Source of the DNA: Lentisphaerota bacterium
GTDB taxonomy: Bacteria > Verrucomicrobiota > Lentisphaeria > Victivallales > UBA1829
Reading direction: 5' to 3'
Length of the DNA stretch: 58,896 nt
Assembly (NCBI GenBank): GCA_015061565.1
Contig: SUWI01000003.1
Span: forward strand, 1-58,896
Under the pieces are notes generated by a model that was not told the origin of the DNA, ran no database searches, and saw nothing but the letters and a program-made list of their open reading frames with translations. A program made the position numbers and the translations under genes. Shown here piece by piece: positions 1 through 58,896 of this stretch (position 1 is the first letter of the stretch; each line of letters starts with the position of its first letter).

Positions 1-2
1 AA

Positions 3-773
3 GCGCTTTTCTGCACGCCCGGCGGACGGGTCTGGGGGTTGAAAGGGGCTTTTTCCGCCAGTGATATGCTTCAGCAGCTGGCCGCCCGAAAGATCCGGCC
101 GTCAGCAGAGCGGTTCCGTCAGATGATCCTGCCGGAACTGCCGTCCCGGGCACCCGCTTTCAGAACGGGATCCAAACAGTATATCGCCCACACCGGTCTT
201 TACGGCAGCCGTTTCCAGCTGCACACCGAACCGGGAATCACCATCACCTTGAAAAAGGTCGGACCCGCACCGGATATCCGGCTGGAGTGTACTCCGGAAG
301 TCGTGGCGGCAGTGGCGCAGGAGGACGGCCTGACCGAATATCCGGAACTCCGTTCCACCGAGCAGCGGACCGCCTTCCTCATTGAGCCGAGAGGGACCGG
401 TGAATCCCGTCCCTGCCGTATGGAAAACGATTTGAACATCATTCTGCCGGGTCTTTACGGTTCCTGGGAACTGATGCTGGGCGGCAGTGTTGTTTCCGCC
501 CGGAGCCGGGATATTCTTTCGGCGCTCCTTCTGTTGAAAAAACACGGGGCGCGGAAGGTCATTCTCAAAGCCGCCGGCATGGCCTGTGTTCCCGCCGCCG
601 CAGCGGCACTGATCGCCCCGGTCGAGGTGGAAAGGGATTTTTCCGCCGTTCCCCCGAGTCTGCAGGAGTTCCTTATGGACTGGAACCTGAAGATCCCATC
701 GTATTTTTATCCGTTCGGCATCCTGTGCTGCGGAGATTTGGACTGCCTGGGTCTGACAAACAAGAAAGCCTGA
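3..773 (+). CDS. 5'-truncated protein, probably the C-terminal alpha/beta-hydrolase-like half of an acetyl xylan esterase-like protein
   Basis: The frame is open from base 3 (ALFCTPGGRV...), so the start lies outside the window. 'IEPRGTGES...LGGSVVSARSRDI...AAGMACVPA' resembles degenerate C-terminal hydrolase domains. Confidence 0.5.
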   Translation, partial: ALFCTPGGRVWGLKGAFSASDMLQQLAARKIRPSAERFRQMILPELPSRAPAFRTGSKQYIAHTGLYGSRFQLHTEPGITITLKKVGPAPDIRLECTPEVVAAVAQEDGLTEYPELRSTEQRTAFLIEPRGTGESRPCRMENDLNIILPGLYGSWELMLGGSVVSARSRDILSALLLLKKHGARKVILKAAGMACVPAAAAALIAPVEVERDFSAVPPSLQEFLMDWNLKIPSYFYPFGILCCGDLDCLGLTNKKA

Positions 774-861
774 ACAAAGCCGCCGGACTCCGCCCTGGAC
801 ATGGTTTCGCGTTCTGACGGTCGGACAGCCGGAAAACCGCTTGATTTTTCGCAACAGACTG

Positions 862-1323
862 CTATAGTTCATCCGGACCCGAATTGAGCGAAAGTTCATT
901 TTTGATCATGTTCATGATCAGGGTCGTCTGAGTTCGGACTACGCCGGGGATGTTCCCCAGTCGAATGATGAGATCATTCAATCCGGAAGTGTCTTTCACC
1001 ACCGCACGGATTATGTAACTGGTATTGCCTGCCACATCAAAAACATCCAGGACATCGGGCAGTTCCGCGAGCTTGCTGCCGATTTCGATGTTGCCGACTT
1101 TTTCGGCGGTTATGACCGAAATCAGGACATTCATGTTCAACCCGATTTTGCTGTGGTCGATTCTGCAGGAATAACCCCGGATGATCCCGCTTTCTTCCAG
1201 CCGTCTCAACCGTTTCAACGCGGCCGAAGGCACCAGGTGGATCCGCCGGGCAAGTTCCTTGTTGCTGATCCGTCCATTGTTTCGCAGACAATCTAAAATT
1301 TTCCGGTCTGTTTCATCCATCAT
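862..1323 (-). CDS. Lrp/AsnC family transcriptional regulator
   Basis: N-terminal HTH 'MDETDRKILDCLRNNGRISNKELARRI...RLRRLEESGIIRGY' plus a RAM domain. ATG 1323 follows a GAAAGG RBS. Confidence 0.95.
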   Translation of the reverse strand: MMDETDRKILDCLRNNGRISNKELARRIHLVPSAALKRLRRLEESGIIRGYSCRIDHSKIGLNMNVLISVITAEKVGNIEIGSKLAELPDVLDVFDVAGNTSYIIRAVVKDTSGLNDLIIRLGNIPGVVRTQTTLIMNMIKNELSLNSGPDEL

Positions 1324-1380
1324 TATTTTCCTTTCTGAAAAGTAATATAAATCAAAAGCCGGATTTTGCAATATCAAAGG

Positions 1381-1425
1381 AAGAATAAAATTCTTTTTTT
1401 TATTGAAAATCGGATATTTTATTCT
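1381..1425. promoter_or_regulatory. Lrp-type operator sites in the AT-rich divergent promoter region
   Basis: AGAATAAAATTCT (1382-1394) is the reverse complement of the Lrp consensus AGAATTTTATTCT. A second site, GATATTTTATTCT (1413-1425), lies 31 bp away. Confidence 0.7.
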
Positions 1426-1529
1426 TTATTATTCCGTTTTTATTATTATTTATTTCAAAAAACAGATTTATTATTGAATATAAATTACAAGTCGTTATAT
1501 TGAGAAAAAAAACGAACTGAGGACAGACT

Positions 1530-3398
1530 ATGGAATCAACATTGCATTATCCCGTAATAACCGGAGATACGGAGAAACTGAAACGCAATGCTGAAATCCT
1601 GACTGCACTGGCAGGCCGTCACGGAGTGGAGATCGCCGGTGTGGTGAAAGGATGCTGCGGATCCCCGGAAACGGCATATGCTTTCACGGCGGGAGGCTGT
1701 GCTCAGATTGCCGATTCGCGCGTTCAGAATCTGCGGCGTCTCCGGCGTTGCGGGATCAGCTGCCCGTTATGGCTGCTGCGGATCCCCATGCCCAGCGAAG
1801 CGGAAGAAACCATCCGGTATGCGGATTTGAGTCTTAATTCTTCCGGAGAAGTATTGGAACTGCTTTCCCGGGCGGCGGTAAAAGCCGGTAAGATCCATCA
1901 GGTTCTGCTGATGGTGGATCTGGGTGACCGCCGGGAGGGCGTTCAGCCCGGCGAACTGGAAGATCTGTTCCGATATGCGGAATCGCTTCCGGGGATTTAT
2001 GCAGCGGGAATCGGCACCAATCTCACCTGTTACGGAGGAATCATCCCGGATGAGGAAAACATGGGACTGCTGGTCGACCTGGCAAAAAAACTGGAACGGG
2101 ATCTGCGGCGGAAATTGCGTTATGTATCCGCGGGAAACAGCAGTGCAGTGAAAATGCTGCTGGAAGGCAGACTGCCTGCCGGATTGAATCATCTCCGCTG
2201 CGGGGAATCCCTCCTGCTGGGACGGGAGACCTGCGACGGGGGAAGGATCCCCGGCATGTCTTACGATGCGTTTACACTCACCGCCGAAGTCGTTGAAAGT
2301 ACCGTGAAGCCTTCCTTCCCCGCCGGAACGATGCAGCGGAATGCCTTCGGAGAAAGACCGCAGATTCCCGATCTGGGGGTCCGGAACCGTCTGCTGCTGG
2401 GAATCGGCAGAGCGGATGTCAATTGCGGCGGAATCACTCCCCGCCGGAACGGGATCCGGATCCTGGGCGCCAGTTCGGATCATCTGATCGCGGATGTCGA
2501 AGATTGTCCCATGCACTTTCATGTGGGGGATACTGTGGATTTCGACTTGGAATACGGCAGTCTGCTGGGGGCAATGCTTTCGCCCTACGTCGAAAAAAGA
2601 TGGCTTCCGCCGGTCGCGGCGCGGGATTTTCCGGAATGGAAAATTCTCCGGACGCCTTTATCGGCAGATGCCTCCTTCCGTTCTTTCCGCCGGGTCCCCG
2701 GCAAATCTTTCTTTTCCGCCTTGACCGGATCCTGCGGCACCTGCCGTTCACTCCGGATGATTGCGCCCGAGGTGGAGAAGTGTCTGGACCGGCGGATACG
2801 TCCGCTGCTCTGGGGCGGTTCCCACCGGATCGCCCTGGAACTGGCGAGAGGAATCTCCGCCAGGTTCCATCATTGCGGCTGGCTCATGTTTTCCGCTTAC
2901 AGCGATTTCAATACGAAAGGATCCGGCGCTCTTACTTCGGAAGGGATGACCCTGTCGGCGATTTGCGGCAAAACCGTCATTTCCGAAGCGCTGGAACATC
3001 CGGTGCCCGAGGAAAATGTTGTTCTGATCGGGCTTCGCAGTATCGACCCGCAGGAAAAACTGCGTCTTCAGCATTCCGGCATTCAAGTCTTCACCATGGA
3101 AGAAATTGACCGTTACGGCATGTCGGACATCATGGACCGGGCGCTGAAATACCTGAACGGGATCAACACGCTGGTCATTGACTTTTCCATGAACATTCTG
3201 GATCCGGAATACACCGGTGCGGAAAATGCACCCCCCTGCGGGATCACCCTGCGGGAAGGTTTCTGTGCATTGGAAATTGCCTTCGATTCCGGAAAATTGA
3301 TCGGCGCGGCGCTGTCCGAGATCCCCGATAACGAAACCGCACGGAAAAATGCCGCGGCGCTGACCCGTGCGCTGCTGGGGAAGAAGATCCTGCGCTGA
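1530..3398 (+). CDS. Ornithine/alanine racemase family PLP enzyme fused to a C-terminal arginase-like domain
   Basis: Racemase motifs GVVKG (PLP Lys), DLGDRREG, GTNLTCYG, SAGNS and GASSDH. Arginase-fold motifs 'LIGLRSID.QEK' and 'FTMEEIDRYGM'. GAGGA RBS. Confidence 0.85.
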   Translation: MESTLHYPVITGDTEKLKRNAEILTALAGRHGVEIAGVVKGCCGSPETAYAFTAGGCAQIADSRVQNLRRLRRCGISCPLWLLRIPMPSEAEETIRYADLSLNSSGEVLELLSRAAVKAGKIHQVLLMVDLGDRREGVQPGELEDLFRYAESLPGIYAAGIGTNLTCYGGIIPDEENMGLLVDLAKKLERDLRRKLRYVSAGNSSAVKMLLEGRLPAGLNHLRCGESLLLGRETCDGGRIPGMSYDAFTLTAEVVESTVKPSFPAGTMQRNAFGERPQIPDLGVRNRLLLGIGRADVNCGGITPRRNGIRILGASSDHLIADVEDCPMHFHVGDTVDFDLEYGSLLGAMLSPYVEKRWLPPVAARDFPEWKILRTPLSADASFRSFRRVPGKSFFSALTGSCGTCRSLRMIAPEVEKCLDRRIRPLLWGGSHRIALELARGISARFHHCGWLMFSAYSDFNTKGSGALTSEGMTLSAICGKTVISEALEHPVPEENVVLIGLRSIDPQEKLRLQHSGIQVFTMEEIDRYGMSDIMDRALKYLNGINTLVIDFSMNILDPEYTGAENAPPCGITLREGFCALEIAFDSGKLIGAALSEIPDNETARKNAAALTRALLGKKILR

Positions 3399-3432
3399 AA
3401 ATACGGATCATTACCAATCAAGGAAATAAGAT

Positions 3433-4362
3433 ATGCAGAAATTAACAGGTTTCATTCTTGGATTTACCGCCACGGCAGCCTGGGGCAGTTTTTATATTGC
3501 GGGACGCTGGCTGTTCGGGGAAGAAGGCGGAAATCTGAATTCCTGGCTGTTCAATTTCCTGCGATTCGGTATGGCCGCGGCGGCCCTTTCACCGCTGCTG
3601 CTGTTTCCCGGCAACCGGCAGCTGGTCAAAAAAGCATTGCTTTCGGACTGGAAGCGGTTTCTGCTGATCTCACTGGTCGGGATCGTCATGGAAAGTGTCC
3701 TGATATTCTGTTCTTTGAATTACACCACCGCCGCCCGGAGTTCCCTGATGGCGAATTGCTCTCCCATCGCCACCGTGATCCTGGCGTTCCTGCTGCTGAA
3801 ACAGAAAACCCCGAAATGGGGGATCCTCGGCATGTTCATCGGATTCGGCGGCATCATCCTGGCCGGATTCGCACCGGGCGGCGACATCTATGCCGATACC
3901 GGACTGCGTACCCTGATCGGAGACGGGATGGCGCTCGGATCGGGATTCTGCTGGGCATTCTTCACCGTTTACGGGGCGGACGTTTCCAAAAAATACGGAG
4001 GGCCCGTGTGCATGTTCGTCGGTTTCCTTTTCGGGACAATATTAATGATCCCCGCCCTGTTCTTCACGGTCCAGGCCGCCGACTGGCAGGCCTTCAAACC
4101 GCGGTTATGGGCGGGAACGGTTTACACCGGGGTAGTCACGCTGGCATGGGCGAACGCCTGCTGGTATGCCGCGCTGCGGTATTTGAAACCCGGCGTGCTG
4201 GGGGCATTCGGTTATCTTTCCGCCGCCATCACGTTCACGCTTTCGTTGATCGTGCTGAAGGAGAAATTCTCCGTCATGTTCATCCTGGCCATCGCCCTGA
4301 TCCTGGGCGGAATGTCCCTGATGATGAGCAATCCGGCAAAAAACCAAAAACGTCTGGAATGA
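3433..4362 (+). CDS. DMT/EamA family transporter
   Basis: About 10 hydrophobic helices in two EamA repeats ('AWG..Y', 'LKEK'). Confidence 0.9.
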   Translation: MQKLTGFILGFTATAAWGSFYIAGRWLFGEEGGNLNSWLFNFLRFGMAAAALSPLLLFPGNRQLVKKALLSDWKRFLLISLVGIVMESVLIFCSLNYTTAARSSLMANCSPIATVILAFLLLKQKTPKWGILGMFIGFGGIILAGFAPGGDIYADTGLRTLIGDGMALGSGFCWAFFTVYGADVSKKYGGPVCMFVGFLFGTILMIPALFFTVQAADWQAFKPRLWAGTVYTGVVTLAWANACWYAALRYLKPGVLGAFGYLSAAITFTLSLIVLKEKFSVMFILAIALILGGMSLMMSNPAKNQKRLE

Positions 4363-4421
4363 ATCCGGGTGCGGGCAATAAGATCTGCCTCCGCCCTTAA
4401 AACAAAAATCGATAGGGAGAA

Positions 4422-5153
4422 ATGGTTATGAAAATGGAAAACCTGGCGGTGAAACTCGGAATGCAGCAGAAGGTATTTCGATCGGCGGATGGTGCAATAC
4501 TGAATTACTGCGTCAGGAAAACCGGCGGCCGGTCAGGAAACGTTGCCCCTGCGGTCCTGCTGTTCCTGCACGGCGCGGGCGAACGGGGAGACGACAATCA
4601 GCTTCAGCTGAAGCATTGCGCAGCCGACCTGCTGAACTTTTGCGAAACGGAAAAGATCGAAGCCGTTCTGCTGTTCCCGCAGTGTCCTCAAAACGTGATG
4701 TGGATCGAACAGTCATGGTCCCTGACGGAGCATGAGATGACGCCGGAACCGACCCCGCAGCTCAAACATGCTCTCGAACTGGTTGATTCTGTGATCGAAC
4801 AGGAGAAATGCGATCCCAGGCGGGTTTATATCAGCGGCATTTCCATGGGCGGTTTCGGAACCTGGGATGCGCTGTCCCGCAGGCCGGCATTTTTTGCCGC
4901 GGCGATCCCGGTTTGCGGCGGCGGCGACGTCAGGCAGGCGCCGAAGCTCAAGGATATTCCGATCCGCGTGTTCCATGGCAGTGAAGACAGTGTGGTCAAC
5001 GTGAAACGCTCGCGGGATATGGTCGAGGCGATCCGCGCTGCCGGCGGAACGAAAATCTTCTACACCGAATACCCCGGCGTGAATCATAATTCATGGGCTG
5101 CCACTTATGCGGATCATGACAATCTGCGCTGGCTGTTTTCACAATCCAGATGA
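4422..5153 (+). CDS. Phospholipase/carboxylesterase-like alpha/beta hydrolase (predicted peptidase)
   Basis: FLHGAGERG, GISMGG nucleophile elbow, FHGSED and HNSW complete the catalytic triad. Confidence 0.9.
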   Translation: MVMKMENLAVKLGMQQKVFRSADGAILNYCVRKTGGRSGNVAPAVLLFLHGAGERGDDNQLQLKHCAADLLNFCETEKIEAVLLFPQCPQNVMWIEQSWSLTEHEMTPEPTPQLKHALELVDSVIEQEKCDPRRVYISGISMGGFGTWDALSRRPAFFAAAIPVCGGGDVRQAPKLKDIPIRVFHGSEDSVVNVKRSRDMVEAIRAAGGTKIFYTEYPGVNHNSWAATYADHDNLRWLFSQSR

Positions 5154-5352
5154 AACTTGACTTCCGCAATAAGCTTGCGTTATGCATCGCTGCCCCGCTT
5201 TGAGCTCGAAACTTTCTATCCAGTATATTCACCCCGCCCGATACATAGGCTTTGCAGGGATTTTTTTATTAGAAGATGTCATTGGCACCATGTACAAACT
5301 CTTTGCGTGAAATTGCCGGCGGGGCGGCTCTTTCGCCCGGGTTCTCCGGGAC

Positions 5353-6261
5353 TCACGGGTTTGCCGTACGGTGTTTCTTTTCCACCTTTTCCGTGACGAC
5401 CTTGCCGGAACGGTATTCCCGTGGGGAAACCCCGTAAAACTGCCGGAAGGATTTGGCGAAAAAGGAGAGATTCCTGTAGCCGCAGGCTTCGGCGACTCCC
5501 TTGACCGGGAAAGTATCGTCCTGCAGGAGACGCGCCGCGTTCCTCATTCTCGCCTGAAAGATGAAATCATGGGGAGAACACTTGAAGTGCTCGTGGAAAA
5601 GGCGGTTGAGGGTCCGCACGCTGGTATTGCACTTTTCGGCAAGTTCCTCCAGGGAGACGGCCTGAGCGGGATTCTGTTCCAATTCCCTTGCGGCAAGTTC
5701 GAATCCCTCCTTCACGTCGGCGGGAGCGGTCTGGACGATAAGCTCATGGACGAAGGCGTAGCCCAGCATGGCGAGATCTTCATGCAGATGGGCACTCCCG
5801 TCGGTCACGAGACGCCGCACGTTCTCCAGAATACGCAGAAATCTTGCCGGTTCTCCGGGATGGATCACGTTCCGGTCCGCAAGGGCGCCGTTGTTGCACA
5901 GCAATGTGAGGAGAGGACTGCAGTTGAGAAGGATGACCCGCCGTTTCTGCGCGCAGCCCTTGTTCACGCCCACGGTACAATCCACGCCGGGCCGGGCTAT
6001 ATACACGTCACCCGGGCCGATCTTTTCCTGCGCTTTGCCCTTTTCCCGGAAAAATCCCCTGCCTTCCAGCACAAGGGTAAAGGTCCAGTAGGAGTGGTAG
6101 ATGGCAAGTTCCGTGCCCGGTCCCCACAGAAGCTCCCCATAGGCGGAAACGACGATGGTATTGGTATGCAAGTAAGGCATCCGGGTCCCGGAGATGTAGA
6201 AGATCTCATTTCCCCCCTTGAAGAAGGTTTCCCGTTTCCGGAACTTGATATGCGGATCCAT
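5353..6261 (-). CDS. AraC family transcriptional regulator
   Basis: Cupin-like N-terminus and C-terminal 'VAEACGYRNLSFFAKSFRQFYGVSPREYR'. Confidence 0.95.
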   Translation of the reverse strand: MDPHIKFRKRETFFKGGNEIFYISGTRMPYLHTNTIVVSAYGELLWGPGTELAIYHSYWTFTLVLEGRGFFREKGKAQEKIGPGDVYIARPGVDCTVGVNKGCAQKRRVILLNCSPLLTLLCNNGALADRNVIHPGEPARFLRILENVRRLVTDGSAHLHEDLAMLGYAFVHELIVQTAPADVKEGFELAARELEQNPAQAVSLEELAEKCNTSVRTLNRLFHEHFKCSPHDFIFQARMRNAARLLQDDTFPVKGVAEACGYRNLSFFAKSFRQFYGVSPREYRSGKVVTEKVEKKHRTANP

Positions 6262-6447
6262 TTTTCTCCCCTGATGCTTGTTGGCAGATTTCTTTTTCTT
6301 TTTGTCCGGATAATGTTATTGTACTATATTGCAAAAACACGTTTTTTCAAGTATAGTTTATGATGGAATGCATCGGAACCGTCAGGAACGGTTTGCCGGG
6401 GCCGGAGTAAACGGACGTTGACGGAACAACATAAAAAGGAGAGACCC

Positions 6448-7152
6448 ATGAAACGGGACAAACGGAATTTCACCTTGATCGAACTCCTGGTGGTCATCGC
6501 CATCATCGCCATTCTGGCGGGGATGCTGCTGCCTGCCCTCAATCAGGCGCGGGAGACGGCAAAGAAGACCGCCTGCACCAACCAGCTCAAAACGCTGGCC
6601 AACTACACCCAAATGTACTGCGCCGGCTTTCAGGATTTCATCCCATGCATGGGGGGCAATGCGGAAAACTACAACTGGGCCACCTACGACACTGTGAACA
6701 ACAGGATCTCAGGGATCCCCTACATGCTGGGTTACGGCTGGAATACCTACGGCGCAGGTACTGTCAAATCCCAATCCTCCCTTTACCGGTGTCCCGCCCA
6801 GCAGTATGTCGGGCTCGGGCAAGCTTCCAACGTGCCCAAATGGAAAGAAGACTATTTCGGAAGACTCTGCTACGGCTGGAACCGGGAGTACAATTCCGGC
6901 TATCAAGGGAAATGCTTCCGCATCACCAACATCAAGAAAACTTCCCGGATCTTCTACCTCATCGAGACCCGTTATCTGGAAACCGGCAATACTCACTATC
7001 CATGGGAAGCCATCGAAAACGCCCGTGCGTGGTCGTACATCTACGGCCAGCGGCACAACAAGGTGGGCAATCTGGCCTTTTTCGACGGCCATGTGAGCTC
7101 CTGGAAAGGAACGGATCCGGCGAAAAGCCAGGCCGCGCTCTGGAAAGACTGA
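6448..7152 (+). CDS. Prepilin-type N-terminal cleavage/methylation protein with H-X9-DG motif (DUF1559-like)
   Basis: '[25 protein letters not shown]' and C-terminal '[15 protein letters not shown]'. AGGAG RBS before ATG 6448. Confidence 0.9.
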
Positions 7153-7238
7153 TGAGAGGGAGAGAGCGGCCTGTTCGCTGGCATAGATTCAAATCAAACG
7201 GAAATACAGAATAAAAAGTCAAGGAAAGGAAAGACACC

Positions 7239-9572
7239 ATGAAATTCCATTTTATTCTCGCGTTTCTTCTGCTTTCCGGAATGGTGCTTTCCGCCGCGGA
7301 AGTGGTCATCAAGCTTGGGGAAACCGCCATCGTCTACAAGGGAAGCGCGGCCAATAAACTTGCCGCGGAGGACCTGCAGAAACATCTGGAACTCATCACC
7401 TCCGAAAAGGTGGTTCTGGCAAAAGAACACGCCGTTCCCGCGGGAAAGACCTTTCTCATGAAAGTCGGATTCCTCCCGGATGGCGTTTCTGCCGACAAGT
7501 TCGCTCCTCAGGAGTCCCACTACCGCATCACCCCGGAAGGAGCTTATTTCTATGGAGGCAGGGACGGCGGCGCCTCCTTTGCTGTCTATGATTTTCTGGA
7601 AGACAGCCTGAACGTAAGATGGCCTTCCGGAGAGGATATTGCAGCTCCCCGGCAGAACCCTGTGCGGATCACCGTCACGCAAGGGGACTGGTATCCCAAA
7701 TTCACCCTGCGCAATATGCGCACCGGCGGCAGCAGAATGGGAAGCAAAAACCGCGCTGCCCAGTTGGCATGGAAACGCCGTCTGCGCAACTGCCGGGGCT
7801 CCGACTGGAACTTCGGCCCCGGAGACGCCTACTACGCCAAGTGGTGGAAAAAGTATGGCAAGGATCATCCCGAATACTTCGCCATGAACATCCAGGGCGT
7901 GAGAGGCCCTTCCCCCTCCCGGGTGCGGGGCGTGGCGGATACGGGAAACATTGCCGCCTATCAGGGAAAAGACATTCTGGTAGCCTTCTGCTGTACCAGT
8001 GAACCCTATCTGGATGCGGTGATCGCCCAATATGAAAAGATCGGCAAGCCCGTCTGGCTGAATTTCTGTCAGCCAGACGTCATGGATTACGAGTGCTGCT
8101 ACTGCGAAAAATGCCGGGCTCTGGACGGCTATCCCGTGAAGAAAGGGGAAAAATTCCACGGCAACCGCCTTTCCGACCGCTATGTATACATGCTCAACCG
8201 CCTTTATGAGAAAGCCGTAAAGATCCGGCCCGACGTGAAGATCATGTCGGAGATCTACAACTTCTCCCAGGAGCCCCCGGTGAGAACCAAGATCGCCGGA
8301 CCCGACAACTGCTGCTTCACCCTCTGCCCCACCGATTTTACACTGGAGGGGATCGATGCTCTGCTTGCCGGCTGGAACAAGGCGGGGATGCGTTTCTTCA
8401 CCCACCGCCCCAACCGTCACGGCTACTTCATCACCATCCTGCCCTGCGGGTATGAGGAGCATTTCTTCAAGATCCTGCAGAAGATGGTGAAAGCGGGCGC
8501 CGCCGGTTTCGACTATGACTGCGCCAATACGTTCCTGCAGAACGGTCAGTGGTTCTCCGACTACGTCCTTCTCAAAGCCATGCAGGAGCCGGAAAAGGAT
8601 TTCGCCTACTGGGAAAAACACTACATGCAGGCTTTCGCCCCGGCGCAGGAGGAGATCTCCGCCTACTACGGCTACTGGAGGAACGAGGTCTGGAACAAGC
8701 GTCTCGCGCAGAATGTGGGCAAGCTCCAGAAGGAGGGACGCTATTTCAATTTCGGCCGCGGACTGGTGTACAATCTCAAGACCTACTACGAGGAAAGCGA
8801 TTTTTCCAAAGCGGGAGAATTCCTCAAGAAGGCCCTGGAAAGAAAGGACCTTCCCGAGGACGTGAGAAAACGCATCGAAGCGCTCTCCGTTGACAACGAA
8901 CACCATCGTCTCACCTTCCTTGCCATCACCAAAAAGAGCGACGAAGCCTCCATAGCGCTGCGCAAATTCCGCATGAAACACAATTACGCGCTCTTCCCCT
9001 GGGCTGAACAGTACTGGGGAGACGTGTGCGGCCTCAAGAAGGTGGACGATCTCAAGGATTTCGATCCTCCCTTCAAGCGCACCCCCTCCTTCTGGTACTT
9101 CAAACTCGATCCCAAGGACGCAGGCGTCAAGGAGGAATGGTACAAACAGCGCTTCCGCAAGATCGCGAACTGGGGCAATCTTATGGCCACCAACAACTTC
9201 TGGGAGACTCCCCACAAGCACTATAAGGTCATCTCCCCGGAGATCCGGGCACAGACCGCCAATTACGACGGGATCGCCTGGTACGGCACGGCGCTGGACA
9301 ATTTCCCGCTGGACTGGAAGGGAAGAAGAGTCTTCCTCTATTTCGGCGCGGTGGATGAATCCTGCTGGATCTATGTGAACGGCAAAAAAGCGGGCGAGCA
9401 CCTTTTCGTGAAGCCCGACGACTGGAGATCGCCCTTCTCCATAGAGATCACCGACTGCATCGACTGGGATTCCCCCAGACAGGTGGTGGTCGTCCGCGTG
9501 GCAGACAAATCCGGTGGCGGCGGGATCTGGAAAGACGTGATGCTGGTTTCCAAACTCCCGGAGAAGAAGTAA
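7239..9572 (+). CDS. Secreted DUF4838-like protein with a C-terminal GH2-type sugar-binding domain
   Basis: Signal peptide, 'HPEYFAM' and 'LSDRYV'. C-terminal 'YDGIAWY...LYFGAVDE..WIYVNG...GGIWK' matches a GH2 N-terminal beta-sandwich. Confidence 0.7.
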   Translation: MKFHFILAFLLLSGMVLSAAEVVIKLGETAIVYKGSAANKLAAEDLQKHLELITSEKVVLAKEHAVPAGKTFLMKVGFLPDGVSADKFAPQESHYRITPEGAYFYGGRDGGASFAVYDFLEDSLNVRWPSGEDIAAPRQNPVRITVTQGDWYPKFTLRNMRTGGSRMGSKNRAAQLAWKRRLRNCRGSDWNFGPGDAYYAKWWKKYGKDHPEYFAMNIQGVRGPSPSRVRGVADTGNIAAYQGKDILVAFCCTSEPYLDAVIAQYEKIGKPVWLNFCQPDVMDYECCYCEKCRALDGYPVKKGEKFHGNRLSDRYVYMLNRLYEKAVKIRPDVKIMSEIYNFSQEPPVRTKIAGPDNCCFTLCPTDFTLEGIDALLAGWNKAGMRFFTHRPNRHGYFITILPCGYEEHFFKILQKMVKAGAAGFDYDCANTFLQNGQWFSDYVLLKAMQEPEKDFAYWEKHYMQAFAPAQEEISAYYGYWRNEVWNKRLAQNVGKLQKEGRYFNFGRGLVYNLKTYYEESDFSKAGEFLKKALERKDLPEDVRKRIEALSVDNEHHRLTFLAITKKSDEASIALRKFRMKHNYALFPWAEQYWGDVCGLKKVDDLKDFDPPFKRTPSFWYFKLDPKDAGVKEEWYKQRFRKIANWGNLMATNNFWETPHKHYKVISPEIRAQTANYDGIAWYGTALDNFPLDWKGRRVFLYFGAVDESCWIYVNGKKAGEHLFVKPDDWRSPFSIEITDCIDWDSPRQVVVVRVADKSGGGGIWKDVMLVSKLPEKK

Positions 9573-9769
9573 GGCGCCGCGAAAGTCTCAAGCTTCAAGG
9601 CTCAAAATTCAATCATTTTTGATTTGTTATCCTGACTTTTTTCAGTTTCGTCCTATGTAGTATTGCAACACGAGAGGAAACCCAATGAACACGGAACAGG
9701 CATTACATGAAATCGGAGAGCGGGGCAAACGGTATCGGCTGGTTTTATCATACACCCTCGGTTTTTGCG

Positions 9770-10753
9770 CTATCTGATGTCTTTGTATTGCCCATGATGC
9801 TGCTGGGAGACATTCTTCAGCAGCTCGGAATGCTGGCCCATGGAAATCGAATGGATCGTCAGTTTCGGAACTTCTTGTTTCAGAAAAGCCGTCAAAGATG
9901 CAGAGTTACAATCCTGAGGCTCACCGTCCGAAAGGAAATAGACGGACTGGATCCCTTCCGCTTTGATAATAGGAATGATAGCTTGCCAGGCACGCATCAT
10001 TTCGGTTCCGCCGCCCGGAGAAAGGGCCTTGACGAAATCAATTGCCTTAGCGACATCCTCCATGGATGAAAACCGGTATCCACGTGCGTTTTGATCGGGG
10101 ACCAAGCTGCAGCCGCTGGAAAAACAGACGATCCGGAAACGATCCGAGGTTTTTCTGGTTTGAGCATGTCGGTCCGCAAGAGTTTTTTCAACTTCTTTTT
10201 TAACCAATTCGAGGCGTGACATGCCGCTGTCGGAAGTGGAAGAAGCCATGGACCCGGAGACATCCAGCAGGAAAATGACCGATCCGGAGGCTTCGACGCC
10301 GAAAAAACCTGTCGAGGTCCCGGAACCGGAAGCATTGCCGGAATCCTTGCCGGCGAGGTTAATCGTTGCGATATTGTCGTTCGATTTATCTTTGCTGGCG
10401 ACGGGAAGTTTTCCGCTGCCGGAAGCATTGACATCCTTCGGTTCATTTTTACCCTGTCTGCTGTTGCTTCTGGCAATTGAAGAACCGGTTTTTTTGGCAG
10501 CTGCAGCTGCCTTGGCGTTGTTTCCGGAGCTGCCCGCGCCCTTGTCCGAACCCAGATCCCCCTGTCCTTTTCCGGAGCCGGAACCATGATCGCCGGAACC
10601 GGTGCCGCTGCCGTACTGTCCTGTACCGTTCCCGGCGCTGCCGGAACCGCCGCCTCCCTCAGGAATGAGCATAAAGCCCAACGCAATGATGACAGTCCAG
10701 AACAGGATAAAAATCAAATAACGGCAGCAGCATTTCTGGTTTTCAGTATTCAT
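9770..10753 (-). CDS. Membrane-anchored VWA domain protein with a Gly/Ser-rich linker
   Basis: N-terminal TM helix, GSG-rich linker and an intact MIDAS (DVSGS, GGT, LSDG). Confidence 0.85.
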   Translation of the reverse strand: MNTENQKCCCRYLIFILFWTVIIALGFMLIPEGGGGSGSAGNGTGQYGSGTGSGDHGSGSGKGQGDLGSDKGAGSSGNNAKAAAAAKKTGSSIARSNSRQGKNEPKDVNASGSGKLPVASKDKSNDNIATINLAGKDSGNASGSGTSTGFFGVEASGSVIFLLDVSGSMASSTSDSGMSRLELVKKEVEKTLADRHAQTRKTSDRFRIVCFSSGCSLVPDQNARGYRFSSMEDVAKAIDFVKALSPGGGTEMMRAWQAIIPIIKAEGIQSVYFLSDGEPQDCNSASLTAFLKQEVPKLTIHSISMGQHSELLKNVSQQHHGQYKDIR

Positions 10754-11678
10754 AGAATTTATCAGCCCGGTTGGCAAATTGGTATGCAAAAAAGTCTCTG
10801 TCATCCGGCTCCATCAGGAAACCGTGAAAGACATTCTGTTTTTTCAGGATTTCGCGCAGCCGGTAAAAATCCGGGGCATCACTCTTGCTGATGACGAATT
10901 CCGGGATCCGGCCGGCCGGCAATCCCTTCATGAAATTCCGGAATTCAGGAGCAAGTTCTTTGCCGGTAAAGATGCTGATGCCTTTTTCCGGGATCGGAGA
11001 ACAGAGAAAAGACCGGTCTTTGACCTGATAAGTCACGGCCGGATTAGGCGTGTAAGATTTCCCGTTGATTTCCGGTCCGACCGGCCAGATTTTTCCGTTG
11101 TTGACAAAAATAAAGTAGGGAATATCTTCTTTTTTGACCATTGTGACGAAAACCAGATTTTTCAGCTGGGCCGAACCGATTTTTTTGTTCAGGTCAGCCA
11201 GAATCGTTTTTTTCTTTTTGACCATGGCAAGAAGACCTTTAAGCTGCTTTTCCGTTTTTTGCTGATCTGCGACGGCTTTCATCGTCTGGACCTCCAGATT
11301 TTTCAGAATGCTGCGGCTTAAGTTCACTTTTTGAAGCGCCATTTTCTGCGAAAGCAGTTTTTCCCGATACATCCGTTCCATCAGGGCGATTTCATGGACG
11401 AGCCGGAGTCGGGGATCGGCTTTCATATTTTCCAATAACTTAGCCTGTTCATCGGTCTTTTTCATCAGTTCGTCGAGTTCATTTTGAAGCTTGGCGGCCT
11501 GCTGCCGGACGACTTCGATATTTTCGTTCTGATCGGGAACGGCATTCTTTTTTTCCAGACCCCGGATCGAGATCATGACGGTGAGCAGGATAGCGATGAA
11601 CATCACCCCGCCGAAAGTATTGCACATGGCGTCCAGCAGCAAATCGAGGCTGGATTCTTCAGAACGGCGCCGGCTCAT
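10743..11678 (-). CDS. ExbD/TolR/MotB-like single-pass protein with coiled coil (copy 2)
   Basis: Basic N-terminus, then a TM segment containing Asp ('SLDLLLDAMCNTFGGVMFIAIL'), a coiled coil and a small alpha/beta C-domain. Confidence 0.65.
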   Translation of the reverse strand: MSRRRSEESSLDLLLDAMCNTFGGVMFIAILLTVMISIRGLEKKNAVPDQNENIEVVRQQAAKLQNELDELMKKTDEQAKLLENMKADPRLRLVHEIALMERMYREKLLSQKMALQKVNLSRSILKNLEVQTMKAVADQQKTEKQLKGLLAMVKKKKTILADLNKKIGSAQLKNLVFVTMVKKEDIPYFIFVNNGKIWPVGPEINGKSYTPNPAVTYQVKDRSFLCSPIPEKGISIFTGKELAPEFRNFMKGLPAGRIPEFVISKSDAPDFYRLREILKKQNVFHGFLMEPDDRDFFAYQFANRADKFYEY

Positions 11679-12517
11679 TTCCGGACCTCCGCAGCAATGA
11701 GGGTCTGTTCATCCGGCAGGATCTCCCGTCCACGCTCGAATCCGGCTTTTTTCAGTGCTTCCGACAATGATTCACCGTAGGAAAAGGCGGAAGGTTTCAG
11801 GAGCAGGACAAAATAAACCCTTTCGGACGGAAAGGAACGGCAAAAAGCGAGGCAATCGGCATAGTTGTCGTTGACCATGGCAAAAGTTTTCCGGGGAAAG
11901 GATTTGTCGATGCTGTTTACGCTGATTTCAGTTCCGCTGCATTCGAGCAGGACAGGCTGTTTGGGATTATTTTTGTTCCAGACAAAACGGATCACGTTCC
12001 TGATCTTGTTAAACTGCTCTTCGCGATGTCTGATCTCATCATTCAACGCCGCGAGCTGTTTCTGCAGTTCGGAACTTCTGGATTGGTTTCTCGCTATGAG
12101 GATCTCGGATTTCTTTTTCCGATCGATCTGTTCTTTCTGAGCTTGCAGGACCAGGGCATTCTCTTCTTCCAGTTTCGGGATCGAATTATCGATCTGCTGC
12201 AATTGCCGGATCCATTTTTCTTTCAGTTCCGGAAGGGTTTCGATCCGGAGTTTCTTCAGCTCTTCGATGCGCCGGTTCTGTTCCGCCGCCTGCCGGCGGA
12301 GCTGCATCAGAACCTCCCGGATCTGTTTCATCTCTTTTTTGAGCGCCGTGAGTTCCGCCTGAATTTCCCGGTTTTTCTGCTGAACTTTCATGGGACCCTG
12401 CTGCAGGACCATCAGCACCAGCATGATGACGACCAGGAACATGATCCCGGTAATGCTGGTGATGATATCCTGAAAACTGAAAAAAGAAACTGCAGCAGAG
12501 TTGTCTTTGGAAGCCAT
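11675..12517 (-). CDS. ExbD/TolR/MotB-like single-pass protein with coiled coil (copy 1)
   Basis: TM segment 'FFSFQDIITSITGIMFLVVIML' with Asp at the stator-B position, followed by a long coiled coil. Lies directly after the ExbB-like gene. Confidence 0.7.
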   Translation of the reverse strand: MASKDNSAAVSFFSFQDIITSITGIMFLVVIMLVLMVLQQGPMKVQQKNREIQAELTALKKEMKQIREVLMQLRRQAAEQNRRIEELKKLRIETLPELKEKWIRQLQQIDNSIPKLEEENALVLQAQKEQIDRKKKSEILIARNQSRSSELQKQLAALNDEIRHREEQFNKIRNVIRFVWNKNNPKQPVLLECSGTEISVNSIDKSFPRKTFAMVNDNYADCLAFCRSFPSERVYFVLLLKPSAFSYGESLSEALKKAGFERGREILPDEQTLIAAEVRK

Positions 12518-12523
12518 AAAAAC

Positions 12524-13390
12524 TCAATCCCCGTCATCCTGAGCCAAATCAACACTTTTGATCCTGCTGATCAGATAGCGATGGCAATAATCGGAACACT
12601 CATCGAGGAAAAGTTCCTCCCGGTTGAGGACCCAGGTCATCAGCAGCTGGATGATCAAAGCCATGACCAGGGCGATCAAAGTGGTTTCAAAAGCGATGGA
12701 AAGGCCGCCGGTCACGTCGCCCAAGGCGGCGATCAGTTCCTGGGGATTGCCGGCGCCCTTGTCGATCACGGTACCGAAATTGCCGATCGCCTTGGCCAGC
12801 CCCAGCACGGTTCCGATAAAACCCAGCACGGGAATTGCCCAGATAAAACCTTTCAGGACCGTATAACTGCCGCTCAGATATTCGTCATCGTTCCTGGCCT
12901 GCGTATTGAGACATTCGGCGACGGCACTGACATTGCCGAGATTCTTCAAATTGACCAGGGCACGCTGGATCCGGTCAAGGAGGACAAAATCTTTCGGATT
13001 GCTGACCAGCAGGTTGATTTTTTCCAGGATGAGTCGGGCACTGGCACAGGTCAGCACAAAATTGCGGTCGTCCGGCAGCAAACTGAGTTCCAGCGCCTTA
13101 CGCTGGACATGAAGTTTCTGGATTTTGATCAGCAATATCGACAGTGCCCAGCTCCCCAGGAAAACGGTGAAATAGGGAATGGAAGACCGGTCTTTTTCGC
13201 CCCCGTGAAAAAACATATCCACGGCCCAGTGCTGTCCGCGGAAAAAGCTCAGGCTCAAATAAAACAGGGAAAAAATCACCACTCCTCCCAGAAAAGAAAA
13301 AAGGGAGTTGACATCCGTGAATTTTTTGCTTTTGAACCCGCAGATGCATTCGATATCGCTCAATTTTCGGGAAATCTGTTTCTGCTGCAT
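12524..13390 (-). CDS. MotA/TolQ/ExbB proton channel family protein
   Basis: 'AIPVLGFIGTVLGL' and 'GLSIAFETTLIAL' signature helices plus two N-terminal TMs. Alternative start at 13411. Confidence 0.92.
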   Translation of the reverse strand: MQQKQISRKLSDIECICGFKSKKFTDVNSLFSFLGGVVIFSLFYLSLSFFRGQHWAVDMFFHGGEKDRSSIPYFTVFLGSWALSILLIKIQKLHVQRKALELSLLPDDRNFVLTCASARLILEKINLLVSNPKDFVLLDRIQRALVNLKNLGNVSAVAECLNTQARNDDEYLSGSYTVLKGFIWAIPVLGFIGTVLGLAKAIGNFGTVIDKGAGNPQELIAALGDVTGGLSIAFETTLIALVMALIIQLLMTWVLNREELFLDECSDYCHRYLISRIKSVDLAQDDGD

Positions 13391-13407
13391 AAAACATCCT
13401 TTCATTT

Positions 13408-14355
13408 TCATATCAAAGTTTTAAATGAGTAAATAACCGAAATCAGGACTGGATTGAGAAAAAAGACGAGGGTGAACACGGGACCTTTCCAGGATCGTCC
13501 TCCGGCTTCCAGATAGTCGCGCAGCTGCATGGCGCAGCTGCACAGGGCCAGCGTATCGATGAAAACCAGAACGGCCTGCACCCAGACATGCTGAATGCCG
13601 TGAGCCAAAGCCAGAAAACAGCAGGCCAGAGTGCCGTAATTCATAAAAAGGCCGGCTGCGCAAATCTTCCATGACGATGAAATTTTATGTCCTGCGTCAG
13701 CACAACGTTTGGCGGCCAGCAGTCCGGTCAACCCGGCAACCGCCCCCAGTATGGACAGAAGACTCAGCCCCATCAGCGGAGATAAAAAGCAGTCGAACCG
13801 CTGACTGTAATACTTGCCGAACAGCAGAATGATGCCTGCGCCCAGAAGAAAATGGATCAAGGCGGCGATACTGTAATACCGGCCGGATTTGCCGGCATGG
13901 TCATGCAGTATTTCCTGAAAATCCCAGGGAAGCGCAATGGTCCTGCCGATATCCGCGATCAACTCACGCAAAGGGGATGATGCGGCCGGCGTCGGCTCAT
14001 CCTCAGACGGTTGAAACTGCAGCGTTCCCGACAGAGAAATTACCGGAGAAGCGACCGTGCCGGCCGGGTCGGGAGAAATAATGCTGCGGCTGGCAGGATC
14101 CCCGTTTTTTCCGGATCGGTCAGGAGCCGGAACGTGCGGCGGCTCCTCCGGGTTCAGGGCGATGGGCTTTCCCGGCGATAAAGCCGGGAAAAGGATGCTG
14201 ATATAGTTCCATTGGCGTTTGTCTCCGGAAACCATATCATCGCAAGTCAAGGTCCCGCGGTTGAACATGGCGGTCAACCTGAGCATGGAATAAGGTCCGG
14301 TGATTCGGCCCGCATGCCGGAGATAATATCTTTTTCCCGCAGTACTTGACATCAT
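13408..14355 (-). CDS. GYF_2 (DUF4339)-like domain protein with a Pro-rich linker and ~5 C-terminal TM helices
   Basis: 'YYLRHAGRITGPYSMLRLTAMFNRGTL..DDMVS....W', followed by a hydrophobic C-terminal half. Confidence 0.75.
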   Translation of the reverse strand: MMSSTAGKRYYLRHAGRITGPYSMLRLTAMFNRGTLTCDDMVSGDKRQWNYISILFPALSPGKPIALNPEEPPHVPAPDRSGKNGDPASRSIISPDPAGTVASPVISLSGTLQFQPSEDEPTPAASSPLRELIADIGRTIALPWDFQEILHDHAGKSGRYYSIAALIHFLLGAGIILLFGKYYSQRFDCFLSPLMGLSLLSILGAVAGLTGLLAAKRCADAGHKISSSWKICAAGLFMNYGTLACCFLALAHGIQHVWVQAVLVFIDTLALCSCAMQLRDYLEAGGRSWKGPVFTLVFFLNPVLISVIYSFKTLI

Positions 14356-14367
14356 ATCCCAGACTCC

Positions 14368-17300
14368 TTACAGCACCAGATCCGCAGGAAGGACAGCCGG
14401 TCTGACCTTCAGTTCGATATTCAGGCGCTGTGCCTCTTCCCGCCATTTCCGCAAAAATTCTCCCGTGCTCTGATTGTCTCCGTAACACCAGATCACCTGT
14501 CCGGCGAAAAGCCGTTTTTTCCACTTGTCATCTCTCGGGACTTCTCCCTTCCAGACTTTTTTCGGCAGGACGAAGACGGCATTATTCTCCAGAACAAGTC
14601 CCTCAACGGGGAGCTTGCAATCTTTGAAAAGATGGATCTTGACTTTGTTCTGTTCTGATTTCTGGACCACGCCGACCGGAATCAGAAGACGTGCATGCGC
14701 CTTGCAGATAAATCTGTCCCGGATTTCTCCGGCCTCCAGGAGCCGATTCAAATTTTCAAGAGTCCATTTCCGGTCGAATTGTCGTTTTTCCTCGCCGTAT
14801 TCGGCAGCGGCCTGCGGCGCCCGCCAGTTGCGTTGGGGAGTTTGCTTCAGTTCTTCCAAAGCAGCCGACAATTCCGGGTACAGGAGCGGTGAAGTATCAT
14901 ACAGTTCCTGCAGAAATTGCAGGAGCAGTGTTTTTTTCAGGTAGATATTTTCCACATTGCCTTTCTGGCAAATGAATCTCAAGGCCCCCTTCAGATTGGA
15001 AATCAGACCAGGACCATCGCCGTTCAAAGCATTATATTTCGAAGACAGGACCTGTCCCGGCCAGAAAGGCAGGCCGTCCTTGGGCAGGGGTGGTTTCTGC
15101 TGTCCATTCAGCGAAATAAAACCTTTGGGCAGTTCATACGGCAGATTCGGATGCCGGGTCGTGATCAGATAGGGCATCTCCGGATTTTTTTCATTGAATG
15201 AAATGATGAAACGGCTGTTTGTCTCATTGTCCACAGGAATGGGGACGAAGATTATATTGATCCGGCGGGGATGGCGCAAATATTCAACCTGTCCGTCCTT
15301 TTCATGGAAATAAAAATAAAACGGTCTGCGGTCCTTGTCGGCAAAGATGATTTCCTTTAGATCCTTATCCGTTTGAAGATCCTGGAAAAACTGGTCGAAA
15401 TTCTTGCTGCGTTCCATTTTGGGGCGGAATACACCCACATCGGTTTTGAAAAGGCCATCCGAGAAACCATTATTATCAGGAAATCCTTCCAGTCTTTCCG
15501 GGAAGTTTTTTTCGTAATTGTCCCGCTCATCCTTCCAGTTTTTGCAGAGGCGGAGCGGCAGGGAATAACGGATGGCCAAGTCGGGATGTTTATAACGGAT
15601 CTTTTCCAGATCCCGGATGAAATCATCAAAAGAAACCGGCGAATTGACCAGTCGGAAGGCATTCTCATTTTCCCAAGTCAATTCGAAACGTGTTTTGGAG
15701 GCCTGGTATTTTTTCTTTTCCTCGTCTTTCATAGACGGTATGATATAGCTGTAACGGCTGCTTTTCAGTTTCTCATCGAAATCATTTTGGCTTACCGCCA
15801 GGAGTGTTCTGAGGTCATTGAGTTTTTTCTGCGGGTCGCGGATCTGTTTGATCAGTTCTTCGACCTCGCCGCATTTTTTCCTGCAGAAAGCCAGAAACTC
15901 AGTTTCCCTCTGTTTTTTCAGTTCAGTGCGTTTCTGGATGATCTTAGTCTCCAAGCGGGTGAACTGATCCAGAGATTCTTTGCTCAGCAGTTCTTTGTCT
16001 TTCAATTTTTCTGCTTGCGACATGGCCAGATCCAACTGCCGGGCGTTATCGAGGATATCAGTTCCCGCCAGCCGCTCGATTTGCTGCAGCAGGCGCTTGA
16101 ATTCTTCCTCTTTCATTTTCTGATGATTGAGCATCTCCTCCTTCTGCTGTCTGGCAGCGGTATGGATCCGGATGATCTGGGGATCGGCTGCAACCTTCGA
16201 CGAGGCGGCCTTCAGTCCCCCATAAATCTTGATGACCTCGTCATACTTCCTGTTATCCAGAAGATCCTGCATATTGGCCAGGTTGCGTTTCACTGCAAGA
16301 TAGTGCTGCATATACCATATGGAAAAACCGATGGCGAGAGTCAGCAATACCGCGCCGCAAATGCCGTAGATACACCAGCGGACATGCCGCAAATGCTCCA
16401 GACGGTTATATTCCTCTTCAAGAGCTTTCAGCCGGTCGTCAAGGGCGGTCGGGATCAGATTGTCCATCAACTGCAGCTGGTTGTAATCACCAGCCACCTC
16501 GGAAAACGGCGCATTGTCTGCCAGTTTCTGTTCGATTTTCAGGATCAGTTCCTGACAAATCCGGTCATTCTTCCTCGTTTCGGCTTCCTGTTCAAGAAAC
16601 GATTCGATATCGGCGGCAGTCTGCCTTTGTTCATCGGACAGATTGATCACCGGGCTGGAGCAGAACATTTTCCATTTTTCAAATTCTTTTTCCAAACGGT
16701 CAATATCGCGTGCCTGGTAGCATTCCTGAAGCTGCGCCAGTTTGCTTTCGATCTCTTTGTTCAGTTTGGCCTGCTGCAGGGGCCGCAGTTTCTGCCGGAT
16801 AGCCGATTTAAGTTCCTCCTTGGGCGGGATCAGCCAATCCGGAGCCATGACTTCGCGGCACAGTTCCTCCAATCTGCTGCAGCAGTCCGAATATCCATCG
16901 ATTTCTTCGAGGTCATGTTCGATTTCCTGACAGCGGGAACGCTCCGCAGTGATCAGGTCATTGCGCCAGCGGGGGGAATTGGGCAGTTTCTGCAATATCT
17001 GGCGCAGCAGAGTGATACGCTGCAGCATGCTCCCGTTTCTGGCGATTTTCCGGTAATCCTGAAATAATGCGTGAAGACGTTTCTCTCCCGTGGAGATCGG
17101 GGCAATCAGCTGCTGGAGCAGCTGTTCATCGGGAAAAACCGGTGTTTCCAGGCCATATTCCTTGCAGATGGCAAAAAAGTCATTGGCCTTGAAATAAGCA
17201 AGCAGCTCTGCTTTCCGGGTCAGCGGCGGATCGAAAGAAAGGTTCAATTCCCGCGCAGCCTGGATGGAACCGTTTTCTATCAGCGTGCGGCACTGCTCCA

Positions 17301-17433
17301 AATTGGTATTCAATTCTTTGAAAGCCAGCAGACACGCCTTGTGCAGCTGGCGCAGATGCACACTGTCGGATAAATCGCCGCCTGCAATCAGCAGTTTTAT
17401 GCTTTCAACCGTATTTTCAACAGTATTACCCAT
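14368..17433 (-). CDS. Large (1021 aa) helical/coiled-coil single-pass membrane protein
   Basis: Long ORF with a central TM 'WCIYGICGAVLLTLAIGFSIWY'. Overlaps the upstream gene by 8 bp. Confidence 0.8.
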   Translation of the reverse strand: MGNTVENTVESIKLLIAGGDLSDSVHLRQLHKACLLAFKELNTNLEQCRTLIENGSIQAARELNLSFDPPLTRKAELLAYFKANDFFAICKEYGLETPVFPDEQLLQQLIAPISTGEKRLHALFQDYRKIARNGSMLQRITLLRQILQKLPNSPRWRNDLITAERSRCQEIEHDLEEIDGYSDCCSRLEELCREVMAPDWLIPPKEELKSAIRQKLRPLQQAKLNKEIESKLAQLQECYQARDIDRLEKEFEKWKMFCSSPVINLSDEQRQTAADIESFLEQEAETRKNDRICQELILKIEQKLADNAPFSEVAGDYNQLQLMDNLIPTALDDRLKALEEEYNRLEHLRHVRWCIYGICGAVLLTLAIGFSIWYMQHYLAVKRNLANMQDLLDNRKYDEVIKIYGGLKAASSKVAADPQIIRIHTAARQQKEEMLNHQKMKEEEFKRLLQQIERLAGTDILDNARQLDLAMSQAEKLKDKELLSKESLDQFTRLETKIIQKRTELKKQRETEFLAFCRKKCGEVEELIKQIRDPQKKLNDLRTLLAVSQNDFDEKLKSSRYSYIIPSMKDEEKKKYQASKTRFELTWENENAFRLVNSPVSFDDFIRDLEKIRYKHPDLAIRYSLPLRLCKNWKDERDNYEKNFPERLEGFPDNNGFSDGLFKTDVGVFRPKMERSKNFDQFFQDLQTDKDLKEIIFADKDRRPFYFYFHEKDGQVEYLRHPRRINIIFVPIPVDNETNSRFIISFNEKNPEMPYLITTRHPNLPYELPKGFISLNGQQKPPLPKDGLPFWPGQVLSSKYNALNGDGPGLISNLKGALRFICQKGNVENIYLKKTLLLQFLQELYDTSPLLYPELSAALEELKQTPQRNWRAPQAAAEYGEEKRQFDRKWTLENLNRLLEAGEIRDRFICKAHARLLIPVGVVQKSEQNKVKIHLFKDCKLPVEGLVLENNAVFVLPKKVWKGEVPRDDKWKKRLFAGQVIWCYGDNQSTGEFLRKWREEAQRLNIELKVRPAVLPADLVL

Positions 17434-20011
17434 TGACGTTTCTCCGGATTATTTTAACTTTTCTATTTTTCAGATCTTCCAGCCGTTCCTGTTCTGGAAT
17501 TTGCCTGTATATGCCAATGACATCCTCCAAACGCCGAGGTTCTTTGTTTTCCAAAATATGCTTGACTTTACGGAATAAAACTGGTGAACTTTTTTGCAGA
17601 ATCTCAATCAAATCACGGTTTTTCTTTTGAAACTCTTTACGGCTGATTTCATAATTTTTCCGGAGCTCAGCCAGTTGTTTCCGACAGCTGCTGCAAGCCT
17701 GGTATTTCTCTCTGAAATCATTATAGTCCCGAAGTATTTTCAGAGACATTTTATCCAGCTTTTCCTTCTTGGTCTCCGTCTGCAATATTTGCCTGATCCC
17801 ATCGATATGCAGCTTCCAGGCTTTTTCATCATCCAGCGGAGCGAGCCGTTTGGTTTCCTCCCATTTCGACTTGAGCTTTTCCTTTATTTGCGGCGGTGCT
17901 TCAATTACCAGTTCGGGTTCTTTCAGCTGCTGCCGGTTCTCGGTCTTGAATCTCTCTTCCTCTTTTTCCAGATTCACTAATTTATCCAGGGATTTATTCC
18001 GTTCTTCGGTCTTTCTGCTCAAAGGTGACTGGGATAATGTATGTAAAAGAATATCTCTTTGATCTATTTTGCCCAAACTGCGGTTATTGTTCGAAATCGT
18101 ATAAAATTCCCTGAATGTCCACAGATTATCTGAAACATGCAGATAAAACCAGAAATTATCCATCTCATCTTTTATTTCGATTTTGATTTCCTTGTTCAGT
18201 ATCCTTTCAATACATTCGGGGAGATTACCGGTATCGAAAGTAAAGCTCTCCCCCTTCTTTGATATGAATTCGATCTGGGAGATATCTTCTTTATGAGGGA
18301 CATTATTGCCCTTTTTCGAGGGCGGCTGGATGGTCAGGACACCGTCGGACAGTTGGATGATCATCTGGCCGGCTGGATCTTTATCCGGCAGCCGGTTCTG
18401 CTTGATTCCCGAAGTATCGACTCGGGATGAATAAACTGTAACGGATTTACCCGGGCTGGAAATGAAATCTTCCGGATTTTTAATATCTAACCCGCCAATG
18501 GAATGAAGGCTCAGTTCCATTTTTGCCGAATCCCGCAAAGCCATCGGCAATTTGATTCGTTTGCCGGAATAAAAACCGAGGTACAATTCAAAATAATCGC
18601 GGTCCGAGAGCCGGCCGAATTTTACTTTTGGAACTGCGGTATCCTTTTTTTGCGGCAATGCAGCTGCCGGTTTGGGATCCCTCAATTTGCGAGGCTGTTC
18701 ATGGAGAGGCTTTTCACGGGATTTCTTCGGTTTTTGCCGGGTTTCCGGCTGGGCTGTTCCCGATATGGGCGGAACACCGGCGGAGACCTTGCCGTCGGGG
18801 TGTTTTTTCCCTGCCTCAGCATTTTTCTCCGCCCTGATGCCTGCAGCCGGATTTGTTATTTCAACAATGTCCTCAGAACATCCATTATGATCATGCGGGT
18901 TTTCCGGTGGCAGATTTCCCGTAAAGATCCGCCAGGCCACCGCGGAAATCAAACCCAGGATCGCAGCACAGATAACCGTCAGTATCAGGATTTTTTTGAT
19001 TTTCTGACTGGACTGTTTTGCGTCAGGCGGGTTACTTTCCTCCTTAGCCTGCATCTCAGTTCGATCGATTGGATCCAGCCGTACCTGATCATGATCCGAA
19101 TCGGCGGCTTTTCCGTTCGGCTGCGGGTCCGTGATATCTTCGATCCGGGGGTCGGAAGGATCGGATGCCTCATCGGCGGCCTGGTTCTCCCGTTCCGGCA
19201 GGATTTCTTTCTCTTCCTGCCGAGACACTTTTGCCTGCCAGGAGGGGGGCAGGGGATTGCCGGTTCCCAGATAAATGACAGATTCCGGATCAAGCCGTTT
19301 GATGCTGCCCAGCTGGACCGAGTCTTTTACATAAGCACGTAAAAACAGCGGATTCGTCATCCGTGAAGAATAACAATACGTGGAAAAGGTGAAATGACGC
19401 AAATCCTCCTTGCTCATCCAAACTGCCATTTCCGCCGCCAGATCCAGCATATCGGCGCCGTTATGCTGAAGCGGGTCGAAGGAAAATGCAAACCCCTTTT
19501 CCGGATTGGAATGGAAACGATCTGCCAAATACTGGCCCCACCGGGGATCGCCGGCCAGTTTTTGCCACATGCTGCCTCCTTGCGGCAAAGGCCGGTGACA
19601 GACCTTTTCCTTCAGGGGAAGCAGCCGGGGTTCACCGCTCCACGGCGGAAAATTCTCCTCCGCCCGTAAAACCGAGACTGCTCCGCCCGGGATATCATCC
19701 AGTTCATCCGGCAAAAAGAGCAGATGATGGGCGATCACATTGCTCCTTCCGGTATAACTCAGTCCGGCATACGATATCCTGCTCAAAACCAGGTATGACG
19801 TCCGGCCCAGACGGAGCAGCTGACATGTAAAATTTACCGGATTGCTGTTTTCATGCTCCGTCCCCGGCGCAAAAAAGGGTTTATATCCGCTCAGATTTTC
19901 AACCGGAGCGATCAGATTCGGCGGAAATCCTTTCGTAAGAGCCACCGTGGTAAAACCGGACCGTCCGGTTATCAATCCGGTCGGGGTAGACGTATATACC
20001 AGCTCAAACAT
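17426..20011 (-). CDS. GAP1-N2-like (GTPase-associated protein 1) domain protein with a TM and large C-terminal region
   Basis: N-terminus 'ELVYTSTPTGLITGRSGFTTVA...VLSRISYAGLSYTGRSNVIAHH' and middle 'FTFSTY', as recalled for GAP1-N2/GAP1-M proteins. Directly follows a GTPase. AGGAG RBS. Confidence 0.75.
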   Translation of the reverse strand: MFELVYTSTPTGLITGRSGFTTVALTKGFPPNLIAPVENLSGYKPFFAPGTEHENSNPVNFTCQLLRLGRTSYLVLSRISYAGLSYTGRSNVIAHHLLFLPDELDDIPGGAVSVLRAEENFPPWSGEPRLLPLKEKVCHRPLPQGGSMWQKLAGDPRWGQYLADRFHSNPEKGFAFSFDPLQHNGADMLDLAAEMAVWMSKEDLRHFTFSTYCYSSRMTNPLFLRAYVKDSVQLGSIKRLDPESVIYLGTGNPLPPSWQAKVSRQEEKEILPERENQAADEASDPSDPRIEDITDPQPNGKAADSDHDQVRLDPIDRTEMQAKEESNPPDAKQSSQKIKKILILTVICAAILGLISAVAWRIFTGNLPPENPHDHNGCSEDIVEITNPAAGIRAEKNAEAGKKHPDGKVSAGVPPISGTAQPETRQKPKKSREKPLHEQPRKLRDPKPAAALPQKKDTAVPKVKFGRLSDRDYFELYLGFYSGKRIKLPMALRDSAKMELSLHSIGGLDIKNPEDFISSPGKSVTVYSSRVDTSGIKQNRLPDKDPAGQMIIQLSDGVLTIQPPSKKGNNVPHKEDISQIEFISKKGESFTFDTGNLPECIERILNKEIKIEIKDEMDNFWFYLHVSDNLWTFREFYTISNNNRSLGKIDQRDILLHTLSQSPLSRKTEERNKSLDKLVNLEKEEERFKTENRQQLKEPELVIEAPPQIKEKLKSKWEETKRLAPLDDEKAWKLHIDGIRQILQTETKKEKLDKMSLKILRDYNDFREKYQACSSCRKQLAELRKNYEISRKEFQKKNRDLIEILQKSSPVLFRKVKHILENKEPRRLEDVIGIYRQIPEQERLEDLKNRKVKIIRRNVNG

Positions 20012-20027
20012 GCGATGGCATCTCCTG

Positions 20028-21803
20028 TCACTTTACAGTTTTGCGGACATCGGGGAATCGGTATTTGCTGCCGTTCAATTCAATTTCAGCGCCGGCATAG
20101 CATATCGGCAGACGAATGATCTTGCCGTTAGCCGGATGCGTGAAAACGATCTTGTCTTTGATGATCTGACCCAGAATTGCAGTATTTGACGCAGGGCATT
20201 TTGCAACCGGGATCTGCTCATTCTGCGCGAGCAGAAGCAGGATCGGCACATCGACCCAGATCGGACTGATCTTTGCCGGCGTGACTCCTATGGTTCCATC
20301 GGTTTTCTGTTCGGCAAAAGTCCCGAAATTCGAAACGGGAATGAAAAAGACATTGTCAAAAAAACTTTCCGCTGCATTGACCAGACCGGGAACATAATTC
20401 AGCATCATTTCCCGGAGCGTATAGGACACTTGGTAAATATTGTCCATCGCCAGCAGATATTCCTCTTCGTCTTGCCACCCCTTGCGCTTGGTTATATAGG
20501 GGGTTTCCGTCATGTTCAGGGGAAATTTGTTCCTCCAGGTATCATATTTGCCTATTGCGATGACCAGAGGGATCTTGCAGGAATCGGAGCTGTGCATATT
20601 GGCATGCCGCCGGATCCGGTTGATCATTTCATTCAGCAGAATGGTCTGATCCACTGCCCGGGGATTCTTCGAAACCTGCGGATCGCGTTCATCGCAGAGG
20701 TCAAGCCGCATGGATGCATCATTGACCGGATCGAAGAGAAACACGATCCCGTTCGAGTGGGAAAGATGGAAAGTCGCCTGATTGACCCATTCGTCACGCC
20801 CGGGAATGAACATTTCTCCCGAGTTGTCATAAAAAATCATATTGAGATCGTTTTCATCGCCGTTCTGGCGAAAATCGAAGACAAAGGGTTTGGGCAATTC
20901 AATGTCTATATCGTCCAGGCGGATCCGGTCGGAAATGCCTTCCCCGGAGATCTGGGTCGCCGGCAATGAGGTGATCTCGTCCGGTTTCAATGACATGAAA
21001 AGCTGTTTTTCATAGGAATTCAGAGTCGCATTGAGTTCAGGATCCGCATCGAAAAAAGCTGCATCGAAATATTCCGGCAGGGTTTTCCGAAGCTGATGGG
21101 TCAGGCAGGTCAGAAAATAAGACTTTCCGCTCGAAGTCGCTCCCGCTATGGAAAAATAAAGGGAAGGCTTGTCCAGCAGTCCCGAAGGAATACGCAGATG
21201 ACAGCGGGGACAAGCCATTTCAGTCGCGGGCAGACCTCTTTCATCCAGCGGCTGGCCCATCTGATTGAATACCGTCGGCATAAACCTTTTTGGCGCATAT
21301 TCGCCCAGTATGGGATCCCCGTACAGGGAAGGATGGACTGATATGTAAAGAATGTAATCCTGATCAAAACTTTTCCAGCAATGAGGACACAGCAGATCCC
21401 CATCGGGGATGTCGCTGTCAAGGTCCACATAGGGAATGTTGGAAATAAATTCAGTTGTGGAATCCGCCCGGGGCGGAAGTTTGAATTTGATCCCGCACTT
21501 CGAACATTTGAATACGGTTGCCTTGAACAGATCTTCCGTAACGCTGTAGTGCTGGCCGCAATCCGGACAGGCTATCCGTATGCTCCCCCCGTTGCCGGAA
21601 CTGAGAAATTCTGCCGTTTTGATTTTCTGGTCAGGCTGATCGGCAAGGATTTTCCCGATCTTGAGGCATTGCCCGTCCTGCGGTCCGCCGGATATTTTGG
21701 CAAAAGAATCTTCCGAAATCGTCTTGCCCGAAACCATTTTCCGCAGTTGTTCCAGCGAAAAAGGTCCGACCTGCAAGCCGTCTTTGAATATGTAATAGTC
21801 CAT
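20028..21803 (-). CDS. TRAFAC-class GTPase (DO-GTPase-like) with N-terminal GYF_2 and zinc-ribbon domains
   Basis: G1 GATSSGKS, G2 PAT, G3 DNSGE, G4 GKYD, G5 VSNFG. N-terminal 'YYIFKDGLQVGPFSLEQL'. CxxC pairs CPDC/CSKC and CPHC/CPRC. Confidence 0.85.
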   Translation of the reverse strand: MDYYIFKDGLQVGPFSLEQLRKMVSGKTISEDSFAKISGGPQDGQCLKIGKILADQPDQKIKTAEFLSSGNGGSIRIACPDCGQHYSVTEDLFKATVFKCSKCGIKFKLPPRADSTTEFISNIPYVDLDSDIPDGDLLCPHCWKSFDQDYILYISVHPSLYGDPILGEYAPKRFMPTVFNQMGQPLDERGLPATEMACPRCHLRIPSGLLDKPSLYFSIAGATSSGKSYFLTCLTHQLRKTLPEYFDAAFFDADPELNATLNSYEKQLFMSLKPDEITSLPATQISGEGISDRIRLDDIDIELPKPFVFDFRQNGDENDLNMIFYDNSGEMFIPGRDEWVNQATFHLSHSNGIVFLFDPVNDASMRLDLCDERDPQVSKNPRAVDQTILLNEMINRIRRHANMHSSDSCKIPLVIAIGKYDTWRNKFPLNMTETPYITKRKGWQDEEEYLLAMDNIYQVSYTLREMMLNYVPGLVNAAESFFDNVFFIPVSNFGTFAEQKTDGTIGVTPAKISPIWVDVPILLLLAQNEQIPVAKCPASNTAILGQIIKDKIVFTHPANGKIIRLPICYAGAEIELNGSKYRFPDVRKTVK

Positions 21804-21818
21804 CTTGATAACGAAGCC

Positions 21819-22931
21819 TCAGTTATGGTTGTATTTCTGATATTCCGAAAGGGCGGTATCAAACCGTTTTTCCCAGTCAGGATTTCTGATCATCTGGAGC
21901 ACTTCCAGCATCGCATTGCCCCATTCCGGAAATTCACTGCGCGGTGATAAGGTCTGCGTCTTCCTCCAGGCGGTGTAACAGCTCGGCACAAAGGTGCGGT
22001 TCATATCTTTCAGATCTGACGGCGGCGCATATTCCCACTGGCCGTGCCGGTCCGGGAAAACCGTTTTGAAACTTTTTTCCCGATTCTGGTTGTCATTCCT
22101 GTTCTGGACATATTTTTCCCGGATTTCTTCCCCGATCTGTTTTATTTCTTCATTCAGTTCGTTCTTAAGTTCATTGCTGATGCCGGAATGGCGGATCGCC
22201 GCCACCGATATGTCCCAATATTTTGAATACAGACAAAATGCCAGAAAATAATTTTTCTGATTATCTGCCAGATTTTGGATGACCCGGATCGCATTTGCAT
22301 TTTTCAGGGAACCTTTCAACCCTTTTTCCAGCAGCATGTCCAGGGTGCCGGAATTGTTGTCCTCGGACGAGTTTTGAGGCGAATAAGGGCAGCTGCTCCG
22401 TCTGGACGCCGCTTGCTTGTTTGAACGGGCGTTCGACTTCGCCTTGGCCGCACGATACTGGGCAATATTTAGTCTTATGGCATTGTTAAACTTCTCCAAA
22501 TCCTTATAAAAGGAAAGTACCAGATTGGTGACTGGCGTATTCATTTTTTCTGCCAGTTTCCTGTACCCGTCCGATAATTTTCTTGCCTTGAAGCCGCTTT
22601 TGATATTCCAATATGCCAGTTCCATGGCCACTATCTCCGGAGTCAGTTCCGATTCGAGATAATTTAGTTTTGTGCAGGCTCCCAATTTCGGTTTGACATA
22701 ACAAATTGATCCGTTCCCACGGTAAGGCGTGCACTCCAGCAGAATTGCACCATCGTTTTCGCGAATTGCCTTTTGAAAAACCACAATGTCTCTTTTTATC
22801 GTTTTTCCATCCGAATATTCAGCATAAAGCAATTGCCCCGCATCATCAACGGTCAGAAATTCATCCGCAGCTGATAACCAGAAAAAAGAAAAAAAGAGCT
22901 GCATTATACAGAAAATAACTTTATGCCTCAT
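21819..22931 (-). CDS. Hypothetical secreted protein, first gene of the GTPase operon
   Basis: GAGGAG RBS and signal-peptide-like 'MRHKVIFCIMQLFFSFFWLSAA'. Ends 15 bp before the GTPase start. Confidence 0.75.
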   Translation of the reverse strand: MRHKVIFCIMQLFFSFFWLSAADEFLTVDDAGQLLYAEYSDGKTIKRDIVVFQKAIRENDGAILLECTPYRGNGSICYVKPKLGACTKLNYLESELTPEIVAMELAYWNIKSGFKARKLSDGYRKLAEKMNTPVTNLVLSFYKDLEKFNNAIRLNIAQYRAAKAKSNARSNKQAASRRSSCPYSPQNSSEDNNSGTLDMLLEKGLKGSLKNANAIRVIQNLADNQKNYFLAFCLYSKYWDISVAAIRHSGISNELKNELNEEIKQIGEEIREKYVQNRNDNQNREKSFKTVFPDRHGQWEYAPPSDLKDMNRTFVPSCYTAWRKTQTLSPRSEFPEWGNAMLEVLQMIRNPDWEKRFDTALSEYQKYNHN

Positions 22932-23228
22932 ACACTCCTCTCTGCAAAAATACGAATATTGCAACCGTTCCTGTTAACTTTTATATATAAAAATAACACA
23001 CCTTCTGTTAATTGCAAGCAAAGGTCTCTCGTAAAAATCGAAAAATGCCAGTGGAATGTCAAAATCCCGAAGGCGCATCTGGATGAGCTGAAACAGCAGA
23101 TCCAATTATTTATTCCGCCCGTGATCCAGCATGGATACGGATATATTGATACAAATGAATAATTAACCTTTTCAAAACTGAAGCGGATAATTGATGCTGG
23201 AGCTGTAGGCTCCAGCATCTGAAAACTC

Positions 23229-23781
23229 TTACTTTGCAATCAGTTTTCTGATATATTCTCTCGTATAAAACGCAGTTCCGTACGGAACGCGGTCAACTTC
23301 CCTGCCGCATTCATCATATTTCAAACCCAAATTTATAATTTCCACATCACGAAATTTCTCCTTCAAATACATTGCAATCAAACCGCGATGACACCGAAAC
23401 AGCGGCTGTTCCGCGCACATGATTGCCGTATAATCGATGTCATTGAGAGTGAGTTTCCAGCTCACGGATAACACCCTCAGCGAAATACTCAACTGCATAG
23501 CGGTCAAGTTCCCACTGCTCATCGATACACGCACGAAACGCCTTCGGCTGAGGCGCCAAAGCGAGATAATGCGTGTAATCGATTCCTTCGTTTTTGCAGC
23601 TCTCATTCAACACCTTGCTGTTGAAAGCTTTGTAAAACTGCTGATTCGGATATCGCCTGACATCCCACAGCTTTCTGACTCCTTCACGATGAAGAGTTTT
23701 GAAGAAACAATCACTGTTGTTTCCATTCCACTTCTGACCATTGAATTCTCCTCTTGCAGCGACCGTGAACAGTTTAACCAT
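23229..23781 (-). pseudogene. DUF488-like gene split by a frameshift near 23450-23460
   Basis: One frame carries 'LWDVRRYP...YTHYLALAP'. The overlapping frame carries 'IMCAE....CHR.LI'. Both are DUF488 motifs. AGGAG RBS before ATG 23781. Confidence 0.75.
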
Positions 23782-24098
23782 AACCTTCTCCTTTTGTTTG
23801 GGGTTCATTCAACAATATGGGCGTGCCATCAGAAATTTTCTGAAAAAAAACGTCTGGAATAACACCCGTATTATTTATCACCCCAAAAATCATTACGGGA
23901 AAGACAAGAAAACGGCAGGAATGACTGCAATGCCGATCCGACGTGGAAAACCTGCTGCCGTCGGACGTTTCGACTTCGATCTCGCCGCCGGCTGCGCCGC
24001 GCACCGTTCAGGACGGAAATCAGCAAGGTTCCCCAGGTCCGAAACCATTGACGGCAGTTTCATGCCATTAAGAAGGATCTCTGCCTGTGAAAATAGAT

Positions 24099-24126
24099 CA
24101 GGCGGCCGGATTTCTCCGGCCGCCTG
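24099..24126 (-). terminator. Probable intrinsic terminator hairpin
   Basis: Perfect 12-bp stem CAGGCGGCCGGA with a GAAA loop on the minus strand, followed by ATCTATTTT, downstream of the decarboxylase stop. Confidence 0.6.
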
Positions 24127-24183
24127 TTCCTGTTTTCATCCCGGGATCATTTCGCCGGGAATTTCAACTGCTGTTTGAGAAGG

Positions 24184-24984
24184 TTATTCGCGGGAGGACT
24201 CCACTTTTTTCAGCTCCTGACCGCGGTCTTTATTCAGATCCAGTTTAGCCAGGTGGTCGGACCCGGCCGGGAAGATTGCCCGGAAATCGTAAATCTCGCA
24301 GATTTCCAGTTCGCCGTCAAGCAGGGAGAAGTCGAGGACGTGCCCGCCGCAGCGGCGGTCTTTATCCACGAAATGGACATGCCAGCCGGGAACATTCATA
24401 CCCTTGACGTATTTGGGGAACAGAAAACCGACCATATCGCCGGAGATGTTTTTGAATTTGAATTCGGCCTGATTCTTGGAGGCTTCGATCAAGGGGCGGT
24501 AAGGTTTTTTCTGGCGTTCGACGGAACGGGTATGCATGAAGGAGAATTTGCCTTTGAAGCGGATCGCGACCGGAACGTTCCGGTTGGCAATGTATTGCGG
24601 GACCTGTTTTTCGAAATCCTTGAAAGATTTGATGTTTTTCAGCTGGATCTTTTTGGTCGGAACGAAATTGACCACCGTGGCGAACGGGATCGTTTCCGAA
24701 TCGGCCGGACGGTTTACCGTGCCATCGTATTTCACCTGATAGACCACGCCGTCCACCACCAGCATTTCGCCGTCCAGCTGATGCATGGTGCCGATCCCGA
24801 GATTGCCCCAGGATTTGAGCTGGGCGACCGTGGCGGAACCGTCATACATGCCGCCCAGCAGGGTGTCGATGATGGCCACCTGGGTGATGCGGGGTTCGGT
24901 TTGCGTGGTTCCGCAGCCGCAGAGCAGCGTGACGCAGAAGATCATGACGGTGGAAAGTGAAAGGACGGAAATGTGTTTTTTCAT
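24184..24984 (-). CDS. budA: Alpha-acetolactate decarboxylase, predicted lipoprotein
   Basis: 'GIGTMHQLDGEM', 'PGWHVHF' and 'GGHVLD' (three Zn His). Lipobox-like LLCGC. Confidence 0.9.
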   Translation of the reverse strand: MKKHISVLSLSTVMIFCVTLLCGCGTTQTEPRITQVAIIDTLLGGMYDGSATVAQLKSWGNLGIGTMHQLDGEMLVVDGVVYQVKYDGTVNRPADSETIPFATVVNFVPTKKIQLKNIKSFKDFEKQVPQYIANRNVPVAIRFKGKFSFMHTRSVERQKKPYRPLIEASKNQAEFKFKNISGDMVGFLFPKYVKGMNVPGWHVHFVDKDRRCGGHVLDFSLLDGELEICEIYDFRAIFPAGSDHLAKLDLNKDRGQELKKVESSRE

Positions 24985-25121
24985 GGAAGCCTCCAATTTC
25001 GTTGTTTATTCCATAGTTGATATGAGCTGTTAATATAACATTTTGCGGTGATTTTTCAAGCTGGAAGTAACCCGTTTTTCCAAAATGGTCAGACGGATTT
25101 CAGGTCATAGACTGCGGAAGA

Positions 25122-25610
25122 TCAGAAACGGATCCCGAAATCGCCTTTCGCATAGAACCAGACATGGAAGAATGCATCGCGGGTGAATTCGTTGTTTTTC
25201 CCGCTGCTGACCGTCCCCAGGAATTTGCCGCTGGCATTCCGATAGGTGGTCATTTTCCCGGAAAAGGCCGCAGTGCCAACGATCCTGCTCTGATGGTCGC
25301 GGTAGGTGATCTGGCTTCCGTCGGAAGTCGCGGTGCCGAAAATCTGGCCGCGGGCGTCGCGATAGGTGGTAAGGCTGCCGCTCTGGTCAGCCGTGGCGAC
25401 CAGGCGTCCGTTGACATCGCGGTAAAGGATCTGGGACCCGCTTGGAGAGGAGGTCCCGAGAACTTTGCCTGTGCCATCCCGGTAAGTGGTGATGGCGCCG
25501 TCGGTGGTGGCAGTGCCGGAAATCTGACCGTGATCATCGATGAAATTGATCGGCGCCGCGAAAAGCGCAGCTGCAAACAGCAAAGCCTGAATCGTCAATA
25601 TTTTTTTCAT
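25122..25610 (-). CDS. Small secreted protein built of six 20-aa repeats
   Basis: Signal peptide followed by (YRDxxGxxxGTAxxxGxxxT)x6. GAAAGGA RBS. Confidence 0.8.
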   Translation of the reverse strand: MKKILTIQALLFAAALFAAPINFIDDHGQISGTATTDGAITTYRDGTGKVLGTSSPSGSQILYRDVNGRLVATADQSGSLTTYRDARGQIFGTATSDGSQITYRDHQSRIVGTAAFSGKMTTYRNASGKFLGTVSSGKNNEFTRDAFFHVWFYAKGDFGIRF

Positions 25611-25874
25611 GCTGGATCCTTTCATTGGGTTTGGCTGAAAACTATTTGTATAATATACTTGCCGTTGGCGTATTTGCAAGCAGGGAAAGCCCCATGTCCA
25701 GCACTGAAGAATCATTTTTTCCGCACAAGAAAACTTTTCCTGGGAGAGAATTGATCATTTTTTTCAGACAATGGGATTGCCTCGCTTGCGAAACGGTGTA
25801 TATTACGACATAAGTTTTTCAGTTTTATTCATGGAATGGGACTTCATTTTGGGAGAAAGTTTCTGTTGAGAAAA

Positions 25875-27383
25875 TCACCCGGAAAATATGCTGAAGCGCA
25901 CATTGGAAAGGTCGATTATTTCAATGATATCATTCCGTAAGGATTCGAGCAGACGTTTAGCCATCTGCTTGAGCGATCCGAACAGAGAGATACCTTTTTC
26001 CCGGGAAGGCAAAATAGTGTTTGGAGACAGAATTTTGATCATCCCGTTGGAAAAAGTCAGGAATTGTTCGATTGATAAAGCGATGAATCGAACGAGGAAA
26101 TAGTTTTGGAGACCATATCCTTTATTCCCGTAAGAGTGTTGAAGTTCCATTCCATGATTTTTTAAGGTGTTGAAGGTTTCATTTTCAATTTTCCATCGTT
26201 GTCTTGCTCCTTCATGGATAAGTTCCATGATATTTTCTCTGCTGGGTCTGTGATTTGTAATATATGCGAACTTACGTTTGGTTTTTGTTTTGAAAAAATC
26301 CTCGGTCTCTTCTATCGCGAACATCAATAAGGGTTGAGGCGAGCATTTCTTTTGGCTGTCTTTCTGGAAATCATGCCTCAACACGGTTGTCCAGCGGAAT
26401 GTCCTGCAGCAATCTTCTGTCCGGTGCTGCCAAGTATTTTCCTGATGTTTTTTCAGATTAGAAGCAACCGCTTTTTGAAATGCCGGCAAGGAATCCTTTT
26501 GCAGGGAAATGAAATAGTTCCAATTATTTTTATCGCAAATGCTGATCACATTCCGGTTGGCATAAAGACCATCCAGCAGCAACGTAACCGGAAGACGCGG
26601 AAACTTTTCTTTCAGTCGGCCGACCAAACGGTAAAATGCCTTCAATTCACAATCTTGTTTTTTGAATTCATCGTCCTTTTCTGAAAGCGTTTTCCCTTTG
26701 TCCGGAGTGTTTTCTATGAACTCGATTTCGATTGGCAAAACCAGTCCAGTGGGGGATACCAGCATGGCGACCAGCGCATAATGAAAATACGTCGTAACGC
26801 CATCGGTTGTCCGCCGCAGACAATACTCGCAATGAGGGTGTTTGAAGGTCGCGAAGCAAACCCCGTCGACCGCCACCAGAAAATTTCCGTCAAAACGGAA
26901 ATCATCAAGCACCTTGCTGCGGATCAAATCCCGGATATTCTTCCGGATGACTTTTTGGAGTTCCTCCGGATTCAGGTTCGCCATGAAGTAGTTCACCGTG
27001 TCAATATGGGCAATATGTTCAAGTCGATTTCCTGATATTATTCCCAAGTTGGCACGAAAAGCATCCGTCGCTTTATCTCTCTCAAATTGACGCCGCGATT
27101 CAATGTGCGTCTGAAACATGAAGAGAGCCTGCCATAACAATACTTCCGGCGGATAGGTCGTCATCCAGTCCTTGCGCGGGTCTGCTACATTTTTCAGAAA
27201 GTATTTCAGTCTGCCGAAATAACGTTCTATGATTCCGAAATATCCGTGACTTACCGGTCCATGACTTTCTTTCGGTTTTTGTTTACGGCCCGGCTTGTGG
27301 TTACATACATGCGGATGATTTGTTCGTTCATGCCGTCGATTTCTTTTAAGATCTTTTTTATGCGCTGATGCTCTTTTACCCAT
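25875..27383 (-). CDS. DDE transposase
   Basis: Triad VAVDG / LLLDGLY / RWKIENETFNTLK. GAGGTGG RBS before ATG 27383. Confidence 0.9.
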   Translation of the reverse strand: MGKRASAHKKDLKRNRRHERTNHPHVCNHKPGRKQKPKESHGPVSHGYFGIIERYFGRLKYFLKNVADPRKDWMTTYPPEVLLWQALFMFQTHIESRRQFERDKATDAFRANLGIISGNRLEHIAHIDTVNYFMANLNPEELQKVIRKNIRDLIRSKVLDDFRFDGNFLVAVDGVCFATFKHPHCEYCLRRTTDGVTTYFHYALVAMLVSPTGLVLPIEIEFIENTPDKGKTLSEKDDEFKKQDCELKAFYRLVGRLKEKFPRLPVTLLLDGLYANRNVISICDKNNWNYFISLQKDSLPAFQKAVASNLKKHQENTWQHRTEDCCRTFRWTTVLRHDFQKDSQKKCSPQPLLMFAIEETEDFFKTKTKRKFAYITNHRPSRENIMELIHEGARQRWKIENETFNTLKNHGMELQHSYGNKGYGLQNYFLVRFIALSIEQFLTFSNGMIKILSPNTILPSREKGISLFGSLKQMAKRLLESLRNDIIEIIDLSNVRFSIFSG

Positions 27384-27625
27384 GATTCCACCTCGTCTGC
27401 TATGGCTACTGGTATGTAAATACCTTTCGTCTTCCCTTTCACTTTGCTGCTCAGCATACAGCAGGGATGTTTCGGCCCACCATTGGCACATTGACAGTTC
27501 GGATTTCCACATTTACGGCTTGTCCGAATGAAGGAGCCAGAAATAAAGGGCTTGGCATTGCCCAGTTCTTTTATTTTCGCCCGGACTCTCATCTTCAACA
27601 CATTGATCGAAACTTTTTCACTCAT
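27251..27625 (-). CDS. DUF6788-like IS accessory protein
   Basis: 'GSF....RKCGNPNCQC..G.KHP...L.....GKT...YIP'. AGGAGG RBS and a TTGACT-16-TATACT promoter (27687-27660). Confidence 0.8.
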   Translation of the reverse strand: MSEKVSINVLKMRVRAKIKELGNAKPFISGSFIRTSRKCGNPNCQCANGGPKHPCCMLSSKVKGKTKGIYIPVAIADEVESWVKEHQRIKKILKEIDGMNEQIIRMYVTTSRAVNKNRKKVMDR

Positions 27626-27937
27626 TTTTAAGCCTCCTAAGCTCTATTTTTTATTGATTAGTATACATCCTAATCAGAAAAAGTCAAGTGGAAATTCAAT
27701 AAGAATTAATTTTTTTTTGAAAAAATTTTTCCGCCTCAGATTTTGTGCGAACTAATATGATTCTTCAATGCTGGCCCCATGTCAGCAGAAAAATTCATCC
27801 TCCGAAGAAATCCCGGGATTTATTCGTCGATAATCGGAAGTCAGGCATATTTCCCAGTTGAAAAAAACGTTCCAGCCCCGTATATTATATGCGGAACGGA
27901 AAAACATCGGGCGACATGAGATTTCAAGAGTGAAAAA

Positions 27938-28654
27938 ATGAAAGCGAGAACCAAATTTACGCAGGTGTCATTATTCAGCGTCCTGCTCAGCGGACGCTAC
28001 GACGGAGTCATCAGCATTGCCGAATTGAAAAAACTCGGCGGCATGTCGATCGCCACCATGGACCGGCTGGACGGCGAAATGCAGATGATCGACGGGGTGG
28101 TCTATCAGGCGTGCGCCGACGGTCATGTCTATCAGCCGGGGGATGACGCGACCATTCCCTTCGGCACGGTCGCCGAATTTCATGCCGAACGGACTGTCCG
28201 GCTTGCCGGCATTCCCAGTTACGAACTCTTCGAGGAGTATATGGCGGAATGCTGCCCGCAGGAAAATGTCCCGCTTGCGGTCCATTTCACGGGAAATTTC
28301 CGCCGCATGAAAGTCCGCACGGTCGGCCGTCAGGAACAGGATGGACTCGGGCTCGCGGATGCGGCGAAAAACGAAGCCGTGTTCGATCTGTCCGACTGTT
28401 CCGGCGATCTGGTGGGATTCCGGCTTCCGGGCTATGTGAGCGGAGTCAATGCGCCCGGCTGGCATCTCCACTTTGTGGATACGGCCCGCCGGCACGGCGG
28501 ACATGTGGTCAACTTTTCCCTGCTTGAGGGAAATCTGCGTTACTGTCATGCGGATGATTTTCAGATCCGTCTGCCCGATCCCGAAGTGCTTTCCGGGCTC
28601 GATTTGAGCAGGGATTGGAGCAAAGAACTGAAACGGGCGGAGGCGGAACGGTGA
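27938..28654 (+). CDS. budA: Alpha-acetolactate decarboxylase, cytoplasmic paralog
   Basis: 'TMDRLDGEM', 'PGWHLHF' and 'GGHV'. Upstream promoter TTGAAA-17-TATATT (27858-27886). Confidence 0.9.
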   Translation: MKARTKFTQVSLFSVLLSGRYDGVISIAELKKLGGMSIATMDRLDGEMQMIDGVVYQACADGHVYQPGDDATIPFGTVAEFHAERTVRLAGIPSYELFEEYMAECCPQENVPLAVHFTGNFRRMKVRTVGRQEQDGLGLADAAKNEAVFDLSDCSGDLVGFRLPGYVSGVNAPGWHLHFVDTARRHGGHVVNFSLLEGNLRYCHADDFQIRLPDPEVLSGLDLSRDWSKELKRAEAER

Positions 28655-28663
28655 CTTCCCCCG

Positions 28664-30058
28664 TCACATCAGCTGATCCAGGGACTGACGCCACACCGGA
28701 TCGATATCCGTGTAAATGTCAAACATTTTCCGGAAAAATTCTTTCCGTTTTTTCGTGAAACGGTTGCATGGATATGCCTCCAGGGCCGCGGCAAAAAGTT
28801 TCGGGTCGTGCGTCCCGAGCGCCTCCGCATTCAAGGTCTGGAACTCCGAAAGCGAGGCGATCAAACCGCGGAAGGGCGAGGGTATATACTGATTTTCAAC
28901 CGGAGTGATGGTGTCTTTGTAGATGTCCATGGTATATTCGCAGGCCGCATTCTCCGGCAGTCCGGCGATCACCCCATAATTCGGACGGCTGGCAACGATC
29001 CGCATTTTTTCGAATCCGGCAAGCGCCTTGAGGATCGGAATGGAGATGTCGGTGATGGTCCGTCCCGTCGGAAAGCCGGCGTATTCCGCCTGATTCCAGT
29101 CGACCTGTTCCGGATTGCCGGATAGCCGGATAAAATCGGCAAAACGCTTTTCGATCGCGCCCAGACTGCTCCGGCGGATCTTTTCGGGGTCGAAGCCCCC
29201 GCTGACATCGGCGAGCCGCCGCCGCATCACATCCGTGCTTTCCGGAATGATATGCGCCATCCCGTCGTATTCCGTGGAAAAGATCATGGTCCCGTATTTC
29301 CGATACATGTCGTAAAGGCTGCGGACCGCGATTTCGAGCAGTGTCTTGCCGTCGCCGGTCTGGGGAAAATCCATTATTTTCCAGGAATCGGTGAGCGTCC
29401 GCGGCAGCAGTGAACCGAAAAGGTCTTCTCCCTTGTATTCTCCGCGCAGGATGAAGGACAGGTGGTTGACTCCGGCGGCCACGACATTCCATTCGGGGTC
29501 ATATTCGTTCCGGCCGAAACAGAGCCGGGTAAGATCATGGCGGTGGTTGCTGAAACCGCCGCAGATCCCCAGCGCCCGGATCTTCGTGAAACGGTTGACC
29601 ATGCAGCTGTAAACGGCGACCGGATTCGGGAAAATCAGCATCAGTGCATCCGGACTGGATTTTTCCAGTTTCCGGGCAAGCGAAAGGATGGTTCCGCCCA
29701 GCCGCAGGGAAAGGAACGCTCCCATGATGGACAACTGGTCGGATGCGATATAATCGTATTCCTTTCCCAAAATACAGGACTGCGTCTGTGACGGTTCGCG
29801 GACCGCGGCCATCGTCAGATAAAGCACATCGACCCCGTCAAGACCTTCGTCGGGATCGGACGTTACGGTGATTTTGCATTTGACGTTCTGATATTCCGGG
29901 CAGGCGGCGGTCATCCGGGCCACTGCCTCCGCACGTTCGCGCTTCAAGTCGATCAGGCGGATCTCTCCATCCCGAAAAACTTCCGGAGTCTTATGAAAAA
30001 TACCTCTGAAGATGGGCAGCAGACGCAGCGAACCGCCGCCGATAAATGCAGCTTTCAT
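28664..30058 (-). CDS. Family 4 glycoside hydrolase (NAD+/Mn-dependent), divergent
   Basis: Rossmann 'FIGGGS', 'PNP', 'GIC' and 'AGVNH', plus C-terminal 'N.G.I..LP..A..E'. Confidence 0.85.
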   Translation of the reverse strand: MKAAFIGGGSLRLLPIFRGIFHKTPEVFRDGEIRLIDLKRERAEAVARMTAACPEYQNVKCKITVTSDPDEGLDGVDVLYLTMAAVREPSQTQSCILGKEYDYIASDQLSIMGAFLSLRLGGTILSLARKLEKSSPDALMLIFPNPVAVYSCMVNRFTKIRALGICGGFSNHRHDLTRLCFGRNEYDPEWNVVAAGVNHLSFILRGEYKGEDLFGSLLPRTLTDSWKIMDFPQTGDGKTLLEIAVRSLYDMYRKYGTMIFSTEYDGMAHIIPESTDVMRRRLADVSGGFDPEKIRRSSLGAIEKRFADFIRLSGNPEQVDWNQAEYAGFPTGRTITDISIPILKALAGFEKMRIVASRPNYGVIAGLPENAACEYTMDIYKDTITPVENQYIPSPFRGLIASLSEFQTLNAEALGTHDPKLFAAALEAYPCNRFTKKRKEFFRKMFDIYTDIDPVWRQSLDQLM

Positions 30059-30216
30059 GACGAAAATTCCTTTAAATCCAAGTTCGATATTTTAGCAGCA
30101 TGATACTAATATACCTTGCTTTTTCCGATTGTCAATCCGGACCCGGACCTTCCGGAAAGTTTTTCCCCTCGGCAATCTTCACGTACGCTACACCCGATGC
30201 CGGAAAAATGTTCGGA

Positions 30217-31101
30217 TCACAGACCCAGGACGCGGATCGCGTTTTCGCGCGCGATCTTCTGGAAGACCGTTTCGCTGATTTTGCCTTCCCTCCTGAGATC
30301 GAGCAGGAAGTCGACCAGCGGCGTGGCCAGCCGGTCCGGACGGCAGATGTCGGTCCCGAAGAACAGCCGGTCCTGGAATTCGTTCAGGAACTTCACCGCA
30401 TATTCCGGATCGCGTTTGAGCGCGTTGCAGCCGGAACCCGCGGACAGGTCGCCGCAGAGATTTTCATAGGTGCGCATCAGGTGCGGGACCGCGCCTTCTT
30501 CCGTGATTGGTCCTTTGGGATAGCCGAGCCGGTCGTTCAAGGTCGGTCCTGAGGCCATTTCGGCCCAGAAGGTCTGGCTGTGGCCCAGAAACCGGAGTTT
30601 CGGGAACCGCTGCAGGGACATTTCCAGTCCGGGCAGTCCCGCATTGTCGACCAGTCCGTAAATATTGCCTTCGAAGGGCGCCAGATGGAAAGTGAGCGGC
30701 AGTCCGTTCACTTCCGCCGCATGGAAGAGATTCTGGACGCGCGGATCGAGGATCGGCAGATTGGCCGTGACTTCCCCGATTCCTTTGCAGCCTTTGTCCC
30801 GGTAATAGGCCAGCACCTTGTCGAGCGGCGAGTGGCAGCTGTTGTAAAGGGCGCGCGGGTCGAGGTTGCAGAACGGAATGAACCGGCCGGAAAAGTTCTC
30901 CGCCATCCGCAGGACCTCTTCGTTGGACTGCATGACATGGGTGTTGTCCGGATTCAGCAGCGGCAAAATCACCGCGCGTTCGATGCCGACTTCGTCATAG
31001 CGCCCGATCAGTATTTCCGGCGTGGAGATGATCTGTTTTCCGATGTATGGATCCGGGCAGGTCGGTTCCTGTACGGCGTGGCCGTGGATGTCGATGAACA
31101 T
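30217..31101 (-). CDS. Amidohydrolase family protein
   Basis: 'IDIHGH', 'GIGE', 'FH', 'GH' and 'FGTD' metal-binding motifs. Confidence 0.9.
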   Translation of the reverse strand: MFIDIHGHAVQEPTCPDPYIGKQIISTPEILIGRYDEVGIERAVILPLLNPDNTHVMQSNEEVLRMAENFSGRFIPFCNLDPRALYNSCHSPLDKVLAYYRDKGCKGIGEVTANLPILDPRVQNLFHAAEVNGLPLTFHLAPFEGNIYGLVDNAGLPGLEMSLQRFPKLRFLGHSQTFWAEMASGPTLNDRLGYPKGPITEEGAVPHLMRTYENLCGDLSAGSGCNALKRDPEYAVKFLNEFQDRLFFGTDICRPDRLATPLVDFLLDLRREGKISETVFQKIARENAIRVLGL

Positions 31102-31113
31102 GGCAAAAACTCC

Positions 31114-31470
31114 TCAATAGACAATGACCACGGCGAGGTAGACGCACGGTTCCGGTCCAACGCATTCCATGGCATGTTCTTCCCCGGAACGGCAGATCGT
31201 CGCATCGCCGGGACCGAGCTCGATCCATTCGCCGTTGTCCAGCGTTCGGACATGCCCCGACAGGATGTAGTAGATCTCCTCCTCGCCTTGATGACCGTGC
31301 TTGCCGACCGAACAGCCCGGCGCCAGCGTGAGACGTGAAAACTGCCGGCACCCGGAATGCATTTCCTCATCGGAATTCTTTTTCCAGATATGTTCGAAAC
31401 GGACCGATCCGGTCCCGCCCTTCATCTTCTCCCGGATCTCGACCGGGTATTGGTCATTGAAACGGTGCAT
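31114..31470 (-). CDS. Cupin domain protein
   Basis: 'HGHQGEEEIYYILSG...GD......GEEH'. Confidence 0.9.
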   Translation of the reverse strand: MHRFNDQYPVEIREKMKGGTGSVRFEHIWKKNSDEEMHSGCRQFSRLTLAPGCSVGKHGHQGEEEIYYILSGHVRTLDNGEWIELGPGDATICRSGEEHAMECVGPEPCVYLAVVIVY

Positions 31471-31488
31471 GACAAAACTCCTGTCGCA

Positions 31489-33405
31489 TCAAACCAGTTT
31501 GAAAACGATCGGCAGGCTCGGGAGCAATGCTTCCTGAATGTAAATGCCCCCGTTTTCCGTCCGGCAGGCGGCATCTTTCCATTGGCCATCGGCCGCCAGG
31601 ACTTTGATGCCGGCCGGCGCTTTTTTGCAGATGAGGGGGATCTCCTTCATCGCATCGTAGCTCAGGTTGATGAGCGCGGCCAGGATCTCCCCGCCGGGCA
31701 GTTCGCCGCAGCGGAACATGATGTCCTGGTCTTCCGGACATTTGACCGGGATGTCCGCCGTCTGGTCACAGACCTTTTCCAGCCAGAGCTTGCGGGCGGG
31801 ATCGAGCGTGTAGTAATTGCCGGAGATTGGTTCGCACCAGACAAACACGAGCTTGCCGTTCTTGTTGCGGTAGCGGGTCATGCCCGGGGCAATGTATTTG
31901 ATCTCGGGCGAGCCGGCGAAAGCGGGCTTGACCAGTTCGGTGACGTTTTCCGCGCCTTCGGCGGGGATCAGCAGCCGCGTCCTCGGGGTGATGAGATGGC
32001 GCATTTTGAGCGTGCTGCCGACTTCGCGTTCGAATGAGAAATGCGGCACGGTTCCGAGCGTGACGCCGAGATATTCGCCGTAGCCGCGGTCTATGAGCAT
32101 CTGGGCGGAGACCGCGTCGAGAATCAGGTTCTTTTTGACTATCTGATCCAGTTCGGCATCGGTGAAATGCTTGACCATGTCGGCGCCCAGCATGAAACAT
32201 TCCGCTTCGGGATCGCCGGGCTCGCGGAACGAGAAGGAAATTCCGAGTTCGCCGAGCACGGAGCAGAACCATTCCGGCGTCGTGAAATAATCGGGATATT
32301 CCAGCGGCGTGAACTCTTTTTCCAGATTGACCAGCGGAACGGAAACGCCTTTCCACCGGATGCCTTCGACCGCCCTGGTGAGTTCATCATAGAAAGGCAT
32401 ATATTCCTTCATCTGTTTTTCGTAACGGACGTTTTCATGTCCCTGCGCGAAGTTGATGAAGTTTTCGATCCAGGTTTTCGAGCCTTTGAGGCCGCTCAGG
32501 ATGGCATTGGTCAGATGGGTATGGAGCCCGGCGCAGGTCTGGCTGTAGCGGTGATGCGGATAGGTATCGGATTCATCGAGGATGAATTTGACGCTGCCGC
32601 AGGCCTTTTTCATCAGGGCGGTCTTGTAAACGTTCTGCGGATAGTTGAGGGCGAAACAGCGGCCGTAGAAAGCGTTGCCGACCCGGATGAACGGTTCCGT
32701 GTTCGGTCCGGCGGCGGCGAGCGCCATGCGTTCGAACATCAGGTGTTCGCGGCCGGGTCCGGAGATCCCGCAGGGAATCGTCGGATCCACGCTGTCGATC
32801 GCCTTGCGGATGCGGGCACAGAACGCTTCGAGGGAATCGCGCCGGACTTTTTCGAACTCGATCATGATCGGATCGTCTTTTTTGGCATGCGTGACGAGTT
32901 CGATCAGTTCTTCCTGCGTATATTTTTTGGAGAATTTGGCGCGGTGCAGCGGACAGAAGCATTCGAGCTTGTCATTGTCGAGCAGCCGGGTGTCGTCGTC
33001 GAGCAGGAAAGTCACCGGCTTGAGCGCGGCCAGTCCCTTGACGGCGAATTCGCAGTATTTCAGGAAGTCTTCACCCAGCGGGCACATTCTGCCCTTGGTC
33101 GTTCCGGTGTGGTTGATCGTGGGCTGGAAGAGATGCACGGAAGGCGAAGAGGAACTCCAGCCGTGTCCGAGGAAAGACTGCAGCAGGATGCCGAGCTCGA
33201 TATCGGAGTCTTTGAGTTCTTCTTTGAGTTCGCCGAACGCCTTGATGAAACTTTTGGGTTTCAGGTAGGGGTCTTCGCCTTCGGGGTTGAGCGTCATGCT
33301 GCAGAGCAGGATCTTCATCCCGGTCGCTTCTCTGTAACGCTGGTATTCCGACGCCATCTTTTTCACGTTGGACGGCATGAACGGCATGATGTTGAAAAAT
33401 TTCAT
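31489..33405 (-). CDS. Uncharacterised glycoside-hydrolase-like (TIM-barrel) protein with no signal peptide
   Basis: 'MCPL', 'LLDDDTRL' and 'DESDTYP', located within a CAZyme cluster. Confidence 0.5.
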   Translation of the reverse strand: MKFFNIMPFMPSNVKKMASEYQRYREATGMKILLCSMTLNPEGEDPYLKPKSFIKAFGELKEELKDSDIELGILLQSFLGHGWSSSSPSVHLFQPTINHTGTTKGRMCPLGEDFLKYCEFAVKGLAALKPVTFLLDDDTRLLDNDKLECFCPLHRAKFSKKYTQEELIELVTHAKKDDPIMIEFEKVRRDSLEAFCARIRKAIDSVDPTIPCGISGPGREHLMFERMALAAAGPNTEPFIRVGNAFYGRCFALNYPQNVYKTALMKKACGSVKFILDESDTYPHHRYSQTCAGLHTHLTNAILSGLKGSKTWIENFINFAQGHENVRYEKQMKEYMPFYDELTRAVEGIRWKGVSVPLVNLEKEFTPLEYPDYFTTPEWFCSVLGELGISFSFREPGDPEAECFMLGADMVKHFTDAELDQIVKKNLILDAVSAQMLIDRGYGEYLGVTLGTVPHFSFEREVGSTLKMRHLITPRTRLLIPAEGAENVTELVKPAFAGSPEIKYIAPGMTRYRNKNGKLVFVWCEPISGNYYTLDPARKLWLEKVCDQTADIPVKCPEDQDIMFRCGELPGGEILAALINLSYDAMKEIPLICKKAPAGIKVLAADGQWKDAACRTENGGIYIQEALLPSLPIVFKLV

Positions 33406-33428
33406 GGTCTTTTTCCTTTGGTTTCGGG

Positions 33429-36400
33429 TTATTTTTCTTCCACTTTGAAATCGTCGAACAGGGTGGTGCAGTCGGGTGTTCCGCCGGCGCCGAGCGTCAC
33501 CAGCACATGGTCGCTCTTGCTCCATTTGCCTTTATCCGGGACAGCGAAAACCAGCGTGATCTTCTGCCATTCGCCGGTGGCGTCGACCGATTTGGAAACC
33601 GGCGGGATCCCGGTGAAAACCTGGCCGGTGCGGGCCTGGATGGCAAGACTGATCTTGCCCTGCTTGACACTTTTCTTCGCCATGACGCTGAAGGTGTAGG
33701 TCTTGCCGGGGATGATCGGATAATCTTTCAGGAAACAGCCGCCGGGTTTCTTGCCGGTTTTCATCTGCAGGGCGCGGGAATTGCCGAGGCCGTCTTGGAG
33801 GACCTGCGAAAATTCCGTGTCATATTTGGAAGTCTTCCAGCTGCCCCACAGTTTGTCCATTTGGTCGAGGACCGGATAGAACGATTGCGGCGGGAAGCCG
33901 ATCATACGGAAATTCCGGGCGGGAATTTTGATCTTGAATTTACCGTTCTTGGTCTTGAGCAGTTTGTGGGTCCGTTCCTCCATGATCTCGAAATCGCCTT
34001 TGGCGAGGGCGGAAAGATCGATTTCCGCGGTCTGCGGCCGGTATTCGCGGTTGCCGATGACCACCAGATATTTCTTGCCGGGGCATTCGAACCAGGTGAC
34101 CAGAACTTTCGGATTCGAACTCTTGATGTCGTGGTTTTCGCTGTAGAGATGGCAGACGGTTTCGGGCGAATCGACTTTGTATTTTTCGAGGATGTTCCAG
34201 TAGGCGATCGTGGTCGGCGCATGGGTGTAGAAACTGCTGGTTTCGACATCGTTGAGCGCGAGCATGGTGAGCATCGCCTCGGTGGGCCCGGGGGTGCGGT
34301 AGATCAGTTTTTTGTCTTCATAATATCCCAGCGCGGGCAGGAACACCACGCCGATGCCGAGGATATCGCGGTTGTATTCGGTCTGATAGATCTCATCGGG
34401 GATCTCGTCGGTGTAGCACCAGAGATTGCGTTTGATGTTCACGGTATGCTGTTCGCCCGGGAACCAGTAATCGGCCATGCCGCACTGGATCGGGTAGAAT
34501 GACCGCTGGCCGTGGCACATCACGGTCCGGCCGTTGCGGTGGGCCAGCGCCACGGTGCGTTCGATGAGCTTGCGCTTGCTCAGCATTTCGTTCGGATAGA
34601 TCTCTTTGCCGAATTTGTCCTTGAACAGGCATTTATGATGTTCGTTGCGGCATTCGACCGAACCGCAGTGGTCGTAATAGATCTCCCCGATACGGTCGCC
34701 GTAAGGATGCTTGTAAAGAACCTGCTGGTTGTTGATGAGATAATCCTGGAAAGAAGTCTTGTTGCAGAACAGCAGCAGCGGATAGCGTTCGACTTTGTAT
34801 TTGCCGTTGCCGAGCGGGATATGGTGCGGCATGAGGCAGACCGTCCCGCGCGGGATGGCCCAGTACTTGCGGAAATACTGGACACAGGGATTTTCCTCCG
34901 TCAGGGCGTTGGCGAGACCGTAGATCGAACGGCTCATCGGCCGGCAGTGCCTGACCCTGACCGCAAAGTCGGTCGGATGGGGCAGGAAGGTGCCGACCCC
35001 GGTCATGCCGCCGTTGCCGCCCGCATCGTGGATCGGATAGTTGTTGCCGCGGCGCATGGCGCGGTTGTGGACCGGCAGCGGGCGGGTCGGAGTGGTGATG
35101 AACAGCACTTCATACGGGACCGCATCGGGCATTTTGACGGATTTCTGAATGATCTTGACTTCACACTTGCCATTGCCGCGGTCGGCGAACAGGATCGGCT
35201 GGCTCTGGTCGAAGATCCAGTTGGCATAATGTTCGGTCGCAAAAGCGAAGCCGCCCTGTTTGGAAACCAGCCAGAGCATGTTTTCCAGACTCGCTGCCTT
35301 GAACTCAAACTTGGTGCGCTTGGTGCTTTGCAGCCGCGGCGCCATGAGATAGCGGCTGAATTCCGGAGCGACCTGCCAGTCGAGCGTCATCTTGCCGATC
35401 GTCGGATTGCCGTTCACGGTCCAGTGGAATTTGATCAGGCCGTCGTATTCCACCGTGGTGGCGTAATCCAGCGTGAAACCGTCCGCCTTGCCGCTGCCGG
35501 TGAAGGTGACCGTCCGGTTGGTATGGGTCGTCTTGCCGGCTTTCCAGCTGATTTCGGCATCGCCGATCCGGAGCTGAGGAGCCTGCACGAACAGTTCTTT
35601 GCCTTTGATGCGGATGGATTCCGGAAGCGGACCGCTGCCGAACTTGTAAACCCGGTTCCAGAGGGTCACGGTCCTTCCTTCCCAGCGGTAATCTTTCCAG
35701 AGCGCGGGCACTTCGTCTTCATCGCCGAGGCCGTTGTAGGCAAAGGAAAGGTCGGGCCGGATGATACTGGCAACGATCTTATGTTTGCCGCCGATCGTGC
35801 TTTCGAGAGTGTATTTGCCCGGCACGGTGATGCCGCCGATCATGCGGCAGCCGCTGTCCTTGAAGGTCCAGGAACCGGTCTGCGTTTTGCCGTCGGGCCC
35901 GGTGAGTCTGTAATCGACTTTCAGCCCGGATTTCTTCATCTTTTCGGCCAGGTCGGCGGGCAGGGCGGCGAAATCGTATTCGACCTCGATCCGGTCGAGC
36001 TTGTCGCCGCGGCCCGTATCCACTCCGTGAAGTTTGACTTCATAATCCTGAATGGCGACCGCTGATTTGTCTTTCAGGATCCGGGCATACTGGTTTTTGA
36101 TCTCGGCGTGGGAAAGTTTGCGGGAATAGACCTTGAAATCATCGATGCCGACACCGTATTTATGCACATCTTCATAGAACTTGCTCTTGATGCCGATGAA
36201 ACCGGATTTGACGTCGATATCGGCGATTTCCCGGTAACTGGCGCCGAGCGAGGCTTCCTGTTTCAGTTCTCCGTTGCGGTAAAGCGCGATCTTGCCGCCG
36301 CCCCAGGTGACCGCGATCTGGCACCATTCGTCCTGCTTGACGCCTTTCATGTTCATCTGGACCCGGCTGCAGGACGGCGCGATGCTGTTGCGGTAATCGA

Positions 36401-36917
36401 AGTAGATATAATCGGCATATTCATAGAGCCTCAGATCGACCTGGCGTTCGCCTTTTTTCCTGCTCTTGTAGCTGTGTCCTTCCGGCGGCTCGATGCCCCA
36501 GGACGGATCTTCGCCGAAAACGATATTGAACAACGCAATGTTGCCGCGTTTGACGCCTTTGGTATCCTTGGTGCCCGGAACATAGTCCGTGGCCTTGTAC
36601 CAGAAGATCACGGTCCCTTTGTTCGGATCGGCATTCCTGAGCAGCGGCAGCTTGAGATTTTCGCCGGGGATCGGCAGATAAGCCTGTCTCCCGTCGAAGC
36701 CGACGAACATGCGCAGCATCAGATTGGTGTCCCGCATCACCGGCGAGAGCTTTTCCCCTTTGGCGAAGTCGGCATTGACTCCGTGCGAGTCGAAAGTCAC
36801 CGCCAGTGAAAGGTCTTTGTCGGCCAGTTTCTGTTTCAGCGGCAGCTGTTCGTATTTCTGCGCCGACGCCAGGACGGACATCAGGCAGAACAACCAGACG
36901 AGACCGATTTTTTTCAT
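33429..36917 (-). CDS. Secreted LamG + DUF6067-like glycoside hydrolase + CBM protein
   Basis: Signal peptide, LamG 'IDDFKVYSRKLS', 'IYYDH' and 'FPGEQ', and a C-terminal CBM4/9-like 'FDDFKVEE'. Confidence 0.65.
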   Translation of the reverse strand: MKKIGLVWLFCLMSVLASAQKYEQLPLKQKLADKDLSLAVTFDSHGVNADFAKGEKLSPVMRDTNLMLRMFVGFDGRQAYLPIPGENLKLPLLRNADPNKGTVIFWYKATDYVPGTKDTKGVKRGNIALFNIVFGEDPSWGIEPPEGHSYKSRKKGERQVDLRLYEYADYIYFDYRNSIAPSCSRVQMNMKGVKQDEWCQIAVTWGGGKIALYRNGELKQEASLGASYREIADIDVKSGFIGIKSKFYEDVHKYGVGIDDFKVYSRKLSHAEIKNQYARILKDKSAVAIQDYEVKLHGVDTGRGDKLDRIEVEYDFAALPADLAEKMKKSGLKVDYRLTGPDGKTQTGSWTFKDSGCRMIGGITVPGKYTLESTIGGKHKIVASIIRPDLSFAYNGLGDEDEVPALWKDYRWEGRTVTLWNRVYKFGSGPLPESIRIKGKELFVQAPQLRIGDAEISWKAGKTTHTNRTVTFTGSGKADGFTLDYATTVEYDGLIKFHWTVNGNPTIGKMTLDWQVAPEFSRYLMAPRLQSTKRTKFEFKAASLENMLWLVSKQGGFAFATEHYANWIFDQSQPILFADRGNGKCEVKIIQKSVKMPDAVPYEVLFITTPTRPLPVHNRAMRRGNNYPIHDAGGNGGMTGVGTFLPHPTDFAVRVRHCRPMSRSIYGLANALTEENPCVQYFRKYWAIPRGTVCLMPHHIPLGNGKYKVERYPLLLFCNKTSFQDYLINNQQVLYKHPYGDRIGEIYYDHCGSVECRNEHHKCLFKDKFGKEIYPNEMLSKRKLIERTVALAHRNGRTVMCHGQRSFYPIQCGMADYWFPGEQHTVNIKRNLWCYTDEIPDEIYQTEYNRDILGIGVVFLPALGYYEDKKLIYRTPGPTEAMLTMLALNDVETSSFYTHAPTTIAYWNILEKYKVDSPETVCHLYSENHDIKSSNPKVLVTWFECPGKKYLVVIGNREYRPQTAEIDLSALAKGDFEIMEERTHKLLKTKNGKFKIKIPARNFRMIGFPPQSFYPVLDQMDKLWGSWKTSKYDTEFSQVLQDGLGNSRALQMKTGKKPGGCFLKDYPIIPGKTYTFSVMAKKSVKQGKISLAIQARTGQVFTGIPPVSKSVDATGEWQKITLVFAVPDKGKWSKSDHVLVTLGAGGTPDCTTLFDDFKVEEK

Positions 36918-37164
36918 GTTCTTTCCCTTCCTTCGTATTTTTGTGTTGTAAAAATCAACGGCATGACATCCCGCACATCAAAACGGACTGTTTCGGCTAA
37001 TATACTTCATCGTTCCGTGATTATCAAGGGAGGGCGCCCGGTTTTTTCCCGCGAAGTTGCCCGGGAAGTATGGTGTCAGTGCCGCCAGGGTAATGCTGCC
37101 GCGGTTGACGGATCCGTCAATCGCGAAAAACCATGCTCCGGGCGGAGCCGATCCTGACCTCGGA

Positions 37165-39000
37165 TCACCGGCCGTGCATCATCATGCAGCAGTGATACAG
37201 GATGTGCGAACTCCAGGCGTGACAGTCCGAACGCGGAAAACAGAACTCTTCCGGCAGGGTTTTCAGCCCGAGATTTTCCAGTTCGCACCATTGCGACAGC
37301 CGCGCCTCGAACATTTCCTTCTGTCCGTATTTCCGGCAGGCTTCCAGATAATAATGCGAGAAATAGATCCCGCAGGAAGTCAGCTTGTCGGCCTGCCGCA
37401 GACCGTCCCACAGCTGCGGCAGGGAATGCGACAGCATCGCCAGCACCTGCGCGTGTTCGGAATAGAACCGGTGTTCTTTGTCGTCCGCGAACAGCTGTTT
37501 TTCCGGCACGTAATAGATCTCCGAGACCTTCCGGAACAGGTTTTCCGATTCGGTCCCGTAATGTTTTTCCTGTTCCGGAGTTCCGGCGAAATGTTCCAGT
37601 TCGGAAAGATCCTTCAGCGCCAGCACGATCAGCAGATTCAGGATCGAATTGGTTCCGCACTCGCTGCCGAAGGGAATGCCGTGCTGCGGCCAGACCCAGT
37701 CGATGAAATTCCAGCCCGGCGGATACAGCAGGCCGTCCTCCTTTTTCGAAGTGAGCAGAAAATCGGCGGCTTTCCGCGCCGCGGGCAGCATTTCACGCAC
37801 GAACTCCCGGTCGGCCCGATGGATCATGAAATCATGCAGCATCAGGATGAAGATCGCCACGAACGACGGGATCGCCTGTTCAACTTTCGCCGGATACCGG
37901 GAAAGCGTGGCGCCGGAATCTTTCTGCGACAGTGCGAAAAAGCGCAGGGCCTTGCGCGCCAGCTTATCGTCGTCCGCCGCCGCATATGCGCACAGCGCCT
38001 CGATCCGGGCGTCGCCGATATACATCAGCCGTTCGTAAAACGGACAATCCATGAAAGAGTCATGGCTGCAGCATTCGAGCGTCCGGGTCGCCATCCGCAG
38101 CGCGCCCCGCCACGGTTCCGGCATTGCTCCGTAATCGAAACGGAACCGATAGGGATAGCCGTGCCGCCGGAACACCATTTTTTCCACTTTTGCACTGCCG
38201 GTGCAGCGGATCTCCGCATAACGGCCCGCGCGCCACTGCAGATCGGTGAAACTCAAACTGCCGTTGACCTCGAAAATATCGAATTTTCCGACCCGGAACG
38301 AACCGTCCCGCCGTCCCTTTTCGCCTTTGAGATTGTGATGATTGAAATTTGAAGTCAGATACCCGGTCTCGCCCCAGCGGATGGACACCGTGCCCTGTCC
38401 CGAAAATTCCCACGACGGCCACACGCATTCATAATCGGCAAAACGGACCAGACCGTCCTCATAGACATAATCCGTGACCTCGTTTTGGAGCAGTTCCGGC
38501 AGGGTCGGTTCATGGAGTTCCCGGCCGTCTTCATAAAATTCCGGAGTCACCCAGCCATCACCGCCGCCCTTGAGCCAGGCGGGATCATACTCGTTTGAAA
38601 CATGGACCCGCGGGAGGCTGCCCCAGTCGGGCCAGGCTTTTTCATAAGCCAGCCCGGTCATTTCGCGGCAGGTCCACCGTCCGGGCAGGGAACAGGCGAA
38701 ACCGGGCCGGATGCTCAACTGATTGGCCGCTGCGTCCGCTCCGAAAGCGAGCACCCGGGCCACGAGCACATGGCGTCCCGGCGTCAGCTGCAGTTTCACT
38801 TTCCCTTTGTACCAGCATTCCGGTGTACCGAGTTCCGGACCGGCGGCGACCAGTTCGCCGTCGGCAAACCATTGGCATTTTTCATCGGCGGTATATTCGA
38901 ACTCGAGACGGCCGGAACCGTCCGGTTCGGCTTCGGTGTGGAACAGCGTGATCCGCGGAGCCGGGCCGTTTTCCGGCAAACGCATCCATTGCAGTTTCAT
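37165..39000 (-). CDS. Alpha-L-rhamnosidase-like (GH78) protein
   Basis: 'MDCPFYERLMYIGD', 'FIDW', 'TLPE' and 'RSDCHAWS'. Confidence 0.85.
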   Translation of the reverse strand: MKLQWMRLPENGPAPRITLFHTEAEPDGSGRLEFEYTADEKCQWFADGELVAAGPELGTPECWYKGKVKLQLTPGRHVLVARVLAFGADAAANQLSIRPGFACSLPGRWTCREMTGLAYEKAWPDWGSLPRVHVSNEYDPAWLKGGGDGWVTPEFYEDGRELHEPTLPELLQNEVTDYVYEDGLVRFADYECVWPSWEFSGQGTVSIRWGETGYLTSNFNHHNLKGEKGRRDGSFRVGKFDIFEVNGSLSFTDLQWRAGRYAEIRCTGSAKVEKMVFRRHGYPYRFRFDYGAMPEPWRGALRMATRTLECCSHDSFMDCPFYERLMYIGDARIEALCAYAAADDDKLARKALRFFALSQKDSGATLSRYPAKVEQAIPSFVAIFILMLHDFMIHRADREFVREMLPAARKAADFLLTSKKEDGLLYPPGWNFIDWVWPQHGIPFGSECGTNSILNLLIVLALKDLSELEHFAGTPEQEKHYGTESENLFRKVSEIYYVPEKQLFADDKEHRFYSEHAQVLAMLSHSLPQLWDGLRQADKLTSCGIYFSHYYLEACRKYGQKEMFEARLSQWCELENLGLKTLPEEFCFPRSDCHAWSSHILYHCCMMMHGR

Positions 39001-39010
39001 GATTCGGTCT

Positions 39011-42000
39011 TCAGCGGATTTTGGGTCTCTTTTTCCAGGCGCCTTCGCCGAACGGTGCGATCACTTCAGCGGCCTGAAGTTTGCCGCCTTCGGGACCCGC
39101 CAGCAGCCACGGTCCGCCGGAAACGAAATTTTCCCGCGTGCCGTCCTGATAAACGACCCTGAGTTCGCAGAGGATACCGCAGGCGCCCATCACATTGCCG
39201 GCCTTGATCCAGAGCCGGTTTTCCCCCTGTCTGGCTTTCACCGGCAGTTCGGTGATGGCGTCCCAGCCGCGGGATTTCGGCAGATCGGCTCCGTTGAAAC
39301 GGAATTCGCCGATGTCGTCCACGGCATAATACAAAGTCGCCGATTTGACCGGCTTGGAAAGCACGATTTTGCCTTCGGCGATCACGCTCTTCTGGCTGGT
39401 CAGATAGCCTTTCGCCCAGATCCAGGAGGCTTTGCCGAGATAGGGCTTGCCGTGTTCTTTCAGCGACAGCTTGAACGGATCGGGCGCCGATTCCAGTTCA
39501 TCGTCTTTCGCCGGCAGCTCATAAGCCGGTTCCGGCAGCGGCGCATTCCCGTAAACCGTCACGCTCCACGGCGGCAAATCGCCCGCATCCGGACCGTCAA
39601 GTTTTTTCAGGTCGGACGGCAGTTCGACCGAGGCCTTTTTGCCAGTTGGATTTTCCACCGCCACATAACGGTTTTTGCCGCTGCGGTATTCCACGGCGAA
39701 GAGCGGAGCCGGGACCTTATACAGCGTCCGCGGCAGCACCAGCATGCCGGAAAGACGGTGAATATGGCGGACCGCGTCCATATTTTCCTTGTAGAATTTT
39801 TCTGAGCGCACATGGCCGGTTCCCCACCAGAAAACTCCCGTGCAGCCGTGGATCCAGGCATCCATCTGCATGAAATGCAGTTCTTCGGGGGTCGGATATC
39901 CGTCCTGTGCATCGGGATTGTGCATCGTTTTCCAGGACCAGCCCTGCAGATAGAGCCAGACCGCCTTGCGGTCGTATCCCGCCTCGCGGCAGAGCTCGGC
40001 ATATTTGCCGACGCTGGTCATCATCTTGTCTTCCAGACCCGAGTGCATGCTCGGCGCCGGGACCGGGTAGATATCCACACCGTAGGCATCGCATGCGCCC
40101 GCCACCTGACGGTGCGTATCCAGGCCGCCCCGCGGCGCTTCATTGATCCAGACCGGGTGATAGGGATCGAATTCGCGCATCAGCCGGTAAGTTTCTTCCA
40201 GACATTTCAGCGGCATGCCCGCCCACGCCGGTTCATCCACCATGAAATAACCGAAAAAGGCCGGATGGTTCCGCATTTCCTGTGAGATCAGATTGTATTT
40301 GTTGTGCAGGAAGGTCTGTTTTTCCGCCTGACTGAGCTGGTGGAGGACCCCGCAGTGGATGAGGACCTTCAGACCCAGTTTTTCGGCCGCATCCAGCATC
40401 TCCAGACCTTTGCCGTGTCCGCCGAAACCGAAGACCAGGTTGACGCCGTTCCGGGCTCCCTGATAAACACCTCCCTTGAACGAATAGGCGCCCGAGCGCG
40501 GAATGGAATTCGGGACCACCCGTTTCCCGTTGACATAGAAGAACAGATCCGGCGCCAGCACCACTTCGACTTTCGCCTTCGCCAGTTTATGGATATCCTG
40601 GGTGACCGTCCTGCCGTCGCTGAACTTCACCGTCAGCGGATATTTGCCGACTTTCAGTCCGGAGGCGTCGAAACTGAACTTGCCGGCCGATGTCAGCTTT
40701 CTGACTTCGCCGTTGAACCGGACTTCCGCTGAAGTGGCTCCTTTCGGGAAGACCACTTCGCCGCGGACATGCTTTTCCTGCGGACGCGAGCTGTAGAAAC
40801 TGTTGCGGTAGAACGGTTCAGTGACGGTCAGCAGCTGCGACTGCGGCACTTCCGGTTCACACGCTTCCAGCTTGATCCGGTCGATCCGGAAAGACGATCC
40901 CGTCTGTCCCTGAAACTTCAGATCGATCGTTTTGCAGTTTCCCGGCACGGTGAAATTGAACTTTTTCTGTTGATACTGATCGCCCATGGCGTCATCCCAC
41001 GGAGCCTCGAAGGTCTTTTTTCCGGCGATCGCCATAACGCGGTAGACATGGAATCCGGTGGCGTTTTTCGCCTTCCGGTTGCCGTAGATCCGGAACTCGA
41101 GCCGGTAATGCTGGCCCGGCTGGACCGGAATTTTTTCCAGGACCGCATTGCCCGTGGAGATCGACAGCCGGTCTTTATCGAAATCGGCATCGCCGTTCAG
41201 CTGCCAGGTGCCGCCCAGCAGCTTTTTCGCCTCAAAAGGGACTATGCTGAAATTCCTCCATTCCGCCTTGCTGTTTTTCTCAGCCTGCAGCACCAGATTG
41301 GAAGTAACGGTGAAATCACCTTTCGGAATGGAAATGCGGAACGACTGTTTCGTCCATTCCTTCGGCAGTTTTTTGATGCCGGAGCCGCTGGATTTCCAAT
41401 CCCGTTTTTTGTTCGGGTACATCTGGATCCAGCCCAGATAGGTCCGGTAGTTCCCGGTCCCGCGGACTTCGTATGACAGCACATACTGGTCGCCCGGCTT
41501 GAAATCGGTGGTCTGCACCAGCAGCGTGGCTTTGTCCTTGCCTTCCAGAGTGGCCGTGCCGTTTTCATAACGGTAGAGTTCCGCTTTGTTCCGCTGGGTC
41601 CAGTTGACCGGACAGCCGTTGGCCAGCATGGAAAAATCGTAATTCTTGAGTTTTCCCTGCGGCGCGGCCTCCGTCAGCGAAAGGTTGCGGATCTGCAGTT
41701 CCTTTCCCGTGTGCGCATTCAGGTAGAGCCGGTAGCCGCGGGCATTTTCGCCGGTATTGAAAAGAAATTTGTATTCGGTAAATTCCTCCGTGCCTTTCTT
41801 TTTTCCGGCATCGGTATATCCGCGATTTTTCTCCCCTTCCTGCCACGAACTGTAAAGCTGGAAAGTCGCGTCCGGCGAGCCTTTCGCCTCATAACTGAGC
41901 AGATAGCTCTTGTTGGCTTCGATCTTGATATTGTGCTGGACCGCTGCGAATTTCGGGGCGATCCGGATGATCCCGTTTTCACTTTTCTGCCGGGTTCCGG

Positions 42001-42142
42001 TCGTGCTCGCGAAGGACCAGTGCATCGGCAGTCCGGCCGGCGACAATTCCGAAAAATCCGCATTCCGGATCAGGTTTTCCGCCGCGGAACACCACGAGCA
42101 GACTGCCAGCATTCCGACCGTCAATAAACTCTTTTTCATCAT
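39011..42142 (-). CDS. Secreted multi-CBM glycoside-hydrolase-like protein
   Basis: Signal peptide, three CBM4/9-like modules, a catalytic-like region ('GYFMVDEP', 'VDIYP', 'LQG') and a C-terminal 'ASWIW' beta-sandwich. Confidence 0.65.
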   Translation of the reverse strand: MMKKSLLTVGMLAVCSWCSAAENLIRNADFSELSPAGLPMHWSFASTTGTRQKSENGIIRIAPKFAAVQHNIKIEANKSYLLSYEAKGSPDATFQLYSSWQEGEKNRGYTDAGKKKGTEEFTEYKFLFNTGENARGYRLYLNAHTGKELQIRNLSLTEAAPQGKLKNYDFSMLANGCPVNWTQRNKAELYRYENGTATLEGKDKATLLVQTTDFKPGDQYVLSYEVRGTGNYRTYLGWIQMYPNKKRDWKSSGSGIKKLPKEWTKQSFRISIPKGDFTVTSNLVLQAEKNSKAEWRNFSIVPFEAKKLLGGTWQLNGDADFDKDRLSISTGNAVLEKIPVQPGQHYRLEFRIYGNRKAKNATGFHVYRVMAIAGKKTFEAPWDDAMGDQYQQKKFNFTVPGNCKTIDLKFQGQTGSSFRIDRIKLEACEPEVPQSQLLTVTEPFYRNSFYSSRPQEKHVRGEVVFPKGATSAEVRFNGEVRKLTSAGKFSFDASGLKVGKYPLTVKFSDGRTVTQDIHKLAKAKVEVVLAPDLFFYVNGKRVVPNSIPRSGAYSFKGGVYQGARNGVNLVFGFGGHGKGLEMLDAAEKLGLKVLIHCGVLHQLSQAEKQTFLHNKYNLISQEMRNHPAFFGYFMVDEPAWAGMPLKCLEETYRLMREFDPYHPVWINEAPRGGLDTHRQVAGACDAYGVDIYPVPAPSMHSGLEDKMMTSVGKYAELCREAGYDRKAVWLYLQGWSWKTMHNPDAQDGYPTPEELHFMQMDAWIHGCTGVFWWGTGHVRSEKFYKENMDAVRHIHRLSGMLVLPRTLYKVPAPLFAVEYRSGKNRYVAVENPTGKKASVELPSDLKKLDGPDAGDLPPWSVTVYGNAPLPEPAYELPAKDDELESAPDPFKLSLKEHGKPYLGKASWIWAKGYLTSQKSVIAEGKIVLSKPVKSATLYYAVDDIGEFRFNGADLPKSRGWDAITELPVKARQGENRLWIKAGNVMGACGILCELRVVYQDGTRENFVSGGPWLLAGPEGGKLQAAEVIAPFGEGAWKKRPKIR

Positions 42143-42170
42143 TCAAAACTCCTGTTATATTTTTCAATTT

Positions 42171-42950
42171 TCAGCGGTATTTTACATTCGGATCCCAACC
42201 CCACCGGTTGGGGGTGTAATTGGTTCCCGCGGCAGGTCCCTTGTTCGCATAAACCGATTTGATCCAGTTGGTGGGATCCTTGGAGGAACCTAAACCGGTG
42301 ATGGGCGCCACATGTCCCGCCACATAAAGCGCGTTGGCTTTCGTATTATGATTCGGATAAACATAAAAGTAGCTCGCGGTGTTCCAGGTCCAGGTGAAGG
42401 AATGGACCGTATGCTGTCCGTTATAGAACATTGCGGAACGGGTCTCCGCCACGGCTATCGTGTAGGACGGCTGCTTGAACTGGCTCAGTTTGCTGTGATC
42501 CAGATACTGATAGTTATATCCGTAATCGGTCATCGGCCAGTTGTCCGCATCCACTACCAGTTTTTTTGAAGTATACAGATTTTTGAGATGGTTCTTGATC
42601 AAGTCGGACGGTGCGTTGCGTTTTTCGAATGGAAAACTCGGGCAGAGAAAAGTCCTCGGCGGAATTTTGCTCTGTTCATGCAGCAGTCCGCCCCATTTGT
42701 CGGTTCGTCCGGATGCGTTTTTGGCGCTTGCTGCCGCTTTCGGAAACCTCAGATATGCATCATGGTAATTCATGAGTCCGAGCGAGACCTGTTTGAGATT
42801 TCCGATGCATGACGCGGCACGCGCGGCTTCTCTCGCATTGTTCAGTGCCGGCAGCAGCATCGCCGCCAGGATCGCAATGATCGCGATCACGACGAGGAGC
42901 TCTATCAAAGTGAAAAATTCCGGAAAAAACGTTTTGTCCTTCCTGCCCAT
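42171..42950 (-). CDS. Prepilin-type N-terminal cleavage/methylation protein (variant H-X9-AG)
   Basis: '[24 protein letters not shown]' and '[15 protein letters not shown]'. AAGGAGG RBS. Confidence 0.9.
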
Positions 42951-43084
42951 TTTATCCTCCTTGAGTTGAAATTTGAAAAGATCCGATATTCATCCAATAA
43001 CAAATATAATCATTTTTCGGGAAAAAACCTTGATTATTCAGCCGATTTATAGTATAATACCGCCAAAAGGGAGATTTTTGTCTG

Positions 43085-43957
43085 ATGCAGAAGATTTTTC
43101 ATTCGACAATGGATTGTTTCATCGGAGCCACGGAACTGCCGGTCTGGGTGGTCTATCTTGGGAAAGGGCGGCATCCGGCGCGGTTTTTCCACGACCACAA
43201 CTATTCGGAAATCGCGGTGATCATCCGCGGTCCGGCCCGGCATGTACTTGACGGGGAAAATGTTCCGGTTGCCGCCGGGGATGTGCTGATCATCCATCCG
43301 GGCGCGGTCCATGCGTATGATGAAACCGGGGAAATGGAGATCATCAACCTGATTTTCGATCCCTCCAGGCTTTCGCTGCCGCAGCTGGACGGCTATTCCA
43401 TGCCGCTGTTCGGAAAGATTTTTCCGGACGGAAAGAATCTGTATCATTCAGCCAATCCGGCGGCGCGGCTTGCTCCGGATGATCTGACCGAAGCCGTCCG
43501 GATGATCCGGAAACTGGAAGACGAACTCAAGGATCCCCTGCCGGGAAAACTGTTCTTATGCATGGCGCTGTTCATGGAGATCATCGCGTTCATTTCGCGC
43601 AAAAGCGGCCAGGATGGCGGGGAGCAGCGGGCCAATTTCCTGATCGGTGATGCCATCCGCTATATGAACCGTCATTATGCGGAGCCCGTGGAACTGGAAA
43701 AACTGGCGAGGATCGCCAAAATGTCCGAACGGAGTTTTTTCCGCCATTTCCATGTCAGCGCGGGTTGTTCGCCGATCGAATATCTGATGAAGATCCGGCT
43801 CCGGCACGGCTGCGACCTGCTGATCAACAGCAACAGTTCCATTGCGGAGATCGCGGAGCAGTGCGGGTTTTACGACAGCAATTATTTCTGCAAACAGTTC
43901 CGGCGTGCGTTCGCGGTGTCGCCGCGGTCTTTCCGGCAGCAATACCGCGCCGGATGA
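43085..43957 (+). CDS. AraC family regulator (RhaR/RhaS-like)
   Basis: Cupin 'HDHNYSEI...H' and HTH 'IAEQCGFYDSNYFCKQF'. Confidence 0.95.
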   Translation: MQKIFHSTMDCFIGATELPVWVVYLGKGRHPARFFHDHNYSEIAVIIRGPARHVLDGENVPVAAGDVLIIHPGAVHAYDETGEMEIINLIFDPSRLSLPQLDGYSMPLFGKIFPDGKNLYHSANPAARLAPDDLTEAVRMIRKLEDELKDPLPGKLFLCMALFMEIIAFISRKSGQDGGEQRANFLIGDAIRYMNRHYAEPVELEKLARIAKMSERSFFRHFHVSAGCSPIEYLMKIRLRHGCDLLINSNSSIAEIAEQCGFYDSNYFCKQFRRAFAVSPRSFRQQYRAG

Positions 43958-43958
43958 T

Positions 43959-45500
43959 TCAGTTCCTGCGGTCCATGGACCGGTAGCCGATCGCTTCGAA
44001 GAGATGTTCGCGGCGGATGGCGGTGCTGCCCGCCAGGTCGGCGATGGTGCGGGACACCCGCAGGATGCGGTCGTAGGCACGTGCGCTCAAACCGAATTCT
44101 TCGATCGCATGACGGATCAGGGTTTCGGTCTGCGGATCCAGCTTGCAGTATTTCAGCAGATGCGCCGGTTCCATCCGCCCGTTGCAGGTGATTCTGGTTC
44201 CCTTGAAACGTTCCTGCTGGATCGCACGAGCCTTCATCACCCGTTCCCGGATCGAGGCGCTGCTTTCCGCCTTGGCGCCATGGGCGAGCAGTTCGTCTTC
44301 CGAAAGCGCGGCCAGTTCCACATGCAGGTCGATCCGGTCCAGCAGCGGACCTGAGATCCGGGCGCGGTAATTCTGGATCTGCATCTGACGGCAGCGGCAG
44401 ACGTGCCGGCGGTCGCCGAGATGTCCGCAGGGACACGGATTCATGGCGGCGATCAGCATGAATTCGCAGGGGAAGGTGAAACTTCCGGCAGCGCGGGAGA
44501 TCGTCACCGTGCCATTCTCCATAGGCTGACGCAGCACTTCCAGGACCGTGCGCTTGAATTCCGGCAGTTCGTCGAGAAACAGAACGCCGTTGTGGGCGAG
44601 GGAAATTTCGCCGGGACCCGGATTCGAACCGCCGCCGATCAGGCCGACGTCGCTGACCGTGTGGTGAGGCGCGCGGAACGGCCGGGTGCGGACCAGCGGC
44701 GAATCGGCGGGCAGCAGACCCATGATGCTGTGGATCCGGCTGGTCGCCAGCGTTTCCGCCTCGGTCATCGGCGGCAGAATGCCGGGAAGACGTTTCGCAA
44801 GCATTGATTTTCCGGCGCCCGGCGGACCGATCATCAAAAGATTGTGCCCGCCCGCGGCCGCCACTTCCATCGCCCGCTTGGCGGCGGCTTGTCCCTTGAC
44901 CTCGGAAAAATCGGGAATGTCGGTCCAGTCCGGTTCGGCAAACAGGGCATCGGCGGCGGAGGGATCGACCGGCAGGAGTTCGCCTCGCAGAGCGGCGATC
45001 GCTTCCGGCAGCGAGGCCACCGGATAGACTTTGAGCTTCGAGGCCGCCACGATCGCTTCGGAGACGTTTTTCGCCGGCACGATCAGCTTGCCGAATTCCT
45101 TGTGCTCCCGGGCCATCAGCGCCACCGAAAGAATGCCGCGGACCGGCCGGACCCCGCCGTCCAGCGCGAGTTCGCCGAGGATCATCGCATCTTCCAGCAG
45201 AACCGGATCGACCGCGCCCGTCGCGGCGGCCAGTCCCAGCGCGATCGGCAGATCGAACGCCGCTCCCTCTTTCTTGAGGTCGGCCGGAGCCAGATTGACC
45301 AGGGTCGCACCGGCCGGATGTTCATACCCGCAGGAATACAGGGCGGAACGGATCCGTTCGCGGCTCTCCTTCACCGCGGCGTCAGGCAGTCCGACGATGG
45401 AAACGATCTCCTGTTCGCCCCGTCCGGAAGCATGCACCTCGACTTCCAGCGGGATGGCTTCGATGCCGGTCAGGGCGGCGGAACCGGTATGGGTCAGCAT
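43959..45500 (-). CDS. comM: YifB/ComM Mg-chelatase-like AAA+ ATPase
   Basis: '[14 protein letters not shown]', GPPGAGKS, '[20 protein letters not shown]' and 'AAMNPCPCG'. Confidence 0.95.
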
Positions 45501-45524
45501 GATGGGGGATTCCTTTCGGTCGGA

Positions 45525-46505
45525 TCAGAATTTCTTATGGAGCAGGAAATAAAGCGCGGCGGCCGCGCCGGCGTAGGAACCGATATCGCGCCGCAGTTCG
45601 CTGGGTACCAGTTCGCAGTCTTTGAGCATCTCCTGCCAGCAGAAGCGCGGCAGATATTTTCTGATCGGATCCATATAGATATCCCCGATCGCCCATGCCA
45701 GCGTGCCCAGGATCAGCCGGTCCGGATTGAAGGTGTTGATCAGGATCCCCATGGCCTGCGCATTGCGCAGAGACATCTCATCCCAGATCTCGGCTGCCAG
45801 TTTATCTCCGGCGCGGAACGCTTTTTCCAGCGAGATCATATCGATATTTTCCACTTTGCCGCCGGCACATTGCACGATCGGATGATCGGGTTGGTCTTTC
45901 AGTTTCGCCTGCAGATAAAGCGCGATGTTACGTCCGGAGCAATATGCTTCGTAACAGCCGTACATGCCGCAGCCGCATTTGCGGTCGCTGTTGACCTCCA
46001 GCACGGTATGGCCGACTTCGCCGCCGTAAAGGCCGGTGCCGCGGACAAGTTTGCCTTCCGTAATGATCCCGGCACCGATGCCGGTGGACATGGTCAGGTA
46101 AATGAAATGGTTGATTCCGCGTCCGGCGCCGAAGAAACCTTCCGCCAGGGCGCCGCAGTTTGCATCGTTTTCAAAACATCCGGGAATGCCGAGCTGATCT
46201 TTCAGATATTGCAGGATCGGCACATTGCGCCAGTGGATGTTGTTGGGCGGAGCGGTCAGGATGCCGTTGGCGACGTCGGCCGGTCCCGGCGCGGAGATCC
46301 CGAACCCGGCAACGTCGGTCAGTTTCAGCTGATTTTCCTGCACGATCTCTTTGGCTGCGGTGACCAGCAGCGGCAGGATGTCTTCCGGATACGTGTCCTT
46401 ATTTTCGATCCGCCGGCTGCCGAGGATCTTCCCGCCGGTCGAAACGAGCCCGACGCCGATCTTGGTTCCGCCGATATCAAAACCCAGTACGATTTCTTCG
46501 TTCAT
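45525..46505 (-). CDS. ROK family sugar kinase (glucokinase-like)
   Basis: DIGGT, ENDAN, STGIGAG, GEVGH and the CGCG..GC.E zinc motif. Confidence 0.93.
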   Translation of the reverse strand: MNEEIVLGFDIGGTKIGVGLVSTGGKILGSRRIENKDTYPEDILPLLVTAAKEIVQENQLKLTDVAGFGISAPGPADVANGILTAPPNNIHWRNVPILQYLKDQLGIPGCFENDANCGALAEGFFGAGRGINHFIYLTMSTGIGAGIITEGKLVRGTGLYGGEVGHTVLEVNSDRKCGCGMYGCYEAYCSGRNIALYLQAKLKDQPDHPIVQCAGGKVENIDMISLEKAFRAGDKLAAEIWDEMSLRNAQAMGILINTFNPDRLILGTLAWAIGDIYMDPIRKYLPRFCWQEMLKDCELVPSELRRDIGSYAGAAAALYFLLHKKF

Positions 46506-46642
46506 GATAACCTCTCCATCAAGAAAATTGGATAATGGAACAATATAATTGTGAAACGTCTTTTATGCAAGAAAAAAAACGTATTTTTTCTGTTTCGGGC
46601 TTGAAATTTTTCAATCCGGGGGTATGTTTAGGGGCAGAGTCA

Positions 46643-46728
46643 GCCGAAGTGGCGGAATGGCAGACGCACTAGACTCAAAATCTGGCGCTCGCGAGAGCGT
46701 AAGGGTTCAAGTCCCTTCTTCGGCACCA
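46643..46728 (+). tRNA. tRNA-Leu(CAA)
   Basis: GCCGAAG/CTTCGGC acceptor stem, anticodon arm CTAGA-CTCAAAA-TCTGG, long variable arm, GGTTCAAGTCC T-arm and an encoded CCA. Confidence 0.97.
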
Positions 46729-46750
46729 TTTTCAGCCTCAAAATCGCCAA

Positions 46751-46772
46751 TTCTTCCCCATTTCTTCCCCAT
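46751..46772. repeat. Tandem 11-bp repeat TTCTTCCCCAT x2 (candidate integrase arm sites)
   Basis: Exact tandem duplication 22 bp after the tRNA 3' end. Confidence 0.6.
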
Positions 46773-46840
46773 TTTTTGTTGCGGAATCGTGTTTTGAATG
46801 CTATATTGAGCCATAACGTGCAATACAGGATAGGCACGTC

Positions 46841-48205
46841 ATGATGAAAGCAAGCGGTGTTCGGAAGAGCAGGAAGAAATTGAATCAGTTACGAGGAAAA
46901 TTACGGCAGAAGGAAAAGAACGGTCCCTATTACTACCGGCTCATGGTGGCCAATGGGGTTCGGAAGGAATTCGCCCTGAAAACCGCCGACTTTGAAGATG
47001 CATTCAGAAAAGCAACCGATCTGGATGCCGTTTACGAAGCTCCCAACCAGGAAGTCGCCATAGCCCAGATCAATGCAATCAAAGGATTTTCGAAAATTGT
47101 CGAGCCACTTCCTTTATCCGAAATATGGGAAAAATACGAAGTTCATCCAGATCGGGCTCGTCCTCTGACTCCGCATGAACCGTTAATGTATCATTCCACC
47201 CTCCAGGAATTCATTGATTACGCAGAGGGCAGGAGCGGTAATGGAAAAGGAAAACGGAGTGCTTTATCGGTAATTTCCGATGTAACTCCTGAGGTCGTTT
47301 CCAGATACGTCGATTATCTGAAAACCACGCGCATTGCAGTTGATACCCACAATCGCAAAATGAGACGTCTTCGCAAAATATTCGAATGCCTGAAAGATTA
47401 TTGCGGCGGCGAAAATCCATTCCGGATAAAACACATCTTCCGTAATGCCCGAGAGGAGCAGGGATCCATTGTTCAAAGACAGCCATTTACCAAAGAACAG
47501 GAGCAGCAGTTAAGAGATGTTCTTGATGACGACAAATTCCAAGTCATGAATAAAAACGAGGTGAAGGTCATCTACTACATTGGGATGTACACTGGCCAGC
47601 GAATGAAAGACTGCGTGCTGCTGCGTTGGACCAAGGTTGATTTGAATATAGATCGCGTCTGGGTTAAACAATTCAAGACTGGCAAGGAAGTCACCATCCC
47701 CATTGCACCTGAACTCAAAAAAGCATTATTGGAAGCCCAAACGTGGCAGGAGTCTGGCAACAGTTATGTTTGTCCCAAAGTCGCTGTCCGGTATAACAAG
47801 ATCAATGCCGAGGGTAAAAATGTTGGCAACAACCTTGTAAATTTGGACATTTTGAGAGTAATACGCTGGATCGGACTTGAACCGTCTGTGGAAGTTCCGG
47901 GCAGAGACAAGAAAATGACGGTTTACGGTTTCCATTCCCTGCGTCACTCTTTCTGTTCGTTCTGTGCTGAGGCCGGTGTTCCCAAAGCGGTTGTAGATTC
48001 GATTTTGGGGACAAATTCGAAGATCACGGACAAGTATTACACCCATATAGGAGATGCGGCCCAGCGTCAGGCTATCAATGCGATTTCCGGAGTGATCGAA
48101 AACGACTCGCTGAAGGATCGTGTTCAAGCGGTGATAAAACTGCTGGATACCAAACCGGAACCAACCCAGAGTGTGCTGGATCAGATCAGAAAAATATTAA
48201 GTTGA
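46841..48205 (+). CDS. int: Tyrosine recombinase/integrase
   Basis: Catalytic R (TGQR), K (FKT), HSLRH and Y (KYYTH). The start may be TTG 46880. Confidence 0.95.
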   Translation: MMKASGVRKSRKKLNQLRGKLRQKEKNGPYYYRLMVANGVRKEFALKTADFEDAFRKATDLDAVYEAPNQEVAIAQINAIKGFSKIVEPLPLSEIWEKYEVHPDRARPLTPHEPLMYHSTLQEFIDYAEGRSGNGKGKRSALSVISDVTPEVVSRYVDYLKTTRIAVDTHNRKMRRLRKIFECLKDYCGGENPFRIKHIFRNAREEQGSIVQRQPFTKEQEQQLRDVLDDDKFQVMNKNEVKVIYYIGMYTGQRMKDCVLLRWTKVDLNIDRVWVKQFKTGKEVTIPIAPELKKALLEAQTWQESGNSYVCPKVAVRYNKINAEGKNVGNNLVNLDILRVIRWIGLEPSVEVPGRDKKMTVYGFHSLRHSFCSFCAEAGVPKAVVDSILGTNSKITDKYYTHIGDAAQRQAINAISGVIENDSLKDRVQAVIKLLDTKPEPTQSVLDQIRKILS

Positions 48206-48230
48206 CAACTGTTGTAGTTTTATGGATGGC

Positions 48231-49184
48231 TCAGGAAGATTTTTTTGGTCTTCCCGGGCCTCTTTTCATTTTATCGAATTTCGGGTGGAGTTCTTTGAAA
48301 GTTTTACCTCGATAGTCAATCCAATATTTTTGCCCATTTACATTCATCCCGAGCAAAACTGAAGCAGCCAGAGAAGGGGAAGAAAAAGCATAATAAGTTT
48401 TGAATATATAAAACTGATCCTGTTCCTCAAGTATTCCGGACTTAATTAGTTCTTCTCTTTTCTTTTGAATGTGCTCATATCCGTCTTCCAATGTTTTTGC
48501 ATTTTTAACCATCTGTGAACCGGCAAATACAAAAAATAAGCCTCGGTCCGTTTCCAATCTCGTTTCGTTCTGCGCAAGATCCAACAATATTTCTCCTAAA
48601 CCAAAGTCCATGGGAAACTGTTGCAACCTTTGGGCTACATCCTGATTGATCCAAATTCCATGAGCCGCAATAATACTGCTGTTGAGCCTGTACCTCATTG
48701 TTTTTTCCCAGAGCAGATGAATTGTTTTGGATACACGTGCAACCTCCTCAAAGGCTTTACGTAATGGTTTTTTTATGGACTCAAGCAGTAGAAGATTGTC
48801 AGATATATCATCAAAATTATCAAGTTGGTTATCCGATTCTAATATTCGGGTAAGGAATTCATTGTTTTGGGTTTCTCTAAGCTTTCTGCGCTGTTCTTTT
48901 CGGTCAAGGCAAAAAGAGCGTTGTTCAGGAGGAATTTTCTGATTTCGCTGGTATCGTTTTCTGATAGCGCCTTTGGATAGCGGTTTTGGGTTAATTTTCT
49001 TCGCTCGTTTTTCCTCTTCACTTGCTACCCAGTCTAAAAATCTTTGCTGGCTGCCATACGCCCAATTATGTTCAGGCAGATCAAACCAATCGAACAGTAC
49101 ATTAAAATTTCCATCGGTCTGAAAACTGTTCGACAGATCGTTCAATTCGGGTGCCAATGCCTTGCGATTAAATTTCTTCTTCAT
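48231..49184 (-). CDS. DUF4357 (RAMA-like) domain protein with a terminal AT-hook-like motif
   Basis: 'F.V.AGS...FSSPSLAASVLLG...NG...W....GKT', ending in KRGPGRPKK. Confidence 0.8.
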   Translation of the reverse strand: MKKKFNRKALAPELNDLSNSFQTDGNFNVLFDWFDLPEHNWAYGSQQRFLDWVASEEEKRAKKINPKPLSKGAIRKRYQRNQKIPPEQRSFCLDRKEQRRKLRETQNNEFLTRILESDNQLDNFDDISDNLLLLESIKKPLRKAFEEVARVSKTIHLLWEKTMRYRLNSSIIAAHGIWINQDVAQRLQQFPMDFGLGEILLDLAQNETRLETDRGLFFVFAGSQMVKNAKTLEDGYEHIQKKREELIKSGILEEQDQFYIFKTYYAFSSPSLAASVLLGMNVNGQKYWIDYRGKTFKELHPKFDKMKRGPGRPKKSS

Positions 49185-49270
49185 CCGTTGCCTTCCTTTA
49201 TTCTCTTTTACAATACACTCAACTTTCCGAAAAATCAAGCTTTTGTTGAATCATGCTATTATAATGATAC

Positions 49271-49350
49271 ACTTCCAACTCTATTGGTATTGTCCCAACT
49301 CTATTTATTTTGTCCCAACCCTATTTATTTTGTCCCAACCCTATTTATTA
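49271..49350. repeat. 20-bp tandem repeats TGTCCCAACYCTATTTATTW x3 plus one degenerate copy
   Basis: Copies at 49291, 49311 and 49331, and a degenerate copy at 49271, all in the divergent intergenic region. Confidence 0.9.
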
Positions 49351-49429
49351 TTTCTCTATTTAGCTCATTGTAAAATAAAAAAAAGCGATTATAATTACTG
49401 CTGAAGATTGCAAAAAATCGGAGGCAATA

Positions 49430-49798
49430 ATGAACAGTAAAGCATTTCGGGAATCGACCGTGAAGCTCCTGCGGAGGGTAATCTCGCCCTGGATGGAGGA
49501 GGGTATCGTTTCCCGTGACGAATTTAACGCTATCTTTACATACTGTTCTGCGCTGGCCAAGTCAGGAGCTGGTCCGCCAGAGGTAAAGCCAAAGTTCATA
49601 CGAGGTCCCGAGGCGGCAGAACTTTTGGCCATCAGTTATGCCGAGTTCAGGAAGCTTGAAGCTGAGGGTGTGTTCCCCTTCAAGCGGAGGGTGTTCGGAA
49701 AAAACGTCCGTTACTACTTTCCGGACATCGTTGAATTTATGCAGGCCGGTGGCCAGAATGTTGATTCGAAAAATGAGGAAATGACGAGAAATGAGTAG
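49430..49798 (+). CDS. Excisionase/AlpA-like HTH protein
   Basis: 'FIRGPEAAELLAIS....RKL..EG.FP.......VRY...DI..F'. GGAGG RBS. Confidence 0.75.
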   Translation: MNSKAFRESTVKLLRRVISPWMEEGIVSRDEFNAIFTYCSALAKSGAGPPEVKPKFIRGPEAAELLAISYAEFRKLEAEGVFPFKRRVFGKNVRYYFPDIVEFMQAGGQNVDSKNEEMTRNE

Positions 49799-51167
49799 AC
49801 CTGATTTTCCTAGAAATCCGGAAATTGAAATCCGCACCGGACCGCCGTTTGTCCGGTGTGGAAAACAATATTTCCGCATCAACGCCCTTTATTTTGCGGA
49901 GCGGTTCATCCACTATCCCCTCATCAAAATTTATGATGATGGTTGGTTTCGCTGGGGCGGGGAATGGACAAAAATCAACGAGACGGATGTTCTGAACGAT
50001 CTGGAGGATTTGATCATCCAGGTTCGCATGGAATACGATCAGGAGGGGATTCCATTTTCCGAGTCTGATTTGCGCACGGTGCTGCAGATTATCAAGCGGA
50101 AAGCGTATTGCGGCCCCATGCCGAAGATGGATCCGGACATAATTCCGGTGGCGAACGGTGTCCTGCGCTGGTGCCCGGCGCAGCAGGATTTCGAATTCAT
50201 CGAATATTCTCCTGACATCATGGTTTTTAACCGGATGCCGATCAGCTCCGATCCGGCGGCCACAGCTCCGCAGTTCGAAGCGGTGCTTCAGGAAATCATA
50301 CCCGATGCGGAGGACCGCCGAGTGGCGCAGGAATATCTCGGTGCGGCGCTGTTCTTTGAAAACCGCACTCGGAAATTCCTGCTTTGCCTCGGCGAAGGAG
50401 GGTGCGGAAAAACCATCCTTAGTTTGTTTCTGATCGCTATTATCGGAAAAGATCGGACGATGGAGTTGAATATGTCAAACGTAAAAAATCCTTATGAATT
50501 CTCCAGCCTGACAACGCAGAGCCTGCTGACCGCGCCGGAAGCGGTCAGTCGGGCGCTGTGCACCGATGGCGCGGAGTGGGTCAAGAAACTTGTGGGTGGT
50601 GATTTCTTCCAGATCCCGCGAAAATTTCAGAACACGCGGGTGGACCATTTTGGCCATTTCAACTTGATCGTTATGTCGAATCACAAGCTGCGGTTTCGGT
50701 ATGAAGGCCGCGGCGACGAATGGCGTGATCGGGTGATCCCGATTTTCTTCGACAGACATATCCCTGAAGAACGCCGAGAACTCGGACTGGTCGATCGGCT
50801 CATTCAGGAGGAAGGACCCGGCATTTTCAACTGGTTCCTGGAAGGTGCCAAACGCGTTCGGCGGAACAATTGGAGGATCACGCTCTCTACCGTCCAGCGC
50901 GACCGGATCGATCGTCTGCTGGCACTCAGCAATCCGATGACGGTTTTCGTTCAGAATCACGTTGTCCGGTCTGCCGGGGATCATTTCGCATCTGCCGATG
51001 CGTGGAAGTGTTACGTAAAAATCCGGTCTGGTGCGGGTTTGCCGTCCCTTGAGGAATCCGCTTTCTATAAACAGTTTTCGAAAGCGATGGGTGAAATCTA
51101 CCAGGCCACTGGCGTGAATTCGCTGCCCGGGAAAAAGCGGGGCTACAGGGATTTCAAGCTGAAATGA
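49791..51167 (+). CDS. D5-like SF3 helicase (P4-family primase C-terminal part; no primase domain)
   Basis: D5_N 'IPVANGVL', Walker A GEGGCGKT, 'KKLVGGD', motif C 'MSNH' and 'E..GIFNW..EG'. Confidence 0.88.
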   Translation: MSRPDFPRNPEIEIRTGPPFVRCGKQYFRINALYFAERFIHYPLIKIYDDGWFRWGGEWTKINETDVLNDLEDLIIQVRMEYDQEGIPFSESDLRTVLQIIKRKAYCGPMPKMDPDIIPVANGVLRWCPAQQDFEFIEYSPDIMVFNRMPISSDPAATAPQFEAVLQEIIPDAEDRRVAQEYLGAALFFENRTRKFLLCLGEGGCGKTILSLFLIAIIGKDRTMELNMSNVKNPYEFSSLTTQSLLTAPEAVSRALCTDGAEWVKKLVGGDFFQIPRKFQNTRVDHFGHFNLIVMSNHKLRFRYEGRGDEWRDRVIPIFFDRHIPEERRELGLVDRLIQEEGPGIFNWFLEGAKRVRRNNWRITLSTVQRDRIDRLLALSNPMTVFVQNHVVRSAGDHFASADAWKCYVKIRSGAGLPSLEESAFYKQFSKAMGEIYQATGVNSLPGKKRGYRDFKLK

Positions 51168-51266
51168 AAAAATACTACGCACGCGCACGATAAGATTGGC
51201 CAAATAACCGTATTTGCCGTCGTTGCCGTCGTAAAACAGGCCATTTCGGCCGGAAAGGAGAAGATC

Positions 51267-51695
51267 ATGACGAAAAAAAAAGAATTGGTGCCGGGGAAAA
51301 TCACCCGGCGTGAAGACAATGATCAGCCGGTCATCGAACCGGAAATCATCGAACCGGAAGTCGTCGCAAGTGGCTCCCGGTTGTCACGGGACCACGAATC
51401 CCATCGGGATTTTGGGCAGTCGCCATTTCCACTGACTTCGGTAAAATTGGCATCCCTCGTCCAGCGGTTTGACGTCTTGGGACCGATGCAGCTGGGGGCA
51501 TTTTATCCGGCGATTCTGCGGGGGGAATGTTCGTTGCTCCTGCCGCAGCCGGTTTACGGGTTCAACGATTGGCGATTTTTCGCCCTGTTGTCCACGTGGA
51601 ATTGGAATTTCACGTTTTTTAAGTGCCGGGCCATCGGGGAGGTTCTGGCATTGTACGAAACCATGAGGTGTAACAATGCTGATTACAAAAAATAA
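51267..51695 (+). CDS. Hypothetical protein
   Basis: AAGGAG RBS; overlaps the next ORF. Confidence 0.65.
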   Translation: MTKKKELVPGKITRREDNDQPVIEPEIIEPEVVASGSRLSRDHESHRDFGQSPFPLTSVKLASLVQRFDVLGPMQLGAFYPAILRGECSLLLPQPVYGFNDWRFFALLSTWNWNFTFFKCRAIGEVLALYETMRCNNADYKK

Positions 51696-53238
51696 CGGGG
51701 ACGACGCTTTCGTGCAGGGGATCGATACGCAGTCTCAGGTGGCAATTTGGGCGATAAACCATCTCAATTCGCGGCAGATTTCGAAACTGGGCCTGACGCA
51801 CATTCCGGGTGGCGCGGCCGACGCATCCGGCATGAAAATACTCCGTGACACGGGATGCGGCCTGACCCTGGAAAATAATATCGCAATTGAACCGATAATT
51901 GTCCCTCTGGACGGATCCCAGCCGTTAGCGCCGACTCTCCCCCAAAGGGAGTTGTATAACGTCCCCGCGAACAATATTTTGCTGGCACTCAATGACATGA
52001 CTAAAGGGTTCGATCCGGTCTATACTGCCAATAGTCTCGGATTGTTCAAGCGGATCATGGATAAAGTGTCCGGGCCGAAACTGTGCCGCGAATTCCGGGA
52101 ACCTCAGATTCCGGTTCCCGGCCTTTTCAACATGGAATGCCGCGATGCAGAAGGTAATTTTACGGGGCGGTACGTCCTGTTCAATGGATCTGTTTTCGAG
52201 GCGAAAATATTCAAATACACCGACTCGCCGGACGGCGCATATTTCCACTTTGCTCCGAGCAAAAGTGCGATTTATATCCCGCAGAATTGCAATGGCTGTT
52301 TCACCACGAATGCAAATATCGCTGTCTGCAATCCCGGTATGGGCTGGCTCTGCACTGCGGACGGGGTGGAGAACCTGGACTGGGAGATCATCCGGCGCTT
52401 CGGTAAAAGCGCCCGGCTGACCTGGACCGTTTTTCCGGACGATCCGCTCCTGACCAGGAACAATTTCGCCGAAGCTTTTGCCATCGTCACCGAGGCCAAG
52501 CGCCAAGGGATCGAAATGAAGATGCTCAAGGCAACGGCACGCGAGAAGAAATCTGGCGATTTCTGGGAAGCCGAAGAAGAATTACTCCCGGATCAGTCAG
52601 TCAAAAAGCTGGCCCGGAATTACGGTATCAGAATCGATCCTGTTTGGAAAAATGGTCTGCCTGGCGAGATTGACTTTGATGAAGAACCCCAGGTGCGGCA
52701 GGTGACGCCATTCTGGGATGGAAATATCTTTGCGGAATTTTACGGAAAAAAATCCGATGAATTTATGCTGGAATTATTCTCACTGGTGTTCTCCAATTGG
52801 GGTCCCTTCGACCGAATCTGGCTCATCATCGATAGTCAGGATAAGCAGTTGGCTCAAAAAGCCAGGCGAGCGGTAATGACTCAATTAAAAGTGGCGACAT
52901 TCGAGATTTTCGATGATTTGGAAGGCTTTCAAAAGGAAATCTGGACCGAATCCGATTTGATATTCATCGTTGCTCCGGAAAAGAGTATTCCTGACGGAGT
53001 GTTCGACAAGTGTGCGAATATGAACGTACCAATCGGGATTTTCTCCGGTAAAGAGGAGCAGAATTTCCTTCTGGAGGGGTATGGCGTGACAAAGATTATC
53101 GTAAAAAAATTCTCAGGTTCAGAAAGAGTTTTCTGTATTAAAAACATGAAAAATGGAAAGATCGAAAAATGCAAGTTCCATCTGGGGGCCGTGATAGCTA
53201 CTCCGGGAACGGAAGACGATATGAGCAAAGGAGAATAA
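51676..53238 (+). CDS. Hypothetical protein, possibly a degenerate Toprim + RecA-like fusion
   Basis: 520-aa ORF with a GAGGT RBS. 'LDWE...VFPDD' resembles the Toprim motif 'DWS.L.GR.V.IWPDND'. Confidence 0.6.
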   Translation: MLITKNNGDDAFVQGIDTQSQVAIWAINHLNSRQISKLGLTHIPGGAADASGMKILRDTGCGLTLENNIAIEPIIVPLDGSQPLAPTLPQRELYNVPANNILLALNDMTKGFDPVYTANSLGLFKRIMDKVSGPKLCREFREPQIPVPGLFNMECRDAEGNFTGRYVLFNGSVFEAKIFKYTDSPDGAYFHFAPSKSAIYIPQNCNGCFTTNANIAVCNPGMGWLCTADGVENLDWEIIRRFGKSARLTWTVFPDDPLLTRNNFAEAFAIVTEAKRQGIEMKMLKATAREKKSGDFWEAEEELLPDQSVKKLARNYGIRIDPVWKNGLPGEIDFDEEPQVRQVTPFWDGNIFAEFYGKKSDEFMLELFSLVFSNWGPFDRIWLIIDSQDKQLAQKARRAVMTQLKVATFEIFDDLEGFQKEIWTESDLIFIVAPEKSIPDGVFDKCANMNVPIGIFSGKEEQNFLLEGYGVTKIIVKKFSGSERVFCIKNMKNGKIEKCKFHLGAVIATPGTEDDMSKGE

Positions 53239-53242
53239 ACCA

Positions 53243-54307
53243 ATGAACACAACAGTGAAAAAAGCAAAGTCGATCCTGGACAAATTCGTCAAGAACCAGC
53301 TCGCCGGAGGTGCTTCGCAGCCTGTGATGCTGTGGGGCCCTCCGGGGATCGGGAAAAGTGACATCGTCAAATCGGTCGCCCAAGAATCCAGTATCGAACT
53401 GCGGGACATCCGTCTGGCTCAGCAGGACCCGGTTGATCTCCGCGGCGTGCCCACCGTAGAGGCCGGTCAGACCAAGTGGGCGACGCCGAGCTGTTTCCCG
53501 ACCGATCCGGAGTCAGCTGGAATCATCTTCCTGGACGAACTCTCTGCAGCCGACCCATCCATCCAAGTCGCAGCCTACCAGCTCCTGCTGGATCGGCGAA
53601 TCGGCGAATACATCGTGCCGTCCAAGTGGATGATTGTCGCGGCTGGCAACCGAGCCGAGGACAATGCGGTCTCTCTGCCCATGTCGTCGGCACTGGCGAA
53701 CCGGATGATGCATCTTGAACTTCATGCCGAACCGGAGGAATGGGCCCGGTGGGCAAGCGAACACGGTCTTGATCCTTCGTTGATTGGGTTCATCCGTTTT
53801 CGTCCGGAGATGCTTTTCGCTCCCGGCGAGAACTGTGAACGCGGCTGGCCTTCGCCCCGCAGCTGGACAAGCGTGTCCAAAGTCCTGGAAATCGGTCTTG
53901 ACGATGACGAGCTGTCCCCCTGTATCGCAGGCCTGGTCGGGGATGGGGCCGCGGCGCAGTTCCTGGCATACCGCAAGCAGTTCAGGGCACTGGGCGATGT
54001 GCGGGCTATGATGCTCGATCCAGGCAAGCCGCTCAAGCTTAACGACAGAAAGCCGGATGTTTGCTACGCGCTGGCCTCCGCACTCGCCTACTGGGTGGGG
54101 CGTGGTTCCTCCCCGGAGGAGACTTCTCTGCTGCTCGACGGCTTTTTCCGGCTGTCTATGTCGCTGCCTGCGACCTTTGCTGTGTTGGCCATGATTGACG
54201 TACTGGAAAAAGATAAAGATGGGGTTCTGTCCGAACAGATGACCGCGCATCCCGATTTCACCGCGTGGCAGGCCCGTTTCGGTAACAATCTGAACAGGCG
54301 GAGATGA
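53243..54307 (+). CDS. MoxR-like AAA+ ATPase
   Basis: WGPPGIGKS, 'DLRGVP', FLDEL, 'AAGN', 'ALANR' and 'PSPRSW'. Confidence 0.92.
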   Translation: MNTTVKKAKSILDKFVKNQLAGGASQPVMLWGPPGIGKSDIVKSVAQESSIELRDIRLAQQDPVDLRGVPTVEAGQTKWATPSCFPTDPESAGIIFLDELSAADPSIQVAAYQLLLDRRIGEYIVPSKWMIVAAGNRAEDNAVSLPMSSALANRMMHLELHAEPEEWARWASEHGLDPSLIGFIRFRPEMLFAPGENCERGWPSPRSWTSVSKVLEIGLDDDELSPCIAGLVGDGAAAQFLAYRKQFRALGDVRAMMLDPGKPLKLNDRKPDVCYALASALAYWVGRGSSPEETSLLLDGFFRLSMSLPATFAVLAMIDVLEKDKDGVLSEQMTAHPDFTAWQARFGNNLNRRR

Positions 54308-54311
54308 ACCG

Positions 54312-55733
54312 ATGAATGGACACGATCCTTTTGGGGTGCTGGTCCAGGAGGACCGCATGGAACTCCTCCTCCGGTATCCTTTTCTCGGGCGGGTCATCTG
54401 TCAGTGCGAACTGGTGCCGGTAAAATCGCCGAATGCGCCGGTCGCATGTAACGACTGCCGCCGCATCTATCTTTCGGAAACGGCATACACGACGCTGTCT
54501 CCTGATGCCCGCTTGCTGGTCCTGGCACACGAGGTCCTTCATATCACACTGCGCCACGCCTTCCGGAAGGGAAATCGCGATGAAGAGCGTTTCAGCTTTG
54601 CCGCCGATGCGGAAATCTTCCCCTTGCTGCGCGGTGAGTTTCCTCAAGCGTTACTCCGAGGGTATAAAAAAGCTTGGGACGGCTTGACTGCCGAGGAGAT
54701 CTACGAGCTTCTGCCGAAAAAACCTCCGGAAATGCCGCCGAAACATTACTTTCCAATGATTACGCCGGATGCCAATCCCATACGCATGAAGGATGGAATT
54801 CCCCTCGGCGACAATGGTGATTCTCGCAATGATTCCGATGACGTCATGTCCCCCAGTTCCGGCTGTGATGAAGCGAGAGAACAGAATGAAAATACAGAAT
54901 GCAGAAATAATCGATCTGGAAATCCGAAAAATGATACCAATGAAAATAATCCGGACGAGGGCGGTGATCAGACAGGCAAAAAAACTGGTGATGCATCAGG
55001 CAACAGCAATGGGACTGGTGACCGCAGCACCAATGGCAGTGCCGGGGAGTGTGCGGGTCAGTGTGATCCGCAGCCTGCCTTTGATGCCGATACCGAGATG
55101 TTCTGCCGTCAGCTTTCGGCCGAGGCTGAATTGGCGCTCAAGACAATGGGCGGCAGGGGCAATGATCCCGGGAATCTGCTCCGGCTCCTGGAAAAAATCA
55201 ACAATTCTCACGTCGACTGGAAGAGCCTGCTGCGTCAGTTCATTCGCGAGGTGCGCGGCGGTTCTTACCGCTGGCTGCCGCCCAATCGCCGTTTTATATC
55301 CAAGGGGCTCTATCTCCCAGGCCGTAGGCAGAAGATGTTCCGGGGCGTGGTCGCGCTGGATACATCAGGAAGTACCGTCGAGGCTCTGCCTGATTTTGTC
55401 GGCGAGGTGGAGCGTCTGATGCGTTCGTTCGGTAAATTCGAGCTGACGGTCATCGAATGTGATGCTAAGGTCGGTAACGTCACGTTGGTGTCCTCGAATA
55501 CCCAGCCGCACGACTGGCGCAAGCATCGGTTCAGCGGTGGCGGCGGGACCGACTTCACCCCTGTCTTCGAATACATCAAGGGCAAAAGGATCCGGCCCGA
55601 TGTCCTGCTGTTCTTCACGGATGGGGATGGGTCCTGTCCCCAGGCGAATCCCGGCTATCCGGTTTTGTGGCTGCTTACTGAAAACGGTGAGCCTCCCGTG
55701 TCGTGGGGCGTTCACATAAAAATGAAAGGCTGA
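54312..55733 (+). CDS. DUF2201-like putative metallopeptidase + VWA protein
   Basis: HEVLH, a low-complexity N/D/G linker and a MIDAS (DTSGS, GGGTDF, FTDG). Confidence 0.9.
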   Translation: MNGHDPFGVLVQEDRMELLLRYPFLGRVICQCELVPVKSPNAPVACNDCRRIYLSETAYTTLSPDARLLVLAHEVLHITLRHAFRKGNRDEERFSFAADAEIFPLLRGEFPQALLRGYKKAWDGLTAEEIYELLPKKPPEMPPKHYFPMITPDANPIRMKDGIPLGDNGDSRNDSDDVMSPSSGCDEAREQNENTECRNNRSGNPKNDTNENNPDEGGDQTGKKTGDASGNSNGTGDRSTNGSAGECAGQCDPQPAFDADTEMFCRQLSAEAELALKTMGGRGNDPGNLLRLLEKINNSHVDWKSLLRQFIREVRGGSYRWLPPNRRFISKGLYLPGRRQKMFRGVVALDTSGSTVEALPDFVGEVERLMRSFGKFELTVIECDAKVGNVTLVSSNTQPHDWRKHRFSGGGGTDFTPVFEYIKGKRIRPDVLLFFTDGDGSCPQANPGYPVLWLLTENGEPPVSWGVHIKMKG

Positions 55734-55736
55734 AAA

Positions 55737-56615
55737 ATGGAAGATGATAAGAAAACATGGGAAGATCTGAAGAATGCAGTCCTGAGCGGCATTATCCCTG
55801 ACCATGATGGGAACTTGCTGCCGGAAGACACTCCCCTTGCCGACAAAATAATCCTGCTTGAGCTGGCACGGAAGATAGCCATAGCCAGCGGACTGGACCT
55901 CTCTACTCTTGAAACACGTAAAGACTTCGCGGAATGGGTTACAGACAGACGACCTGATCCTACACGGAATCAGTGGCTGTGGCTTTACTGGAAAATTGGT
56001 CCCAAACGTCATGAATGTCCTGTGGATAAAATCGTCGGCATCATGGCCGGACGAGATGCCCTGCTGCCGTTCCTTCGGTCAGCACCCGATCTGCGGCTGG
56101 CCGGATGCTATGAAAAGTTCTTCGAAGGTGATACGGATGACGAACCGGCTGATGAACTGCCATACCCTCAACTTGAAGAGGCCATCAAGAGTGATATCCC
56201 GGCCAAGCTGAGTGTCTTGCGCCTTATATGCCGGGGTGTTACCGATGAGCAGCTGATGGACCGTGCTGTGACCCTGGGGAAACCTGCAGTCGCCTGCTCC
56301 CTGCTGAAATCGTTCCCGTCAGAACAGCGGATTCCAAAGCTTGTGAAAATCCTGCGGCACTGGGAAAAACCGGAAGAACTGATCGGCAAAGCGGTGGCAG
56401 CGTTCGGTGACGAGCTGGTCTCCTGGCACGATGATTACGGCAACGGCTTCTTCTGGTATCTTTACGCCCATGAAAAACCGGTCTTCCCAGCGGTCATCAG
56501 CGCTATCCCTGAAACGATCATAGACGCCACTTGGGAACGGCCTAATCGCTATGGGATCGCTCCGTCCGATCTGTGGAGCTTTTACCGGGAAGGATTGGTT
56601 CTGCCGAAGAGCTGA
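55737..56615 (+). CDS. Hypothetical protein, possible degenerate ankyrin-like C-terminus
   Basis: Starts 3 bp after the VWA gene. 'DDYGN' and 'NRYGIAPSDL' resemble ankyrin hairpins. Confidence 0.6.
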   Translation: MEDDKKTWEDLKNAVLSGIIPDHDGNLLPEDTPLADKIILLELARKIAIASGLDLSTLETRKDFAEWVTDRRPDPTRNQWLWLYWKIGPKRHECPVDKIVGIMAGRDALLPFLRSAPDLRLAGCYEKFFEGDTDDEPADELPYPQLEEAIKSDIPAKLSVLRLICRGVTDEQLMDRAVTLGKPAVACSLLKSFPSEQRIPKLVKILRHWEKPEELIGKAVAAFGDELVSWHDDYGNGFFWYLYAHEKPVFPAVISAIPETIIDATWERPNRYGIAPSDLWSFYREGLVLPKS

Positions 56616-56617
56616 CC

Positions 56618-57268
56618 TTATGAATCTGCCCCTTCTGCTTCATCGTGGAAGGGGTTTTTTACTTCTTTGGGGAGTTTTCCATACTGCGATATGAAGAACT
56701 TGCGGGTGGTGCTGGGCGTGGTATCTTCTGAGATGTATTTGGTGACGTATGCCATCTGCCGGATCATCATGCCTCTGGTGGCCTCAAAGTCTTCCGTCCC
56801 CCTTGACAGCATATAGCCGTTAGGACGCATATTCCCGTCTTTATCTTTGGTGCAGGGATAGACCAGCTGCCTCTCGTGTATATCCTCCTGCGTCATCCCC
56901 AGCGCATTACCCCAGTGCCTCTCTGCCTTTTCGATGATCCTCTGTCTGCTTTCGTGATTCTTCGCGTTGGTTACAATATCAAGATGGTAGTGCTGATGTG
57001 GTTGATCCTTCTGTTCTCTTCTGGCTATATACTGCGGATCATACCCCTCCCTTCTCAGTTCTTTCGTTAAGCCTTGTAATGTTCTGGAAAAATCTCTGTT
57101 GCTTCCATCTGTCTTCATCTCCTGCGGGTATCTGAAATCCATTCTCGTCTGCATCACTTTCCTATGTTTCCGGCTCATGGTATCCAGCAATTCCATTCCT
57201 TTTTCCAGATAGCGTTTGTAGAAACTATATCCAGTGTCTTGCTGTTCAATAATCTTTTTCCTTGGCAT
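56618..57268 (-). CDS. YagK/YfjJ / Inovirus Gp2 family HUH-like endonuclease
   Basis: 'RMDFRYP', 'YIARREQ...HYH', 'W.NAL', 'AYVTK' (candidate catalytic Tyr) and 'RKFFIS'. AGAGGA RBS. Confidence 0.8.
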   Translation of the reverse strand: MPRKKIIEQQDTGYSFYKRYLEKGMELLDTMSRKHRKVMQTRMDFRYPQEMKTDGSNRDFSRTLQGLTKELRREGYDPQYIARREQKDQPHQHYHLDIVTNAKNHESRQRIIEKAERHWGNALGMTQEDIHERQLVYPCTKDKDGNMRPNGYMLSRGTEDFEATRGMMIRQMAYVTKYISEDTTPSTTRKFFISQYGKLPKEVKNPFHDEAEGADS

Positions 57269-57854
57269 CGTAATCCTCTGTCTGTTAATCTTTTCTTTTT
57301 TATTCGAATCTCATATGTAAGGTTCTGTTGTTATGTCATGAAGGGTGTTATTCATGGAAGTGTTATTCATTGATGTGTATTATATAGAATCCCCCCTGCC
57401 GTATATGCTCAATTGCACCTTGATTTTGATTCCCGAGTTAGTTCCCGTCATATTATACCTGCTGCGAAGATGTAAGACCAAGGCTTTACTCCGGCAAGTG
57501 AACCTGCGCGTAGGTCATTGTGGGGAGCCGCGCAAAACAATGGAACTGATCTGAAAACTGTCTGTATGGAATATAACGTCGATCCTGAAAGAATCAGCAA
57601 ATCAGATTGCTGGCGAATGACGCACGAATCAAACAAGCAATCCGGCTATGAGAACTAAATCCGGTGAACTTGTCGGAGTTATTTTCACCATCTTTACAGG
57701 TGATATTGGGTTGGAAAGCTGCCGTTGGATTTCCCCAGCTGGGGAAGCAATGGAGACTCTTAATGTTCCAATCCGCCAAGTTGTCCATTTAAGAATTTTG
57801 ATCTCTACTGCCGACCTCTTCCCTTTTCGAGGGGAAGAGGCCGGGGTCCTTTTG

Positions 57855-58340
57855 TCATAAGGAGCGGGAATATCCAAAAGTGTGCTGGTAAAAAGGCGTC
57901 GTTGGGGAAACTGGAATCGGGGGAAATACATTTGATAACCAGGTCTCGATATCGGGCAGGACGCACTGATTGACCGAAACGCTGCTGATTATACGAAGCC
58001 GAGCTGAACCGGGTAAAAGCCGGAAAACGATCTGCTGGATGCACCCGGGAGGGCAATCGTAATGGCAGAGGAAGAGAATATATGCGTCTTGTGTAGGATT
58101 GTATTGCCAGCAGTATTGAGGCTGGACACCCTTGCGGAGAAGAGTGATCCGGAGCGCATTCAGATAACTCCGCAGCGCCTCTTTGGAGATGCCAGACAAA
58201 CGAAAAATTTGAAGCCGGACCGAACCGAACTTCTGGACATAGCGCGTCATTATTTCCGAAACTCTTGCTGCTGCCGGGCTGCTTTGCGGGATTGAACTTG
58301 CTTCCATGCAGCGGGCCATCTCGTTTTCAATTTCGTCCAT
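57855..58340 (-). CDS. Hypothetical protein, probable catalytically dead YagK/Gp2 paralog
   Basis: 'LLRKGVQPQYCW' aligns with 'LRREGYDPQYIA', and 'TTPFYQHTFGYS' with 'TTPSTTRKFFIS'. The HUH and YxxK motifs are absent. Confidence 0.55.
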   Translation of the reverse strand: MDEIENEMARCMEASSIPQSSPAAARVSEIMTRYVQKFGSVRLQIFRLSGISKEALRSYLNALRITLLRKGVQPQYCWQYNPTQDAYILFLCHYDCPPGCIQQIVFRLLPGSARLRIISSVSVNQCVLPDIETWLSNVFPPIPVSPTTPFYQHTFGYSRSL

Positions 58341-58502
58341 TTTTGTCCCTTTCATGTTGGTGTTCATAAAATGACTCCCGGCTCTGGAATTCACTGCTTC
58401 TAAGCTCGAAAATCAGCTGTTGACAAATCTTTTTACAAATGTGTTTGATTATTATATGCGGAATGAACCGCATAAAAAAAACATCATTAAAGAGGTGCGA
58501 TC

Positions 58503-58880
58503 ATGCCTACAGTTGAAATTCTCAAGAAACGCGTCGGGTCCAGCGGAAATTACACCACGATCAAGGTGACCAGTGAGATCGCGTTGGACGATTCGGCGGA
58601 ATTCAGACGGATTCAAGCACGGATGAACCAGTTATTGGACGAGGAACTGACGAAAGATCAGCCGAGACGCTTTATCCAGATGGATCCAGCTCCGCAGGTT
58701 CAGACGCGGAATTCAAATGAAAAGACCGCATCGGAAAAACAGGTTCGTTGTCTGAAAGCGATCATCCGTGAACAGCGGCTTTCAGAGGAAGATATCTGCC
58801 GGGAAAATCATGTCGAAAGCCTCGAAAAACTTCCCGGCAAGACGTGCTGGCAAATCATCAACGACCTGAAAAATGGATAA
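58503..58880 (+). CDS. Hypothetical phage/MGE-type small protein
   Basis: GAGGT RBS and a C-terminal 'ASEKQ...L......II..L' helical motif common in mobile-element proteins. Confidence 0.65.
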   Translation: MPTVEILKKRVGSSGNYTTIKVTSEIALDDSAEFRRIQARMNQLLDEELTKDQPRRFIQMDPAPQVQTRNSNEKTASEKQVRCLKAIIREQRLSEEDICRENHVESLEKLPGKTCWQIINDLKNG

Positions 58881-58896
58881 TCTCTGGAAAGGACAG

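What the first reader, a model, noticed from the sequence alone, without database searches (positions are those of the whole stretch)
9770..22931. Nine-gene operon coupling a GTPase/GAP1 module to an ion-driven MotA/TolQ motor and a VWA protein
Seen: nine co-oriented genes with overlaps or gaps under ~20 bp. In order they encode a secreted protein, a GYF-Zn-ribbon-GTPase, a GAP1-N2-like TM protein, a 1021-aa helical TM protein, a GYF multi-TM protein, an ExbB/MotA, two Asp-bearing single-pass coiled-coil partners and a TM-linker-VWA protein. The block is visibly more AT-rich than its flanks. No TonB-dependent receptor, TolB/Pal or flagellar gene is in the window. Known: GTPase + GAP1 + helical-protein cores define the GTPase-centred ternary conflict systems described by Aravind and colleagues. 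MotA-type stators are used in anti-phage Zorya (ZorAB). Inference: this is a trans-envelope, GTPase-switched, ion-powered machine acting either in defence/envelope sensing or in adhesion/export. I know of no experimental description of this combination.
Basis: partly seen in the sequence, partly recalled or inferred. Interest (0 to 1): 0.92.

Follow-up and report, generated by a model that had tools for sequence, protein, structure and literature searches.

The report
GTPase switch operon with ion motor
A conserved but patchily distributed gene cluster of Lentisphaeria and Planctomycetes joins a little-known GTPase switch to its own membrane ion-driven motor, a pairing I did not find described and whose biological role is still open.

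Summary
Nine co-oriented minus-strand genes (9770-22964) have gaps of -62 to +16 bp. They encode a secreted protein, a GYF-Zn-ribbon DO-GTPase2, a GAP1-N2 membrane protein, a 1021-aa helical membrane protein, a GYF multi-TM protein, a MotA/ExbB protein, two paralogous single-pass coiled-coil proteins with an invariant membrane Asp, and a membrane-anchored VWA protein.

Linkage is conserved in both directions. Of GAP1-anchored PVC loci with enough sequence, 36 of 49 carry the MotA gene. Of loci anchored on the coiled-coil gene, 38 of 39 carry MotA, 20 of 21 the helical protein and 9 of 11 GAP1.

The system is accessory. It occurs in 34 of 201 genomes of its class, against 41 of 41 for canonical ExbD.

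It belongs to the GAP1-N2 GTPase-centric systems predicted in PMC7159879. It departs from them in having no FNIII protein and a dedicated motor that the paper's text never names.

The biological role is unproven. Candidates are a Zorya-like conflict device or an Agl-Glt-like force transducer. No defence-island context and no recognisable effector were found.

Verdict: a new variant of a known kind, of high interest.

The parts
21819..22931 (-). g1: secreted protein of about 370 aa with an N-terminal signal-like hydrophobic segment. Found only in close Lentisphaeria relatives.
   Evidence: ORF; the ORF runs on to a TTG at 22964. Hydrophobic segment at residues 16-34 of the long form. No Pfam, NCBIfam or PADLOC hit. 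No Atlas lead. Homologues in 9 of 74 GAP1-anchored loci, L002-L010.
20028..21803 (-). g2: cytoplasmic GYF - Zn-ribbon - Zn-ribbon - DO-GTPase2 protein, 591 aa.
   Evidence: Pfam: GYF_2 at residues 3-34, Zn-ribbons at 74-108, weak DO-GTPase2. In the family, 31 of 39 match DO-GTPase2, 14 GYF_2 and 5 FHA. Invariant in alignment A2: C139, C142, C198, C201; G221, G226, K227 (Walker A); D326, N327, G329, E330 (Walker B with Glu); K419, D421. No TM segment.
17426..20011 (-). g3: GAP1-N2 protein, 861 aa. Cytoplasmic GAP1-N2 (and probably GAP1-M) region, one TM helix at 341-359, and a C-terminal part of about 500 aa predicted to lie outside the cytoplasm.
   Evidence: Pfam GAP1-N2 E=1.3e-21 at residues 3-130. 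In the family, 28 of 28 match GAP1-N2 and 18 of 28 GAP1-M, and one member has cadherin domains after the TM. TM segment. Single copy in the genome.
14368..17433 (-). g4: 1021-aa, mostly helical single-pass membrane protein. It is the third constant partner of the GTPase/GAP1 pair in PVC loci and belongs to an unannotated family.
   Evidence: No Pfam family. 0 of 40 family members match GASH or fn3. AF2 model: mean pLDDT 86.9; helical at 1-350, TM near 354-372, helical to about 690, then mixed alpha/beta. Foldseek finds only weak TPR or helical-repeat hits; the best is 2y4t_B, E=9.1e-4, TMq 0.07. Present in 53 of 55 GAP1-anchored loci with room for it.
13408..14355 (-). g5: N-terminal GYF domain, Pro-rich linker and five hydrophobic segments. 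This is the variable slot of the system.
   Evidence: GYF_2 E=0.0015 in the window protein; 32 of 35 family members match GYF_2. C-terminal modules vary: TM2 in 3, trypsin in 2, and DUF805, RDD, PrsW and DUF4190 in 1 each. TM segments.
12524..13411 (-). g6: MotA/ExbB/TolQ-family channel subunit, 295 aa, four hydrophobic segments.
   Evidence: Pfam MotA_ExbB E=4e-11, 43.2 bits against a 22.9-bit cut-off. Family alignment A6 has 52% mean column identity, with invariant WAIPVLGFIGTV and VTGGL..AFETT segments. The G[FL][IV]GT motif occurs in 87 of 90 family ORFs. The nearest solved sequence is TolQ, E=0.085.
11675..12517 (-). g7: single-pass protein with an invariant FxFQD motif at the cytoplasmic end of the TM helix, a long coiled coil and a small C-terminal alpha/beta domain.
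   Evidence: Alignment A4: F13, F15, Q16, D17 and G24 are invariant. FxFQD occurs in 93 of 98 ORFs that cover the N-terminus. It is a paralogue of g8: hhalign probability 99.5%, E=1.4e-22. No ExbD match by Pfam or by hhalign (probability 0.3%).
10743..11678 (-). g8: paralogue of g7 with an invariant LLLD..xN.FGG motif in the TM helix, a coiled coil and a C-terminal beta-rich/alpha-beta domain of no recognised fold.
   Evidence: Alignment A5: L15, D16, N20, G23 and G233 are invariant. The motif occurs in 111 of 113 ORFs. AF2 model: pLDDT 83.5; helices 10-40, 50-86 and 89-170; domain at 181-300. Foldseek finds 0 PDB hits at E<=0.001. The family has 1121 representatives at E<=1e-30 among 1.84 billion proteins. 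All named homologues are 'hypothetical' apart from one JGI label 'TolA-binding protein'.
9770..10804 (-). g9: N-terminal TM anchor, Gly/Ser-rich linker and a VWA domain with a MIDAS-type DxSxS motif.
   Evidence: Pfam VWA_2 4.9e-8, VWA_3 1.3e-7, VWA 2.3e-5. TM at 29-47. The sequence reads DVSGS. DxS[GA]S occurs in 32 of 41 family ORFs. A g9 homologue follows g8 in 21 of 42 g8-anchored loci with room for it, and sits between g6 and g7 in L112, L123 and L132.
22932..24126 (-). AT-rich leader or promoter region upstream of g1. It is bounded by a strong hairpin terminator (24099-24126) that closes the upstream acetolactate decarboxylase gene.
   Evidence: GC is 0.43-0.45 at 22-24 kb. The terminator has a 12-bp stem with 10 GC pairs. 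The small ORFs 22928-23239 and 23229-23606 have no Pfam hit. Flanks are not conserved in related loci.

Best explanation
What it is. The block is one accessory, horizontally mobile operon. It encodes a motor-coupled subtype of the GAP1-N2 'GTPase-centric' systems and is confined, as far as seen, to PVC bacteria.

Core parts. The core is a cytoplasmic DO-GTPase2 (g2), its GAP1-N2 partner (g3, membrane-anchored) and a large helical single-pass scaffold (g4). A GYF-plus-multi-TM adaptor or effector (g5) follows. Then comes a dedicated MotA/ExbB-type channel (g6) with two paralogous single-pass subunits (g7, g8). Each of these carries an invariant Asp in its membrane helix and a coiled-coil stalk. 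A membrane-anchored VWA protein (g9) and, in Lentisphaeria, a secreted protein (g1) complete the set.

Proposed mechanism (inferred).
1. g6 forms a pentamer around a g7:g8 heterodimer, as in ExbB5D2, TolQ5R2 and AglR5QS, and converts ion flow into rotation or pull.
2. The stalks carry this movement to the periplasmic parts of g3, g4, g9 and g1.
3. On the cytoplasmic side, the GTP/GDP state of g2, set by GAP1, decides whether the complex is assembled or engaged. The GYF or FHA modules dock on Pro-rich or phosphorylated linkers of the membrane partners.

Favoured role. I favour an envelope-surveillance or conflict device, Zorya-like in logic. A disturbance of the envelope sensed through the periplasmic VWA/stalk assembly would be passed to a GTPase threshold switch. 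The output would be membrane-level: ion leak through the motor or through the g5-type TM or protease modules.

Confidence. The anatomy and coupling part I hold at about 0.85. The conflict role I hold only at about 0.4-0.45.
For: Anatomy. Domains and motifs are as listed under parts.

Coupling.
- The order 2-3-4-5-6-7-8 recurs in Lentisphaeria and Planctomycetota genomes.
- Forward counts, for GAP1-anchored loci with enough sequence: g2 59 of 63, g4 53 of 55, g6 36 of 49, g7 31 of 47, g8 29 of 44.
- Reverse counts, for g8-anchored metagenome loci: g6 38 of 39, g4 20 of 21, g3 9 of 11.
- 32 of 34 g8-positive genomes of the class are also GAP1-N2 positive, against 78 of 201 overall.

Axle.
- g7 and g8 are paralogues (hhalign probability 99.5%).
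- A predicted g7:g8 complex gave weak support. The score was 0.57 and the best of 3 controls 0.00. That mark was reached by 58 of 80 solved complexes and 2 of 110 mismatched pairs, but at 0.60 or under by only 7 of those 80 and by both mismatches that passed. The runs agree in at least 85% of contacts and the partner pLDDT is at least 76. My own alignments were used, so these counts hold only roughly.
- Precedent for a heterodimeric axle: AglR5-AglQ-AglS (PMC11761067, passages).

Accessory and mobile character.
- g8 is found in 34 of 201 genomes of the class (23 of 127 high-quality, 19 of 93 genera) and in 8 of 201 of a Planctomycetota sample.
- It varies within genera.
- Canonical ExbD is found in 41 of 41.
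- GC is low.
- Flanks are not conserved between related loci.
- A transposase lies 3 kb upstream.

Conflict-like diversification.
- Slot 5 swaps TM2, RDD, DUF805, PrsW and trypsin modules.
- The GTPase N-terminus swaps GYF and FHA.
- g4 is only 13-39% identical among homologues.
- PMC7159879 (section 27 read whole) predicts these systems to be mobile conflict systems acting at the membrane.
Against: - No recognisable toxic effector (nuclease, NADase, pore-former family) is present in the nine proteins.
- PADLOC gives nothing except a weak ZorA2 hit for g6 (E=3.1e-4) and coiled-coil noise.
- Flank genes of related loci are ordinary. 124 sampled flank ORFs gave 147 Pfam families, with only one REase and one E1-E2-like protein. 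The recurrent ones are trypsin-like peptidases (6) and TPR proteins (3-5).
- No relative was found on IMG/VR viral contigs or PLSDB plasmids.
- g7 and g8 are not demonstrably ExbD, TolR or MotB homologues. Pfam gives none, hhalign gives probability 0.3% and 2.3%, and Foldseek gives none. The 5:2 model therefore rests on the MotA_ExbB domain, the invariant Asp and analogy.
- 13 of 49 GAP1-anchored loci lack the motor. One complete genome (G202) has genes 2-3-4-5 and no g8 anywhere. The GTPase core can therefore work without the motor.
- Expression and co-transcription are untested.
Confidence: 0.45

Rival explanations
1. The system is an Agl-Glt-like force transducer. A GTPase-controlled, ion-driven trans-envelope machine would move or expose a surface adhesin (the VWA protein) or carry cargo across the envelope, serving adhesion, surface movement or export rather than defence. 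The GTPase would mark where and when the motor engages, as MglA does for the Myxococcus focal-adhesion complex.
For: The parts lists run in parallel. Passages were read in PMC11135422 and PMC11761067.
- Agl-Glt has a TolQ-like pentamer with two DIFFERENT TolR-like subunits (AglQ/AglS).
- It has a GTPase with its GAP (MglA/MglB).
- It has membrane proteins with cytoplasmic ZnR-linker-GYF (GltJ) and FHA (GltG) modules.
- It has large TPR or helical scaffolds (GltD/E/I).
- It is linked to MreB.
- It has a VWA adhesin, CglB (also the title and abstract start of PMC9946355).

Here the matching parts are:
- g6 with the g7/g8 paralogues;
- DO-GTPase plus GAP1;
- GYF and ZnR on g2 and g5, with FHA in 5 of 39 GTPase homologues;
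- the helical g4;
- VWA with a MIDAS motif;
- in the motor-less variants L057, L067 and L071, a PilM/FtsA/MreB-like actin-fold protein in the motor's place.

PMC11135422 itself notes that a GYF domain followed by a ZnR occurs in the PVC clade, and that such modules are probably switches with other partners. The lack of defence-island context fits a non-immune role.
Against: - No homology to the Agl-Glt parts is shown. The GTPase is DO-GTPase2, not Ras-like, and no Roadblock/MglB, GltA/B/H-type barrel or TonB_C domain turned up.
- The VWA protein is anchored by an N-terminal TM helix, not as an outer-membrane lipoprotein.
- Presence varies within genera and flanks are unconserved. That is unusual for a motility or adhesion organelle, though not excluded.
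- No outer-membrane component is encoded in the operon.
Confidence: 0.3
2. The system is a lineage-specific envelope-maintenance machine. It would be a Tol-Pal- or Ton-like paralogue that energises outer-membrane or cell-wall upkeep or uptake, with the GTPase as a regulator.
For: - g6 is a MotA_ExbB protein whose nearest solved sequence is TolQ, weakly (E=0.085).
- The stalks are long enough to cross part of the periplasm. The helices at 50-86 and 89-170 in the g8 model would span roughly 12-17 nm by my own arithmetic from helix length.
- The genome shows no TonB_C and no TonB-dependent barrel, so its ExbB/ExbD-type motors must serve other partners.
Against: - Housekeeping systems are near-universal. 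Canonical ExbD is in 41 of 41 genomes of the class, but g8 is in only 34 of 201, and in 1 of the 2 other genomes of its own genus.
- The window's genome already has canonical ExbB/ExbD pairs on other contigs.
- Low GC and unconserved flanks point to an acquired accessory locus.
Confidence: 0.08
3. The block holds two unrelated modules, a GTPase/GAP1 system and a MotA/ExbD-like system, that merely sit side by side in this genome.
For: - 13 of 49 GAP1-anchored loci lack the motor genes.
- One metagenome locus (L089) has g7-g8 without the other genes within 10 kb.
- One locus (L106) has a different gene order.
Against: - Linkage holds in both directions over two phyla: 36 of 49 forward; 38 of 39, 20 of 21 and 9 of 11 reverse.
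- Junctions are overlapping or tiny.
- 32 of 34 g8-positive genomes also carry GAP1-N2.
- No free-standing population of the g6-g8 module was seen.
Confidence: 0.03

Closest known systems
[quoted passage not shown]
   Same: - A DO-GTPase with a Glu in Walker B and N-terminal Zn-ribbons.
- A GAP1-N2 protein encoded just downstream, with a C-terminal TM helix.
- Many membrane components.
- Presence in planctomycetes and verrucomicrobia.
- In planctomycetes, a linked protein with GYF domains fused to a trypsin or a TM-rich region.
- Mobile, patchy neighbourhoods.
(Passages and section 27.)
   Different: - The paper's defining third partner for N2 systems, an FNIII-repeat protein, is missing. A helical single-pass protein of an unannotated family takes that place.
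- The words MotA, ExbB, TolQ, 'proton channel' and 'lentisphaer' do not occur in the paper's main text. Its three described N2 themes are tubulin, HSP70/GrpE/DnaJ and kinase/PP2C.
- I could not see its figures or supplementary tables, and these may list such neighbourhoods.
Zorya anti-phage system (ZorAB motor plus ZorC/D, E or F/G). Described from recall, not read here.
   Same: - A MotA-family channel with an Asp-bearing single-pass partner, used outside motility and uptake.
- An accessory, patchy distribution.
- The idea that an envelope motor reports to cytoplasmic components.
   Different: - g6 is 295 aa, with no long ZorA-type tail.
- PADLOC matches are weak: ZorA2 E=3.1e-4 and ZorB1 E=0.037.
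- There are no ZorC, D, E, F or G matches.
- No OmpA-type peptidoglycan-binding domain is present.
- The partners are a GTPase/GAP1 pair, not nucleases or helicases.
Agl-Glt bacterial focal-adhesion (gliding) machinery of Myxococcus (PMC11135422, PMC11761067)
   Same: - One TolQ-like subunit with two different TolR-like subunits.
- GTPase-plus-GAP control.
- ZnR, GYF and FHA adaptor modules on membrane proteins.
- Big helical scaffolds.
- A VWA protein as the distal element.
   Different: - The GTPase family is different.
- g7 and g8 show no detectable TolR/ExbD homology.
- There are no outer-membrane barrels and no TonB-like GltG/GltJ C-termini.
- The VWA protein is anchored in the inner membrane.
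- The system is a compact 8-9 gene operon, against at least 17 proteins.
ExbB-ExbD-TonB and TolQ-TolR-TolA systems
   Same: A MotA_ExbB-family channel, a single-pass partner with a membrane Asp, and action across the periplasm.
   Different: - There are two paralogous partners of about 280-310 aa with long coiled coils and a C-terminal domain of unknown fold.
- There is no TonB, TolA, TolB or Pal.
- The system is accessory, while canonical ExbB/ExbD sit elsewhere in the same genome.

Membership tests
GAP1-N2 GTPase-centric system (PMC7159879) | TRAFAC GTPase of the DO-GTPase family with a conserved Glu in Walker B | tested here: met
   Invariant G221, G226, K227 and D326, N327, G329, E330 in 39 sequences. 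YDNxGE occurs in 71 of 78 family ORFs; the misses are mostly contig-end fragments. Pfam DO-GTPase2 matches 31 of 39 members; the window protein itself is below the cut-off at 17.9 against 27 bits.
GAP1-N2 GTPase-centric system (PMC7159879) | GAP1 protein with a GAP1-N2 domain encoded next to, and usually downstream of, the GTPase | tested here: met
   PF20013 E=1.3e-21, 77.6 bits against a 24-bit cut-off. The gene starts 16 bp after g2 ends. g2 accompanies GAP1 in 59 of 63 loci.
GAP1-N2 GTPase-centric system (PMC7159879) | GAP1-M and GAP1-C domains following GAP1-N | tested here: inconclusive
   GAP1-M matches 18 of 28 family members but not the window protein at E<=0.1. Conserved columns run on to about residue 255. 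No GAP1-C match turned up in the Pfam scans.
GAP1-N2 GTPase-centric system (PMC7159879) | Accompanying protein with rapidly evolving FNIII repeats | tested here: not met
   No fn3 hit in any of the nine proteins or in 40 g4 homologues. The g4 model is helical with two small beta regions. The fold of the g3 ectodomain was not modelled.
5:2 ion-driven motors (MotAB, ExbBD, TolQR, AglRQS, GldLM, ZorAB) | A-subunit with the MotA/ExbB/TolQ channel domain | tested here: met
   PF01618 E=4e-11, above the cut-off. Conserved TM motifs in 33 sequences.
5:2 ion-driven motors | Single-pass B-subunit with a conserved acidic residue near the cytoplasmic end of its TM helix | tested here: met
   g7 D17 and g8 D16 are invariant. 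The motifs occur in 93 of 98 and 111 of 113 ORFs.
5:2 ion-driven motors | B-subunit homologous to ExbD, TolR or MotB | tested here: not met
   No PF02472 or OmpA hit. hhalign against 31 ExbD sequences of the same class gave probability 0.3% (g7) and 2.3% (g8). Foldseek found no PDB hit at E<=0.001 for the g8 model.
5:2 ion-driven motors | Pentamer of A around a dimer of B | not testable with these tools
Only g7:g8 was tried, with weak support (0.57 against a best control of 0.00).
Zorya | ZorA with a long C-terminal tail, ZorB with a peptidoglycan-binding domain, plus ZorC/D, ZorE or ZorF/G | tested here: not met
   PADLOC gave ZorA2 E=3.1e-4 (17.9 bits) for g6 and ZorB1 E=0.037 for g7, with no other Zor model. 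g6 is only 295 aa. The component list is recalled.
Agl-Glt focal-adhesion machinery | MglA (Ras-like) and MglB, GltA/B/H barrels, TonB-like GltG/GltJ | tested here: not met
   No such Pfam families in the nine proteins. No TonB_C in the genome. The resemblance is one of architecture only.

The most novel reading that the evidence does not exclude
This would be a previously unrecognised class of ion-driven 5:2 machine. Its axle is a heterodimer of a new protein family (g7/g8), with more than 1,100 clusters at 50% identity, no annotation and no known fold in its head domain. Its engagement is controlled by a TRAFAC GTPase with its own GAP1 partner. It would be a PVC counterpart, evolved independently, of the GTPase-steered Agl-Glt motor or of the Zorya sensor. 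The same GTPase core alternatively plugs into an actin-like (PilM/FtsA-type) module in sister loci.
Probability: 0.5. Interest if true: 0.9.

Novelty: new variant of a known kind. Interest (0 to 1): 0.78.

Why it matters
Only a handful of ways are known in which bacteria use MotA/ExbB-type motors: flagella, Ton, Tol, gliding and type 9 secretion, and Zorya. Each discovery opened a field. This system offers three things.

1. A compact, self-contained operon in which such a motor is tied to a nucleotide switch. That makes the question 'how is a 5:2 motor turned on and what does it pull on?' testable with eight or nine genes.
2. Three sizeable protein families with no annotation (g4, g7/g8, g1).
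3. A first functional handle on the GAP1-N2 GTPase systems, which so far exist only as a computational prediction.

If it is a defence system, it would add a GTPase-gated membrane motor to the immune repertoire of PVC bacteria, whose phage biology is almost unknown. If it is an adhesion or force machine, it would be a second, independent invention of the bacterial 'focal adhesion' logic.

Tried and rejected
1. Already characterised? My recalled lead, the Akkermansia mucin-utilisation locus, is described in the passages of PMC12418764 only as pili and periplasmic complexes. Nothing ties it to this system, and I did not pursue it. Literature searches:
   - GAP1 / DO-GTPase / GTPase-centric;
   - GAP1-N2 / GAP1-N1 / double-GTPase / DO-GTPase2 / PF20013, which returned 2 papers, only PMC7159879 relevant;
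   - MotA + ExbB + GTPase + Planctomycetes + vWA + gene neighborhood, 0 papers;
   - MotA / ExbB / ZorA / GldL / phylogen / stator, 10 papers. Of these, the passages of PMC12505986 mention no GTPase and no Lentisphaerae.

2. GASH or FNIII in g4: not found.

3. ExbD homology of g7 and g8: not found. The first hhalign run used an ExbD alignment contaminated by two long antisense ORFs. It was discarded and redone.

4. PDB sequence relatives: only coiled-coil noise for g7 and g8, TolQ at E=0.085 for g6 and Der/EngA at E=0.003 for g2.

5. Protein Atlas: no usable hit for g4 or g1.

6. Expression: no RNA holder was listed among the 21 runs returned by the look-up of sequencing runs, 20 of which hold the stretch or part of it. 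I therefore laid no reads and say nothing on transcription.

7. Mobile carriers: no g8 relative on IMG/VR contigs and no g3 relative on PLSDB plasmids.

8. Defence-island test: flank ORFs show no enrichment of defence genes. The six PADLOC 'RT-Protease_XI' matches are probably the same ORFs as the six Pfam trypsin matches; I did not map them member by member. My attempt to locate these ORFs by a serine-protease motif found only one (L144), so their position relative to the system is not established.

9. Promoter and terminator scans are not above shuffles: 16 against 13.7±3.4, and 26 against 19.6±4.9. Only the 24099-24126 hairpin is strong.

11. Rows dropped:
   - L001 (the window's own locus) was left out of the linkage counts.
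   - Flank ORFs over 800 aa were dropped, and of 204 candidate flank ORFs a random 124 were scanned, to stay under the residue limit.
   - In some searches only up to 11 candidates per genome were scored, so prevalence may be slightly underestimated.

Full report
**1. What is in the sequence**

The region 9770-22964 holds nine ORFs on the minus strand. I call them g1 to g9 in transcription order. Their junctions are +15, +16, -8, +12, -4, +6, -4 and -62 bp. The last shrinks to about -11 bp if g9 starts at its second Met.

A strong hairpin terminator at 24099-24126 closes the upstream acetolactate decarboxylase gene. About 1.1 kb of AT-rich DNA without conserved ORFs follows, and then g1. Downstream, g9 converges on a plus-strand DUF4838/GH2-type glycosidase gene at 7239-9572.

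The block has 49.5% GC, against 54.7% for the 5.45-Mb genome. That is the 4.8th percentile of 230 equal-sized windows. Homologues carry source names such as 'Lentisphaeria bacterium'. The genome is 85.6% complete in 396 contigs.

**2. The proteins**

g2 (591 aa) has no hydrophobic segment.
- It starts with a GYF_2 domain and a Zn-ribbon.
- A second four-Cys ribbon follows (C139, C142, C198, C201).
- Then comes a P-loop GTPase domain with invariant G221, G226, K227; D326, N327, G329, E330; and K419, D421 across 39 homologues.
- The Glu after the Walker B Gly is the hallmark that PMC7159879 gives for its DO-GTPases (section 27).
- The window protein is below Pfam's cut-off for DO-GTPase2, but 31 of 39 family members match it.
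- In the N-terminal position, 14 of 39 family members match GYF_2 and 5 match FHA.

g3 (861 aa) is a clear GAP1-N2 protein (E=1.3e-21). It has one TM helix at 341-359 and about 500 further residues. In the family, 28 of 28 match GAP1-N2 and 18 of 28 match GAP1-M, and one member carries cadherin domains after the TM helix. That fits an extracytoplasmic C-terminus.

g4 (1021 aa) has no Pfam family. None of 40 homologues matches GASH or fn3. Its AF2 model (pLDDT 86.9) is helical on both sides of a single TM helix, with a mixed C-terminal part. Foldseek gives only weak TPR-like hits.

g5 has a GYF domain, a Pro-rich linker and five hydrophobic segments. In the family, 32 of 35 have GYF_2, while the membrane or C-terminal part is swapped among TM2, RDD, DUF805, DUF4190, PrsW and trypsin modules. 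This matches the 'GYF fused to a trypsin or a TM-rich region' that PMC7159879 reports for planctomycete systems.

g6 (295 aa) is a MotA_ExbB protein (E=4e-11). Its two channel helices are very well conserved.

g7 (280 aa) and g8 (311 aa) share one plan.
- Each has an N-terminal TM helix with an invariant Asp. This is FxFQD in g7, present in 93 of 98 ORFs, and LLLD..xN.FGG in g8, present in 111 of 113.
- Each then has a long coiled coil and a C-terminal domain of about 110 aa.
- They are paralogues (hhalign probability 99.5%, E=1.4e-22).
- They are not detectably related to ExbD. Pfam gives none. hhalign against 31 ExbD sequences from the same class gives probability 0.3% and 2.3%. The g8 model (pLDDT 83.5) finds nothing in the PDB at E<=0.001.
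- The g8 family has 1121 representatives at E<=1e-30 in the 1.84-billion-protein library, all about 300 aa long among the best 150.
- Every named homologue is 'hypothetical', apart from one JGI label 'TolA-binding protein'. The named source taxa are all PVC: Lentisphaeria, Victivallales, Thermoguttaceae and Verrucomicrobiales.

g9 has a TM anchor, a Gly/Ser linker and a VWA domain with a DVSGS MIDAS motif.

g1 has a signal-like N-terminus and no relatives outside nine close loci.

**3. Is the combination real?**

I fetched 74 genome loci through a GAP1 alignment. I searched their six-frame ORFs with the nine window proteins and with profiles iterated from them.
- The order 2-3-4-5-6-7-8 recurs in Lentisphaeria, Victivallaceae and many Planctomycetota, including complete Planctomicrobium genomes.
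- Counting only loci with enough sequence on the relevant side: g2 59 of 63, g4 53 of 55, g6 36 of 49, g7 31 of 47, g8 29 of 44.

For the reverse test I fetched loci through the g8 alignment from metagenomes. There were 454 relatives, of which 80 were kept.
- g6 is present in 38 of 39, g4 in 20 of 21, g3 in 9 of 11 and g9 in 21 of 42.
- The two g3 misses (L112, L127) have inserted genes that may push g3 beyond the flank.
- L089 has g7-g8 alone, and L106 has a permuted order.

At genome level, 32 of the 34 g8-positive genomes of the class are also GAP1-N2 positive, against 78 of 201 overall.

The motor module is thus almost never seen without the GTPase core. The core, however, does occur without the motor.
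- 13 of 49 loci lack the motor.
- One complete genome has genes 2-3-4-5 and no g8 anywhere.
- Loci L057, L067 and L071 carry a short GAP1, g4 and then a 600-aa PilM/FtsA-like protein.

**4. Accessory or housekeeping?**

- g8 is found in 34 of 201 genomes of the class (23 of 127 high-quality, 19 of 93 genera) and varies within genera.
- It is found in 8 of 201 genomes of a Planctomycetota sample. In both searches only up to 11 candidates per genome were scored.
- Canonical ExbD is in 41 of 41 genomes. The window's genome has canonical ExbB/ExbD pairs on other contigs.
- Flanks of the nine closest loci share nothing with the window's flanks or with each other.
- A DDE transposase lies 3 kb upstream.

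So the locus is accessory and probably mobile. This matches what PMC7159879 says of these systems in general. No copy was found on IMG/VR contigs or PLSDB plasmids.

**5. How it probably works**

Shown: the anatomy, the conserved motifs, the two-way linkage and the patchy distribution.

Inferred, the motor:
- g6 forms a pentamer around a g7:g8 heterodimer whose Asp residues take up and release the coupling ion, as in ExbB5D2, TolQ5R2 and MotA5B2.
- The AglR5-AglQ-AglS model (PMC11761067) is a precedent for a heterodimeric axle.
- A complex prediction for g7:g8 gave weak support only: score 0.57, best of 3 controls 0.00. That mark was reached by 58 of 80 solved complexes and 2 of 110 mismatches, but at 0.60 or below by only 7 of the 80 and by both passing mismatches. 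The runs agree in at least 85% of contacts and the partner pLDDT is at least 76. My own alignments were used.

Inferred, the switch:
- g2 cycles between GTP and GDP under the control of GAP1.
- It docks through GAP1 and g4 at the membrane.
- The GYF (or FHA) modules of g2 and g5 bind Pro-rich (or phospho-Thr) linkers such as those in g3 and g5.
- This parallels what was measured for GltJ-GYF and the AglZ Pro-rich sequence (PMC11135422).

Inferred, the periplasmic side:
- The stalks (helices 50-86 and 89-170 in the g8 model) and the head domains act on, or listen to, the ectodomains of g3 and g4, the VWA protein and g1.

**6. What for?**

Two readings fit, and I cannot separate them by computation.

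(a) Conflict or surveillance, Zorya-like.
- For: patchiness, mobility, diversification of slot 5 and of the GTPase N-terminus, fast-evolving g4, and the prediction of PMC7159879.
- Against: no recognisable effector; PADLOC silent except a weak ZorA2 hit; and ordinary flanks. Among 124 sampled flank ORFs there is 1 REase and 1 E1-E2-like protein. The recurrent families are trypsin-like peptidases (6) and TPR proteins (3-5).

(b) An Agl-Glt-like force transducer for adhesion, surface movement or export.
- For: a striking parallel in parts. These are one TolQ-like plus two different TolR-like subunits, a GTPase plus GAP, ZnR/GYF/FHA adaptors, helical scaffolds, a VWA protein, and an actin-like alternative module.
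- Against: no homology of the parts, no outer-membrane components, and within-genus variability.

I put (a) at about 0.45 and (b) at about 0.3. A Tol-like maintenance role gets about 0.08 and chance adjacency about 0.03.

**7. Comparison with the known**

The locus is a member of the GAP1-N2 GTPase-centric systems by its two defining proteins. It fails the paper's third feature (an FNIII protein) and adds a motor that the paper's text never names. It is not Zorya, Ton, Tol or Agl-Glt by membership (see Membership tests), though it plausibly works like one of them.

PMC12505986, a 2025 survey of MotAB relatives, mentions no GTPase link in the passages I searched. PMC11135422 notes a GYF domain followed by a ZnR in the PVC clade, but not the system.

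What I saw of each paper:
- PMC7159879: passages and section 27 in full.
- PMC11135422, PMC11761067, PMC12505986 and PMC12418764: passages only.
- PMC9946355: title and abstract start only.
- Zorya papers: recalled, not read.
- Supplements and figures were not available and may bear on the novelty claim.

**8. Verdict**

The finding is a new variant of a known, purely computationally predicted kind of system, and it contains three unannotated protein families. Interest is high (0.78). It is not higher for two reasons: the GTPase core was already described, and the biological role remains open.

Noticed in passing
window 46841-51167: An AT-rich patch (GC 0.40-0.46) holds a tyrosine integrase (46841-48205, +), a DUF4357 protein (48231-49238, -) and a D5_N primase-like protein (49791-51167, +). 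It is probably an integrated mobile element, about 24 kb from the operon.
   Followed up: no
window 25122-27512: A DDE transposase (25875-27512, -) and a short RHS-repeat fragment (25122-25715, -) lie in AT-rich DNA 2-4 kb upstream of the operon.
   Followed up: no
window 17426-20011 (g3): The public gene call for this protein (P0001, 714 aa, 83% coverage) is shorter than the 861-aa ORF. By the length difference it appears to lack the N-terminal about 147 residues, and so the GAP1-N2 domain at residues 3-130. That would hide the family assignment in automatic annotation.
   Followed up: partly
L057:11239-13038, L067:4123-5904, L071:4727-6544: Sister PVC loci have a short GAP1 (about 300 aa) and the g4 homologue, followed by a 600-aa PilM/FtsA/MreB-like actin-fold protein instead of the MotA module. 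The same GTPase core appears to plug into either a motor or a cytoskeletal-type partner.
   Followed up: partly
whole genome G000: No TonB_C and no TonB-dependent receptor barrel was found, although there are six MotA_ExbB matches and two ExbD matches. The genome is 85.6% complete. What its canonical ExbB/ExbD pairs energise is unclear.
   Followed up: no
window 12524-13411 (g6) and family alignment A6: The g6 family has a conserved cytoplasmic C-terminal tail, EEEFLDxCxxYCxRNIVSRLR, with two nearly invariant Cys (C272, C276). It also has a conserved N-terminal LSWxxxDIE motif. Neither is a feature I know from ExbB, TolQ or MotA, so they are candidate docking sites for the GTPase module.
   Followed up: no
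window 1-9572 and 28664-42142: The operon is embedded among glycan-degradation genes: DUF4838/GH2-like, GH4, a GH123-like protein with CBM, a rhamnosidase-like protein and CBM_4_9 proteins. An AraC regulator and a prepilin-type N-methyl protein are also present.
   Followed up: no
L144:12158-14230 (-): A 691-aa protein with an N-terminal Zn-ribbon-like Cys pattern and a serine-protease motif lies convergent just after the VWA gene. Trypsin-like peptidases recur in 6 of 124 sampled flank ORFs of related loci, so they may be an optional extra component.
   Followed up: partly

Follow-up and report, generated by a model that had tools for sequence, protein, structure and literature searches.

A proposed ring motor with a heterodimeric B1:B2 axle in a DO-GTPase/GAP1-N2 operon of a Lentisphaerota bacterium

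The stretch of DNA analysed here (58,896 nt from a Lentisphaerota bacterium, hereafter the window) carries on its minus strand three co-directional open reading frames, which encode a MotA/TolQ/ExbB-family protein (A) and two different partners with one transmembrane (TM) helix each (B1 and B2). This trio makes up the distal part of a DO-GTPase/GAP1-N2 operon of nine genes (Table 1). Our analysis supports pairing of the B1 and B2 rods with each other rather than with themselves, and we consider it probable (roughly 60%) that A, B1 and B2 form one proton-driven motor of the MotAB/ExbBD/TolQR type in which a B1:B2 heterodimer is the axle, with a 5:1:1 stoichiometry if the ring is pentameric. Heterologous TolR-like pairs (AglQS and clusters of PVC bacteria) have already been published and the trio is a variant of these; we found no paper that links such a heterologous-partner motor to a DO-GTPase system.

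Table 1. Genes of the operon and features of the motor and VWA proteins
Feature	Positions	Strand	Evidence or remark
Membrane-tethered VWA protein	9770..10804	-	VWA_2, VWA_3, VWA matches
VWA domain, DxSxS motif (within)	10247..10279	-	
B2, 311 aa, B1 paralogue	10743..11678	-	Alignment of homologues; AlphaFold2 model, pLDDT 81.4
B2 alpha/beta end domain, residues 183-311	10746..11132	-	Larger than that of B1
B2 heptad rod, about residues 43-170	11169..11552	-	Hinge Asp88-Pro89
B2 Asp16, TM motif LDLLLDAM	11631..11633	-	
B1, 280 aa, single-pass	11675..12517	-	Alignment of homologues; AlphaFold2 model, pLDDT 85.4
B1 alpha/beta end domain, residues 184-270	11708..11968	-	
B1 heptad rod, residues 45-179	11981..12385	-	Hinge near Pro96
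B1 Asp17, TM motif FFSFQDII	12467..12469	-	
A subunit, MotA/TolQ/ExbB family	12524..13390	-	PF01618 MotA_ExbB, E 4e-11
A pore motif AFETT	12680..12694	-	
A pore motif IPVLGFIGTV	12806..12832	-	
GYF-domain protein, 315 aa, TM-rich C-terminal half	13408..14355	-	GYF_2, E 0.0015
1021-aa single-pass protein, no family match	14368..17433	-	One predicted TM helix, 354-372
GAP1 protein, N2-type N-terminal domain	17426..20011	-	PF20013 GAP1-N2, E 1.3e-21
DO-GTPase-like protein, N-terminal GYF domain, zinc ribbons	20028..21803	-	GYF_2, 3.1e-6
First operon gene, 381 aa, no family match	21819..22964	-	N-terminal signal/anchor helix, hydrophobic 16-34

Results

A ring-type subunit and two paralogous partners

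The original prediction placed one stator-type A gene and two different B genes between positions 10743 and 13390, and the open reading frames and the family of A were confirmed. The PF01618 match of A scores 43.2 bits against a cut-off of 22.9, which is also exceeded by orthologues in 10 distant loci. Read from Met-8 (13390), A has 288 aa, matching the database form P0190, and an upstream ATG at 13411 would lengthen it to 295 aa (12524-13411). Four TM helices are predicted. P187, L189, G190, G193, T194, A233, F234, T236 and T237 are invariant in 18/18 aligned sequences, an alignment that takes in a CobN-linked paralogue; we take T194, T236 and T237 to be the counterparts of the pore-lining Thr residues of ExbB and TolQ. 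Among the matches listed, A shows 53-84% identity, dropping to about 30% for B1 and B2. A gap of 6 nt separates A from B1, and the sequence ATGA is shared by the B1 stop and the B2 start.

B1 and B2 are paralogous over their full length (hhalign probability 99.3, E 1.9e-20, 276 columns), and each keeps the TM Asp noted earlier (FQDII in B1, LLDAM in B2), followed by a long coiled coil of ~130 heptad residues. Conservation of this Asp had been proposed as a check and holds in homologues: Asp17 and 13 TM neighbours are invariant in 32/32 B1 homologues at 25-62% identity to the window protein (chosen from at least 120 matches listed), as are Asp16 and 10 neighbours in 32/32 B2 homologues with identity down to 19% (chosen from 69 matches). 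Since these residues are invariant in such divergent proteins, the Asp motifs are not due to chance. The N-terminal flank of the TM helix is more positive than the C-terminal flank in 56/80 B1 and 53/72 B2 sequences. In AlphaFold2 models, two long helices come after the TM helix (B1 42-89 and 92-179; B2 53-86 and 89-169), and the rod of these single-chain models is broken at the hinge.

In line with the original prediction, no OmpA domain was recognised in B1 or B2 by Pfam or NCBIfam; in Pfam, neither OmpA nor ExbD is matched at E <= 0.1, and nothing at all at E <= 0.01. The ExbD/TolR side of the stator family normally lacks an OmpA domain. A PF02472 search of the own genome lists only C195 and C262, with B1 and B2 not among them, and hhalign found no significant similarity to 24 ExbD sequences of relatives (E 0.019, 0.15, 0.38). 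Using VIA-align, the B1 end domain superposes on E. coli TolR (5by4_A; Z 8.1, rmsd 4.0, 88/105 residues, 18% identity), a match tied with Pelota (8.5, 8.3), RNase-H-like and actin-like folds (8.0). The corresponding list for B2 is filled by coiled coils, and Foldseek returned nothing at E <= 0.001 for the B models. A helix of the His/SHLS type is present in neither B1 nor B2.

Evidence that B1 and B2 pair with each other

A B1:B2 heterodimer is indicated by the agreement of synteny, matched rod lengths, charge co-evolution and a complex model, which we regard as four independent lines. In 77/81 loci B2 comes next after B1 (76 by the adjacent same-strand motif pattern, plus L065, where a variant B2 motif lies in frame), and A lies directly upstream in 59/73. 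The spacer from the TM Asp to the end domain is 167 residues in both window proteins. Across 72 loci, in which spacers range from 101 to 181, the B1 and B2 lengths are correlated (Pearson 0.86, Spearman 0.74) and differ by 7 or less in 65. Phylogenetic contrasts on the A-subunit tree (61 contrasts) retain an r of 0.72 with a rank correlation of only 0.27 (p 0.035), and a few large changes carry the covariation. Two homodimers that had to span one gap would also produce such covariation.

Charge pairing between g and e' positions was scored over 17 heptads in 75 loci. The cognate heterodimer scores +3.51, compared with -0.05 for a B1 homodimer and -0.13 for a B2 homodimer, and exceeds the mean homodimer score in 58/75 loci, with 4 ties. 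Shuffling of partners reduced the score to 0.34 +/- 0.30, the cognate value being reached in 0/2000 shuffles, and among the 31 offsets scanned the signal is prominent at -2 alone (3.51, the rest lying between -0.96 and 0.72). The 28 loci with rods of equal length gave the same picture (6.18 versus 1.48 +/- 0.50 when shuffled, 0/2000), and both halves of the rod are separately significant. The first paired position is B1 residue 48, no more than about 10 residues beyond the TM helix, and therefore the B1 and B2 helices must leave the membrane side by side.

A complex model of B1 with B2 reached an ipSAE of 0.63 (0.63, 0.65 and 0.63 in three runs) versus 0.00 for the best control, the controls being unrelated proteins that are not coiled coils. 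The ipSAE mark is reached by 116/157 solved complexes and 2/215 mismatched pairs, and close cousins of a true partner may pass it too. The runs share at least 86% of contacts, with a partner pLDDT of at least 78, and the contacts of lowest error (B1:127-B2:125 and B1:162-B2:160) have the same -2 register as the co-evolution signal. With this single-register signal, the matched lengths and the clean controls, the heterodimeric coiled coil put forward in the original prediction is supported. Contacts at B2 90-132 are denser than in a plain two-stranded coil, and part of the rod may be a bundle. Polar residues (N, Q, Q, K, S, N, S) prevail at core positions 120-148 of the window B1, and the B2 positions that face them in the register of the model are mostly hydrophobic.

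The operon and its distribution

The DO-GTPase/GAP1-N2 context of the trio had been missed in the original prediction. GYF_2 is weak in the protein encoded next to A and clear in its orthologues (e.g. L049, E 4.7e-25). The 1021-aa protein, a conserved member of the operon, has zero Pfam, NCBIfam or PADLOC matches, and was located by tblastn in 38/53 loci with at least 9 kb upstream. The GAP1 protein has a predicted TM helix at 341-359, followed by a C-terminal part of 500 aa, and its orthologues additionally match GAP1-M. DO-GTPase2 scores 17.9 bits in the window protein, below the cut-off of 27, and exceeds it in orthologues (L024 33.9, L049 29.2, L042 29.0, L016 28.8 bits). Sequences related to the first gene product were found by tblastn upstream of the GTPase in many Lentisphaeria loci. 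No FN3 domain was matched in the nine window proteins, and Pfam detected no TPR anywhere in the operon, either in the window proteins or in distant orthologous loci.

At the distal end, the VWA protein probably starts at Met-18 (10753), since orthologue N-termini begin MNIE or MNT. It has one TM helix (29-47), a Gly/Ser-rich linker of ~130 aa and a VWA domain (176-341), which KR flank counts (2 versus 0) place outside. The TM helix is variable, with no conserved His/Asp or SHLS motif in the window protein and 28 orthologues. The gene was detected by tblastn in 28/61 loci with downstream room.

The nine-gene operon is conserved in Lentisphaeria, Planctomycetota, Verrucomicrobiota and some Desulfobacterota, and Pfam finds DO-GTPase2, GAP1-N2/M, GYF and MotA_ExbB at loci in distant phyla. 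A GTPase or GAP1 gene is present in 43/53 loci with at least 9 kb upstream. GAP1-N2 together with GAP1-M occurs in 9/11 distant loci scanned; in L014 GAP1-M alone is present, at the locus edge, and both domains are missing from L017 and L069. In three Desulfamplus loci, A and B1 occur with no B2 downstream, and therefore a B1 homodimer must be viable in some lineages. Occurrence within genera is patchy, as for an accessory system: full-length matches are found in 30/401 genomes of the phylum sample and 5/24 in the own family, and genera that otherwise carry the operon include 98-99% complete genomes that lack it. Its GC content is 0.495, compared with 0.548 and 0.57 in the flanks. The own genome has separate canonical ExbB-ExbD and TPR-ExbB-ExbD-TonB-like clusters.

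Discussion

In 5:2 rotary motors, a pentameric ring surrounds two B helices. From homology with these motors we infer a pentamer of A, which would give the 5:1:1 stoichiometry. B1 and B2 would enter the membrane N-in, with the Asp near the cytoplasmic end of the helix, exit next to each other and join in register as a parallel rod of two strands in which residue i of B1 lies beside residue i-2 of B2. This rod of about 130 residues would measure some 19 nm, the two chains sharing a single heptad skip where a conserved Pro forms the hinge, and would be capped in the periplasm by two different small alpha/beta domains. Proton flow would turn or strain the A ring against the rod. The motor would thereby couple events in the outer envelope, at the rod tip, the VWA protein and the GAP1 and 1000-aa ectodomains, to the GTPase switch in the cytoplasm, and it may act on the VWA protein. 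The principle would resemble a Tol/Ton/GldLM-type transducer in an accessory, probably conflict-related, system.

An alternative, in which one A ring takes either a B1 or a B2 homodimer to make two separate motors whose rods merely have an equal span, draws on the Desulfamplus loci with B1 only and on the equal rod lengths that a common gap would yield, and two such motors, AglRQ and AglRS, were once considered in Myxococcus; the available text of PMC9389320 notes for AglQ and AglS that hetero- and homodimeric pairing had not been distinguished. We regard this as unlikely, given homodimer charge scores of about zero against that of the cognate pair, a signal that vanishes when partners are shuffled and at offsets other than -2, and a largely polar B1 core facing mostly hydrophobic B2 positions. 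It would be very surprising if one B were a homodimeric axle and the other a TolA/TonB-like transducer on the exterior of the ring. The order of ring, short partner and long partner does recall tolQ-tolR-tolA, and the available text of PMC12204202 reports transducers tethered to the membrane and encoded next to tolQR-like genes of PVC bacteria; however, the invariant Asp is in both B1 and B2, which share their architecture and lack a His/SHLS-type helix, and their charge pairing from B1 residue 48 puts the two helices side by side at the membrane.

Two further readings concern function. The trio might generate no force and instead let protons leak in a gated manner; as an effector of the GTPase system, of the abortive-infection type, it would collapse the membrane potential upon release of the rod or plug. 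In the available text of PMC7159879, operons of this type are suggested to be conflict systems whose membrane effectors include SLATT, and the patchy occurrence and deviating GC content fit this view. Nevertheless, a plug would need less than a heterodimeric rod of 19 nm that co-evolves and bears two conserved end domains, A is conserved far above typical effectors, and PADLOC matches no defence family beyond the weak ZorA (ZorA2, E 3.1e-4, residues 173-265, the MotA core of A) and ZorB (ZorB1 on B1, E 0.037), so we find a leak somewhat improbable. That the operon is instead a housekeeping envelope machine, Tol-Pal-like or adhesion/gliding-like, seems quite improbable: gene order is strongly conserved across phyla, and components are shared with Myxococcus Agl-Glt as described in the available text of PMC11761067 (a ring with two TolR-like partners, FHA/GYF membrane proteins, VWA and a GTPase), but the operon is missing from most of the sampled phylum and from nearly complete genomes of carrier genera, and the own genome has its separate canonical clusters.

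Beyond the heterodimer-axled motor itself, it is conceivable, although we hold this only tentatively, that the nine-gene operon encodes a single proton-powered, GTPase-gated trans-envelope machine of PVC bacteria, serving as an immune device for envelope surveillance or as an analogue of Agl-Glt. In that case A5:B1:B2 would drive the 19-nm rod to act on the VWA, GAP1 and 1000-aa ectodomains, with GYF or FHA modules coupling the ring to the cytoplasmic double GTPase. An immune device would follow Zorya-like logic with inverted geometry, and an Agl-Glt analogue would be a distant functional counterpart of the focal-adhesion machine outside myxobacteria.

In Zorya, too, an accessory conflict system has recruited a proton motor of the MotAB type (ZorAB). 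The long tail of ZorA lies on the cytoplasmic side and ZorB is a peptidoglycan-binding protein, whereas here the long rod is on the B partners, outside, and PADLOC found no ZorC or ZorD. As in TolQ-TolR-TolA and ExbB-ExbD-TonB, an A-family ring with conserved Thr motifs is combined with an N-in B helix bearing an Asp and without OmpA; unlike in TolR/ExbD, a rod is inserted between this helix and the end domain and two paralogues replace the homodimer, and the His helix of TolA/TonB has no equivalent here.

Among the closest known systems is Myxococcus AglR/AglQ/AglS, with one TolQ/MotA-like ring gene and two different Asp-bearing, TolR/MotB-like single-pass partners, for which an AglR5:Q:S complex with heterodimeric insertion has been predicted; the Agl-Glt machine further comprises a GTPase, a VWA adhesin and modules of the FHA and GYF types (PMC11761067, available text). 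In contrast to AglQ/AglS, for which that text mentions no long coiled-coil rod, B1 and B2 carry ~130 heptad residues each and are of equal length, and their partners are DO-GTPase/GAP1-N2 rather than MglA/Glt. GldL-GldM/PorL-PorM of Bacteroidota also have an inner partner that dimerises into a long periplasmic shaft, of 18 nm for GldM (review PMC9389320, available text) compared with an inferred ~19 nm here; unlike B1:B2, GldM builds its shaft as a homodimer from four globular domains, has no sequence relation and serves type IX secretion and gliding.

The DO-GTPase/GAP1-N2 systems in the available text of PMC7159879 share with the operon GAP1-N2, GAP1-M, a DO-GTPase with zinc ribbons, membrane association and frequent vWA genes, and their planctomycete and verrucomicrobial versions have GYF domains fused to a TM-rich region; their FNIII component, in contrast, was not matched in the window proteins. 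The terms MotA, ExbB, ExbD, TolQ, TolR, stator and proton channel are missing from that text and from two supplementary files, figures aside.

Clusters of PVC bacteria have been described in which a ring gene is followed by two TolR-like genes that differ from each other and by a gene for a tethered vWA protein whose linker is disordered, and heterologous Asp-bearing pairs inside a TolQ-like pentamer were proposed from AF3 models (PMC12204202, MBE 2025, available text). The words coiled and GTPase are absent from this text, and its Figure 4 and supplement may show the same cluster. Like the transducers described there, the VWA protein adjoining our motor genes has a single N-terminal helix, a disordered linker and a C-terminal vWA domain, but its helix is without the conserved His/SHLS motif. 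Relatives carry a separate TPR-TPR-ExbB-ExbD-ExbD cluster encoding PF02472 proteins of 139-156 aa, which is probably of the type published in PMC12204202, as far as its available text describes it.

Organisation of the operon

The genes for A, the ring subunit, and its partners B1 and B2 lie within a run of nine co-directional genes that are separated by short gaps or overlap. The original prediction had placed one ring subunit with two different B subunits at 10743..13390, a span that coincides exactly with these three genes. The Met-8 start of A falls at 13390, as in the database form of the protein, 6 nt separate A from B1, and B1 overlaps B2 in the sequence ATGA. The GC content of the operon is 0.495, compared with 0.548 and 0.57 in its flanks. 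An ESM Atlas search with the 1021-aa protein gave no usable match, and PADLOC matched no system on the window, its LmuB and JetC rows being coiled-coil noise. Genes for a prepilin-type N-methyl protein and a DUF4838/GH2-N protein are located on the opposite strand just downstream of the operon, and elsewhere in the window a DDE transposase ORF is flanked by alpha-acetolactate decarboxylase paralogues.

Features of the window and of related loci (L0xx, B1-bearing loci of relatives; G000, own genome, with loci L117 and L118)
Feature	Position	Strand	Length	Remarks
Operon	9770-22964	minus		nine genes, listed in order of transcription
First gene		minus	381 aa	signal or anchor helix
Second gene	20028-21803	minus	591 aa	GYF, zinc ribbons, weak DO-GTPase2 match
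Third gene		minus	861 aa	GAP1-N2 protein, E 1.3e-21
Fourth gene		minus	1021 aa	without family
Fifth gene		minus	315 aa	GYF/TM-rich protein
Sixth gene, A	12524-13390	minus		MotA_ExbB, E 4e-11
Seventh gene, B1	11675-12517	minus	280 aa
B1 residues 120-148	about 12074-12160	minus
Eighth gene, B2	10743-11678	minus	311 aa
Ninth (last) gene		minus		VWA protein
Prepilin-type N-methyl protein	6418-7152	opposite to operon
DUF4838/GH2-N protein	7239-9572	opposite to operon
Transposase region	24184-28654			two low-GC stretches, 0.44 and 0.43
alpha-Acetolactate decarboxylase	24184-24996	minus
DDE transposase ORF	25875-27512	minus		DDE_Tnp_1 barely over cut-off
alpha-Acetolactate decarboxylase	27938-28654	plus
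DO-GTPases with FHA or FHA + GYF	L042:2180-4075; L024:3538-5571; L016:2199-4229
Orphan B1-B2 pair	L017:9983-11418
PrsW-family protease gene	L069:8003-9094
1021-aa-protein homologue	L024:11701-14736
B1 and B2 in one frame	L065:10036 onward		~600 residues
MotA_ExbB gene near CobN	G000:C172 (L117:6962-7887)
MotA_ExbB gene near CobN	G000:C161 (L118)

Conserved features of A, B1 and B2

A is predicted to contain four TM helices, and its IPVLGFIGTV and AFETT motifs are invariant in 18 aligned sequences drawn from four phyla, including a CobN-linked paralogue. It is far more conserved than its partners, with 53-84% identity among the matches listed, compared with about 30% for B1 and B2 at similar depth. 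The single TM helix of B1 begins with FFSFQDII and that of B2 with LDLLLDAM. The 32 aligned B1 homologues, 25-62% identical (picked from 120 listed among 176 matches), all retain Asp17 and 13 residues next to it, and the 32 aligned B2 homologues, with identity down to 19% (picked from 69 matches), all retain Asp16 and 10 neighbours. Family searches gave no OmpA or ExbD match for either protein. The original observation of a trio in which both B subunits keep a TM Asp and neither has an OmpA domain is therefore confirmed. By analogy with the family, and from flanking charges that are more positive on the N-terminal side in 56 of 80 B1 and 53 of 72 B2 sequences, we expect the N-termini to be cytoplasmic and the rods to lie outside.

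In AlphaFold2 models of B1 and B2 (pLDDT 85.4 and 81.4, respectively), the TM helix is followed by a pair of long helices, with a break near residue 90, and then by an alpha/beta end domain; the rods linking the helix to this domain are the least conserved part of each protein. Profile comparison aligns the two over 276 columns (probability 99.3, E 1.9e-20, a score inflated by the coiled-coil part), indicating that they are paralogues with one architecture. PDB profile searches with either alignment returned only coiled-coil proteins (lamin, Smc, myosin), and Foldseek with the two models found nothing at E <= 0.001, giving weak RNase-H-like rows only. When B1 was compared using VIA-align, E. 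coli TolR (5by4_A) ranked third (Z 8.1, rmsd 4.0, 88/105 residues, 18% identity), level with the central domains of Pelota (8.5, 8.3) and with an actin-like fold (8.0); coiled coils filled the match list for B2. Comparison of both alignments with 24 ExbD sequences from relatives using hhalign was not significant. From these fold and profile comparisons, B1 and B2 therefore act like TolR/ExbD at the membrane end, yet are outside the Pfam family.

Evidence for pairing of B1 with B2

Four lines of evidence, from rod lengths, complex modelling, heptad phase and charge co-evolution, say that B1 pairs with B2, and this conclusion is well supported computationally. The spacer between the Asp and the end domain is 167 residues in both proteins of the window and, across 72 loci in which it ranges from 101 to 181, the B1 and B2 values co-vary (Pearson 0.86, Spearman 0.74) and lie within 7 of each other in 65. 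Contrasts on the A-subunit tree retain a correlation of 0.72 (61 contrasts) with a rank correlation of just 0.27 (p 0.035), which implies that the length signal is carried by a few large shortenings in different phyla. The B1-B2 complex model gave an ipSAE of 0.63 (0.63, 0.65 and 0.63 in separate runs), a mark reached by 116/157 solved complexes and 2/215 mismatched pairs, compared with 0.00 for the best control, the controls being non-coiled-coil proteins. At least 86% of contacts are common to the runs, partner pLDDT is at least 78, and the contacts of lowest error show parallel chains in register (B1:127-B2:125, B1:162-B2:160), with the end domains touching. In the window sequences the a-positions of B1 fall at 49+7k and then at 99+7k, those of B2 lie two residues lower, and both proteins have a one-residue heptad skip at the Pro hinge.

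Charge pairing between g and e' positions was scored in 75 loci, taking the register from the heptad phase and the complex model. The mean was +3.51 for the cognate heterodimer (B1 and B2 of the same locus) compared with -0.05 and -0.13 for B1 and B2 homodimers, and the heterodimer exceeded the mean homodimer score in 58 loci, with 4 ties. Shuffling of partners lowered the mean to 0.34 +/- 0.30, the cognate value being reached in 0/2000 shuffles, and in the 28 loci with rods of equal length the cognate score was 6.18 compared with 1.48 +/- 0.50 (0/2000). The signal is significant in each rod half separately and, when 31 offsets were scanned, -2 alone stood out, the others giving -0.96 to 0.72; the loci are related and hence not independent, a dependence that affects the offset scan and the within-group shuffle in a different way. 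Co-variation of salt-bridge positions at a single register makes this family evolutionary evidence for an obligate heterodimeric axle.

Read by eye in the window proteins, polar residues (N, Q, Q, K, S, N, S) occupy most core a/d positions of B1 120-148, and hydrophobic residues most of those in the facing B2 segment, 118-146; such a core would disfavour a B1 homodimer.

The original prediction went further, to a possible 5:1:1 heteromotor. Its heterodimer is supported computationally by the co-evolution, lengths and complex model; the pentamer and the 5:1:1 stoichiometry would follow by homology. Pairing starts ~10 residues past the membrane, so the helices of B1 and B2 must emerge from it next to each other. 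This is consistent with two helices in a single ring and speaks against a peripheral, TolA-like position. The B1-only loci show that homodimers are possible in some lineages.

Conservation and variation of the locus

A scan with the B1 alignment, limited to one genome per species, gave 154 relatives, from which 80 loci were kept, in Lentisphaeria/Victivallales, Planctomycetota, Verrucomicrobiota and a few Desulfobacterota. Including the window, 76/81 loci match the pattern of B1 followed by B2 on the same strand, with an Asp-to-Asp distance of 626-938 nt. The others are L080, which is cut; L055, L058 and L076 (Desulfamplus), where no B2 lies downstream of B1; and L065, where a variant B2 motif shares the open frame of B1. 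A is directly upstream of B1 in 59 of the 73 loci with room, and otherwise lies upstream past an inserted gene (7) or elsewhere in the locus (3), or was not found (4). A GTPase or GAP1 gene is present in 43/53 loci with at least 9 kb upstream, and tblastn detected VWA in 28/61 loci with room downstream. Pfam analysis of 104 ORFs from 11 distant loci recovered DO-GTPase2 above cut-off in four, together with GAP1-N2 and GAP1-M, GYF proteins and MotA_ExbB, followed by B1 and B2; these loci also carry a ~1000-aa protein without family. All nine genes are found in a cultured organism, Victivallis vadensis DSM 14823 (L079).

Several variants were observed. At its N-terminus the DO-GTPase carries GYF in the window and FHA or FHA + GYF in other phyla, FHA replacing GYF in some distant loci. 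VWA is fused to GYF and placed between A and B1 in L054, and lies ahead of A in L011. An orphan B1-B2 pair with no A within 10 kb sits beside EAL/GGDEF and MCP genes in L017, a Desulfamplus locus. In one Victivallales genome, the gene that follows the one for the GYF protein and immediately precedes A encodes an intramembrane protease of the PrsW family. In one Lentisphaerae MAG the 1021-aa-protein homologue sits downstream of B2 rather than upstream of A, so that the gene order is shuffled and the set kept. The Desulfamplus loci are short-rod versions, and the three that have A and B1 without B2 also have no GTPase nearby. The single frame of L065, from an Isosphaeraceae MAG, joins B1 and B2 through a Pro-rich linker. 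We rejected this fusion as evidence of interaction because the B2 helix would take the wrong membrane orientation; a lost stop codon or a sequencing or assembly error is more likely.

Comparison with described systems

The family bears on whether a motor of the MotAB/ExbBD/TolQR class can work with two different axle proteins. The available sections of a 2022 review leave hetero- versus homo-pairing open for AglQ/AglS, and give 18 nm for the GldM shaft (PMC9389320). In the sources as available, support for unlike pairs since then comes from structure prediction only: heterodimeric insertion in a predicted AglR5:Q:S complex (PMC11761067, in part) and heterologous pairs of Asp-bearing vWA proteins modelled within a TolQ-like pentamer (PMC12204202). 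Coiled coils, Lentisphaerae and heterodimers are all absent from the accessible part of PMC12505986. Identity of the operon with the published TPR-tolQ-tolR-tolR-vWA cluster (PMC12204202, compared apart from its Figure 4) is unlikely, since in relatives of this genome a TPR-TPR-ExbB-ExbD-ExbD cluster encoding ordinary ExbD proteins occurs separately, and the operon has no TPR match.

DO-GTPase/GAP1-N2 systems have been described, including planctomycete versions in which GYF is fused to a TM-rich region (PMC7159879). The text and two supplementary files of that study, figures aside, contain no MotA, ExbB, ExbD, TolQ, TolR, stator or proton channel, and its text describes no energy source or membrane output. 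Our full-text literature search found no paper joining these systems with MotA-type motors; the tie to a proton motor is a new, testable link. In the portions available on the Myxococcus Agl-Glt machine, GltG and GltJ carry FHA and GYF, the two modules that alternate on the DO-GTPases here.

Possible role and distribution

A, B1 and B2 probably couple energy across the membrane. In the mechanism we propose, protons would drive the ring, and its heterodimeric rod in the periplasm would link envelope events to a cytoplasmic GTPase switch; the main rival to this rod-linked motor is a gated proton leak. The original prediction had the shaft acting on the adjacent VWA protein, and gene neighbourhood suggests that the two may be linked. 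In this protein a variable TM helix, in which neither His nor Asp is conserved, is joined by a Gly/Ser-rich linker to a VWA domain that prediction places outside. The vWA "force transducers" (PMC12204202) are built from the same three parts, but their His/SHLS feature is missing here. The long, simple rod should lend itself to cross-linking, to truncation and to the insertion of extra heptads, and the cultured V. vadensis makes these questions directly testable.

Of 45 matches at E <= 1e-5 in a phylum sample of 401 genomes, 30 are full-length and 15, as judged from the match table, partial coiled-coil matches. The protein family is present in 5/24 genomes from the taxonomic family of the genome studied here, and genera in which it otherwise occurs include 98-99% complete genomes that lack it. 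Besides the operon, the genome has ExbB-ExbD and TPR-ExbB-ExbD-TonB-like clusters and two that are CobN-linked. This patchy distribution and the separate ExbB-type clusters favour an accessory role for the machine, probably in conflict, rather than a housekeeping role. No RNA sequencing runs carrying the family were listed; the runs carrying its DNA are animal gut and faeces metagenomes. The two CobN-linked MotA_ExbB genes neighbour CobN/Mg-chelatase genes, and one of them has a DUF2149 partner; they are a different, metal-chelatase-linked use of the MotA_ExbB family.
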